In this document: in pieces, positions 1 to 64,000 of the stretch
How the letters are laid out: each line of letters opens with the position of its first letter
Position numbering within the stretch: position 1 is the stretch's first letter
NCBI GenBank assembly: GCA_016748015.1
Contig: JAAOMT010000239.1
Location: 158,356-222,355, forward strand
Source: Geosiphon pyriformis uo1
Lineage: Eukaryota > Fungi > Glomeromycota
Direction of reading: 5' to 3'
DNA length: 64,000 nt
Notes under the pieces: generated by a model
What the model saw: the letters and a program-made list of their open reading frames with translations, nothing else
Databases searched by the model: none
What the model was told of the DNA's origin: nothing
Translations under genes and position numbers: made by a program

Positions 1-1537
1 TGTGCTCTTTCAAAAAATGTTTGGCTTTTACTTTCGATGCGAGCTCTTCAAGCATGTGGCGCTTCTGCGGTACATAGCATCGGAGCTGGGACTATTAGCG
101 ATATTTATCCTAAATCAGGTAAATGAAATGCAAACAAATTTTTCAAAATTTTATTGAGAGAAATTTCTCATCAAATTCTTTTTTTATTTTTATTCATCAT
201 AATAAATTGCAGAGCGTGGGAAGTCCTTCGGGTTATTTTATATCGGACCATTGATTGGTAGGTATTTTATTCATTTTAAAGTGGTCAAGTTTTTGTAAAC
301 TCTAAAAATCTTTTCGATATTTGATCTTTCACAGGTCCCGTTCTCGGACCTATAATAGGGTACATGATAGTAACTCATGTTTGATTATTATGATTATGAG
401 GACCTCAAATTAATAATTCCTCAAACTTTTAATTTAGTGGCCAATTAAGTCACCATCTGGGATGGAGGTAAGTTACACACACTTATTAATAGTAATTTTT
501 TCACGATCAACAAAGAAATCATATATTGCATTGTTTTTCAGATCAATTTTTTGGTTTTTAACAATCATCGGGACTCTTATTGTCATAATCATCTATTTCT
601 TTCTCCCGGAAACATTTTATCGTCCATCTAACACCTTTGACGATTCTCTCCAATCCAAATTAACGAAAACAAAAATCAACGCTCATGAACCTCGAATAAA
701 ATTTAATCCTCTAAAACCATTATATCTTTTTCGCTATCCATTTGTCTCGATAATTGTTATTTATATAGGTTTAATATTCGGAACTCTATATTCACAAAAC
801 GTTCTCATTTCAACTAAATTTGCTCGACAATACAAACTCTCCACAGACCAAAAAGGATGGGTAATGCTTCCAAATGGTATTGGATACATGATTGGTTCGG
901 TATTTGGTGGTCGATATTCTGATTATATGCTTAAAAAAGCTGGAGCAGATAGTTGGCCAGAATTAAGGATTAAAAGTTCTTGGATTGGTGCTACAATTTT
1001 TCCAATTGGGATGATATCTTTTGGGTGGTTTGTTGAGAAGAATGCCCCTCTTGCTGTTCCTTTGGTCTGCATGTTTATTTGTAAGTTTAAATAAAGGGTG
1101 TCAAATTAAAAATTTAGGGTTTCAAAACTTGAAAATATAATTCCCACTCCATAAATTTATAATCCCATACTATTTCAAATTTCAAATTTCAAACCTCAAA
1201 TATTTTAGCAAGCCTAGGCACAATGCTTATCTTCTCGTCAACTTGCAGCTACCTGGTTGACGCATTTCCATCCCACAGTGCCTCAGCAATTGCGGCAAAC
1301 AACTTTACACGATATATGAGTGCGGCCATTATGACAATTTTGGCCGAGTCGATCGAAAGAAACCTTGGTCCGGGCATAAGTTTCTCATTATTATCTAGTT
1401 TTACGATTGTTAGTGGGTTGTTTTTAATTTTAGTGTATATTAATGGGCGTAAATGGAGGGAACAAATAACTAAAATTGTAATAATTGAGATAGACGAGAA
1501 AGAGAAAAATGATAGCAAGCGGGATCAGACAATTTGA
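1..1537 (+). CDS. MFS drug:H+ antiporter (DHA1 family, Qdr/Dtr1-like), 5' end outside window
   Basis: Hand-spliced GT-AG exons 1-118, 213-257, 335-359, 438-467, 542-1080, 1209-1537 give MRALQACGASAVHSIGAGTISDIYPKSERG...IGPVLGPIIGG...GWRSIFW...GGRYSD...PELR...YLVDAFPSHSASAIAANNFTRY, which are DHA1 motifs with multiple TM helices. Confidence 0.92.
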
Positions 1538-1900
1538 AAACTTTTTTATTTTTTTATTTAGAATATTGAATATTTTAAAACAAACAAAATTTTGAATTTA
1601 ACAACCTGCGAAATGGTGAAACGTCTGTTTGTTTTTCTGATTGGTGTGTGTTATCCAATATGTAGAGTTTGAAAAGTGATTCTGATTTCAGTAGATAATA
1701 AACACTTCATCAGAAAGAAACTTGCATCCCTCTTTAACTGAAATCGGAACCTTTTACATTAATGATTCCATCTGTTTTATAGACAAAAAATTAAGAAAAC
1801 AAAAGCTGATACTATGAGCAAAAATAAAGTGAACAAAATATTTCATCTTTACAACAAACAATTTTACATCCATAAAAATTTTACTTTCCGTCTTCTTCAA

Positions 1901-3152
1901 CTAAAACTTCATATTTTTGAAATTTTGAAGATGGTAACGATAGCATTGTTTAGGAGTTCTAGTACCAAGAGATTGAGAAATTTTTAACCAGTTTTTTCCC
2001 CATTTCAAAAAAGCTGCTTGGAAGGTTGCCATTTCTTTATCACTGAATGAACCACTATTGATACTCATTCGGTTTAAGCCTAAAATTGAAATAAAAATTA
2101 TATTAATCTAGCTTTTGGCAAAACAATAATTTGACGGAAATATTACCTGAGTCTTGTGAAGACTTTAATAAGCCTTTAAATTGCTTCGCTTTTTTTGTAC
2201 CAATACTTATAGGTATATTCTTCTGATTTTTTCCTATTAAATGGTGGGCTTTTGAAAAACTATTTTTTTCTTCATCACTCCAGTAATATTGATTCTCCTG
2301 CATATTTTTTGGATGCGAAGGATAAGTAGGATGAATTAGGGAACTAGAGCCTGCAACCTTTGGAATTGTGCTTCTTTTAAGAAAAAACTTTTTCATTATC
2401 TGCCAAAGAGGAAGCTTTTTCTGGCTATCAAGATTCAATTTTTCTTTTGCCGAGATCAAGCATTCCTTTCTTGCTTGTTCATTGTCTTTTGCTCCAACTA
2501 ATCTTGAAATTGGCATCCGATTACGAAAGGTAAATTTCTGAATGTCTTCTTTTAGTGATTTAGCCCAATATTTTTTGCACTCCTTCTGTTTGTTGATAGG
2601 TGCAGGTGGTTTTTCCAATGGTCTCCTGGCCATTTCAAACAGCTCATATTTTTCACACCATAGACATAGTTGAAGGGCAAAAAGTTGGCGAACAATATCT
2701 TCTCGTTCTTGCAAATCTTTTGCTTTCATATCTAAATTAATCACTATTCGTTTAATGATTGAATCGTTGAAAGTAAAACAAAAAAATGATCACATGAATT
2801 CTGAGTCACCAATTTCATCTTGCGATTCAAATTTGGCTAAAACCTCAAGCGATTCTAATATGAATTGTTCAGATCCATGATCATTTTCTATTGACATGTC
2901 TGTCGCAATCGACGCCAATAATGGTGGATTTCCGCTATCAATACTTGGATTGGTTCCATCACTTTTAGATAATAATTCTTTTCTCGTCCGTATCAAATTT
3001 TTAGACTTCTTAGAGGGGTGATGTGAAGCTATTGAAGCAAATGATTGAATGCTGCGTCCAAGTCCAATACCAGTTTTATATATTTTACATTGATAGCATA
3101 TGAGCTTAATAAAATTTATTTTAAATCCCAGGAGTGAAGAAATATTTTTCAT
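1901..3152 (-). CDS. Myb/SANT-repeat protein (paralog A), basic presequence-like N-terminus
   Basis: Exons 3152-2810, 2743-2147, 2079-1901 join in frame. One degenerate repeat (WSDEEKNSFSKAHHLIGKN) and one clear repeat (FSDKEMATFQAAFLKWGKNWLKISQSLGTRTPKQCYRYH), the latter in a last exon missed by the ORF track. Confidence 0.8.
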
Positions 3153-4806
3153 AGTTTACGATGTTAGATAAAATATTTGAAATTTAATAGGCTAATTGAG
3201 CTAAATGATTTCCCATGGGTAAATGATCCAATCAAATTTTTTAGACAGAGATCCTAACCTTATATATACATTTTTTACACAAGGGCGAAAACTAAAGTAC
3301 GTAAATATTTTTGTTTATCTTCGATAAAAGGGATCAATATGTAAAAATTATCACACTTTTCAGTGGCTCAAATAATAGTAACATTAATTAACCACACCAA
3401 ACTTTAGTAACGACGTTCTTTTTGTCAACTTCAACGTTTAGTCTAAAAAACAAGCATTATATAGTGTCAAAATTTTACTTTGAATTTTTAGACAAAGAAG
3501 AAATGACATGTACAAATACCTATTCACAGAATAATCCAGAGTAACGATATTATTTTCGGTAGTCAAGACACGAGTATTTGATGGCAATTGTGAGCGGCTA
3601 AAAAGCTAAACAAGGAAAAGATTATGATAGAACACATATTCGAAAGAAAAATTTTTAAAATTTTATTATTATCCTCATTACCTTTTCCTGAGAGACATTC
3701 TTAGGTGGGGTCTTTCCATTCTCAACAAATATTTTACCAATCAAAACGTTCCATTTTTGGCATTTGTTTTGCTTTAAAATTGTAGACATATCCTCTTTGA
3801 GCTTTTAATAAAATTTTATTGAATTGATAAATTTGCACAAGAAATGAATGCTTTTATAGGGATTCGAAAGTAAAAAAGAATATTCGTAGTAACGTCTTGT
3901 ATAACCAGATGGAAAACCGGAAAGTATAAAACTTTTATCATGACAATGGAGATTGTTCTCATGTGGTGATGATGATGCAGTTTGTCATAAGATTTTTGTT
4001 TATTAAGGTTTTATTTCAGTCGCTGCATGAAACTAAAACAAACTTGTTTGAGTGCTAAACCATTTTCCCAAGAAAGTTTGACGCTACTCAAGATTCCCAT
4101 TAGTAAAAAAATTTGTGATGAGTCAATTGTCCCCGAAATTTGTCAAAGAATTTAAAATTATTTGTGGGTAAACTCCTAAGAGATGAAACCGGGGTCTTTG
4201 GCTAAATTTCTGTTAATTTTAGAACCTTTCTAGTTAAAACCGTTGTTGTGTTACATAAGTTCATGAGACATTTTTTTCAATATTCGATCCTTCTGACCTT
4301 AATGCTTTAAAAAATTCGCTGGCCGAAATAACTGCGGATTTTCAAGTGATCCAACAATTTTCAATCATAATTGTGAACAGACGAAATTTATTATCGAATA
4401 GAAAATCGCAGGATAAAAAACCTATTGAATTTTAATGCTTCGTGAGCTGCTTCTACTATGTAATATTCCTTGTTGCATGCGTGTAGAAAATAGTTGGATC
4501 ACACTTTGTCAGAGCATTTAAATCATGAGATTTAAGAGAAATTTCCAAGCAAAAGTTTTCAGCCTTTTCCCATTCAGAATTTAGTGCTTCCATAACTTTC
4601 GTTTAAGTCAGCCGAACTTGACCACGTGTTGGAAATCAGGATGTTTAATTAATCAATTAGGTTTTCAATCTAAAGTGACTAATATAGTAACCCCTTACAT
4701 TGAGCTGATATTCTGAAGCCAATAGCTTCAGAAAATCTCATATTACCCTTTTTTAAATTAGGAAGCTTCAAATTTCTTTAGTTCGGCCTCATTCCAGATA
4801 CTTTGG

Positions 4807-5907
4807 TTAAATTTCATTTTTAGGCTTAACTAAAAAATTACGAGCATATTTTAAAATTTCGAGAAAAATTGCAAACCCATTATTAATCGAAAAAGATTAC
4901 CTTGATAATTCTGGAAAAAATATTTGCTACACTGCTTTGGTGTTTTTGAGCCAACAGCATAGGAAATTTGAACCCAATCCTTTCCTAACGATTTGTATGC
5001 TTTATGAAAATTTTCTTTCTCTCTCTCGTTCCAGGACCTGTTTATTCTTGCTGATTTCAGATCATAAACATAACGATTAATCACCGAGCCTTCAGTTCGC
5101 TTAAGAAGTTTTGAAATCATCGACCATTTCCGGCCTTCTTTTTCGACCATGTGATGCAAAAGATCAACTTCATCTTTGCTCCACTTGCCATGTTTTTCCG
5201 CCGAAATGACGTTCCATCGTCGCCTAGCATGGCAATTGGTTTTTGTTCCAATTAATTTGGAAATCATCACCCAATTTCCAACACCAAAATTTCGAACCCC
5301 TTGACGCAATAAATCATCTTCATTATTAGTCCAGGAACTCCGGTATTTTCTAAAGTTTTCCGTAGTTTTAGGAGGGTTGCTGGATATATTGTTAGGTTTT
5401 ATTTCAACGTCCACCAAACCCATTAACTGAAAGAACATTGACAATCTGCTATAATCTTCTTTTGTAAGCTTCACTGTCTTCGTTAATTCTAATTGTAATT
5501 CGAGATATTCAACCAATATAAACATATGAGTCTCAATCGTTTAACTATGATGGAATATATTCACCTTTTAAATTAGTTTCTTGCCCTCTATCAAGTGATC
5601 CTTGCTTATTTCTAATTGATTTCTTTAATCTTTTTGATTTGCAATCAAGCAAAAGTTTCGATAGAATCGAAGCAAATGATTCTTCTTTGACATAATCATC
5701 ATTTGCACTTTTCACCTTTGCAAAAAACTCATCCACTATTTCCCCATTTGATTTTTTGGATCTTGGGTCAAATTCTATGGGTAGATCTCGCACGATGGAA
5801 GCAAATGAGCGTATAATAGGTTGGTGATTTCCAAAGTGAGTGAAAAACTTATTATTAAGTAGATAGTTAAGCGGAAAACCTTCTAATGACCGGAAATACC
5901 GGTTCAT
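4807..5907 (-). CDS. Three-repeat Myb/SANT protein (paralog B), presequence-like N-terminus
   Basis: Exons 5907-5565, 5488-4901 and probably 4829-4807. Repeats WTNNEDDLLRQGVRNFGVGNW, WSKDEVDLLHHMVEKEGRKW and WNEREKENFHKAYKSLGKDW...KTPKQC. Confidence 0.85.
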
Positions 5908-8900
5908 TCCGATACAAATGATTTAATTTAGAATGATTAGAAATATGGTAAAGAGAAACCTTTTTTTGATGATGGTCGATATTCATGGCAAATCTTTTCA
6001 TATTTATCAGGAGTGAATTGCTATTTATAGATAGCAATGATTTATTGGTTGCAGAATGATCACCTTTAAATATATTTAAAATTAGATACAATATTTAATT
6101 GGGAAGTTAATTAAATAGTTATATTAATTGAAATAATTCAGATATCATTTGGGAAAACAATAATATTTAATTTTTATTTTATGACAAAAGAAGAATCCTA
6201 TGGATTTTCAAAGATGATATTTTATTTAAGCCTATTAATAATATATTAATTCGAAAACTTATCTTTAGTATAGTGAAAAATTGAACAACAAGCGTTATTA
6301 GAAAAATTTTGAGATCATTTTTTTAATATATTATCAAGTCAATTCTTAGATTCCCAAATTTTGTATTTAATTTATTCATTCATAAAATATTTTAAATGAT
6401 ATTGCAAATAAATTTTAGAAAATTAAGAAACATCAAAATCCAAGTATTTAAAATTATAAAGGCAATAAAAAGTGTAAATATAATATAATGAATTTATTCA
6501 ATTTTTTTTACATTGGAACTATTAATATATTCATTGGAAAAATAATTAATCATAAAAGCTTTTTATAACAAAATATGTTTAAAATATTAAAATTTGTTAA
6601 AATTATTTTTGTTTTTAAATTAGCATAAATATAAAAATATTACATTATTGGTAACTATGTAAGTTATAAAATGTATAATAAAATCATAAATATTTTTACC
6701 ATTAATCTTGACAGAAAATGATTTTCTGTAATGTAATTGGTTGAATGAATTTATCTTGATTGTTAAAAAAACTTTTTTTTTTTTTTACCAAATTTGTGCA
6801 CATCTGTCCAAAATCAAAATAAAAAGATGGTATAAGTTTTTACCACTTTCAAAGCACTTAAATAAATAATTTAAAATTTCAGTTTAGAATATTTAGCAGT
6901 ACCATTTATCATTACACGGTTATTTTATTTTATTAGGAATCTAGAAAAATTTAATCTCTTTCTATTTTTTGTCCAGTGACAATCAAAGCTGTTTGCTATA
7001 AGTGAACCATAACTTTTAATAAATTAGCAGATATCCTAATTCACTAATTTTCTCGGTTGGATGCCATATATTTAGTAAAAGGTTTAGATTTTTACGCCTT
7101 TATACTTTTTCTAGTTTAATTCATCTTTTTAAAAGAAGGAATAAGTTACTTTAATTTCATTTAAAATTCGTTTAATCATAGTTCAAAATTGTAGGGAATT
7201 TAATAAAAACAATAGAAATTAATATTAAAAACCAATATTAATTGATTTTCTTGGAAAACTTTTTCGATAACGATGTTTAGAAAAGTTTTCAACAAGGTAC
7301 TATACATGGTGATGAATGAGAATATTCATAATTTGATACAAATCTTTGTTTGCATATTCAGCCTCTGTTTTAGAATTCAAATCGGATCGAAAGAGAAATA
7401 TGCCAGCCTTTTTGCAATTCGATTCTGTTAAATTATTTTTAAAACTTTATCATATCGAAAAAACTTTAATCGAAATGAGAATTTTTGTATCAGCTCTATC
7501 AAAGAAGGATAGTTTTAATAATATATAATCTTGAAGAAATTCTGAAGCTTTTGTATAGACTATCTCTATACCTAAATTTAAGACCAAGATGCCCGTAAAA
7601 TTTTGCTGGATTCTCTAATTTTAGATATTTAAGATTATCTCTATTATCCAATTATGCTTTTTGACGTAGCCAAGACTTTATGATCCTACTCAAAATCCTA
7701 GAAACTTCTCACGGTGGTCTTGAAATTATAAAAATCTAGTTTGAATTTTAGTTACCATGGATATTCATCTGCAAACATAAATTTATTAGTTTTGGTTTTT
7801 TGATTAATTAGTTTTTTATGGAAACTTTCAATATTCTCTAAAAAAAAAATTTTTCTCCTAAAAGAGAAATATTCATTTTTCTTAAAAAGAATTTTCTCAA
7901 CATGCTTATTGCTTATCTTTTTTGAGGCTGGCGTATGGCCATAGATTGTGAATCATGACCCTATAGCTGTCTATAAAATGGAAACCTAGATCCGCTTCTA
8001 ATTTGGGTTTAGTTTAACCTGAAAAAAAATTATAAATAGGAAAGTTTAATCTATTTAGATCAATGCCGAATATATTGTGTATGTCATAGATCAACCGGTC
8101 ATTATTGAATTCTAAAATAGGTAAAAAGTAGCATTTTTTCTCCTCCGTTCGAAAAGGTAAACTTCTGAATATGACCAACCTCTGTTAAATGAGCTACCTT
8201 TAATTTTATTTTTGAAAAGATGTTATTATTAATAAAATGTTCAAAATTCAGAGTAAATTTTATTACTTTGAATATATAATAATAACTAAAACTTTCCGCT
8301 TTGTAATTTAAAATTATATCTTGAAAAAGTACCAATTCTTAAAAATAATGCCTCCTAGACTTGATCAATACCTGATTTATAATTTTCAAGATACAATCAA
8401 ACAATAATTGAAACCTAATCGAAGATTTTTAAAAGAAAATTGATAATATTTGAAAAGTATTACATACTAATATTGTATATTTACTGTGTAGTTAGAAGGG
8501 ACAAACAATTACTAGTAAAAAAAATAAGGTTTACAAGCTCTTGAGAATAATTTTATTTGTTTTTTTTAAAAAATTCTTACTTAATTATCTTATCTTACAG
8601 CTAAATTCCTAAATTTTTTTGGTCATAAACAAACGATGGCATGTATGAAGATGAATTGATGTTTTTCTAAGAGTATCACAACTTTTTCCATCAGCAAAAT
8701 ACATCAGCTTTACTTTTATGAGAAATAATTCTTGTTCCACAATTTTTACAACCATTATTCATTGATTTTTTGTGATTAATAACGTATAATGGTGATTCAA
8801 AGACAAAGAAAACAAATCATTTATTATCTCATTAATTACCTAATTAATGATTTAGCGATTGATATATTTAACGAATTTAAAAAGGTTTTCTATTATGTGT

Positions 8901-9534
8901 CATCAATGATTTGTAACAAATTTTTAGGAATATTCTATCTGCCTTTCAGCTTGGGGTCGATGGTTGGAAAGATTATTTTTCTTTTAGAAAAAACATAAAT
9001 GCTTTTTGATTAGTTGATCAAATAACAAATGATTCTGAGAATTTGTCTTTGGTAAGAACAATAGTAATTTTCAAGAAATCTAGTTTTTCGCTATCAAACT
9101 TTTGTGCATTCATCGATGTAATACTAATCGAATGAGAATACGTTTAATATTTCTTATCTTCTTCAAAAAAGTAGCGCAAACCTAATAAAAAAATTTAAAA
9201 AGATAATTTATATTCAATTTAAATTTCCTAAAACAATATTGAACTCCCATGCTATAAACAACAAAAGGACCCAAATTGGTTCATGAAACTGAAGTTCAAT
9301 GCTCCTTCTTGTTAATATTTTATGATCTGTACTAAAAATTATATAGTAGCTACTTTTACTTTGCAGAAAATCACAAGATTCTTAACCATTGTGGAGATAA
9401 ACCTGGTGAAGACTTGTTTTGCGATCAAGAATTGCATAAATTTTAATTGGAAGATAAGAAGATTAATTAATACATTGGAAAAAAAAAACAAATATTTTTC
9501 ACTCCATCCCTAGTACAGGTTATCCTTCCAATGA

Positions 9535-9591
9535 GAGAGAGAGAAAGAAAGAGAAAGAAAGAAAGAAAGATGGAAAGAAAGAAAGAGAGAA
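9535..9591 (+). repeat. (GA)n/(GAAA)n purine microsatellite
   Basis: gagagagagagaaagaaagagaaagaaagaaagaaag... read directly. Confidence 0.85.
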
Positions 9592-11564
9592 ATTTAGTAA
9601 TCAAATATTGTTATTTAATTGTTTTGTAGCCTATCACCCATATTTAATATATTAAGCTTCTGTTGTTATGTTTTAATTGTTTGTTTCTATATTGAAGACT
9701 AAAAACTTTTGAATAAATTATACCTATAAAATACCGGTTGTTATAATTATTTTTATATCTATTTTAAAAAGCCTGGGACCGTTTAAAAATATCCTAAAGT
9801 TCCTTACTAAGCAATCTTTTGATCCATATTTAAAAATCCAAATTTCCGAATCAAGTCCATATGTTTGAATTTTATTCAAGCACAAGAAATTCTTTAATCA
9901 AGATTGGAAGCGAACTTAGAGTTTGTTTTGACATTCTGCTTTTATTAAACAATGATCCGTTATTTATTTCCTTTTAGAAAAGATTGCTACTTATAATACC
10001 AGGTAAAATTCTGTTTAGATGATCATATTTTAATTAAGATCTACTTATAATATATTTGTTAATCTTTTCAGGGGTTTTAAAACCGGAATTTGTCTTCTAT
10101 TGAAATCAAAGTACACTTTGCAATCTAGCATTATTAATTCTTTGTGAATTAGACAAATTTGAATTTACAAGTCCAAAGTTAGTGCTGCAAAAACCGCAAT
10201 TTATGAATAAACTTATTGAATACAATAGCAATCATATCATAACAGATATAACTCAGAATCGCTATTTTTTATAGATAGTAGCAAACCTATTCCGAAGCAA
10301 CTGAAGATTGGTTCTTGACCATAATAAATATGCTTGATGTGATTATAATTTTTTATTTGTATATTATATACTTTCTAAACGCAAAAATTTTTAACAAAAA
10401 GCTTTAATTTTTGGAGATTTTAGATATATTTTAAAAACCAACTTGGATAGATTTTCCATATTAAATAAGGAAAGCTCAATTAATTTAGTTATCTTTAATT
10501 CGATATTTAATATTTTACAACAACGGGTATAATTTGCTTGGTAAAAACAATTTACACCACTTCTTGGCAACCTCCACAGGTGATGCTGATCAAATTTTAC
10601 CTTGTACTGTATTATAAACAAACACAAATCTTTAGTGTGGAAAGGGAAAGATAGAGGATTGTGATTGCACTAATAATTTTTAATTAAGTGGGAAAATAAT
10701 TATTGATTAGTTGACTCAAGTAACTAAAATAAATTTCAATTTCAATCAAAACCAAACAACTAAGCAGAAAACAATACTAATAACAATAAAAAATTTAAAT
10801 CAATCACCTGAAAGAAAACCAATACTAATCTTTCAAGAAAAAAAGCAACCAAATGACTGATCAAACTTCAATAATAAAAGAATTTTTTTTAATTATTATA
10901 GCAAAAAGACAATTTTTTTTTTAAAAAAAAACAATTTAAATAACAAATAAAATATGTACTATAATTATAAATTAATTATTTAATTTAAGAAATATTTATT
11001 TGTGATAATTTATTACACTATTTAAAAATTAGTTATAGTTATTGAAAAAAGAACGTAAAAACTTTTTAATTAATTAATTAAAAATTATATTATATTTATG
11101 GTTTATTATTTTTATTATTATAAAAAAAATATTTTTAGATAATTAATAAAAAATTTATTTTAATTTTTAAATCCCATTTTTTTTTAAATTATTATAATTA
11201 TTTATAATTTTTACAATTGATCATAATTATAAAAATTAATAATTTTAATTTTTTATAAATTTTAAAGCTCAAATTATTTATTTATTTACTTTACTATAAT
11301 AATAAGCACCAATATTTAAAATAAACATACATTATTAAGTTTTGGTTTTTTCAATGTTGTACAATTGAAAAATTTATTAATTTTAGTTTATGTCTTTGTT
11401 AATTAAATTAAATTGTATCAAAAAGTATTTTAACTTGTATTTAACCTTTAAAAAATTTAATTATCAATCTGATTATGCATAAAAGATGACTTGTTTATTA
11501 TTTTAGCAATTTTTATCTTAAAAAAACCAAAATAAAGAATTTTCAATAAAATAAATTATATCAA

Positions 11565-12430
11565 CAAACCATATTGAAAAATCAATTATTTGAGCAGTTA
11601 AAAAAAGATTTGTACAAGTTACTCCTGGATAAATATTTGCCAGAGATTTGGGTGAAAACTTTTGTCTCTCTTTAAGTTTTAAAATGTTTTTTAGGGGCTG
11701 AATAATTTTTCTGAAAATTTTGTTGCCCCGTCATTCTTAAACATTTCTCTAGCAGTAGGACAATTTTATGGATCGGTATCTCAACACCTTTAATTAGCCT
11801 CACATAGCAAGGTGGAAAAAGAGGGAAAGTAATTCCAGATTTGTGGCCATTTAAAATATTCATCACGAGAAGGTGATTATGAGAATAATCATGAAAGGGA
11901 GGCATCCATGTTGCCAATTCACATAATAGCATGGCAAAACTTAAGATATCACCAGCCGTCATAAACTTTCTCCTCTTAAAACTTCTGATAGAATGTATAG
12001 ATAGACTCCATATATTTACTTTTTCCCTGTTACCTTTGCTGTTATTATAAATCCAAGGTCAGCAATTTTTGCTAGAGAAGTTAGTAGGATGTTGCCCCGA
12101 ATATAGATCACTAATTCAATATAAAATGACAAAATGCTTCGCAAACTCCATATTCGAGTGTGCTAGCGTTTTGTGTACTCGCGTACATTTTAAAGATATA
12201 AAATAGGTATTCAAAGTCATTAGTAGTATTTAAATAAGGAGATGAATATAATAATAATAATAATTGTTTATATATTATTTCTTTAAAGATATCTTCATAA
12301 ATTTTATTGCTAATTCCTGTTCCCAATTACATGATGTTTTATTAATTAATCCATCAATTACTGTTGCTCGATAATTTTGTACCCAAATCCTCTTGTTGAT
12401 ATTCGACAAACTCTCCATTTAATCAACCAT
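11565..12430 (-). pseudogene. Decayed TKL kinase paralog
   Basis: Reverse complement matches the intact kinases (TAGDILSFAMLLCELAT..PPFHDYSHN, TQNASTLEYG, the LTAQ..DFS tail, the same intron) but has frameshifts, stops and internal deletions. Confidence 0.85.
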
Positions 12431-12960
12431 GGTAATTCAATTTCAAAATTATTTTATTTTAAAAGATACTCCTTCTTTAAGTATATAAAGAAATCCCAAA
12501 ATTTTTATTCCAAGTATAAACATTATCGGGTTTACTTATTAATAGAATAAACTTTTTCTAGTAAATCTCCAAAGTCATTGCTAGTGACTTTAAAGAGATT
12601 TAAAGGAAATATTCATCTTATCAGCTATGATGAAATTCATAATGCTATATATCCCTTTTTAATGATTAAAGAAATAGAAATTAAAGATTATTTACTTTGT
12701 TTTTACACGTTGAATCCACCTATATATTTGATCCTTGTGTTAATTTTGCCATTTAAAATAAGAAATTAATAGGTGCAATAAAAATATATTATGCATGTAA
12801 TAGTTTTTAAATCATGCTAAAATTTAAAAAGTTTTTTTTTCACAGATCTATAAAAACGCTGAAAATAAAACCCTTGACAAAACATATTTAGTAATAAAGG
12901 TATATAAGCAGAAAAACTTGTTTGGCGTTTTTTGTGTACTATAATTTGATTCGTTAAACT

Positions 12961-13035
12961 ATGTCCACATTGAGGGACAGTATAAATACAAACTCCGCCT
13001 TTTAAAATGTTCCTTTCTAAACATAATATAAATAT
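12961..13035 (+). promoter_or_regulatory. Conserved core promoter of kinase paralogs, with TATA-like element (TATAAATA)
   Basis: cacattgagggacagtataaatacaaactcc...aacataatat is nearly identical to 39767-39832 upstream of kinase 2, about 100 nt before each ATG. Confidence 0.55.
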
Positions 13036-13091
13036 AATCTTTCAAATAGCCTCTTCCCATAAGATTATATTCAATTTCATCCACACAAACC

Positions 13092-14734
13092 ATGGAAAAC
13101 CATGAAAATAAAAGAAGTCGTCCAGAAGTTCATGAGTGCAACGAGTGTTCTTTCTGTCAAGAGAGCATTCGAGATGAATGGAATAAGTGTAGAGCATGCA
13201 TTTCCTTATTTTTAAAAAAAAATTACAAAGACTTTTCAAGTGGCAATAAAATAGTAGACGAAATAATTAAGAATCCAATTTATAGTGAGCATGAAATAAA
13301 TTATTATGAATGGATTCCATGGAATCGTTTGTCAAAGGTCAACAAAAGTGGTGAGGGAGGGTTCGGTACACTTTATAAAGCAACATATATTGATGGATTC
13401 ATTGATCAGTTTAATATAAAACATCATGGTTCAATGGAATATAAAAGAAGAGGAAAAGAGGAAGTAGCAATAAAGTTTTTAAAGTTATCTTTGCGAACCA
13501 GTGATGAACTCTTTAAAGAGGTAATTAAATTATTATTATTATTTATTATTGTTTAATTACTTAATTTAATTAACAATTTATCATTCTTTCACCTTTGGTA
13601 GTTAAATATTCAAAGATCCATTCTCATTAATAATGTAAACACACAATTTATCTCTAAAATAATGGGAATTACACAAAACGCCATAACACTCGAGTATGGA
13701 ATTGTGATGAAATTTGCCGAATACGGAGACATGCGAAAGTATTTATCCACAAATTTTCATTCTACGAGTTGGTCTGATAAATTAGAATTCGCGTGGCAGA
13801 TAGCTAGTGGACTTTTAACAATTCATTCTGCTGGTATGGTTCACCGTGACCTACACTCGGGTAACATCCTACAATATTACACTAATAGGCTATATATTGC
13901 AGACCTTGGATTATGTCAACCTACATGCCATGAAACATCAATAGGATACTCAAACTTAAAAACAACAACAGGAAAATACGCAAAGAAAAAAAATATATAT
14001 GGAGTGATTCCATACATTCCACCAGAAGTTTTAAGAGGAGAAAAGTTTACAACAGCTGGTGATATTTATAGTTTCGCCATGATATTATGGGAATTAGCAA
14101 CAGGAAAGCCTCCCTTTCATGATTATTCTCATGATCAAATACTTATAATGGCTATTTTAAATGGTCAAAGACCTAAGATTACCTCCCCAATTATTCCACC
14201 TTCTATCGCTAAGCTAATTGAAAAGTGTTGGGATCCCAATCCAGAAAATCGTCCTACCACCAGAGAAGTTTACAAAAGATTAGAAAAACTTGATAAATAT
14301 AGTTTTGAGTTTCAGAAATCAGAAAAGTACATGAAAGAACATGTGAAAGGCGATGACTTGACAACAAAACCTTCAGAAAGATTTTCAAAATTTATTAAAT
14401 TCCTTAAAAGAACTATAAAACACAGGGAGATAACAAAAATATCAAGGGTAATAATTCATCCAGGAGCAGTTTATACAAGTCGTCTTTTAACTGCTCAAAC
14501 GGTTGATTTTTCAACAGGTTTCTTTCATTCAATTTATAAATGATGAATTTTTATTTGATTAATTTATTACTTTAATTAAATATTCTAACTTTCTTTTATT
14601 TTATATTATAAAAGGATTAGTCTATTTACCTCAAGGTAAGAATTTAAAATGTTAGAATTTGATTATTTATAATTGTTTAACACTTATTTATTTTTATTAT
14701 CTCATATCTAGAAATTCAAATTTTAAACTACTAA
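13092..14734 (+). CDS. Tyrosine-kinase-like (TKL) protein kinase with N-terminal Cys/His cluster (kinase 1)
   Basis: Exons 13092-13520, 13602-14517, 14615-14635, 14712-14734 (3' exons inferred). GEGGFG, VAIK, HRDLHSGN, DLG, PYIPPE, DIYSF and CW..P..RP are intact. SSGN..DEII and EWIPW are typical of Glomeromycotina TKLs. Confidence 0.92.
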
Positions 14735-15774
14735 ATAAAATGAATGTTTCAAGAAAACCTTTATAAAGTGTATTCAATTTTACAATTATTGTTTTGAATG
14801 AGACTTGGAATTTTTAGATTAAATTAAATTGCAAATAGAAATATAGTTTTTCTATCTTTTTAGTTTTATTTTATTTATGAATTCCATAATATTTGTTACG
14901 TTATATCTCCAAATCAGACCAAACAAAGTTTGAAGAAGAGATGAGTCATATTATAGCTTTAAGATTAGCTTAGAAACAAAGCAAAATAGACATAGATTTA
15001 TATATTTCTTGATTTCGATTTCAGAAATTGCAAATCAATATTATCTATCTAACGTAAAATTGAAAATTGAAAACCGAAATATAATAAAATTCTTTTTATA
15101 TTTTCATTTAGGTAGTCTCAAATAATAAAGCTAACAGCTTTTCCGATCTTGACGGTTGGATCGCATTTCAATTTTGAATATTACAATTAGAGAAAGATGA
15201 ATAGTTTTTGGTAGATTTCGACATAAAATATTCCTCTTGTTTTTTCTATCCTACTCGAATGAAAAATATTCCAATTGAGATCTTCAAAAAGGTAAGAGGC
15301 TAAATATTCTTGATCCTTTCATTAAATTAATAATTATTTTATCAATAAATTTTAATTTGATAACGTTGTGAAAAACTAAACAAGGTTTAAAATTGTATCA
15401 TTAAAAATGAAACTCATAAATTTATTAAAACCTTTTCAAGCTAGAATCAAACTAGAAAAAATCTTCTATAAAAAAGATTAAGGGTTCACCAAAAAGAAAG
15501 CACCTTTAAAATTTTCCAGTAAATAATTAATTTTTTCATAATGTTGCACCTACGATTACCTGTGCATTCATTATTCTTTTGGTGGCAACAATTCTTCTTC
15601 CACATATCTTCTTCTCGACTCTACCAGTTGCAGTGATTCCAAAAATGTACCGATTGTGGTGACAAGCGTTGATCACGAGTAAAATGGATTTTAATACAAT
15701 TTTCAATTTAACAATATTAATAAATCCCCTATAATATTTCAAAATTAAAACTTCAAATTCATTTATTATTATAG

Positions 15775-17068
15775 GACATGTCTTTTTAATAAGCCGCACT
15801 ATGTATAAAACGTAATTATATTTTAATAACCCCATAAATTATTGTGAATTGTTTATTTTACTAAAATATATTTATTTAATATAGGTTCGCTAAGTTGGGT
15901 GATATATTTACAATTTATATTGGCCCTCAGCGCTTTATAATTATAAACAGCCCCAAAGAGATGTGTATAAGAGACAGCCAATATTCTTGTCCTTTCCTCC
16001 ATATCGAAAGGAGCTTTCCAACATTATACAATTACGTGACGAATTGGAAACACTAATGCGAGGCTTATTGAAAAGAGTAGAGGATGATTTGGAAAAGAAA
16101 CCATGTGTTTCCCAAGATTTTTTGCAGAAATTGAATGAAGGCTCTATTGACGAGTTAAGCGTTATTACATTATGCAATGTGTTTATGCTAGCAGGAACAG
16201 TGAGTCCATAAATTTTATTTTAATAAGTGAATATCTCTATAATAAGTCGGATAAATTTTAAAAATCTTTTTGCCAATTCTAGGAAACCGTAGCAATTACT
16301 ATATATTGGCTTATTGCAATTTTAGCCAATCATCCTGAGTTTCAACAGAAAGCGCACAAAGAATTAGACAAAGTAGTTGGACGTAAACGTTTACCAAACA
16401 TATCTGATTTTAACTCACTTCCATATATCCAATCGCTGATTAAAGAAACTCTTCGTTGGATTCCTCTAGTTAGGAAGCTTTTTATATTCCACTACATTTT
16501 TTTTTCGAAATATATCACTTATATATTCATAGTTTTTCTATTATTATTAGGATCCAGCACCGTTAAGGTTTCTTGAACAAGATGATGAATATTTTAGGAT
16601 ATCATATCCCAAAAAATTCAATGATTTATTTAAATGTTTATGCGTTGAATTTTGACGAAAACCGGTATCAAAATCCCGACGTTTTCAATCCGGATCGGTT
16701 TCTTGATTCAAAAGAAAGCATGGCCGCCTCGGCAAAAGGTTCCTACGAAAATCGAGATCATTATTCTTTTTCGATGGGGAGACGAATTTGTACTCGAATT
16801 CACTTAGTAAGTTTTTAACGATTCTTTTATAGATTCATTTTATTCTCCCCTAAATTCTGAAAATAAAATTTATATTTAATAGGCTGAAGCAGAAACGCTC
16901 TCTATCTTAAGTGGGCTACTTTGGACCTTTAAAATCGAAAACGTGAAACGGGATGCAACTGGAAGAGTTCTTCCAATTGATCTAAATAATTCCTTTAAAA
17001 GTCGTCTTCAGACTCCTTATCCATTTAATGTTCGATTCATCCCGAGGCATCAAGAAATAAATCTTTAA
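15775..17068 (+). pseudogene. Cytochrome P450, disrupted (internal gap at an adapter junction plus a frameshift)
   Basis: GHVFL..FAKLGDIFTIYIGPQR, I-helix AGTETVA, K-helix KETLR, PDRF and heme motif FSMGRRICTR. One extra T near 16592-16595 breaks DDEYLGYHIPK. The middle of the protein is missing at 15959-15977. A hydrophobic anchor-like stretch without an in-frame ATG lies at about 15540-15660. Confidence 0.8.
15959..15977 (+). other. Tn5 mosaic end / Nextera adapter sequence (assembly artefact)
   Basis: Exact AGATGTGTATAAGAGACAG, which translates to the known contaminant peptides MCIRD / CLLYTS. Confidence 0.95.
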
Positions 17069-17884
17069 CCTATAATTAAAATATTAAAGATCTATAAATA
17101 TATTTCAAGTTTCTTTAAACTGATTTTAATAGCTGAAAGAAATTCTTAATACTTGATTCTTTAATTTACCATTATAATACCAATTTACAGGGCATATAAT
17201 ATATTATATGGTTAGCATTTTGTAATAACAAATTCAAATATTTTGAAGTTGTTTTTAATTACTGCATAATTAACTAATGTATTTAATAAAAGATGAAATA
17301 TTAGCTAATATCAATATCTCAAAATTATATATTTACCGCAGTTTATTTATTTCAAAATGATTTGAAATTACTTTTAGTTTAAAATTTTATTTTGAATAAA
17401 AAATGTAGAGCTAAGATAATATTTGAATTGATTATATTAAATTATATATATTGTTTTTTAAATACTGAATGTGTTTATTAATATGAAGTGAAAAGTTTTA
17501 TTAAAAAGATTTACTTATTTTTAATGTTTTTGTAAATAAAATTTTTAAAATGTTTGATATTTGAAAATTATCTATTTGCTATTTCAAATAAATAGGATTT
17601 ATTTGAAATTTCACATATTATGCTATTAATATTTCTGAATTAGAAAATATTCTTTAGGTGTGAGAGAATAAATTTTATAATCAACTAAATAAATTGATAA
17701 AAATATTTTTATTAATATATAAAATATCGTACTTAATATACTATATTTAAAATTTACACTACAATTAAAGTCATCACGATTAGATCTAAAATAAATAAAT
17801 GCAAACTAATTATAGATAAAATTTTTTTAACTCTTACTTTTAGTATATTAAATATAAATAAAATATTAATCCCTAAAATCCATC

Positions 17885-18205
17885 ATTTATAACATCAACC
17901 ATTTGAGCAGTTAAAAAACGACTTGTAATCTTGGAAAATTTGTCCTTAAATAATCTGTTGTTCAGGTTTTTTTAAGGAATTTGATATATTTTGAACATCT
18001 TCCTGAATGGTTTGTTTTCGAATCGTCCCCTTTCATATTTCTTTTATGTACTTTTCTGACTCCTTAAACTCTAACCAACCAGAAGAAATCTATCTAATTT
18101 CTCTTTAACCTCTTTGGCAGGAGAACGATTCTCAGAATTAGAGTCCCAACACGTTTCGATGAGTTCATCATCGATAAAAGGTAGAATAAGGAGGAAGTAA
18201 TTTTA
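17885..18205 (-). pseudogene. TKL kinase C-terminal fragment
   Basis: Reverse complement reads ELIETCWDSNSENRSPAKEV, ESEKYIK and SRFLTAQMVD, with indels. Confidence 0.8.
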
Positions 18206-21200
18206 TTCTTTTCTTTTCTTTTCTTAATTTGTATATGGTTAGTTTTTGTAAAGTATAGTGAATAAATTTTTATTCAAAAGTACAAACAATACCTGTTATT
18301 GAATTATAAAAATGTTAATATAAAACATATAATTATAGCAGCTGTTTTATTTTTTGTTGACAGTATTTTTCAAAGTTGAAATTTCTCCTTGATTATTTTC
18401 TTGCCATACAATATTTGTTCTTTCTTGCTATTTATTAGCATGTTACTTTAACTAATAATAATAGATTAATATTTGGCTGTATTGTTTAATATAGTTATTT
18501 TTGGAAAAACATTTTCTATTAAAAAACAAAATAAATTGTGTTTTAATACACACTTTTATTCAGCTAAACTATAAAATCACCTAATTTAAAAAAAAGCTGA
18601 ACTAATAACATAAAAACTAAAACAGTTTCTTTTGGAAATGCTATTGGCTTTAATGATATATAGAAGATTATTACTAATTGTCAAAAATTTTATAAGTAAA
18701 TAATCTTTATTTTGGTGTTTGGTGTTTTTAAAAAATCAAATTGGCTTATATTAAGCTTGTATTTTAATAATTATATAGTTTTATTAATATTAAAATGGTT
18801 ATTAAGAATAATATTAAGCTTTTTTGTATGAAGTTTATATTTCAAATTTTTTTGAATATTGCAACCAAAGTTGAACTGGCTGAATCTTTTTCTCACTACA
18901 TTAAAAATTATCAAATCTGTTGTAGCTTCATTTTTGTTTCTGTCTTTGCTGTTATCGTACTTTTTGACACATTAAATTATAAAGTTAATAATGCTTTTGG
19001 GGGTATTTGGTGAAGTTTTCACAATTAAATTTAAGCATATTGTTTTGTGACAATATGTTGTTGTTTATTTTAAGAACTCTGTTTCTGCTGATTTTGCTCT
19101 GAACCACAAAAAAAATAGTGTTAGAATTTTTTGCTTCTGGATCAAGAAAAGATAATTGTCTTGAGAAATTTTTTTAAGGTGAATCTGATTAATCTTCTTT
19201 CTGGCTGCACAGCTCATGAAATTAGTTACAAGATCACTTAAGTGCAGTTATTATCAAAAAAAGAATGCTCAACAACCAAAAAAATATTATTCTCAAATTT
19301 CAAAGCATAAAAATACATCCAAACTGATAATAATTTTCTAAGAAACTGCACAAAATTCAAAACTCTTCTTGACTAGACATAATGATATATTATTCTTTGA
19401 ACGATTTTTCCGAATGTGTACATTAAGCTCTAAATTTTAAATCGAAGCGGTATTTTACACATAGAATCATAGATGTCTTGAATTCTAAAGATAATATGAT
19501 TTTCACAGAACAATATTTGCTTCGAAATTGACATGATATCACTTTTGTTCATTTAAAGGTAGTGTCAGATGATGTAGAATGAAAACGAAATGATGCTTCT
19601 AAGAAAATATTATACACGAAATCGGTTAAATTATTGGAAGGGGTTCTCAAAACCAGATTAAAATAATATTTCGCTTAATACGAGATAAATGAAAAAAGTA
19701 ATAAAGAGTTTTCGGGTTTAAAAAATGAAATAGGCAAACATCAAAAAAGTTGGTTTTCACATATCATTATAAATTACAGGATCAATATCTCATTAATAAA
19801 ATAATCATATTCTAGAGTCATTATGTCGAAAGTATTTACATATGGCATTCAAAAATGTGCGACCTTTTAACACGGTAATCACCCTATTTAATTTTCTTTG
19901 TGTTCATAGCTTTCTATAGAATCTTTCAAGTTTTAAACAAATTGTGTGTTTTATCCCAATTGGCTGGGAACAAATGAATCTCAGAAAAATTAAGCGAATT
20001 TATCTTTGTAAATACCAACTAAATAGTTTCATGAATTATACGTTGCATTAATTTCCCAGAGCCCACTTATTTATTATTAGTTTTAAATTTAATCTAAGCA
20101 ACTCTTCATTTTGCGATTATAAATACCCCAAAATTATCCTCAAAAGAAAGTTATTGCCGAGAACAATTGTTAAATATTATTAATAAAGAACAATACTCTA
20201 TTTGTACCAAGAATACGATGAACTTTTTTTTATTTCCTATCAACTAATTCAAAATGTATTTTCTACTATTTTTTGCATAATTTCTTGAATATAACACTGA
20301 TAAGCATAATCAATAATTTAGGTAACGCTTTTTACCATTGTCTGTGAACGTACAAGATTTTTTTAATAGAAATTCCCTATAAAACCTGTTTATTACATGC
20401 ACAATTAACATCAGCTGCCCTAATTGTGGAAAAACAATGCTTATCTCCTGCCTTTTTCGATATGCTTTTAAAATATTTTAGGACATTGTTAGTATACTTT
20501 AACAATGCATCGCCAAATTTATAGTTAAATCGAACAATAATTTTTAACCTGGGTATTGAAAATTTCTACCAAAATTTAGCTTTTTACCATTTTGATTTAA
20601 TTCGTATTGTTTCCAATTATAGATGCTGATATGAAGACCATGATTTTTTGCTATAAAACTAACGGTGCTTTCCCAACTTCTCTTCTCTCAATCCAAATCA
20701 ACAAAATAACCAAAAGAAAAAAAGCAAAGCAAATAAAATAAAGTAATTTGAAAAATGCAACCAACAACCAACAATCAATCCTTATTCAATCCGCTCTCAA
20801 TCATCGCTCCTGGCAATGGCTCTATTAAAGGACCAACCGGTGACCCAGACGATGGTAGCGGCACTGGTCAATGCTCAATTATGTAAATTCAAAAATTATT
20901 CCCATCGAAAATTCTCTTTCTTGACCACCACCATCACTTTTTGCCGCCAAATTTATAACCGAACCAAATTTTTTAAAAGTTATGTTCGTTACCTCTGGCT
21001 CATACTTTTTTAAGAGGTTTAACGATTTGATTCAAATTAGTTAATACCGAGTTTAAACGCTTTAAATGATAGTTTAGCCTTCAAAAATGAATTATCTCTT
21101 TAAATATTTATAATTTTAATTTTGTATCAATCCTATTAAATTAATTTTTATTTGACTTGTTTTTATATGATATATAATTAATTACTAAATGTCAAATAAG

Positions 21201-24200
21201 TAACAAGATCAATAATTAATTGTGAAAACAACAATTTTTTCTTGAAAAAAGATTTTGAATCAAAACAAGAAAAAAAATTGATTCTTGACTAAACTGAACA
21301 GAAGCTTTTACTTTAATAATTTTTATAATATTGATTTTGTGAATATAAATGTCTGAAAAACAAATTTAAATTTTTTCTGTTCAATTGAATTTCCAGTTAA
21401 ATAATAAAATAATTAACTGGTCTCATGCCAGCTTTTTAACAAAAGGTTTTATTCTATTTTGAACAAATATCTATCATTTTGAATCATAATCAAATTCATG
21501 CATAACATTGGATTCATTTCAGCATGCGAATTGCTAAAATAAAAATCACAAATTCCATACTAATGTGGCCTGAAATATTTTATTCAAATTTCTCTCAATT
21601 AATCCCCATAATCCACCAAACCAAAAGAAATAATTCAATCGAGTCACAACTATATTTCTCATTATGAATACATAGAATAATTGTATGACCAAGTTCCAAG
21701 AGATCGATTAGTTTTTTTCCATCCCAAATTTAAAAAAAAAACTTTTTACCAAATTTACTTTTAATCATTTTATGACTTTTATTTTATTTACAATCATCAG
21801 CATATAAATTGTTTAACTTAAAAATAATTACATATAATTTTCACACAAATATAACTTTTTTAAAAATTATAAAAGAATAACTTGAATTGGTTGCAACTTT
21901 TAAAAGATGATCTTGACACAAAAATCAAGAGTATACCTTTCTAATACAGAGAAAAACAGTACTGACACACCATATATACACATAACAACAAAAAACTCAC
22001 AGATAGAGAATTTCTGCAAAACTTTTTTTACTAACAAATACTATTACAATGTTTAAAAAAGGAATTGGCTCTTTTTATATACATATAGCATTTAATAATG
22101 AATTGACAATTATCTCTGCGTCCCAAATAGCAAAAATACAGAGAGTAATTTCTCCAGTTATTAGAAATAAACGCAACCAATACTTTTGATAACCATTAGG
22201 AAGACAGAAACACTTTTGGTAATGCTGGCACATAAAGATATTATGTTTTTTACTCAAAAGTTTGATTCAGTTATTGTCTCATTATTTAAGGTATTGGATA
22301 TAATAAATTGAAATAAAAAAATTACGCAAAAAATTTTCAAAAAATATTCTGCTGGGTTTATTATTATTTTTATCAACATCTGATTTCTAAGGCCAAGCAA
22401 TAAGCTGTTACAGCGTCAAACATTCTTTTTGGGATATTAAGATATTCCTTAAATGCTCCTATGGAATTCATTAAAAATAATTAACTTTACTACATTTATT
22501 GTCATTATGAGGTAAAAAAAAGTTTAATTTCATTAACCACTTTATTATCATTTGAAAAGTCTGAAAAGTTTTTCAAAAAATCAGAAATGGCATATTGCAT
22601 GCAAATTCACCCAATTATTTTGAATGTTTTTTTAACATTCATAGAAGTCATGAGCTTTTAAACAGGTTGCTTTAGTTTCAAAATTTTCCATAATGTAAAT
22701 CAAATTTGCATAAGTATTTATGAAAACGTTTCTAAATATGATTCAGATAGTTCAAAATTCGAAACCTAATAATTAAAAGATTAAAATCCATACTAAATTG
22801 ATTGTATCTCAATTGAAAAACTCCAACTCAAATGCTGCATTCATTGATGAAATCATGTGAAGCCCCTATATTAAGTGGCTTGTTTATTATTTCAGCATTT
22901 TTTTTCACATTTGACATGTTACAAAATGGATATTGAAGAATTGATACTTTGAAAATTCAAGAATGTATTTAGTTTTAATATACTGATACTTTCCATTGTT
23001 TTAAGGCTATCAAAATTCTATTGTTTCAGATGATTTGGCTTTCGCAACAACCATTTTAAATTGAAAAATAGCCCTTTTTTACAACACAGCTACTGATAGC
23101 GTCTCAAGTACAATTATATTATAATCTTATATTTCAAAATATTTTGTGCTGAATTATTTTAAACTGAAATGATATTATCTAAAGCTTTGAGGTATATACT
23201 ATTAAGCTTAAAGAATTAAATTTTTTTTATTATAAATTTAATAGTCGTAATACAAAATATTTTTTTAGGAAATAATTGTGGCTTTATTTTAATTTAGTTC
23301 GTGACAAACCATATTATAAAAATTTTCTTTCAATGGTTAATTAAAATTTAAAAATAATAATTTTTGATACTCGATTATAATAAAATATTATAGAATTAAT
23401 TATACATTATATGATTAATAAATGTAATATATAAAAATATAACCAATATTCTTGAAGATTAAAATCAATTGTAAAGTTTTAGAATTAAAGATAACTAATA
23501 TATTCACTTCAGTTTTTAATTAGCGCTGGTTATAATTTTTAGATAAATGTCATTTGAATTTTAGAAAATAATTATAGATATAACAGCAAAAAATATTTGA
23601 GGGATAGACTTGCAAGTGAAATTTATTCAAAGTAAATAACAATGAATTATAGATTATTTTAGATTTGCAATGATTAACAAATAAGTTCTCAAACTATTGT
23701 AATCTTAAAGATTTATTGAATCTTTATTTAATTATTAATTTTTACAATTTCGCTAACATTAATTTAAAATAATTGAATCATTGATTATAAGGTCTGTTAT
23801 AAAAAAATATGATATCTTTGCTTTTCTTTAACTAATTGTATTTATTTCTGCTATCAAGTGCAGAAATATGAGCTTCAATTTTTTTAAACATTTCGAGTAA
23901 TCATATGTTAATTTTTGCTTGATATTTTATTAATATCAAATATTTAAAAGGGTAAAATCTTTTAAAACATTCTGTTACATTCAATAAAGTATAATTAAAA
24001 TGCATGTAAATATTTTGAATTGACTTTTTAATAAAATATTTTAATCAAGATTTGCTGATAAGCAATGTGTGTCTGAAAATAGTTCTATAAATTAGAAACT
24101 TAAAAAAAATGTTTTTTTAAATATAAAAATTATTAGAATTACAAAATAATTTGCAAAGTTTTAAATTTTTTCATATAAATTATAAAAAATAATATTTTAA

Positions 24201-24312
24201 TTTCATGTAAATAAATTGGAATTAAAACTAAATAAAAGGATCTAACATAATTAAAAAATATTAATTCGATCTTACTAATAATAGATACACATCAGTCATA
24301 ACTTCAATAATT

Positions 24313-24792
24313 AGAATTACAATATATGCTGAAACATTCAAGTATGGGGATTGTGATGGATATGGAAGTATTTATCAGCAAATTTTCATTTTACTCGTTA
24401 ATCCGATAAATTAATGATAGTTCATAGACTGAATTATATTAATTCTGCTAGTATGGTTTATTGTGACCTACACTCTGGCAACATCCTAAAAAGTACAAAT
24501 ATATGGTTAGAAATTGGAGACCTCGAATTATGTCAATCAGCAAATTATAATCACCAATAGGACTCTAAAAAGCAACAGCAAACAATAAGTTACAAGAGGA
24601 GGAGAAATTATATGGAGTAATTACATATGTTCTACCCAAAGTTTTAAGAAAAGAAAAGTTTATTTCGACTGGTAATATTTATAGATATGGAATGTTATTT
24701 GAGAGTTGGCAACACGGAAGTCTTTCTTTCATGATTGCTCTCATAATCAAATCCTTATAATGGCTATTTTAAACAAAAAAAGACTTAAAAAT
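24313..24792 (+). pseudogene. Decayed TKL kinase catalytic-domain fragment
   Basis: Aligns to kinase exon 2 (gctgaaacattcaagtatgggattgtg; tgtgacctacactctggcaacatcct; tatggagtaattacata; ctcataatcaaatccttataatggc) with deletions and many C>T/G>A changes. Confidence 0.85.
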
Positions 24793-26408
24793 AGTGATCA
24801 AGAATATAAGTAAATTGAAATTATTGTATTGACCTGGTAACTAAAAAACTGATTCTGAATTTTTATAGTTTTGGGAAGTCTCACTTATATATTTTCAAAA
24901 AAAATCAATAATTTGGTCAATTATTAAGTTTTTGATCAAGTCAATAATTACATTAATGACTTATTCTTAAAAATAAGATGGCTAAAAAAGATAATATCAG
25001 TGGTTAATACATGTAAATAAATATAATTTGATAATTAATATAACTAAAAAACTAAGAAATTTAAGTATGACACTATTTTTATTTTAATAAACATATTATT
25101 ACTGCTGTTATTAAAAAAAGTGGTTGAATTTTTTGGAATTTTACTAAAATTAGTTTTTTTCTGTTTTTAATAATAGAATTTTTAAGTTATTTGTTAAATG
25201 TATATGCCGTTAATACTATTTTTTTATATTTGAGATATATATTTTTAATTTTTGTATTAAAGACATTTATTAAAAGTTCCAATCAGTTTTAAAATTAAAA
25301 AAGTTATTTTTTACCTAAAAATTCAATTTTCAATTATTTTTTAAGTTAAACAATTTACACTTTTAATAGTTGTAAAATAATAAAAAAATTCGATTCAAAT
25401 TTTTCTTCAAATCTGAGATAAAAATAAATTTTCTTAAAAAAAAAAAGCTTTTTTTTTATACATTTTAAAATAAAACTATTTTGAGTTTTAATTTGTAAAA
25501 ATATTGGTACATTTCTAAAGACTGAATGTAAATTTTTTATTAAAAATTTTTAAATAATTTTATTATATATTTATAATTTTTTGTAATTGCTTTTTCAATT
25601 ATATATTTTTAATATTTAAAATGATTTTTAAGAAAATATTTCAAAAATAATTTAAAATATATATATATATCCAAATCTTTATTTAAATTTATTAATTATT
25701 CATTTTAATATGATTAAAAATGTTATATTATATTATTTTTAAACTTTTTACTTTTTGAATTAATTTACACACATTAATTCATATAACTAATTTAATAATA
25801 ACAATAAATTTTTAATTAAAAAAAAATGTATATTAAAATTAAGATTCTAAAATAGTAAAGTAATTCGTTTAAAAATTATTTTTTTTTCAAGTAAATTGAT
25901 TGCAAAATATTGTAAAAGTAACAATTATAAAGACATCAATTAAGTGATATTAAAATAATAAAGAATTTTTATGTGTATAATCAACTTATCATTCACGAAT
26001 TTTGTGCTATAACAAGAAAAATAAGTGTTTAAAAATTTAATTATTTCCCTAATGAAAAATCTTTAATGAATTAGCATAATTAATATATCATGGCATCTAA
26101 TATAAGATTGATAGATCTATAAAATTAAAAAGTTTTTTTTTAATAAGCTTTACAGAATTACAACTATGCTATACTATAAACTTTACTGCGTTCGCTCATT
26201 CTTCTAAAGAATCGAAACCCTTTAAATATCAAGTGCGTAATCCTAAGAAAGCGATTTCAATTCTGAAGGTTTATTTCAGCTTATTGCTAGGAACCCTTAG
26301 ATAATAAAGCTAAAAGGCTATAAACGGACATAATTGTCCAACAAATAAAAAACTAAAATAAGTAGATAATCCTAACTAAAACCTGAAAAGAAATCAATAA
26401 TCCGAGTT

Positions 26409-27145
26409 TCACGCCTTTGGAGTTAGATTGACGTTTCGGATGCTTTAAAAGAAGAGACTTAGTGAGAGCCACGATCACATAATATAAGTATAAATACTCA
26501 ATTACCTGTCTTCAATACTCATAGCCTTGTCGGTACGACTCTAAGATATAAACCATAGTTATATATCTAATTTTTTAAGCATCAAAGAAATACAAAATAA
26601 TCCACCCACATCAATACGAATGCTAGTGCAAACACGAGGCACATTCATCTTGTGAATATGTTCTATGCATTGTTGAATGACGTCCATAACATCATGCCAG
26701 TTTCCTTCTTTTGATTGCAAATGAATGATTGAATTAAATTTATTTCTTTAGATTGTTGCTTTCAATTGCAGTCTTACCGAGATTGGTTCCACTAGCATGA
26801 AGGTTAAATTTTATTCTTTACCGTAGAAAGAAAATTAGTCGAGGGCACCACTAAAAATTAACTGTTAATTTGTAAGTTGTACTTGCCCTTGTTTTTCCTT
26901 TAAGATTTTTTGGACCTCAGCAATGTACTATGTTGAGAACAAAAAGGTTTGTTAATAATAATTGAGGCCAAGTTTTCTCGAAATAAAAATAAGAATAAAT
27001 CAGCTATAAAAAAAAAGTAATCATTCATAAAACGTGGATCTGTGTGGAAGCTAGAGCCCAAAATAAATTTTTTCAATATCACCTCTGAAGTGTTCACTTT
27101 GGTACCAACAGGTACGATTGAAAAGTCAGCGAGGATTGAATTCAT
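26409..27145 (-). CDS. ECM15: UPF0045/MTH1187 (YkoF-like thiamine-binding fold) protein, Ecm15-like
   Basis: Exons 27145-27083, 26927-26887, 26815-26778, 26707-26610, 26540-26506, 26442-26409 give MNSILADFSIVPVGT..YIAEVQKIL..FNLHASGTNLEGNWHDVMDVIQQCIEHIHKMNVPRVCTSIRIDSRTDK, the family pattern. Confidence 0.85.
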
Positions 27146-28889
27146 GTTTAGTACTGGGACTTGATAAAAGGGTAAGAAATTCCAAGTGAAAATATATATA
27201 GGGGATTATAGCAGAGAGACAACTTAAGGAAAGATCAAAGTTAAGGGAACAGGGGTTAAATATGTCTCAAACATTGGAAGAAAATTTCAAAGACTTTTTG
27301 ACACATAAGCTAAGGATGATGTCAAAGGTAATAAATCATGAGCTCAGATGATAGAATAGTGCATATATATATTAAAAATGGCTGTGAATTCAATTTACGA
27401 AATAAATAGAGCGTGATAGAAACAAAGTACACACGTAATAATGCCGTTTCATATTTCACATATGTCTCAAAATTTTAGGTATGATTTTTTTAACCTATTG
27501 AGTAAAATAACATTTTTATAAGTTTTATAAGGGCAAGATCCAAGTTTAGAAGGCACATATTCTATTCACAAAAAATACTTTAATAAAAGATATCGTTAAA
27601 ACTATGTAAAAATTGTCAGTTTTTAAAAAATTTAATGAGGCTTCAAAAAATAGGTTGATAGAAATTTCATGATTACCAAAGAAAAATATTAAAAAATTTA
27701 GGCTATAACATATTTCATTTAATGCATTCTCATCCACAAAACAACTACAAAGAGACTTTCCGTTCCGCTCCGCTCTATTTCAAAGGAAAATTCAGACGAA
27801 AGGGTGAGGTTCAAAAAGCAAAATAAATTCTAATTTTCTAAATTGTTTCTCATTCATGAAAAAATCTAAATTGCATAAAAACTAAAAATAACATACTTTA
27901 ATGTCAATTTCAGTAATGAAAATTTTAATATTTTAAATGCTTAAGAGGATTATAATTTATCTTAGATCGTCAAATCTTTTAAATATGTAAACTTTCATCT
28001 TATTATAATAGGAAATGTAAAAATTTAATGTTTTAAAGTTAGGTTTTGAAGATCAATTTAAATTAAGGAATGCTCTTGAAAATTCGAGGCTGTTTTACCA
28101 CGTTTTGCACAAAATTTTAATGATATTTTGAGTTTCAACCTTAATTTTGCGGTACAGAATTGAAAGAATCTTCTTTTCAAAAAAGAAAAAAAAATTTTTT
28201 AAAGTTAAAATATTTATGATATTACAGATAAAAATATCATCTTTTAATGCAAAAAAAAAGTTTAAACGTAGCATGTGGATATTTCTGTATTAAATTAGAA
28301 GCCATTTAGTTGAATGATTTTTTACTTAAAAATTTTTTTAAAAGGAAAAAAATAGTTGAAACATATAATAGTACTTTTCCAAATATATTTAGCTTTAAAC
28401 ACTCTTACTTATATAATTTTAAGATAGCATGGGAATTTAGTGTATGAAATTTTAGGTAAAATTTTTATTTTATTTAACTTAAATTATTTTTTAAACTGGC
28501 CAAGTTTTTCTAGAGTAAAGACTAATCATAAACGTATATATATATATTAAAAAGAAAATTTCCTTTAAAAAAAAAAAAATTTAGGTTTTTTAAATTTGTG
28601 TCTCAAAGGGACTAACCGCTAGTTCGAAATAATATTAAAATCCCTCTTATATCAATTATTTTATTATCGACCTTAACAGTCAAAGTTAAAATACTTTAGA
28701 TAGATTAGTCCACAGATAGTTACCTTGAAAATTCCCACGCGACTATTATAGCAAATCGGCGTCAGAAAGATTTTACAAATAGCAAACACTACTTACTTTT
28801 TTGCTCCAACTATGAACTTTTTCACAATTCTTTTTGCTTACATTTGCAGAAAAGTTTATACAAAATGCTTTGATTCTACTGTCAAACAA

Positions 28890-28891
<2 letters not shown>

Positions 28892-28936
<45 letters not shown>
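28892..28936 (+). repeat. (TTA)15 microsatellite
   Basis: Direct read. Confidence 0.95.
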
Positions 28937-28937
<1 letters not shown>

Positions 28938-29937
28938 AAGAAATTTTTAATCTAAAATATTCTAAATTTAGTTTTTTTTATTTCTTCTCCACATGTGGAG
29001 CTAGCTGGTAATTTTTACCACTTTTCCAATTTTTCTTACTCAAACTTTAAATAAATCTTTAAGCAAGAAAGTGAACGGAAATTTTTTTTTTTATTATGAT
29101 ATCAGGTTTCTCATAATCTCATCCACAAGAGTAATTTATAAAAAGGATCAATACAGTGATTTTTCAATAATGTTGGGTAAGAACCTCAACATTAAAACTT
29201 CTTTTTTTTAATCAAAAAAATTTTTTTTTTCCTAATTAAGACCTACAAACGCATACCCACTATTACATCTAATGCTATCCATTCAACAAGGAAACTACTT
29301 TTGACTGTTTTTAGTCGTGAGACCCAATTTAATTTGTAAATTTAACTTGAATTATACTTGGTTGAAGTTAACCTGCGGGTTCAATATATTTACTTAATTA
29401 ACGTTTAGAAATTCAAGAGAACCGTCAAACATCATCTTGATCATGATCATCGATCAACATCTATCAAACTAATTTATTTTGTAATCAGCACAAATATCAC
29501 ACTAAACCAAAACTCGCCCATGAGAAAGCAGGATTTTATAAAGTTCTCTAACCTTTCTCTAGGCCCCTCATTTTTTTGACAGCTACCATCTAACCTCTGT
29601 ATATTCTCTCCCACGTAGAGCATAAAACCGGAAAAACTCTTCAAAAATATCTTTTCCTATTAAATAGAACTGAAAACAAATAAACTCGAGATACGCCAAG
29701 CTTGAAAAAGAAACTCAACTTCTGATCAAATCGTGAGAACTATATAAATTCTATGTCACCATAGTGACAAAGATTAAAAATAGCGTCGAAACTTATTCTC
29801 CCAGTTTCATTTTCTCTAAGAACCAAAGTGTTTACACTTAAAAGTTTTATCGATAAAGAGGCGTTGACTACCTAAATTTTTTGAGCCTTAATCTTTTAAA
29901 TCACTTTACCAACTCGAACCTCACAAAATTCAAAGAA

Positions 29938-31303
29938 ATGGTCTTACTAGTGTTAACCGATCGTATTCGTAAAGCCGTCTTTCTCGCTCTGGAATCATCA
30001 GAGTTTGATAGTTCAGCAAAAGAAAGGCTTAGAAATTACTTGAAAAGAAGAACTTGTTTACCACTCGATTTATTGAAAGAGGTTTCCAAGTTTTTGGTCA
30101 GTCGTGATGGAAAACTGGGTAAAGAGATTGGTAAGTAAAAAAATTTGAGATTTTTGAAATTTACAATTAAACCTTTCCCTCGCACTTTTTCCTTCTTCGC
30201 TCCTACTTTCGCTCTCAATTTCCTTGAAAATATTTGCCTATTCTTTTCCCGAATTTCCTTTTCATCACAATACATTATCAACTCAATTTATTCCAAAGAT
30301 GGTTAATCACAAACTGTCAAAGCCTGATGTTTGATTATCATCTACAAATACCCCGTTTAAGGGAATGTTGATTGAATCTCTTTTTTCTTTTGTGCAAATC
30401 GTTAATCATTCCCCTTTTAGCTCTTTCCATTTTCATACACAATTTTTTTTCCCACCCTTTATTGACGAATGATCAAAACACCTCTTAAAAGCTTGTATCT
30501 TATTCTTCATTATTATCTACGTCAGGTTTATCAAACTATTGGCTACATGATTTACTCTGTGGTAGTGGAATTTACGTCGAGCCTAAGGAAGAGAAACCAA
30601 GGGTCTGTATGATGAAAATGATGCTCATAAAGATTCTTATCTTAATAAGACGCTAAACTCTTTTAATTAATTCAATTCGAAAATAGAATCCTGAACTAAT
30701 AGCTCGTCTTGAAGAAATTCTGGCCGAACAAGCAAACAAAGAATACTCACGTATGATAGCCCGTGTTTCATCTTCTTATGATGTAGAGACTTTTAGGCTA
30801 TTGGATACAGAAGAGTTTGCAGCAATGCGAGGTCAACTCACCGCCATAATTAACATTACATTCACGATTGTTGCTGTCTTTGCCGCGGTATATCATGTGG
30901 CCCAATCTGTCACTGGTGATACTGGAATGGTAAGCATATTGATGAACCTTTTACTAAAACTTATGTCATTAACGCGTATTAATTTGCTCATTTAATTAAT
31001 AATTGATAGCGAATACTGCTTGCTGGACTTGGGGGCATTATTGTCGGTGCCGCCGAAACATTTTTGTACATGAGATATCTGAGCGGCTATGGTGAAACTA
31101 AAAGGAAAGAAACGAGCACAAAAAAGATCGAGGCAGTTGAGAAAGAGAAACGTAAACCTCCACATCGACGAGCTACTTCCATTTGTTCCTCAAATGGATC
31201 ACGGGAAAAATCAGATGCAGCAGTTCCAAAAGTTGATAATAATTCCAAGGCATCAGCTCTTACCAGTACGGTGCGACCGATTATACGAACGAATTCACTT
31301 TAA
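29938..31303 (+). CDS. VMA12: V-ATPase assembly factor Vma12/Vph2/TMEM199 homologue
   Basis: Exons 29938-30130, 30526-30602, 30687-30929, 31010-31303. WLHDLLCGSGIYVEP, NPELIARLEEILAEQANKEYSRMI, two TM helices and AETFLY. Confidence 0.85.
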
Positions 31304-32669
31304 TTGTTTAATCGACAAGCTCAACTTCGAACTCCTCTCATATATGAAGTAACACTTGCTTGCTTCGAGGAAGTCAATATTTTTGACCCGCAAAAATTTC
31401 TTGCTTCACTATTACCACTTCTGAATCGAATTTAGCTAATTTCAAAAAAAAAGAACCTTCTTTCATCAATGTGCTTATCTTTTTTTCATGTTCAAAACGC
31501 AATAATAATATCCCAAAACGTTTCAAAATTTACACAACTAATATCAATTTACTCCTCTTGTAAATATACCTGTTTCATTTAAAAATAATTATATTCACTT
31601 ATATAAAGGCTTTTCATCTAATATTTCTTAAATATATACAAAAAATACCGGAATTTGTCCAAAGATTATCGTACACTTTCCAAAATCCGAAATTCCCATC
31701 TTGTACATTTTATCCCCAAAAGTTTCTTTATATTAATCACTCTTTAAAATCTTCGTATCTTCCTTTCTGTTCTGTTCTGTTAAAAAGTATTCTGTATCAA
31801 AAAAGTGTTCGTTTTACCGTTTTAGTATTAAGCTCAATTTTTGAGTGGAATAATTTTCCGTGTTAATTTGTTTCATTTCGTTTCGTTCCATTGTTATTCC
31901 TCTTTACAATCGTTCTAGCGCTATCCTTTTCTGTTCTTTTCGACGTATGATCCTAGACAATAAAGTTTCCTCTCAGTTAATCATGCTTTTTTAACAAATT
32001 CATAATAATTGTTATTATTACGAGTGATGCTAAGGTTAAAATACTGATTGGAATAAACAAAGTATTATTGATCGTCAGCTTTGCCAGGTTAACTCTAACT
32101 TAAGCAGACCTAATGATTACCCAGGTAATTAAATGCAGCCACTATAATATATTAAATTAATTAATTAGAAAAGTTATACCCTATTCACATACAATGTACG
32201 TCTATAAGTGTTGGTCCAGATGTTTGTATTCAAAAATCGGGAGGGTTTTGATTCCAGATAAATTGAAAATTTAGTTTCTCCTAAAAAATACCAGTTTGGC
32301 GTGATCTTTTGTTATTGAATTAAGGTTTTTTTTACAAGAAATTGAAAATCCTTTGGTAACACCATAATATTAGTGATCAGGAACGATAGTTTTTTCGCCA
32401 TATGACCAAAAACAGTATGTCGATAGGTTGGTTATTAACAAAACTTTCTTAATTAAAATGCTTTTTTAGGAAAGAATACAAGAAAAAACACCTGGATCTT
32501 TGTCAACCTTTTTTTCAGCCACAGAATTTTGAATCTTTCCTTTTGGACTCCCAAATTTTTATTTGAAAGATTAAAAAATGGTGTCACCATCTAAAAGATT
32601 AGCGCAGAGAAATAGGTATTCTCACTGTCCCATATATCGATCCGATTTTTGAAATTTCGTTATTCTAAA

Positions 32670-33791
32670 TTAGGGATCAAAAGATTTTCTCAAGGTTTTC
32701 ATATGCTTAGAATTCCTGTTATAAAAGTACTGAGAGCATTGCTTAGGTGTTCTAGAGCCAACAGCTTGGGAAATCTCCTGCCAATTATTTTGCCATTTTT
32801 GGTGAGAACTCCACAGTATCTTGAGTTCGGCTGCACTCCATGGGCCTTTGCGGATCGCCTTTTGGGGCAGACCTGAATTCAATTAAGACAATTTTAAAAA
32901 ATGCTGCCAAGGTTTTCCTCTAAAAACTGCCCCCGATACAAAATTTACCTATATCTGTTGAGGACTTGAAAATATTTCGACATTTTGAACGTCTTCTTGT
33001 AGCCACAGCTCGAGAAAGTATCGCCCAGTTTTCTCCAGCTAGAAAATTTGGCTTCCGAAAAATTTCTTTGACTTTTTTCTTCCAAACACCTTCATTATTT
33101 GGCACACCTGTCGAGTTCAAGTAATAGAAATTATTTTTCTGGATTATCCTCCAAAATATGATTCTATTCCGATCTGCTTTTTTTGTCGTTGAAAGCTTTT
33201 TTTTTTACCTTTTGGCTCGATCGTCCTCGAGATCAAGTCCAAACTCTCGGGAACAAGTTTCTCATGACTTTCACTGGGTAAATCACTCTTCGACATAGTC
33301 GGGAGCTTTCTATCCCACTCTTGTTTTTTGAAAAATGTCGTAGGTTCCTCAATTCTTCCAATCATTTCTTGATTTTGCAAATTTTTTGCTTCCATGTCTA
33401 ATTTTTGTTGAAATTCAAAGGTTGCTGAAAAGTAGTTTTTTCAAATCAAGCAGAAATTATGATTTGAATTTTCACCAATTTCATTTCGTGTTCTCCATTC
33501 GTTTGATGTTTTATCATGGTTTGTTACTATTTGAGATTCCATCGAGGTCCATGAACATTTTGCCGAAATATTTTGATTCTCTGGTTCCGTTTTCGAGTAT
33601 AACTTGGTCTTTTTTTGTTCGGAATTCTTACATTTTTCAGACGGCTGATCTCGGGCAATGGAAACGAACGATGGCATACTCGGTTGAAATCCGAAACCAG
33701 TATTATACCTTTTGCATGAATAACATGATATGCGTCCAATGGGGTTTGTTACCGGCCGGAGTCGTGCCAAAGATTGACAATTTTTTTTCAT
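32670..33791 (-). CDS. Myb/SANT-repeat protein (paralog C) with an apparent frameshift in an A10 run; possible pseudogene
   Basis: N-terminus homologous to paralog A (CYSCKRYNTGFG vs CYQCKIYKTGIG) with the same intron after EIG. Repeats VWKKKVKEIF..GENWAILSRAVATR and GPWSAAELKILWSSHQKWQNNWQEISQAVGSRTPKQC. The frame shifts at 33197-33206. Confidence 0.7.
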
Positions 33792-36700
33792 TTCAATAGT
33801 CTGTAAGCTTAGGTAAAAAGAACAAACATAATTTACGGTCATATAACCTAATCAATAAATATTTATAAATAAGAGGTAGATAGTGTCGATTAATGCCTCA
33901 TTTGATTAGCAATTTGATTTTCTTTACTGAGAAGTATCCATTATTGTTATTACATAAGTCAAAAGAACTTTTGAATTGGAAAATCAAATTTATTATCATC
34001 ATCAGATTTTCCTTTGATTTATAGCAAATAACTCTATCTGTAAATTCATATCGCTATTTCAAGAAGATTTTTAACTATGTCAAACTTTGGTAATGATATT
34101 CAATTTTTCAAATTCAAAATATTAATTCAATAATCAACAAGACAAGCAAATAAATATAAATATTATTCCTAGTCGGGAGAAAATCCTTATTTAATTGACT
34201 TATTTAATTGACTTGGCTAACCAGAGATTTGATAATTTAAAAGACAATGTCAAAGGTTTTATCTTGTGTGACAATCTATAATGTAATTGGTTATACTTTT
34301 TTAAGCTGGAAGATTATACTGCTAATAATAAACTTTGATATGACACATGTATCTCACACCAAAAAGTTTGAAAATAGAATATACAGAAAGACGACACTTG
34401 AAAATATGATATCACTGGCGCATGTAGTATTTTAGATTTTGAATTATTACTTCAAAAATAATGACCCATGCATTAAAAAAATCTTTTTTAAATATATAAA
34501 ATAATGAATTAGATATAATTATTTAAAGTCAATGAACAGTGTCTAAAATAGATTGAAAATTTGATTCTGCAGTTTCAGAATTTTGAACACACTTTATGGG
34601 AAATTTTTAATTCCGAGATTTTACCCTAAATTAGTAAATACAATTTTGAGATTATTGACGATATATTAAATTTTACGCAAATACTCGGCAAAAACAACAA
34701 AATAGAAGCCGTTAAAAAATTTTCAAAGTTGGCCAATTACAAACTTTGTTGTCATAATGAATTTTTTTTTTCTCGGAAGGGATAATAATGTTTCAAATTA
34801 TGAACACTTAATTTTCTTGGCAAAGTGATATCATCATGTTTGCAATGTCCATTTTCCATATTACCTTTTAGTGTTATACGCGTGCACAAAGATGTATGAT
34901 TCTGAAACGTGTTAAAGGCACAATACATGGTTCATTCAAAATGCTGCATGTATGATATGGTGACGTTAACAGAATTTTCCGCACTGTTTTTTTTTTTGGT
35001 TAATATGAAAAATTGAAAGAAAGTATATTAATTAAAATAAAATAGAATAAAATAAAATAAACTAATAAAATAAAAATATATTGGAAAGATTATTTAATAA
35101 TGAAATCACTGAATGCTTTTAGCCGGTTAAAAAGAAATTTTCCTAAAATCTCAATATGTATTTGTAAATAACATAATGCATATAATCATTTCTTAAAATG
35201 TTATGACCATTATTTTCGAATGGATAATATTTTTTGGAAATCTCATTCCAAAAAAATTCACACTCTTTAATCAATAATATTAATTTTGGAAATAGGTAAA
35301 TTTATAATTTTTATTACTTTTAAAGTTTACTATAAGAATAATACACTAATCAAAAATTAATGGAATAAGAATTAAAATTTTTTTTTAACCAACATATTCC
35401 AATTGAAAAAAAAAATTTTAAAAATTTCTTAAAATTAATAGACCAATTTTAAATTCTTGATAGTGAATTCATTAAATTTCTCTGGTTAAATAAAATTTTC
35501 TCAATAGACTGTTTGTATTTTTTATAATGAAGCTCAACTGATATTTTTAATGTTATAAAACTTTAAAGTTTTGTGTAAATCTAGTATAAAAAATTTCAAG
35601 TTCATAAAGAATTTTTTGTTTATATCATAACTGAAAATTGCATTTTTTCAAAAATATCATTTTAAGCTATGGTAGCTCCCTCATTTTTAATAACAAACTG
35701 TAAAGCTGTTGTTAGCAAGTAAACCTCCAAATTCTGCCATGAGTTCTTACAAAAAAGTATCCTATTTTTCCTTATATCGATCATGCAATGACAAATTCTA
35801 ATTCACACACAAAGAGGTCTTGTTCATGGGGAAATGTTCTTAATGGAAAAAATGGCAAAAAGACTGGGAAAATGTTCAAGCGCTAACTATCAGGATAATG
35901 ATGATCTATTTCAACTACCAAATAGGCTAGACCTGATTATGGGGAATCACAAATTGTTATAGCGGTTTGAAAATAATTGATCAAATTATAAAAGCCTTTA
36001 TTAATTTCTTTTAATTTTTGAATTGCTTTCGAAAATATTTTATTCATTTAATATTTAAAACACGATTCATAAATTTTAATGAAAATTAAAGTGAGCATCT
36101 TTTGAGGATTAATAAATATTTTACAGAAAAATAAATCTCATTGTAGTAACAATTCTCAAAAAATTAATTTTCAATGTTGTTAGGTAATACACAAATAGAT
36201 CTTCTTTAACTAGCTAATTAAATTCCAAAAGCCAAAGATTAAATATTTATGTTCTTGATTAAGTGAAAAGTGGCTAAAGTGTTTTTCTTTGGAGAAAAAT
36301 ATTAAATAAAGAATTTGATTATACCCATTGTAAGATCACCAAATCTTCAGCAGACTAACAATTTTTTTGTAGTGAATGAGCCATATGGTGCAAAATCTCA
36401 TCTAGAAGGATGTTAAATGATTAGCATAAATTGTGAATCGAGTATTCTGTAAAAAAAATTGAAATCGGAGAGTTTTTGCCAAGCAGAAAACTTAATATAA
36501 ACATACAGAAGATAAGGATCATATCAAGGGCTCAATTGAGAAGGATCCAACATACTTTTCACAAAAGATTCTCATTAAAGTTGGTTCAATGAGATCACAC
36601 ATAAAATCAAAGGTGAGGGCAATTTTACGTCATTATTATATTTCTGATACCATAGGAAGAATATCTGCCGATGCTCAATCTCAATTTGAAAACATTAATA

Positions 36701-39700
36701 ATTATATAATTCACTAAAAACTACTATGCACCCTGAATTATTGTCTAACAAACATTTTCAATATGAATGAATTCATGTGATTAAACAAAAAAGTTGGCAA
36801 ATCAACCATGAATTAAAAGTTTTCAGATTTCAGCATTTTAATTGGAGAAATCTACTAAATGAGTGAAACTGTTTCTCTTCTCGAACTCGGTAGGAAAAAA
36901 AAAGACAAACGATGTAAAAAGGAAAATTGACCTAATTAAGGAGTATTTCCGCAAAATTATTAGCACTTCAAAAGCAATAATTAATAATATATGTTTGTTT
37001 ACATTCTGTTTTACACAGATATTAAATTAATACAGAACTTGTGGCTAATCCAGCAATAGCTTCTGTTTTTGATAAAAAAAAAAGGGGTATTATGTTACAA
37101 ATAAAGAAAATTAATAGACTTTCAATTCATTAATACTAAAAAGAAATAAACTAAACATGAATGCAAGTAATAAGGTAACCTCTAATTTGAGTTTTTATTT
37201 AAGTTCATATGGATTATTGGTGATGACTCGAATTAAAGTTTTTTTGCCATTCTGAGATTAAGTAGCATGCGAAATTTTTAAGTTTGCCGCGAGCAATACT
37301 TTTATCTATTTTTTCCAATACGAGAGCTAAATTATAAATTAAAAACATTTGTTTAGATAAATTATTAAGGTAATTTTTAAATGTTTTTTTTTGATATAAA
37401 TTTTGGTGGTATATTAATATAGCTTAAGAAAGTAAACCTATGATTTATAAATTTAGCTATTTTTTCCAAAGTCAAGAATTTAAAATTATTTCTAGAATGC
37501 TAAAATTTATTTATTTTTTTGACATAGTTTTTTAATTTCTCATATTTAATATGTATTATTAGTCAAAAAATATTAATTTATTGATCTTCCAATCCCTGTT
37601 ATTTATCATTTTTAGAAATAAATAAAATTAAAGATTTGATGAAAACTCAATTATTCTTTTGGTATTACATTACCGTTTGATGTTTCAGCTAAATCTTTTT
37701 AAATAGTAGAAAAATTTTGTTTTATTTTTATCTCAGGAAAAAAAAATGAAGTAAATACAGTATTTTCTGTTTTTTTTTTTTGAACTTGGTAATTTAATTT
37801 GCATAAATCATTTAATTAAATTAGGTTAATTAAATTAGCTTAATTAAATTTTAACAAAATTTATTTAATTTGGTTTAAAATATATAAATGATTATTAATT
37901 AAGGTGTTTGAATAAATTAATTTAAATATAATTCAAATAAAATAAAAATTGTCTATAATTTTTTATTTAAACTTTCTTATTAAAAATATAAATTTTTAAA
38001 AATTTTAAAGAAATGTTGGAAAAAATAATTTTAAATTTTAAATTCAATTAAATAGACAAAGTATTTGCAAATTTTATTTCAAAAAGGCGTTGTATTAAAA
38101 ATTTATAAAAAATTTTAATTTCTTTAATAATTATTTTAATTTTATATGAATATAACTTTAATTATTAGGTTTTTTTTTAAAAAATATTTCTAACTAATTT
38201 TTTTATTTTCTCCTTTAAATATATAACCAGAATTTAAAATATTTTGATGAAAGTAACAAGTTTACTATTTTTCTTAATATTAATTATTTTAAATAAAACA
38301 TTTTTTTAAATGTTGTTAAATTGATTTTTTATTATTAAAACATTATATTTTTCATGTATTTTCTAACACATTCTTTTAATAATCAAAATAAAATCAGAGT
38401 TTATATTGGCTAAATTTAAATAATTTTTTCATTTTCTAAAATAAGTTATTTGAAAAATTTATGCACATAATTCATATCTGTAAAAAAAAAATTGATTTTT
38501 TTGGTATAGGCATAAAGCAATAAAATAAAGTTTTTTTTTTAGATGAAAATTTTTATCTATTAAAAAATAAGATTCACTTTTAATATAATTACAAGTCAAA
38601 ATTGAACAAGATTAAATGCTAAAATTAATTTTTGAATCACATTTTTTTAGCTAAATTTTCGATCTTTTACAATACAAATTTTAAAATAAATTAAAATCTA
38701 AATTTTGTTTTAGATAATTAAAAATATTTTTATATTTATTGTTAAAAAAATATTAATACTAACTTTAATTCAATAATTTTATTTATTCTTTTTCATCACA
38801 TAAATAAAAATTTTTATTTAATAATCTGAAATATTAAAATTACAATTACTTTTTTATTAATTAAAACTTTTTTGATTATAAAAAATACAAATATATATCC
38901 TTTAAGTGTTTTTTTTTTGGATACAAAATTTTCTATTGTTATATAAAAAAGATGTAATAATAAAATATTAAATTGTAAAGCAATTAATTTTTTGAGAAAT
39001 TAATTTTTAAAAGATTATAATATTCAACGTTTATTAATAAACCTTAACTGCTTTTTAAACCAATTCAATCGCTAAATATTTGTTTAAACAATTGTTCTTT
39101 TAAAAAAAAAACTTTTATGTAAATTAAAATATATCTAAAAATATTGACTCTTAGATTCATATTTAATGGTAGGAATAAAACGATTTAAAAATTTAAAATT
39201 TTCCTAGAACCTTACAGTCGGTCTTTTATTTGAAGAATCAAAAAAAAAGAAGTTTAACTAATAAAAACAGATAGATTAAAAAAAATTCTTTTAAGATATA
39301 AGTTTGGAGTAAATAGAATTGAAATTTTGTATTTCATATATTGAATTTATTTTTGAGTCTTTTACAAACTAGTTTCCTGATGGAAAAAAATATGCATTTG
39401 GCATTATGTCAAGTTATGAGTCTTATTTTTAGAAGTATTATATTAAATTGTCTTAAATACAACAACAATTGCAAAATTAAATTTTTGTTGTAATTAATTA
39501 GTAACTAACTTCTTCCTAATATATATACATGTACATGTAATTATCGCCACTAATCATAATACTGAGAAAATGCACAAAAATGGCTGAAATTTTTTCTCAG
39601 AATGAACGTTTCCTACAAAGAATTTGATCTTTAATTGGTGAAACAAAAGTTGATTTATTTAGGAAAAAGTTGTGTTTATTTTATACTGGCATTTTTGTGT

Positions 39701-39874
39701 TCCAGCTACTTGAAATTTATTCATAGTTACACCTAATTTAAAGAGTAAATAATTTAATTTAGTGTGTTCACATTGAGAAACAGCATAAATACGAACTCCC
39801 TTTTTAAAATATTTCTTTCTAACATAATATCCATAAAATTCCTCTTTTTCATAATCTCAATTTCAAGGTTTTCC

Positions 39875-41583
39875 ATGATGTCTGTAGATAAAATCGAATA
39901 TAAGAGAACTCGCCCAGCAGCTGCTCATGATTGCAACGTGTGTTCAACGTGTCAGCGGTGCATTAAATCCAATTCAGGGAACCATTGTGGAGCATGCCAA
40001 TTCTTATTTTTTGAAAAACTTTACAGAGATTTTTCAAGTGGCAATAAAGTAGCTGATGAAATAATTAAGAATCCAATATATAGACCTAATAAATATGGTA
40101 AGGATGGTGGTAAAGTCAGTCATTATGAATGGATTCCATGGGAGAGTTTGTCAAATATCAACAAAATTGGTGAGGGAGGATTCGGTACAATTTATAGAGC
40201 AACATTAATTGATGGATTAATTAATAAACTTAGTCTAAAACATCATGGTTCAATGGAATATAAAAGATGGAGTGTAGGGAAGGAGGTAGCAATAAAATTT
40301 ATAAAGACATCTTTAAAGAAAAACGAGGAGGTCTTTAAAGAGGTAATTAAATGAATATTTTTATATATATATATTCATCTGAACATTTAATTTATAAATT
40401 TAATTAGGTATTTATCATTCTTTCACTTTTTATAGTTAAATATACAAAGATTTATGTTTACTAAGATTGACCAAATGTTTATCTCTAAAATAAAAGGACT
40501 TACACAAAACGCTGAAACACTTGAATATGGGATTGTGATGTGGTTTGCCCAACATGGAGACATGCGAAAGTATTTATCAACAAATTTTATTTCTACCAGT
40601 TGGAAAGATAAATTACGGATCGCGTCTGATCTAGCTTGGGGACTTAATTTAATTCATTCTTCTGGTATGGTTCATCGTGACCTACACTCGGGCAACATTC
40701 TACAATTACGCACTGATATGGTAAATATTGGAGACTTTGGATTATGTCAACCTACAAACAATGAAGCAACAACAACAGAGGAAAAAAAGATATATGGAGT
40801 GATTCCATATATTCCACCAGAAGTTTTAAGAGGAGAAAAGTTTACAACGGCTGGTGATATTTATAGTTATGGGATGATATTATGGGAATTGGCAACAGGA
40901 AAGCCTCCCTTTTATGATCGTTCTCATGACCAAATCCTTATAATGAATATTTTAAACGGTGTTAGACCTGAAATCATATCCCCTCTTATTCCATCTTGTT
41001 ACGCTAAACTCATTGAAAAGTGTTGGGATGCTAATGCTGAGAATCGTCCTAAGGCTTTCGAAGTTTGGTCGGAATTGGATAAACTTGATTCTCAAAAGTC
41101 AGAGTTTAGGAAATCAGAAAAGTACATAAAACAAACTGTAGAAAGTGACGATGGAACAACGAAACTTTTAGGAAAATTTTTAAAATATAATAAATTCTTT
41201 AAAAAAAATATCAAACACGATGAGACAAAACTTTCAACAAAATATTCAGGAGTAATAATTCATCCAGGAGCAGTTTATATAAGTCGTCTTTTAACTGCTC
41301 AAATGGTTGATTTTTCAACAGGTTTGTTCATTTAATTTATAAATGGTGCAATTTATTGAATAATTTATTGGTTAAATTATATATTCTAACCATTTTTTAT
41401 ATATTTTAATTTTTTAAAAGAATTGATCTATTTACCTGAATGTAAGAATTAAAAATGTTAGAATATAATTATTTATAGTTGATTAACGTTATTTTCCTAT
41501 TAATTATATCGTTTAACTTAGTATACTATATTTTAGATAATTTAAATTTTATATCAACCAAAGTATATTTGTTTATTATGTAA
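39875..41583 (+). CDS. TKL protein kinase with N-terminal Cys/His cluster (kinase 2)
   Basis: Exons 39875-40342, 40436-41321, 41421-41441, about 41522-41583 (last exon uncertain). GEGGFG, VAIK, HRDLHSGN, DFG and PPE are intact. Confidence 0.92.
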
Positions 41584-41869
41584 AGCATTTTTTAATAATT
41601 AAATATTAATATTGGGACTTTATTAGTAAAAATAATTTCACTAAATATATAATCTAATTCTAAAATATTTCATTGATGAATTATTTTAAAAATCAATTTA
41701 GAATGAAAAAAAAATTGGTTTTATATTACTCATGAGTGAAAAATTTAAGATTATCAAACTCGTCTAAACACAATATATAGTAAAATAAATAATTGCAAAT
41801 AAGTTAATTAAAATTTTTGCCTATTGCTAGGGAAATTGAAATGAGATATTGGAGAAACTTAATCATAAT

Positions 41870-42082
41870 AGCCTACAGTTTTAGAAATCAGAAACTTACT
41901 ACATTAAAGAAATGTCAAATGATGATTTGAATATAAAACCTTTAAGATTTTCAAAATATATTCAGTTGCTGAAAAAAAACTATGAAGCACGAGAAGAATA
42001 CAAAACTCTTAACAACAGATTGTTTAAAAACAAATCGTTCAATGGTAATAAATCATCCAGGAGCAGTTTATATAAGTCCGTA
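41870..42082 (+). pseudogene. TKL kinase C-terminal tail fragment
   Basis: ttttagaaatcagaaa...aaacctttaagattttcaaaatatattc...gtaataaatcatccaggagcagtttatataagtc matches the 3' ends of kinases 1 and 2. Confidence 0.75.
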
Positions 42083-42090
42083 TATTCTTC

Positions 42091-42259
42091 CTATATTTTA
42101 CATTCCATTACACGATGATGTTTTATACTAAATTTATTAATGAATCCATCTAAACATACTGCTTGATAAATTATCCCGAACCCTCCCTCACCAAATTTTT
42201 CGATTAAAACCAAACTCTTCCATCGAATCCATTCATAATAATTAAGACTGCCGGTATCA

Positions 42260-42301
<42 letters not shown>

Positions 42302-42501
42302 GGTGGAGTATAGATTGGATTCCTAATTATTTCATCAGCTATTTCACCGCCACTTGAAAAGTTCCTATAAAGTTTTTCAAAAAATGTGAATTGGCATGCT
42401 TTACACTCATTCATATTTTTTCTTATGCTCTCTTGACACACTTCACATTCATTGCAATTATGAGCTTCTGGACGAGCTCTTTTAATATCAAGATTTTCCA
42501 T
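42091..42501 (-). pseudogene. Truncated TKL kinase N-terminal half (Cys cluster, poly-Asn, Gly loop; no catalytic loop)
   Basis: MENLDIKRARPEAHNCNECEVC..CKAC..SSG..GEGGFG; it stops before VAIK where it abuts an inverted tail fragment. Confidence 0.8.
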
Positions 42502-45380
42502 GGTGTTGATAAACTATGAAGAGGTTCTTGTGAGATGTCAATAAAATGGTATTTTAAAAAGGAATGTCTCTTTACGGATATTATGTTAAAAGGGTGAGTT
42601 CAGATTTATGCATTAAAATATGCAAAAAAATTGGTCAATCATTTACGATAATAGGAATTATCCTGAAAGGCAAGTATGGAACCTCGTTCAACTTTTAATC
42701 TAATAAATTAGAATATAGCTCAGTTAATTATGCAAATGTATTATTATTTACTGTGATATGGGTTGATCCTAATCATAAAATCTAACATTATAAATGTGTC
42801 TTATATTTAAAAACCTTAAATAGACCCAATACTAAAGTTTTTAATAAAGTTTACAATAAAATCTTTTATTAATAATCCTTTGCCAATATACTTTTTCAAT
42901 AATATTTTTAAACAGTATTGTTATAATATTATTTAGCCATTAAATTTCAATAAATAACTTTAATTTTGAAGTTTTGATGTATTAATCTTAAAACAAAGTC
43001 TAAAGAATCCAAATAAAATTAATTGTTTGTTTGGTTTAAACTTCCAAGTACCAAATTATTATTACTTGTTGAATATGGTTTTTAAAGTTTATATTTAGAT
43101 TTTTTTAATATATTAAAAAAAACTTGTATTTTATGTTTATATAATTTTCTTTACAACTTAATATTTACATTTAAAAATTATAAAATAAATCTTATAACTT
43201 TTTTATGTGATTTTTAATGTTCATGCTTGGTTTTTTTTTTAAAATACAAAATAAAATATTTATTTTATGTTTATAAAATTTTAGTATTTAAATTCTTTTT
43301 AATATACTAGCTAATTAAATGTTATTATTACTATTAAAGTAATTAATTAATTTTATATAGTTTTAAATAAATTTTTCTGTAATTTGATATTAGAATCTCA
43401 AAGTTAAAAAATAATTATTATAGCTTACTTAATATAATTCTTAATATTTATATTTAAATTTTTTTTAATATATAGAACAAAATGTATATTTAATTTAAAG
43501 ATTATAAATGTTTATATTTGAATTTTTTTAATATATTAGCTTGCTAAACATTACTATTATTATTAATAAATATATATTAATGATTTCTTAATTTAATTCT
43601 TTAAAATTAGTCTTTTATAAATTATTTTTGTTATATAAAAAACTATGTACTATTCTTTTTTAATAGCAAAAATAAGTTATTAAGACCAAAAATATATTTG
43701 TTTTATATATTAATAGAAAAATAAAAAAAATAAAGTTTTTAATAACACGTTTGCTGTTTAGCTGAAAAAAAAATTGTTTCAAGCACAGTTTATAAAGCTT
43801 CTATTTATTAATAAAAATTTGATATTTTTTCACAAATTTTTTTTAATAAGTAATTTGTAATATAAATATCTACTATATTCTTATTAATATAAATGAAAAA
43901 AAAACATTTTAAAGCAAACTAATTTTATAAAAGTTAATTGATAATAGTAGATATAAAAACCTAAGAAAATAAAAATCTATGGCATTATCTGTTGTAACAT
44001 GTTAAATTTTTAAAGTTTTTAAAGTTTTTATTATGTGTAAAAAGATGTCTATGGAATACAAATAAGTATGTTGTATTATTATTTTTCTTTAAATTTATAT
44101 TGTAACTTTTATTATTTACACATTATAAGCATGTTTAAAAATATTAACCACAGCAATAAAAAGCATATTGCTTAAAAATTAGCAGAATTTTTTAACAAAT
44201 AATGTTATTACAACAAAGTTGCAAAGATTATATGAGCACTTTTAAAAATATAATATAATAGAATTAAATTTTTTTGTTCAAAATATTTCGATTATAGTAT
44301 TTTTTTTAAATTAATTCAAAAAATTATAAAATATTTTAAAAATGTTTTTGCTGTTTTTTTTTGCATGTAATACTTTTTTATTGTTATTATTACTATGAAT
44401 TTTGTTGTCAATCTGACTATTTAGTTGTTGTTGTTGTTGCGATTAATTTTTTAATTTTAATAATTTTTTGGTTAATTTTACAATTGCATTTTTTCATATA
44501 TTGCTTTTAAATTTAAGTTTTTAAAAAATGTTTTTACATAATTAAATATTTTTTGTATTTTTCATTCATTTTGAAAGTTTTTATTAAAATATATTATTTG
44601 TTGTTTAATTAAATTTCATAATTGAAAATAGTAGCGATTCGGCTACACTTTGTTATAGAAATAAAAAAATAAAAAAAATAGTTACACGTAAAAATATTAA
44701 CTTTGTGATCATATTAGCTTTTTAATTTTTTTCATTATCACTTTATGAAATAATTGAAAATTCAAATTCAGTAAAAAGGTCAAAAAGAAAGTTTATTACT
44801 TTTTTGTTTTGTTAGGAAAAAATTAAGATCCAAAATTTTTTCTTAAATAATCTTAAGCATGAAATAACTATTTATTTAGAATCTGTATTGCTAATTTATA
44901 AACAAAGTTTTGGTCCTAATTTTTTTTGTAACAATTTAATTCAAAAATTTTAAACATAAATTTATGTTTACTTAAAAATGCCATTTAATTTTTTAATTAA
45001 ATTTTTTCTATTTCAAGAAATCAGTGATTTTTAATGGTTTAATTTTTAATCTAGTTATTTGTTTTATAATATAAAATGAAATATTATCCAAAGTGAATTA
45101 TTAAACTTAAAAATTATAAATAATAAGCTTAGTGTACTATTAATAATCAATCAATTCGTATTATTCATCATGATTATTGAGCTTTCATTTATAAGAGCTG
45201 AGTTACATTTATTTTCACAAACGATTTAAAGTAATTGAGAATCTAATTTTATTTCGAATACTTATAATAAAAAGATCAAATCACTCTAAAAAAAACGTTT
45301 TGGCTTATATAATTCATATTTAAATTTTAGAATTTAAGATATACTAAAGTTGAGCGGAAAAATAAATTCACTAATCACCA

Positions 45381-46415
45381 TTAGTTTTTCTTGTCTAAAT
45401 AAACAGTTACATGTATTAAAATAGTCTTCACTGATTACACGTAATGATATTAAAAATATTTTACTGATTACCTTCTGGTAGATAAATAAATTCTTTTTAA
45501 GTAGAGTAAAATGAAAGTTTATCTTATTAATTTAATCAAAAAAGTCGCTAAAAAACAACATAATTGAACAAACCTGTTGAGAAATTAACCGTCTGCGCAG
45601 TTAAAAGACGACTTGTATAAATTGCTTCAGGGTGAAAGACTGTTGACCATTTTGTTGTCTGGTCGTATTCACTAATGTCTTTTTTGAGTTTATTTGAATC
45701 AGCAATTGCTTTTACGAATGTATCTGCTTCCTGAAACTGTGCATTATCGATATCCCGCATTTCAAACAATCTATCTTTAACTTCTTTGGACGTGGGACGT
45801 TTCAATGGATCAGCATCCCAACACCTTTGAATTATTTGAGCAAAACAAGGTGGAATAGTGGGTGATGCGATATCAGGTCTTTCACCGTTTAGAATATTCA
45901 TTATGAGAATGACATCATGAGGACGATCATGAAAGGGAGGCTTTCCTGTCGCTATTTCACACAATATCATCCCTAAACTATAAACATCCCCAGCCAGTGT
46001 GTGTTTTGCCCCTTTTAAAACCTCTGGGGGAATGTATGGAATTACTCCAAAAACTTTGGTTTCTGAATTTGCTAATACTTCCTTGTTTGCAGGTCGACTC
46101 AATCCAAAATCTCCAATCGCTACACTCTCGTATGAAAATTGTAGGATATTTCCCGAATGTAGGTCGCGATGAATCATACCAGCAGAATGAAGAGTACTAA
46201 GTGCGGCTGCAACTCCTATCGCGTATTTTGCTTTAAGCTCCCAACGAGTGTCATAAAAGTATGTGGATAAATATTTCCGCATATCTCCATATTGGGCAAG
46301 CTGCATCACAAGACCATAATCGAGTGTTTCGGGATTTTGCGTAATCCCTAGTATTTTTGAGATAAACCGTGTACCATGTTCTTTAGTGAATATAGCTCTT
46401 TGAACATTTATCTAA

Positions 46416-46459
<44 letters not shown>

Positions 46460-46967
46460 TCAATGAAGAAATTATATAAATTTCAGAGATTTTATTTAAA
46501 TAGTTTTTAATTACCTCCTTAAAGATTTCCCAATTGTTTTGTGAATTTGAATTTATAAATTTTATTGCAACTTTCTTATTTTTCTTTCTTTGATACTCAG
46601 TTCCACCATAATGTTGTATTAAACTTAAATCAATTATTCCATCAATCCATGTTGCTTTGTATATAGTCCCAAATCCTCCCTGGCCAATCTTGGAAATATC
46701 ACTTAAACGCTCCCAAGGAATCCATTCATAATATTCAAATCTATCCCAATCTCGTTCATTCTTGGCTGGTACAAACATTGGGTGTTTAATGATTTCGTCA
46801 ACAGTTTCGTTGCCACTAGAAAAGTTAGTATAGAGCTTTTCAACAAACAAGAAACAGCATGCCTCGCATAAATTGGAGTCTTTGTTTTTGATATTTCTTT
46901 GACACATTTTACAATCGTCACAACTATGAGCTTGTGGACGAGTTCTTAAAATATCAAAGTATTCCAT
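45381..46967 (-). CDS. TKL protein kinase with N-terminal Cys/His cluster (kinase 3)
   Basis: Exons 46967-46515, 46411-45574, 45492-45472, 45394-45381 (3' exons inferred). GQGGFG, VAIK, HRDLHSGN, DFG and PPE are intact. Intron 1 contains a (TTA)n tract. Confidence 0.92.
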
Positions 46968-49607
46968 GGTGTAGATAAAATGTCAATAGCGAATATGGTT
47001 TTCTGAGATTTCTCAAGATCTTTATTCTGAAGTTTGAGCTTTGAAAAGAGGCTTTCTTTTAAAAGGTTTTATTCACAGTACCCATTAAAAAGGAATCTTT
47101 TCTTCTTTGTGTTATTGAAACGATTCAATCATTGACGCCTTAAATCTCGTATTCATAAAACAAAGAATTAAATTCCTGGCTAAAATTGGTTAAAAAGGTT
47201 AAAGCACATGATCATGCATTTTAGTCTCCTATCTAAAGGTAAAACTTTTATGATTCAAAACTGTAGTAGACAAAAATTTTACTTTGTTTTCAATGTGAAA
47301 CAGGGAATCAACCATTGATTAAAGTTCCGGATCTTTCCAAAATGAGTTAAAACGAGTTTAATGTCAAGTTACATCCTGAATGAATAGCTTAATTTCTTTC
47401 TGGGAAACAGGCATTCAAAGAAAAAAAATTTCAAATAATCTGCATCGTCTAATATTTCACAAATTCCTTGTGTAAGAATTGAGGAATATTAAGTTAAATA
47501 AAAAATCGAGTATGAAAACTGAACTAAAGCTTTAATCTCTAAAATATATACATGTATTAATAAAAAGTAAGCCAAACCGTTTTTTCTGCTAATTTGTCTT
47601 TGGTTACAATTTGGTAGAAGAAGTAATATTTCATGTTAATACTTACTACTTTGGATCTTTTTATTTGCAAAAAAGAATTGGAAATAACTTCTGTTTTAAT
47701 TATTAAAACACCGGAATTCATAGTAAAATTTTAGAAATTATCTGAATTACTTTCCATTGAATTATAATAAAACTTCTAGTAGCTTTCTTTATATACTTGC
47801 ATTTTACAATTTTATAAAAGTTTTATATCTTTTGGTTTATAAGAATTTAATATTTATTTATAAAAGAATGCAAATAATTAGAAAAAGTAAACTTTGTAAA
47901 TCAGGTTAATTATTTAACCAATATTAAGTAAGCTTTTAAAATAAATTTTTAATACCATAATTTTGGTTTGTAAATTAAAAGTTTTAATCTTAATTAATGA
48001 TTTTTAATTTTTAAGAATAATCTATGAGATATTTTTTATGTTTCAAAGGTCAGTTATTTTATTACATCTTCATATTTAAGCCTTTAACGAAAAAATTTTA
48101 TTTTGCTTTTTAAACTAAATATTTAAAAAAATTAATATTTTTAATGATAAAATATTTTATCAATACTTGAAACAATTAATAAAGAAGTTTTTAATCAAAA
48201 ATACTTGGTTTATTCTGTTATTTTAAAAAATCACAAAATTGTGATTTACATAAGATTATTAAGTATAGTTTACAAAAAAGTTTAAAAGGAAAATGAGATT
48301 TTTATTTGTTTTTAATTTTATAAAATATTAATTTATGTAATTATTGATAATAATATTTTTTTTGAATTAATAAAAACAAATTTTATTAAAATATAAAAAT
48401 TATTAAATTTTATTAATGCAAATTAATACTTTTTATTTAGGTTAAATAATAAATATGATTATAATAAAGTTATTAAGTCATTTTTGAAAATGACTGCTAA
48501 AATTAATTCTTGTCCCATATTTTGATTTTACCTAATAATCTTTTTAAAGTTTTAATTTTATTTAAGTACTCTTAATAAAAATCATCACTTTAAAACTAGT
48601 TGGATTTTTACATTTTGAAATGAATATATAATTATACTTGAAATATTATGTATTTTTTATCTAATATGACATTTTGCCAACAATAATAATTAATTTCCCA
48701 TTTTTCGTTATTTTAATATGATCAATTATTGTTACTCAATACGTAAGAGTTTAACAAAATATTCCGTTTTTAGCAAAATTTTTTATATTAAACTTAAAAG
48801 TTTAAAAGGTTAATTAAATCAAATTCTAACCTCAAATGAATCTTATTTTTTTTCATACGAGCATGTTTTCATAATTAAGATTTATCATTAGAGCTGTAAA
48901 ATATACTTTTATCAAATTATTTACTTTTTTTGTAAACAATGTAAATAATTTAAAAATAAAATTGTATATTAAAATTCATTCAAATAGTAAATCAAAAATT
49001 GATTAACTAATAATAAAGTATTTAAGAATCGCATTGTAATTGACCGAAAATTATTTTATGAATCCATAATTAATTCAAAATGTTTTAATTAATTTTACGA
49101 TATATTCAAAATTGTCTTTAATGATGACAAATAATAATGAAAACAAGATTATCTTAACTGTAAATGTGTTGTTTTGATACGATTTTATTTACTATTTGTA
49201 AGAATGGTTAGTTATTTGAAAAACTTGTTTGTTTTTACTGGGATTCATATTAATTCAAAATTTTTCTCTTAAAAAAAACTAATACCATCAATAATATTAA
49301 GACGCTTGATTATCTTCTCAATATTTTTAACATAAATCTTATTATTCTTCATTCAGCTGGAATTTTTAACATAAAAAAGCAATTAGTTAAAAAAGTCGAA
49401 ATACAACGAGTGCTTTATCTTCCAATTGTAGTATCAAACTTTCAATTTTATTTCAAAATAATTATCCTATTAACAAAAATTTACCATCGATGGCTAACAA
49501 AAAAAATTATACACATTTTACAAAGTGTTTACAAATTAATAAAATGTCCATATGGAATTAGCTAGCTATTTCCCATGATATTTATCAATTTCATTTTGAA
49601 TCCTATC

Positions 49608-50813
49608 TTATTCTAGCTCATTAAAACCATAATTTTTTCCAAGCTTGAATCCTCTCAGTTGATTCTGCTGTTCCCATTGTTCCCTGATGAAACTAGGACG
49701 TATTGAATGACTGGGGCGATAGTTTGAATACGTGGGTGATTGATTATAAAAGAAAACATCATGTTTATCTAAACTTGATTCATGATTTTCTCTATGATTA
49801 CTTGTATCAGAGTTCACCATCCTTTCCTTTCCTTTGAAACTATGACATTTTTGATGAGTTATATCTGAAACAAAAAGGGATTCCTTCATTTGAACCTTCT
49901 CCTTTTTTTCTTTTGCTTTATCGAGTTTAGAACCGGGATCAATTACAATATTTAAAATTTGATCATGTTTATGATGACGATGAGTGTCATTCGAAACTTT
50001 TTTTGGCCTTCTTAAACTTCTTGCCCTTTCAACTGAGAATCCTAACCAATCAACAAGCCCTCTTCGTTTTTTTGTTGATGGCATTCTCTTGACACGGATT
50101 CCATCAATAATTGTTCCCCTTTTTGGCATTTTCAGGCTAGGAGTCATCACTTCAATCTCAACTACGGATTTCTCATATTGTGTTGATTCGTCACTTGATG
50201 AACTTGCAATAGAATGACGATAACATTTTTTAGATAATTGAATCTTCTTTTGAGATCTAATTATCCGACTTCGTCGAAATATGAATAATGCAGTAATGAT
50301 AAATAGAAGAAGCATTATCAATATTATCGGGATTGCTGGGCTTCTTTTATAAGGGGATTGGTGATTTTTATCAAGGTGTGTTGGAAAGGGTACGAAGTTA
50401 GTAGACGTTGATGTAACGACTGTTTCGGTCGCAATTGGGTCTGGGGTTATGGTATATGTTGATTTTGTCGTGATCTCAGTGACTATTGTCGAAGTTTCAG
50501 TAATATTACTTTGAGTTTTCACAAGAATTTCTTGGTCAGAAATATTGGTCTTTGGAATTTCACTTTTGAATGTTGGAGGCGAAGTAGGTGTTGATGAAAA
50601 AAGTTCTGATGATGATGAGGATGGTGATAATAGTAACGATGAAAATGACGTCGTGGTGGTGGCGATGGTTGTTGTTGCTGATGCTGTTGTTGTTGCATTT
50701 GTTGCTGTTAATGGTAACGAAGAAAAGGGCGATGATTTTAAGGTTGAATCAGCTTTTGATTTTTCACGGCTTTTGGGTGGAGCCCGTCGAATAAAATTTA
50801 GGTTTTTTGCCAT
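49608..50813 (-). CDS. Single-pass membrane protein with Ser/Thr-rich ectodomain (Mid2/Wsc-like architecture)
   Basis: S/T-rich N-terminal region, TM helix IPIILIMLLLFIITALFIF followed by RRSR, and a charged tail; 401 aa without introns. Confidence 0.75.
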   Translation of the reverse strand: MAKNLNFIRRAPPKSREKSKADSTLKSSPFSSLPLTATNATTTASATTTIATTTTSFSSLLLSPSSSSSELFSSTPTSPPTFKSEIPKTNISDQEILVKTQSNITETSTIVTEITTKSTYTITPDPIATETVVTSTSTNFVPFPTHLDKNHQSPYKRSPAIPIILIMLLLFIITALFIFRRSRIIRSQKKIQLSKKCYRHSIASSSSDESTQYEKSVVEIEVMTPSLKMPKRGTIIDGIRVKRMPSTKKRRGLVDWLGFSVERARSLRRPKKVSNDTHRHHKHDQILNIVIDPGSKLDKAKEKKEKVQMKESLFVSDITHQKCHSFKGKERMVNSDTSNHRENHESSLDKHDVFFYNQSPTYSNYRPSHSIRPSFIREQWEQQNQLRGFKLGKNYGFNELE

Positions 50814-52664
50814 TAGCCTTGGAAGATTTTTGTGTTCTATGGAAAAATTTTCCCCAGGTTATTTTTTGTTTAGAACTATTAATAAAAATGAAATTTGTTT
50901 TTTCTGCAAAATAATTTTAATCAAACAATTAATTTAACGAGGTATCAGTTGTAAAAATATCCCCAGATTTTATCAACGAATAAAACTATCAAAGTATGGG
51001 AAAAAATTTCTAGAGAACAAATCCCACACTCAAAGGATTAGAATCTAAAGAAATCGATCTAAACATATGTAACATTCGACCCTTCTTCCACTCTTAACTT
51101 TCTATTTCTTTAAAAAACATTAACAGGACATTAACATACTTGAGTTATAAATACACAATACTTTTCGTTACTAGAAGAATTTACACTGGATGATGATGAT
51201 GAAAATTTTCTCAAGGGGTGAATTTGGGCGTGTGATTTACCGTGAGCTACTTGGGGTGGTATCAAATATTTGTGCCCTTGGTGAGCTTTGAGTATAATGA
51301 TATGAAAAATGATTAGGTTTTGAGAGGGGGAGGGGGGGGGTAAAGAGATTGATTTTTGAGTAAGAAGATAATTTATGGATAAGAGAATGGTTGTTTATGG
51401 GTAAAAAGAAAGAGTAAGGGAATAGAGGAAAAGCTAAATCGATGGGAGAATATTTGAATGGATTAAAATTGATTAGCTAAGGATATCGTATGGGTCATAT
51501 GATAAGATGGGAAAACGTAAAATAATGGGAAAAAAAGGGATTAAACTATGAAATAAAAGGTTAAAAAACTTCAAACGACGATAAGATGGTAAAGGAGTTT
51601 TGTCAAACTATTTTATAGTTCCTTAGATAAGGTTTTTCCTTAATATGTTTTTGTTTTTGTGGGGGTATTGTATATTGTTAATGCCTGGTTTTTTTTTTTG
51701 GGTAAATATTTTTCAATCGTTTAGTACATGGTTTTAGCAAATTTTTTAAGTAAAACTTATTTTTGGCGCGGACTTTTCTCGAAAACAATTGTGGCAGATC
51801 AAATTCCTACTATTCATAAACTTTGAAGCGAAAAAGGTAATATCTAAATAGCCGAATTTCTAACTAACTTAGAAATTCAACTGGTGTTCCCGATTTCCTA
51901 AAAGAATATGTGAACGTAGATCATAAATAATAAATATTTTCTAAATATTTAAAGGCTTCTTCCTGAGAGAAATTTCATGAATTTTTTATGCACTAAATAC
52001 TCAGTATCTTTCGCTTGTGGTTTGGGAACTCTCCTGGTTATATTACTCTTTTGATGATGTGAAGCTTTGGAGTTAGATAATTAATCCAGGGTGATAATAA
52101 TATTTTGAAATTTAACTTTAGAAAAATTAAAATACGTTCATTCATTGATGCTCAGCGGAAATTGGATTTTTTTTCAATTCAACCATGTGATTTGAAAGAA
52201 TTTTCTATTTAGAAGATTTTCAAAGATTGTTAAAAAAAATTATAAAGGTCTTTGATCGAATAAATAATTGTCTAATATAGTATAGACCCAAATTTTTCAT
52301 TGAGAAATGATAATAAAATTCTTTTATTTACAAATTAATTTGTCGTCGTCATGAAAAAAAATTTCATTATTCATAATAAACTATTTCGATTTTTATCTTT
52401 TTATTATTAGTTAAACAAAGAACAATATATATATTTTGTTTTTCTTACTCACGGTAATTTAGAAATAATTTTCGTTAAAAAAAAAAAGGGTTACTCGTAA
52501 TTGTTTTGCGTAAAAATGATGAAATTTCTATAAAAAATTTTGTGAGGATTTCAACAAACAAATTTTTAAATTAGAAATTGGAGAATCAAACCCATTTTCA
52601 TCTTTTATGAGAGGTTAACTAAAAAATATGAAACATTTGGAATACCGATTTGCAAGACCGATCC

Positions 52665-52728
<64 letters not shown>
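52665..52728 (+). repeat. (TAT)~21 microsatellite
   Basis: Direct read. Confidence 0.95.
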
Positions 52729-53299
52729 GATAAATTTATTTCTAATCGATTCTAGGCTGTTTAAAAAAAAAGTTAGATTATGTATTATCATAGATCTGGA
52801 CTTTTAAATAATAGTTTTTTGTAAAATTACTAAACTTGTGCCCAATTAAATATTTGAATAAAAATGTTGAAAAAGAAAAAAGTGCTTGTAAAATTGATAC
52901 AACTGAATATGTTAATCATCAAGTTTTGAAAATATATATCTTAATCTGCTGCACATATATATAATCCAACCGTAAAGATCTTGAAATCTGTTTTTAAAAT
53001 TTAAATCTCGAAACTAGAAAAACCTGAAAAGGAACGATCAATCGTGTGTGCTACATTTTCTAACAAATTATATTCAAATATAATGAATTTCGAATCAATA
53101 AATTTAAATTTAAGTAGATATCGTAAAGAATAATAATAATTATAAAGACGGTGATATATAGATTTAGAGTACAGATTGAGAAAATTTGAAAATATACTGT
53201 GCAAGTTTCAAACTTTTGGTATCCATGTTTTAAGAGCATTCATTGAAAATCACTTTACTCATTCACTCAAATTCTCAATCACAACTTGTGGTTAGATTA

Positions 53300-55303
53300 T
53301 CATTTATCATCTTTTTTAGTTGACAAAGACGGTGAAGATATTGATGAAGAATAATCCCCTAGAGCTGCAGTTGATGTTGACCCACCATCACCAGCTGTCT
53401 TAACATTTTCTTTTTTTTGTCGTTTTACTGGAGGTTTCTTTTGACTCTTGTCTGTCTTCGTTAGCCTTTTTTTTCCTTTCATCATTTGACTTGCTTCGCT
53501 CTCTATAAGATTTGGTTCAGTATTTGGGGCTGTGGTACTAATTTCAGGAGGCATAATTATGGTTTCCATTTTGAGATCAGCTTTTTTTAATTTCAGTCGC
53601 TCTGATCGTCTTGTTCCACGTAGCGGGGGATCTGATAAAGTAGTATCATTGGCACCGGTAGCGGGTGGTGAGCCAGGCTTGCGCGATTTTTTGGTTGTTT
53701 TTTCTAATTGTGAGTCAGAAATTTTGATTGTTGGTCGTACAAACTTTTTCTTCAAAGCTGGTGCGGCTTTTTCTTTTTCTTTTCCTTTTCCTTTTCTTCG
53801 CTTTGATGCTGGACTTGAAATTTTTTGATGTTCATACTCTCTTTGATTTATTTCTTCTCGATTATTCAGAGAATAGCCTTCTTTTTGTTGTGTGGAACTC
53901 CCAGCAGTAGCTTTTAAATTTGCTAATCGTAATGATTGATCAGCAAAGATTGCGGCTTTATATTCGGTCAAATTCTTAGGTTGACTTGATTTTGTACTTA
54001 TCGCACTTGAATTTAATTCTGTATTATGAGGTGATAATGAATTGTCCCGATGCCTTTCGATATTTTCTGCGCTATGTTCAGGCTGTTTGCCTTTTTCATT
54101 GTATTTATTTTGCGCTCTTCCATCAGCAAATTCTTCATATTCATCATGCAACACCAGATGGTCTTCCGCATCATCATATAGTCCTTGTAACCAATAGCGA
54201 TCAAGGAGTAACTTTTCTGTCCTACTTGCTCTGTTAGATGGATTCTCATTAGCTGTTGTGTCATCCGCATCGAATTCGCTCAAAGGAAAAGGTTCATCAC
54301 CAAAATTTAGATCTTTGCGAAGTGAAAGAGGTTGAATTTCTGTTTGACTTGTTGAACCTTCTGCAAAATTACTTCCAGCCGATGGGTCAAATAAATTGAA
54401 ATTTGAAGTTGCAGGAAACTCTGATGTAATGTCATAGCCACCCGAATTAGCCCCACTAACCGGATCAGACTCTCTCCTAAGCTGTTGATTAATTAAAGCC
54501 GCGGAATTGAATGTTTTGTTTCTCACCAATCCGACCAAAAATTTTGCCCACCTTTCACGTAGCGGTTTCATCTGATCTTTTATTTCCCAATCTGGTAAAA
54601 TTTCCTCCCCACCATTAATAATTTGTACCAATGATTCAAAATTCTGATCTATTCCGTGTTCTTTTGCAAGTGATGCAAATGTTGAGTGCCAGTAAGGATA
54701 CAAAGTTGCAAACTCGATTTGTACTTCACGAAGAAACACATGTACAGTTTCTTCGTCAATGTGGTTAAGATTTAGCAGGAATTTTCTCATCTTTTCGGTG
54801 GTGTCATTTTGCAATAATTGCTCAACAAAGGTTTTATCCTGGGTTTTGATTGTGTTTGCAAGACTTTTTAAGTTTGCTGCGATAGTCTAAAAAGTTCGAA
54901 TTTTGAGATTAATTCGTATTAAAATTTTTTATCATTGATTGATCAAACTAAATGCGTTCAACAATTAGACATTTACCTTTGCATCGCGTTTAAAACCGGG
55001 TAAAATTCCGATCAAATCTGATAATTCCCCACCCGAAAGCGACATCTTTTCAGCGCTAGCACAACTGTCATGTGTCAAGAACTTTTCTCTCATTATATTC
55101 AAAAACTCTTCCTCTTGAACATAAGTTAATTCATATCTTGTTTTGTTGTAAAGATATGCACAGACCAGCCAACGAAAGAAAGTGTTGTTTCTATTGACGT
55201 CGGATGTCAAATCAAAATTTAAACGTTTAGAGATGATCAAGCCGTAATTTTCAAGAATTATCCCAATTTTTTGGCGTGACCCTAGTAAATTGGATGCAGA
55301 CAT
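53300..55303 (-). CDS. 637-aa protein: N-terminal HhH-GPD-superfamily-like helical domain plus a long disordered, NLS-rich tail
   Basis: A GT-AG intron at 54976-54887 joins ORFs 54965..55303 and 53300..54814 in frame. Motifs FRWLVCAYL, GFKRDAKTIAANL, VFLREVQ..LYPY and FLVGLVR. Basic clusters PASKRRKGK and KKPPVKRQKK. The gene is well supported; the domain call is from recalled motifs. Confidence 0.75.
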
Positions 55304-56949
55304 TTTTTGTAATCGGTGAGAAGATGGAGGTAACTAATTAGAAAAGAAATTATAAATATAAAATGAAAACGTAGTGAAGAAGGAAAAAGATAAAAATAAA
55401 AGCGTCTTTGTAGTTTTAAATGCAACAAATTTCCACAAAAAAATAAATTATCAGCTTTTATATTTCAAGAATGTATTATCATCAGGACTTTTTTTAACTC
55501 ATCACTACATCGTGTATATACAGAAAAGTACTTTTAAATACACCAAATTCTAGAAACTGATACATAGAATGGAGAATTCTTCAACTCCTTGACCTTTGTT
55601 CAATTGAATTATTCCAAGGTTATGGTATTATTATTATTATTATTATTATTAATTTTTGAATATTTTATTTCGAGGTCCTGAATATGATAAGAGTATTCAA
55701 ATTCGCAATAAAAATTCCCAAAATATCTGATATTATGATCAAAATTAATCAATTCTGGTTTACATATTTTTTATACATATAAACATCTAATGTGAATTAT
55801 ATGTATTTTGTGACCTAGTTGCAATTGTATGTACTGTATTATCACGATCACATACATGGTATTGTAAATTAAGGTAGCATGATAATTTTTGAAATAATTC
55901 GACAATACATTAAAAGACCGATAATAAAATGTAAATGTTCCCTTGAAACTATGGTAATCTTTAATGAAATAATTTAAAAGTCAACAGGGACGAAGAAACT
56001 ATAAGGAACCTTTAAAGTAAATTTCAATATTATTATATATCTTATATAATTATTCAAGAATTTTTGTATCATAATTCAAATTTAGCTACACATAAAACAA
56101 TTATTTGAGCTATGCTGCAATACAACCAGAGAAAGTGAAAATTACCTACAAATAATTCCAAGGATCAGAATTGTTACAACGAATATTGTGTCTGCAAAAT
56201 TAAATCTTTGAGCGTTTTATTTTTTTTGCTTTTGTTCATAATTCTTTGAACTCTAAAATAAATTCTGTAATTTTATTAAGTGCCTGATAATTAGATTTTG
56301 CAAAAAAAAAATCCTAATTTAACTTATAATGAAATAAATCAGTTTGTTTTTTGTTAATTGTTATTCTTTCAAATTGTAAAAAAAAGTTGTTTATTTTTAG
56401 CAACCTAGAAGTGATTTAATTCAGTTTTATTTTCAAATTTTTGCCTTTGTCTTTTTATTATAATAATTAAATGAAAGCATAAATAATTTTTATTGTTATT
56501 GTTTTGATATAACAGTTTATATTTTTTATCAAAATAAGATTAAAATAAAAATAATTTTTATACTTGATTCTTTAAAAGAATAAATATACAAAACTATTGA
56601 TAAAATCAGACCTCTGTATAATAAAAAAGTTTAGTCACTAATTTTTTATTATGACAAAAAATTTTGGTAAAAAAAAGCATAACACTTTTAATGTATAGTA
56701 TTTCAAATTATTTTTTCACGTTCAATTCTCAAAACAAATTTTAGTGTTCAATTCTTTTGTGAGCCACTCTATGTAATCCTATCTATATTTTATCACCTTG
56801 TAAGTTTTCGTTCCAACAATAAGTTCATTAAATATCAATATAATCTGCTAAAAATTTTATTTTATTAATATTTACACATTTATTTCTGTTATGTATAAAT
56901 CATGTTATATGAAGAAAGATAAAATTAATGATATCTGATGTGAGAAATG

Positions 56950-58280
56950 ATATCAAGGCTCATAATAGGAAATGATCGAGCGTCATGCACGTTTAAAACA
57001 AGGTTTATCGGGAAGAAATAATTGCTGCACCAACACACTCATTAATAAAGTTTTCCCCCGTGCATATAGTAGGTTAATAAATGAGAAAGAGCACGTGGGA
57101 TTTTTACACTCATTCTTAGATTCACTGATCTAGAAAAAATTAATTTGTTCATATAATCAGCAATGGATTCCATGCAGCTTTTGTCTTCTTCATATGCAAG
57201 TGGGTCGAAATTCTGGCAATTGAATATATAGCAATGAGTACGGAGTGCCTTTTTCCTATAATCCCGCATTCGAAGAAAGACTCCTTTGGGAGTTTACTTC
57301 TGTTTCCAATTCTTGATTTGAATCAGTGAGATGTTGAATCAAGTGATACAGGGCTAGATCCATTCCAACATAACAAAACTGGAAATATCAAGCCAACTAC
57401 TGCTTGGTTACGTTTACAAATCATATATGAATAAACTTCTCAATTCCATCTGAGCTCGGTGGAATGAAGTTTGTAAATACTCAGCAAACTTTTCGGGGGA
57501 GGTCTCGAATATTATTATTATAATTGTTCTGTTCAAAAAGTGATATCAAAAAATCCTTGGCTGCGAAACAAATTCTACGAATCCCAAGTTTTCCAAGTGT
57601 GATAGTGAAAAAATGTTCGGAAAATTACTCAGCTTTTTATTCGATCCCCATCTACTTTTAATGATCGCTTTGGACTAGGCTATTGCGAGTAAAGGAATAT
57701 CAGATGGGTAATCGGTGTCGATCCTCTGAAACGTGAGCGCATATCTCCATGAATCCTGCAACTAATTCCAGACTCAATTATGACATCAAGTGAGATACGA
57801 AAAGACAATGTTGCAAGGACAGAATGTGAAGTTGGATCTCTTCGTTCACCTATAAGTTGTTGCTCCGCTAAACTTTGAAGGTTTTCGATGTAAGGGTCGT
57901 TGCTCAAAGCCGCCCCATAAAGAAAGAACAATTCTTTCAACTTTGATAGTCGATTCGAGCTTGAGTATTGTTTTTGCAAAAATAAAATAACGGGAAAATT
58001 TTATTGATATATAATTGAGGGGAAGGGCCCTGAGATGCTGATGATGCAAATTTAGGATATATATTAAATAAATACATAAACTTACCAAAGGAAGCCCCAG
58101 CTATTGATAAATATATATGGTCCCGATAGCAGCACAAGTTAGATCTATGGGTAATCGATAACGAGATGGAAACTCATTACTACACTTTATTGAATTAACT
58201 TTCCAACTATCCTGCCAATAAACCTGCGTTAATTGCCTACCTTTTGTGTTTTGAGATATTCCTATTTATTTCTTCTTCAG
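56950..58280 (-). pseudogene. Heavily decayed gene, probably the C-terminal part of a Crinkler-type NTPase/nuclease family protein
   Basis: Frameshifted pieces LPIDL, LGLPL, LATLSFRISLDV, ELVAGFMEICAHVSEDR and YPSDIPLLAIA occur in the order recalled for fungal proteins carrying GRPLW / LVAxxM..VSxDR / YPSEPxLA. Confidence 0.5.
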
Positions 58281-60575
58281 AATGTTATTTATGGAAAGAG
58301 TAAAACAAAAGACTTTGATTATGTATCAATAAAACAGATTGTGTTTATTGAGATTGTTAATAGCGTTAATTTTTAATGGTGATGTAAGGTTTGATGAAAT
58401 GCTAGTGTTACTATGCGCTAAATATTGATTTTTAAAAATGAGACCTTAGCTAGTTTATTAATAATTTAGTTAAGTAAAAATATATTTGATTTAAAGTTGA
58501 TTTTTTTATTAGTATATGTTATAATCCCAATTAGCTTAATCAATTAATAAGATTAAACATAATTTAAGTTTTTAATTAATTCATCTTATCTTGAATATAT
58601 TGATAATATTTTTGATATAAAGGAACTTAATTGTTGAATACATTACTTATTAGTCAAATTTTTCTAAAATAAATTGCACACCACAATTGTTTAATTTTAA
58701 ACCTTTTTGTTCATTTTAAATTGAGCATTTTTGTAACAAAACGTTAAAAATGATATTTGAATTGAAAAACTCAACTTTTTAAAAATGTATTAAACTAACT
58801 TATGTTTTTAAAATAATTGTTCCATATTATTCTAAAAGTGGCTTAAAAATTTCGAAGAATCAAAAACATGTAATTTTTGATAATTAATAATAATACAAAG
58901 GTTGTTGTAAAAATGCGAATTTTTTATTTTTGGGGAAGTTTTGTTTTTTTTATTAATTTCTTAAAAACAATAAACACAAAGATAATTAAATAACAAATAC
59001 AGAATATCTTACAATACAAAATAATAATTGACTTTCCTAAAATAAATATTTTCATTCTCAAAATGGTTAATAATGGATATTAAAGTTCTATAAAAAATAT
59101 TTATTTATTTATAATATAAAATCCAACGGTTTTGAAGCACCAGTCAAACTAAATTTAACTTAAGTGTATTTATGAACAATCGACTTGAAAAAATATAATA
59201 TTTAAAAGATTAATTGTTATATATTTGCTTTATTATGAAACTGCAATCTAATAAAAAATACATAATAGAGGTACAATATAAACGATACTTAATCTATCAA
59301 GTTGACAAAAAAAGATTTTATAGAAAATATTTATAATAAAACTTTTTTGGGCGAATTTTTATCTGAAAAAAGGTTTCACAAATAACTTGCTGAAATATTC
59401 GAAAAACTAGCCTAAGTTGAATAAAATCTAAGAGGAAATATGGAATTTTACAATTTCAAATAAAAAACTTTGAAATTATATTAAATTATAATTTAATCCA
59501 TTATAAGTAAAATTACATTTTAATTCTTAAATTTAACAAATCAATTTTACATTAAGAAAGTAATATTGAAACAAAGTTTTAATTTTTTAGCTCATATATA
59601 TGCTTTTAACTTTTAATAAATAAATTTAATTTATACATCTAATTGTTGAATTTAGTTATAATGATTAAATTCAAATTTTTGTAATATCCATTTTTTTCTA
59701 ACATTAAATTTTAAATTTAGTATTGAAATTAAAAATTAAGATTTTAATTTTTGACCATAATAAAGTTTTATGGTTATTTTTTTGCAAATTCATTCACAGT
59801 TTAATTACAAATTTTTTTGAGAAAAGCTATTTATAAGCTTAATATTTTATTTTCAATCAAGTAATAAAGACAAAAATTTTAGCTTGGCTGGCAAATTAAT
59901 TTGAATTTCTTTTCAAAGTATATTTTGAAAAAGTGTAATTGAAATATATATTAATTTGATTTGATTTCAGCATTTACATTGAATGAATTTAAAATGCTTT
60001 CTTAATGCTAAGATTTGGGATTTTCGCAAAAATATTTTGATATTTGAATTCGAACAAAATGAAGCGATCTTATATATATGTTTAACTTGTTTTATTTTCA
60101 ATATTAACTTTTTATTAATATTTTTTACTAAAACTATAAATCTTATAGTTTTTAAAATTTAAAATGAGCAACAAAATATTTTATTTTAAAATTTAATTGA
60201 AAAATTAGTTTCATTACATTAATTTTTAACTTTAATAAAAAATAATAAATCTGGTTTCAATCAGTGCTTTTAGAATTTAATAACAAGTGGTATTTATTTA
60301 GTAATTGTTTTTTTAAAAAAATTACAAAAAGAAGTCTTTTAATTTTTCAGGTTTATTTTAATAAACACAATCAAGAATAAAAATAAAACTATCTTATTTA
60401 ATTTAATAATTTTTTTATAGCTATGAAAGTTTTTTATACATTTAATAAAAAAAATTAATATACCATCCAAGGTTATATTGTGCAGTGTAATTTCCCGCCC
60501 TCCGCTGTTTTTAAATAGAATTCAAATGTTTCTTCTGGATTTTTGACTGTTCCCCATCCATTTTGTTAATACATT

Positions 60576-62597
60576 CTAATATTGATTTTTAAACTCGTTT
60601 TTCCTCATTTTCGTCATTCTCCGTCCATTAGCATAGCACCATCCAAGATCGTGTTGTGCTTTTGTATTACCCGCCTCTGCTGCTTTTGAATAGAATTCAA
60701 ATGCTTTTTCTAAATCTTTCGTCGTTCCCTGTCCTTGATCATAACACCATCCAAGATTGTATTGTGCATTTGCATTACCCGCCTCTGCTGCTTTTGAATA
60801 GAATTCAAACGCTTTTTTTTCATTTTTCCTTGTTCCCCATCCATTTCGATAATAATTTCCAAGATTATATTGTGCCATTGTATTACCTGCCTCTGCTGCT
60901 TTTGAATAGAGTTCAATTGCTTTCTTCTGATTTTTCCACGTTCCTTGTCCATTATCATAAAACCATCCAAGATCGTATTGTGCGTTTTTATACCCCGCAT
61001 CTGCTGCTTTTGAATAGAATTCGAATGCTTTTTCTAAATTTTTCGTCGCTCCCAATCCATTTTGATAACACAATCCAAGATTGTATTGTGCATTTGTATT
61101 ACCCGCCTCTGCTGCTTTTGAATAGAATTCAAATGCTTTTTCTAAATTTTTCGTCGTTCCCCATCCATTATCATAACACAATCCAAGCTGGTATTGTGCA
61201 TTTGTGTTACCCGCCTTTGCTGCTTTTGAATAGAATTCAAATGCTTTTTCTAAATTTTTCGTCGTTCCACGTCCATTCTCATAACACCATCCAAGATTGT
61301 AATGTGCATTTGTATGTCCTGCTTCTGCTACTTTTGAATAGAATTCAAATGCTTTTTCTAAATTTTTCGTCGTTCCCCATCCATTATCATAACACCATCC
61401 AAGCTTGTATTGCGCATTTGTGTTACCCGCCTCTGCTGCTTTTGAATAGAATTCAAATGGTTTTTCTAAATTTTTCGTCGTTCCACGTCCATTCTCATAA
61501 CACCATCCAAGATTGTATTGTGCATTTGTATGTCCTGCCTCTGCTGCTTTTGAATAGAATTCAAATGCTTTTTCTAAATTTTTCGTCGTTCCCCATCCAT
61601 TATCATAACACAATCCAAGCTTGTATTGTGTATTTGTATTACCCGCCTCTGCTGCTATTGAATAGAGCTCGAATGCTTTTTCTGAAATTTTCCTCGTTCC
61701 CCATCTATTATCATAACACCATCCAAGATTGTATTGTGCATTTGTATGTCCTGCCTCTGCTGCTTTTGAATAGAATTCGAATGCTTTTTCTAAATTTTTC
61801 GTCGTTACCAATCCATTTTGATAATACAATCCAAGATTATATTGCGCCATTGTATTACCCACCTTTGCTGCTTTTGAATAGGATTCAAATGCTTTTGCTA
61901 AATTTTTCGTCGTTCCCCATCCATTTTGAAAACAAAGTCCAAGATTGTATCGTGCATTTGTATTACCCGCCTCTGCTGCTTTTGAAAATAATTCAAATGC
62001 TTTTTCTAAATTTTTCTTTGTTCCCGATCCCTTTAGATAACATGTTGCAAGATTGTAGTATGCATTTGTATTACCAGCCTCTGCTACTTTTGAATAAAGT
62101 TCAAATGCTTTTGTTGAATTTTTCGTCGTTCCTAATCCATTTTCATAACAAAATCCAAGATTGAATTGTGCAATTGTATATCCTGCCTCTGCTGCTTTTG
62201 AATAGAGCTGGAATGCTTTTCCTTGATCTTGTAAAGTACCAATTCCATTATCATAACAACGTCCTAAGAAGAATTGTCCGAAAGAATCTTTTGCTTTCGC
62301 TGCTTTCTGGAATCTTTGAAAGGCTTTTGTTAAATTAGGAATAGTTCCAATCCCATGTTCAAAAGAAAAGCCGAGCAAAATATTGTCTATCGAACGCTTT
62401 AAACTTTTATTCTTCAAACAATCGAATAAATCTTCAGGTGTTTTCTGATTGTGCTCAAGGTATATTTTCACCAAGTCGGCAACTTTTGAATATTCGCTAG
62501 CTGGAAAAATGTCCAAATTTTTTTTGATGACAATTAATGCTCCTTCAAGCCAGTCGATGGGTGAAATTGCAATTTCAATTGATGAAGTTGAAGACAT
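60576..62597 (-). CDS. Sel1-like repeat (SLR/HCP-like) protein, about 16 repeats plus a partial one
   Basis: 36-aa units of consensus NTNAQYNLGxCYxNGxGTTKNLEKAFEFYSKAAEAG; intronless; no signal peptide or kinase domain. Confidence 0.95.
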   Translation of the reverse strand: MSSTSSIEIAISPIDWLEGALIVIKKNLDIFPASEYSKVADLVKIYLEHNQKTPEDLFDCLKNKSLKRSIDNILLGFSFEHGIGTIPNLTKAFQRFQKAAKAKDSFGQFFLGRCYDNGIGTLQDQGKAFQLYSKAAEAGYTIAQFNLGFCYENGLGTTKNSTKAFELYSKVAEAGNTNAYYNLATCYLKGSGTKKNLEKAFELFSKAAEAGNTNARYNLGLCFQNGWGTTKNLAKAFESYSKAAKVGNTMAQYNLGLYYQNGLVTTKNLEKAFEFYSKAAEAGHTNAQYNLGWCYDNRWGTRKISEKAFELYSIAAEAGNTNTQYKLGLCYDNGWGTTKNLEKAFEFYSKAAEAGHTNAQYNLGWCYENGRGTTKNLEKPFEFYSKAAEAGNTNAQYKLGWCYDNGWGTTKNLEKAFEFYSKVAEAGHTNAHYNLGWCYENGRGTTKNLEKAFEFYSKAAKAGNTNAQYQLGLCYDNGWGTTKNLEKAFEFYSKAAEAGNTNAQYNLGLCYQNGLGATKNLEKAFEFYSKAADAGYKNAQYDLGWFYDNGQGTWKNQKKAIELYSKAAEAGNTMAQYNLGNYYRNGWGTRKNEKKAFEFYSKAAEAGNANAQYNLGWCYDQGQGTTKDLEKAFEFYSKAAEAGNTKAQHDLGWCYANGRRMTKMRKNEFKNQY
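60640..62290 (-). repeat. 108-bp coding tandem repeat array (Sel1 units)
   Basis: Near-identical units such as gcctctgctgcttttgaatagaattcaaatgctttttctaaatttttcgtcgttc recur every 108 nt. Confidence 0.95.
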
Positions 62598-64000
62598 GAT
62601 TTGTATATTTTTTATGGGTGAAGAAGGATTTTAAAGAGTTCGTCTTGCTAATAAATAAGGATTTCAATCTATAATCTTGAAGAAATCTGAAAGGCTAACT
62701 ATGCTTGTCATGTAAACTTAAAGTTGAGTTACATCATGATTGATTTTGATAAATTTTTTGAATAGATAATCTAGTGCTAAGGTTGCAGATGGTCTAGCCG
62801 CTTCTTTTAACCGCAATGAGAACTTTAATAGCTAGTTTAATATTTGATATTCAACCCAAAATCTGTAATGCTTTAATTGTCATCTATTTTGGGCGTCTTT
62901 CACTTGGCAAATAATTTATCTGAAATCTTCTCACGCCTTTGTCTTAAATCCAGTATAATAATTGATGTATTCGGCATTACTTTGGAGAATAAAAATATTT
63001 TGGTTCTCATGAAAAAAATTGAGTATATTGAAATGTATTATTATATAAGTTCTGGAATGTGAAAAGATCTCGTTTTTGCTACCTTTTCTGTGAGCTCTTG
63101 TCTTTATGTGAACTTTTAAGTCAAACCATTTTTAAATAAAAAATTACCTCACCTGATTGTGTTATCATAGGTTTTAGGAGAGAATCGGAATGATAAATAA
63201 AGTTATATGAGAGATTAATGATTTACAAAAGGAGTTGTTACGAAGCAAAATTTATCAAAGACCGAGGTATATTAAAGGATTCAGAACAAGTTTCGTGAAC
63301 CTATAAAATACCATATATAATATTTAAATGAAGTCGAATCAATTAATAATAATACTGAGAATCTTATTCAATCAAATAATTTGTGTTCAAACCACTTTGG
63401 TAAACACTAATTCAAGGTCTATTAGCAAACCTTTTTTATGAACTTTAAAAGATACTTGCCTAATTAATATTTAATTTTCTTAAAAAACCAGATTTTTATG
63501 AATTTTCAAATAAAACTTTATTTAATGTAGCTTACAATAGCTTACTTCCAAAATTCTTATAATTCTGAAATAAACTATAAATTGGCAATAACTTTTATTA
63601 ATAAAAAAAAATACAAAAAGATATTAAACAAATAAAAAAGCTTAATGTATTGCATATATTTTGGAAATAGTCAATAACAACTTTTTAGATTAAATTAAAA
63701 TATATTATAAATTAGCAAGTCATTAATGTTTATAAAAAACAGATTTAATAATTAGAATAAATAAAAATTTAACTTGACTAAAAATGTATTATGCTTTATA
63801 GCAACCAAAAATATTTAAAATATTATGCTTTTAACAAATACTTTATTAACAATAATTTAAAGTACACAAAATTAATACTTTATATATAATTTGAAATATT
63901 CTAAAAAAAGTTGTTAAAGTGTTAACCAAAAATCACTTTTAAAATCACTTTTAAGATTTTACTAAAGCAATAATGTAAATTGCTTTCAGATTATCTTTAA

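Follow-up and report, generated by a model that had tools for sequence, protein, structure and literature searches.

Three Myb genes at the locus and their public models

The window, by which we mean the whole stretch of 64,000 nucleotides analyzed from Geosiphon pyriformis, holds three intact paralogous Myb/SANT genes, all on the minus strand, with open spliced frames and canonical GT-AG introns. Gene A (1901..3152) encodes 372 aa in exons 3152-2810, 2743-2147, and 2079-1901; gene B (4807..5907) encodes 317 aa in exons 5907-5565, 5488-4901, and 4829-4807; and gene C (32670..33791) encodes 297 aa in exons 33791-33476, 33424-33209, 33107-32949, and 32872-32670, with a further ATG upstream and in frame at 33842. 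The coordinates given for the three genes by the first-pass annotation proved exact. Its statement that they share intron positions holds for intron 1, which lies in phase 1 at a homologous place, and for the last intron, which in A, B, and C alike stands about 10 codons ahead of the final repeat, but C has one extra intron. A fourth gene of the set, paralog D, lies 51 kb upstream, just beyond the edge of the window; its exons are 1094-1334, 1412-1948, and 2031-2200 in the numbering of G000:C788, L008.

The public annotation treats the 5' ends of these genes differently. Model G9A89_023456 joins A to B. It crosses intergenic pseudo-exons, has its start Met within the first intron of B, and omits the N-terminal segments of A and B described below (hereafter, the leaders). 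Exon 2 of B is 100% identical to part of the public fused model (P0007) in the family alignment. The public version of gene C (KAG9300663.1) has Met38 as its start and takes a splice acceptor 27 nt further along, and D has been given a different first exon.

Myb repeats and repeat loss

Database searches were made with individual exons. With the Pfam profile PF00249 (curated cut-off, 24.4 bits), scores above the cut-off were obtained in the final exon of A (39.3 bits, E 7e-10), in exon 2 of B over three stretches (94.1 bits, E 5e-27), and in the final exon of C (45.6 bits, E 7e-12). Together with the pattern IS..(L/V)G(S/T)(R/K)TPKQC, present in all three genes, these matches bear out the earlier claim of C-terminal Myb repeats. 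A and C each have one well-formed repeat, the last. It lies at 1931..2047 in A and at 32721..32840 in C (both minus strand), each time also matched by the family profile, and the closest solved structure to the C repeat is c-Myb R3 (E 8e-7). A weak extra repeat in A (2178-2336, minus strand) is found by PF00249 at E 0.005 and by the family profile, and a weak repeat in exon 3 of C (32949-33107, minus strand) by the family profile. B carries three tandem repeats (4914..5333, minus strand) that are collinear with R1R2R3 of c-Myb and conform to the Myb pattern of units of about 50 residues with three aromatic residues at regular intervals.

The exon of B past the last intron turned out to be a dead terminal repeat, of which 7 codons are still used. 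The dead repeat, which extends 3' of the B stop codon (4690..4806, minus strand), was recognized by three-frame translation; it is interrupted by stops and a frameshift, and its remnants WNEAELKKFEAS* and FSEAIGFRISAQCKG share homology with the last exons of A, C, and D. The middle repeats of D are degenerate. The solved relatives (c-Myb, Cef1/Cdc5, SNAPc4, N-CoR, and TRF1/2) are all nuclear. Sequence-specific binding of DNA, a hallmark of Myb/SANT domains, is putative for these proteins.

An acid-poor leader with a shared motif in the first exon

The leader of A (aa 1-38; 3039..3152, minus strand) contains CYQCK at 3084-3098 and ends in QSF, with SFASIA at 3027-3044. That of B (aa 1-35; 5803..5907, minus strand) ends in IIRSF, with SFASIV at 5791-5808, and that of C (aa 1-42; 33666..33791, minus strand) contains CYSCK at 33711-33725 and ends in MPSF, with SFVSIA at 33654-33671; the leader of D comprises 23 residues. 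We thus recovered the shared N-terminal motif of the first-pass annotation as QSFASIAS (A, aa 36-43), RSFASIVR (B, aa 33-40), and PSFVSIAR (C, aa 40-47), as well as the CxxCK reported for A and C. The motif opens a longer conserved first-exon block, SF(A/V)SI(A/V)-x3-P-x6-SKKS, and the leaders of A and C have in common a CYxCKxYxTGxG block. A weaker repeat of the motif, preceded by acidic residues, follows about 45 residues later in the MAFFT alignment (B, EESFASIL; A, LLASIA). At the N terminus, A, B, and C line up from the initiator Met through the S-L next to it. A zinc site built from the CxxC was ruled out: Cys is missing at this place from B and D, and no additional ligands are common to A and C.

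Acidic residues make up 1 of the 138 leader residues and 127 of the 1,163 residues elsewhere (p = 7e-6). The leaders of A (K5, R1) and C (R4, K3) have none, and that of B has a single Glu at position 9. The description of the N termini as nearly acid-free therefore fits A and C, where the first acidic residue stands at 59 and 48, respectively, and needs the exception of Glu9 in B. They had also been called basic; acid-poor they are, but their K+R content is no richer than that of the rest of these basic proteins, and the net charge of the leader is equalled or exceeded by 17-44% of all 40-residue windows in them. What sets the leaders apart is thus the lack of acid. In addition, Arg is favored over Lys in the leaders (odds ratio 3.3, p = 0.013), though the proteins as a whole are rich in Lys, and Ala accounts for 1 of the 138 residues.

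Modeled with AlphaFold2 from an alignment of the four sequences, the first exon of A showed no confident fold (mean pLDDT 48), the sole feature in the leader being a helix at 8-22 with pLDDT below 50, and the first exon is predicted, at low model confidence, to encode an intrinsically disordered region. A Pfam scan of the first exon returned no match, a look-alike search of the ESM Atlas with the first exon of B returned no usable match, and inspection of the leaders by eye revealed no PTS2-like or signal-peptide-like pattern. Nuclear-signal-like K(K/R)x(K/R) motifs occur once or twice per protein, against about 1.4 expected (estimated from the K and R frequencies), and at this near-chance rate they give no positive evidence of nuclear import.

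Origin and conservation of the set

A profile built from the first exons of A, B, and C retrieves D at E 2e-5, which indicates that the resemblance of the leaders is homology and not chance. A search of 1.84 billion representative proteins gave no homolog of the first exon, which is confined to Geosiphon and carried there by these four genes alone. The wider Geosiphon Myb family, characterized by five tandem Myb repeats, is organized in tandem arrays with a total of at least 45 loci, and the proposal of a lineage-expanded paralog set is upheld on both counts. The leaders of two other Myb subfamilies (P0005 and L017) look alike by eye and were rejected as homologs on hhalign E values of 0.09 and 0.5; one weak extra profile match (L006, E = 8) was an unrelated 417-aa ORF.

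Substitution has reached saturation at synonymous sites (pS 0.57-0.93), and pN in alignable regions is lower (0.24-0.46), which shows that the genes are old and constrained; to judge from these substitution counts, they are under purifying selection. Conservation is unevenly distributed along the proteins. Between A and C, identity is 44% in the leader, 42% in the final Myb repeat, 29% in the middle region, and 36% overall. Between B and D, it is 19% ahead of the presumptive cut site (35 versus 23 residues) and 59% over the next 35 residues, the best-kept stretch of this pair.

Comparison with genuine Geosiphon presequences

Three genuine presequences from the same genome, those of Hsp60, Atp1, and Sod2, served as controls; GrpE, citrate synthase, Sdh2, and the M16 peptidases were left out because their first exons are uncertain, and SSB and NifU were not found in a six-frame search of the Geosiphon genome. 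The N-terminal depletion of Asp and Glu is a presequence trait that the leaders display. As to a positively charged amphipathic helix, their maximum 18-residue hydrophobic moment (0.38-0.59) falls in the range of the three controls (0.36-0.66), and the helix modeled in A is of low confidence. Their overall composition differs. A+L+R+S amounts to 24% (A), 26% (B), 29%, and 39% in the four leaders against 54, 50, and 53% in Hsp60, Atp1, and Sod2, these being three controls only, so that of the presequence-type Arg/Ala/Leu/Ser enrichment the leaders have the Arg-over-Lys bias alone. Conversely, I, N, F, Y, G, Q, and C together form 43-58% of the leaders and 18-26% of the three control presequences.

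As for the site itself, R-x-F↓A-S (arrow, putative cut) is exact in B (RSF↓AS, aa 33-37, its first four residues being aa 33-36) and in D (aa 21-25, the first four being aa 21-24). A reads QSF↓AS with an Arg at -6, and C reads PSF↓VS, the nearest Arg being more than 13 residues away; neither has another canonical processing site. Over the four paralogs, the residue just before SFxSI, at -3 from the putative cut, is thus R, R, Q, or P, while SFxSI is invariant. Of the controls, the Hsp60 presequence ends in R-K-Y↓A-T and that of Atp1 in R-N-Y↓A-A, both with Arg at -3 as in B and D, and the genuine presequence of Sod2 also lacks it. The start of D (NRPLPRYQ) is similar to that of Geosiphon Hsp60 (MNRLPRYF).

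Nuclear Myb factors as the favored explanation

According to the above analysis, we consider it reasonably probable that A to D are functional old paralogs of the Myb/SANT DNA- or chromatin-binding family, most likely nuclear, in which the conserved block is part of the working protein. A Geosiphon-expanded Myb/SANT family would have given rise to four genes with a common first exon, three of them in the window. The clade would derive from the five-repeat Myb family, with repeats being lost: A and C would have kept a strong and a weak repeat each, B would have lost its last repeat, and the middle repeats of D would have degenerated. The first exon would form a disordered, basic, acid-poor arm of the protein, and SF(A/V)SI(A/V)-x3-P-x6-SKKS may act, for example, as a binding or regulatory motif with that arm rather than belong to a cleaved presequence. 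We infer both the nuclear location and the role of the SF(A/V)SI motif. Several observations count against the nuclear explanation: the acid depletion is strong and persists where B and D are unalignable (19% identity), Arg is preferred to Lys in the leaders, B and D carry the exact R-x-F↓A-S site, and nuclear-signal-like motifs are no commoner than by chance.

The main alternative takes the first 23-42 residues as a matrix-targeting presequence, and the mature proteins would then bind mitochondrial DNA or RNA; a processing peptidase would cut after R-S, and Icp55 would trim the F to leave an A-S-I start (V-S-I in C). We regard this as rather unlikely, although several properties of the leaders speak for it: the near absence of acid with its Arg-over-Lys bias, hydrophobic moments within the control range, an exact R-x-F↓A-S at the right distance from Met1 in B and D with Arg at -3 as in Hsp60 and Atp1, the Hsp60-like start of D, and, in the B-D pair, a sequence that varies in residues and length before the site and is conserved after it. 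However, the A-C leader, CYxCKxYxTGxG block included, is kept as well as the Myb repeat and ranks among the best-kept parts of the two proteins, which is not expected of a leader that is discarded after import. In A and C, moreover, SFxSI is retained without the Arg that the processing peptidase needs and with no other canonical site at hand, which counts against a role as a cut site, and the second, weaker copy in B and A suggests a repeated peptide motif. In composition the leaders depart from the three controls, A to D are basic throughout so that charge is not particular to the N terminus, all solved homologs are nuclear, and a literature search found no mitochondrial Myb protein. Mitochondrial import may concern some members only (B and D), or targeting may be dual. 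That the leaders are real presequences, with Geosiphon importing a fast-evolving, tandemly duplicated Myb family into its mitochondria, we hold to be unlikely, and for these Myb proteins a nuclear role is the better bet.

Two further explanations bear on the genes themselves. The leaders might be absent from the proteins, with transcription or translation starting downstream or at other 5' exons as publicly annotated; indeed, none of the public models of the four genes (KAG9300663.1, KAG9300648.1, and the fused G9A89_023456) includes them, and a profile search recovered no transcript-derived protein with the first exon of A or B. The 5' ends of the public A/B model carry little weight, since it is an evident fusion through intergenic pseudo-exons that starts inside an intron, and the leader codons themselves show pN below pS at saturated divergence, 44% amino acid identity between A and C, and aligned Met codons in A, B, and C, so we judge this explanation quite improbable. 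Still less credible, in our estimate, is that the genes are decaying duplicates without function whose N-terminal features are leftovers. The ongoing loss of Myb repeats (dead at the terminus of B, degenerate in the middle of D, one strong repeat left in A and C) would agree with decay, but all four genes, although their synonymous divergence is saturated, have kept canonical splice sites and open frames over three to four exons, and pN stays well under pS in most regions.

The two locations differ in what they would mean. If the leaders are simply the basic disordered region of nuclear Myb factors, the set is one more lineage-specific expansion of a kind common in Glomeromycotina genomes, and the practical value lies in the correction of four faulty public gene models. 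If they are presequences, these proteins would constitute the first mitochondrial class of nucleic-acid-binding factors with Myb domains in fungi, a parallel to the expansion of restorer-type PPR and mTERF families in plants and a handle on mitochondrial genome control in a fungus that hosts cyanobacteria; even the entry of B and D alone would reveal an organellar DNA- or RNA-binding protein class not known in fungi.

Comparison with known systems

One known relative of the set is c-Myb (PDB 1H88), with its three-repeat Myb DNA-binding domain. Exon 2 of B matches its R1R2R3 repeat for repeat over 137 residues (E 2e-13) and keeps the regularly spaced Trp residues, and it is to R3 that the final repeat of C is closest. 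Unlike c-Myb, the Geosiphon proteins are short, have no recognizable transactivation or negative-regulatory domain, carry an orphan disordered first exon, and in A and C retain one strong repeat; their final repeat bears the signature (S/T)(R/K)TP(K/R)QC, characteristic of the Geosiphon family.

SNAPc4 (SNAP190) is a multi-Myb-repeat protein and in this respect like the five-repeat wider Geosiphon family. Its sequence matches are weak (E 2e-4 to 5e-3), and the similarity is generic to Myb repeats. SNAPc4 has about 1,500 aa against 300-370 aa in the Geosiphon proteins, whose family is tandemly amplified, unlike a single-copy core-factor gene.

The Hsp60, Atp1, and Sod2 presequences of Geosiphon resemble the Myb leaders in an acid-free start of 23-46 residues (with one Glu in B) and in an aromatic residue followed by A, S, or T at the end. 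Compared with these presequences, the leaders of the Myb proteins abound in I, N, F, Y, and G, and that of A is Lys-based.

Restorer-type PPR and mTERF proteins are built of helical repeats and targeted to organelles, and their gene families grow as tandem arrays. By analogy only, the Geosiphon genes are likewise clustered, undergo fast birth and death, and encode nucleic-acid-binding helical repeats behind N-terminal leaders; the Myb fold and the family are different, and organelle targeting is here only putative.

Myb paralogs and their shared first exon

The window, on Geosiphon pyriformis contig C788, is AT-rich, with a G+C content of about 27%, and the three Myb/SANT paralogs of the first-pass annotation were recovered at exactly the same coordinates on the minus strand, where canonical GT-AG introns yield uninterrupted spliced frames for gene A (1901-3152; 372 aa, 3 exons), gene B (4807-5907; 317 aa, 3 exons) and gene C (32670-33791; 297 aa, 4 exons). 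Spliced proteins were used for translation, alignment, pN/pS and composition, and database searches were run exon by exon. Pfam matches supported Myb repeats in all three products: three strong ones in B (E 5e-27), and one strong final repeat plus one weak repeat in both A (E 7e-10) and C (E 7e-12). Exon 2 of B matches the R1R2R3 DNA-binding domain of c-Myb repeat for repeat (E 2e-13). The N-terminal QSFASIAS, RSFASIVR and PSFVSIAR, the CYQCK and CYSCK motifs, and the IS..G(S/T)(R/K)TPKQC signature were likewise all present. A whole-assembly search with a profile built from the first exons of A, B and C recovered a single further gene, D, located on the same contig, 51 kb upstream of the window (E 2e-5), and modeled as 315 aa with the first-intron phase and last intron of A, B and C.

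In gene C, an in-frame ATG lies 17 codons upstream of the Met aligned with A and B (33791-33842, minus strand); its context is weak (T at -3), and an N-terminus extended to it would gain a single Glu and a hydrophobic segment. Directly downstream of gene A, a stretch on the plus strand (462-1537) encodes the C-terminal portion of a transporter of the major facilitator superfamily (PF07690).

Lineage-specific expansion and repeat loss

Of 36 Myb loci retrieved from the genome, only A, B, C and D carry SF(A/V)SI. When the four first exons were combined into a profile and run with HMMER against 1.84 billion representative proteins, nothing but the public models of C and D was matched, which makes the first exon an orphan with no known occurrence outside Geosiphon. 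For the Myb portion the family is far larger: exon 2 of B gave 71 matches spread over roughly 45 or more loci, most of them arranged in tandem (contigs C669, C507, C520, C310 and C596). These findings bear out the proposed lineage-specific expansion, with at least 45 Myb loci. In the wider family, a typical member has a single exon and five Myb repeats, and the closest non-Geosiphon proteins are generic multi-repeat Myb proteins derived from metagenomes.

Within the four-gene clade, Myb repeats are in the process of being lost. The repeats of B cover only positions 49-183 and 229-285 of the family profile, and just past its stop codon, behind the last intron, lies a dead terminal repeat (4690-4806, minus strand), a homolog of the last exon in each of A, C and D that is disrupted by in-frame stops and a frameshift, so that the reading frame of B takes in only the first 7 codons of its last exon. 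The middle repeats of D are degenerate.

In another Myb cluster, on a contig of 923699 bases, the 204-aa public model G9A89_007278 (P0026), between Myb genes G9A89_007277 and 007279, has both Myb and DDE_3 transposase (PF13358) matches and may be explained by an inserted transposon or by fusion in the gene model. Tyrosine-kinase-like kinases are another family expanded in Glomeromycotina, and the window holds three such genes (13092-14543 and 39764-41335, plus strand; 45548-46967, minus strand; PF07714, E 1e-31 to 1e-39), of which the first two share a two-ORF layout. A 673-aa ORF with 15 Sel1 repeats (60576-62597, minus strand; PF08238, E 2e-168) is overlapped by a long antisense ORF (60656-62164, plus strand).

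Selection and the nature of the leaders

Synonymous sites are saturated between the paralogs (pS 0.57-0.93), all frames and splice sites are nevertheless intact, and pN is 0.24-0.46 in alignable parts; on these substitution patterns, A-D are old genes under purifying selection, and decaying genes, for all the repeat loss, are a very improbable reading. We define the leader as Met1 to the F of SF in SF(A/V)SI, encoded in the first exon. The initiator Met followed by S-L lines up across A, B and C, and because the A and C leaders are 44% identical with pN below pS (0.36 versus 0.66), their codons are very likely translated. The public annotation (matches KAG9300663.1 and KAG9300648.1 in this species) gives no guidance here. 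G9A89_023456 (P0007) is a 599-aa fusion of B and A (1901-5907, minus strand): it starts at a Met inside B intron 1, runs across pseudo-exons in the intergenic stretch (ORFs at about 3438-3789) and enters A in the middle of its first exon, so that both leaders are missing; the model of C starts at Met38 with an acceptor 27 nt further downstream than ours, and that of D has another 5' exon and stops at the last donor. That the leaders are not expressed is improbable, if less so than decay.

The leaders had been proposed to be mitochondrial presequences, and a number of features count against this. As controls we read three genuine Geosiphon presequences beside their conserved mature domains: Hsp60 (locus L058, G000:C701), Atp1 (L049, C463) and Sod2 (L037, C718), all classical and 34-46 residues long, the Sod2 cut (..V-S-S-F|S-T) having been placed by us in front of the conserved start of the mature protein. 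The AT-rich genome has thus not altered the usual presequence composition, with A+L+R+S at 50-54% in the controls versus 24-39% in the leaders, which consist largely of I, N, F, Y, G, Q and C. The Arg position required by the peptidase is Q in A and P in C, neither of which has another canonical site, yet SFxSI is invariant, indicating that the conserved element is the motif rather than a cleavage determinant. Between A and C, the leader, including CYxCKxYxTGxG, is kept as well as the Myb repeat (44% and 42% identity) and better than the protein middle (29%). Basic charge is not particular to the N-terminus, as 17-44% of all 40-residue windows equal or exceed the positive charge of the first 40, and a weaker motif copy recurs about 45 residues downstream behind acidic residues (EESFASIL in B, LLASIA in A). 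Additionally, the first exon lacks any Pfam match, its structure prediction yields no confident fold (mean pLDDT 48), all relatives with solved structures are nuclear, and a literature search found no mitochondrial Myb protein. It seems somewhat more probable than all else that A-D are nuclear Myb/SANT proteins whose orphan first exon would form a disordered, basic, acid-poor region, with the retained SFxSI...SKKS block staying on the protein rather than being cut off.

Mitochondrial import, perhaps of B and D only or through dual targeting, is unlikely beside this nuclear reading, although several features point toward it. Acidic residues number 1 of 138 in the leaders versus 127 of 1163 elsewhere (p = 7e-6), Arg:Lys is 12:9 versus 65:159 in the remainder of these Lys-rich proteins (p = 0.013), and the hydrophobic moments overlap the control range. 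An exact R-x-F|A-S site occurs at residues 33-36 of B and 21-24 of D; before it the two proteins are unalignable (19% identity; lengths 35 and 23), while the 35 residues after it are 59% identical, the pattern expected of a presequence joined to a conserved mature end. These sites in B and D are similar to R-K-Y|A-T of Hsp60 and R-N-Y|A-A of Atp1 in the Geosiphon controls.
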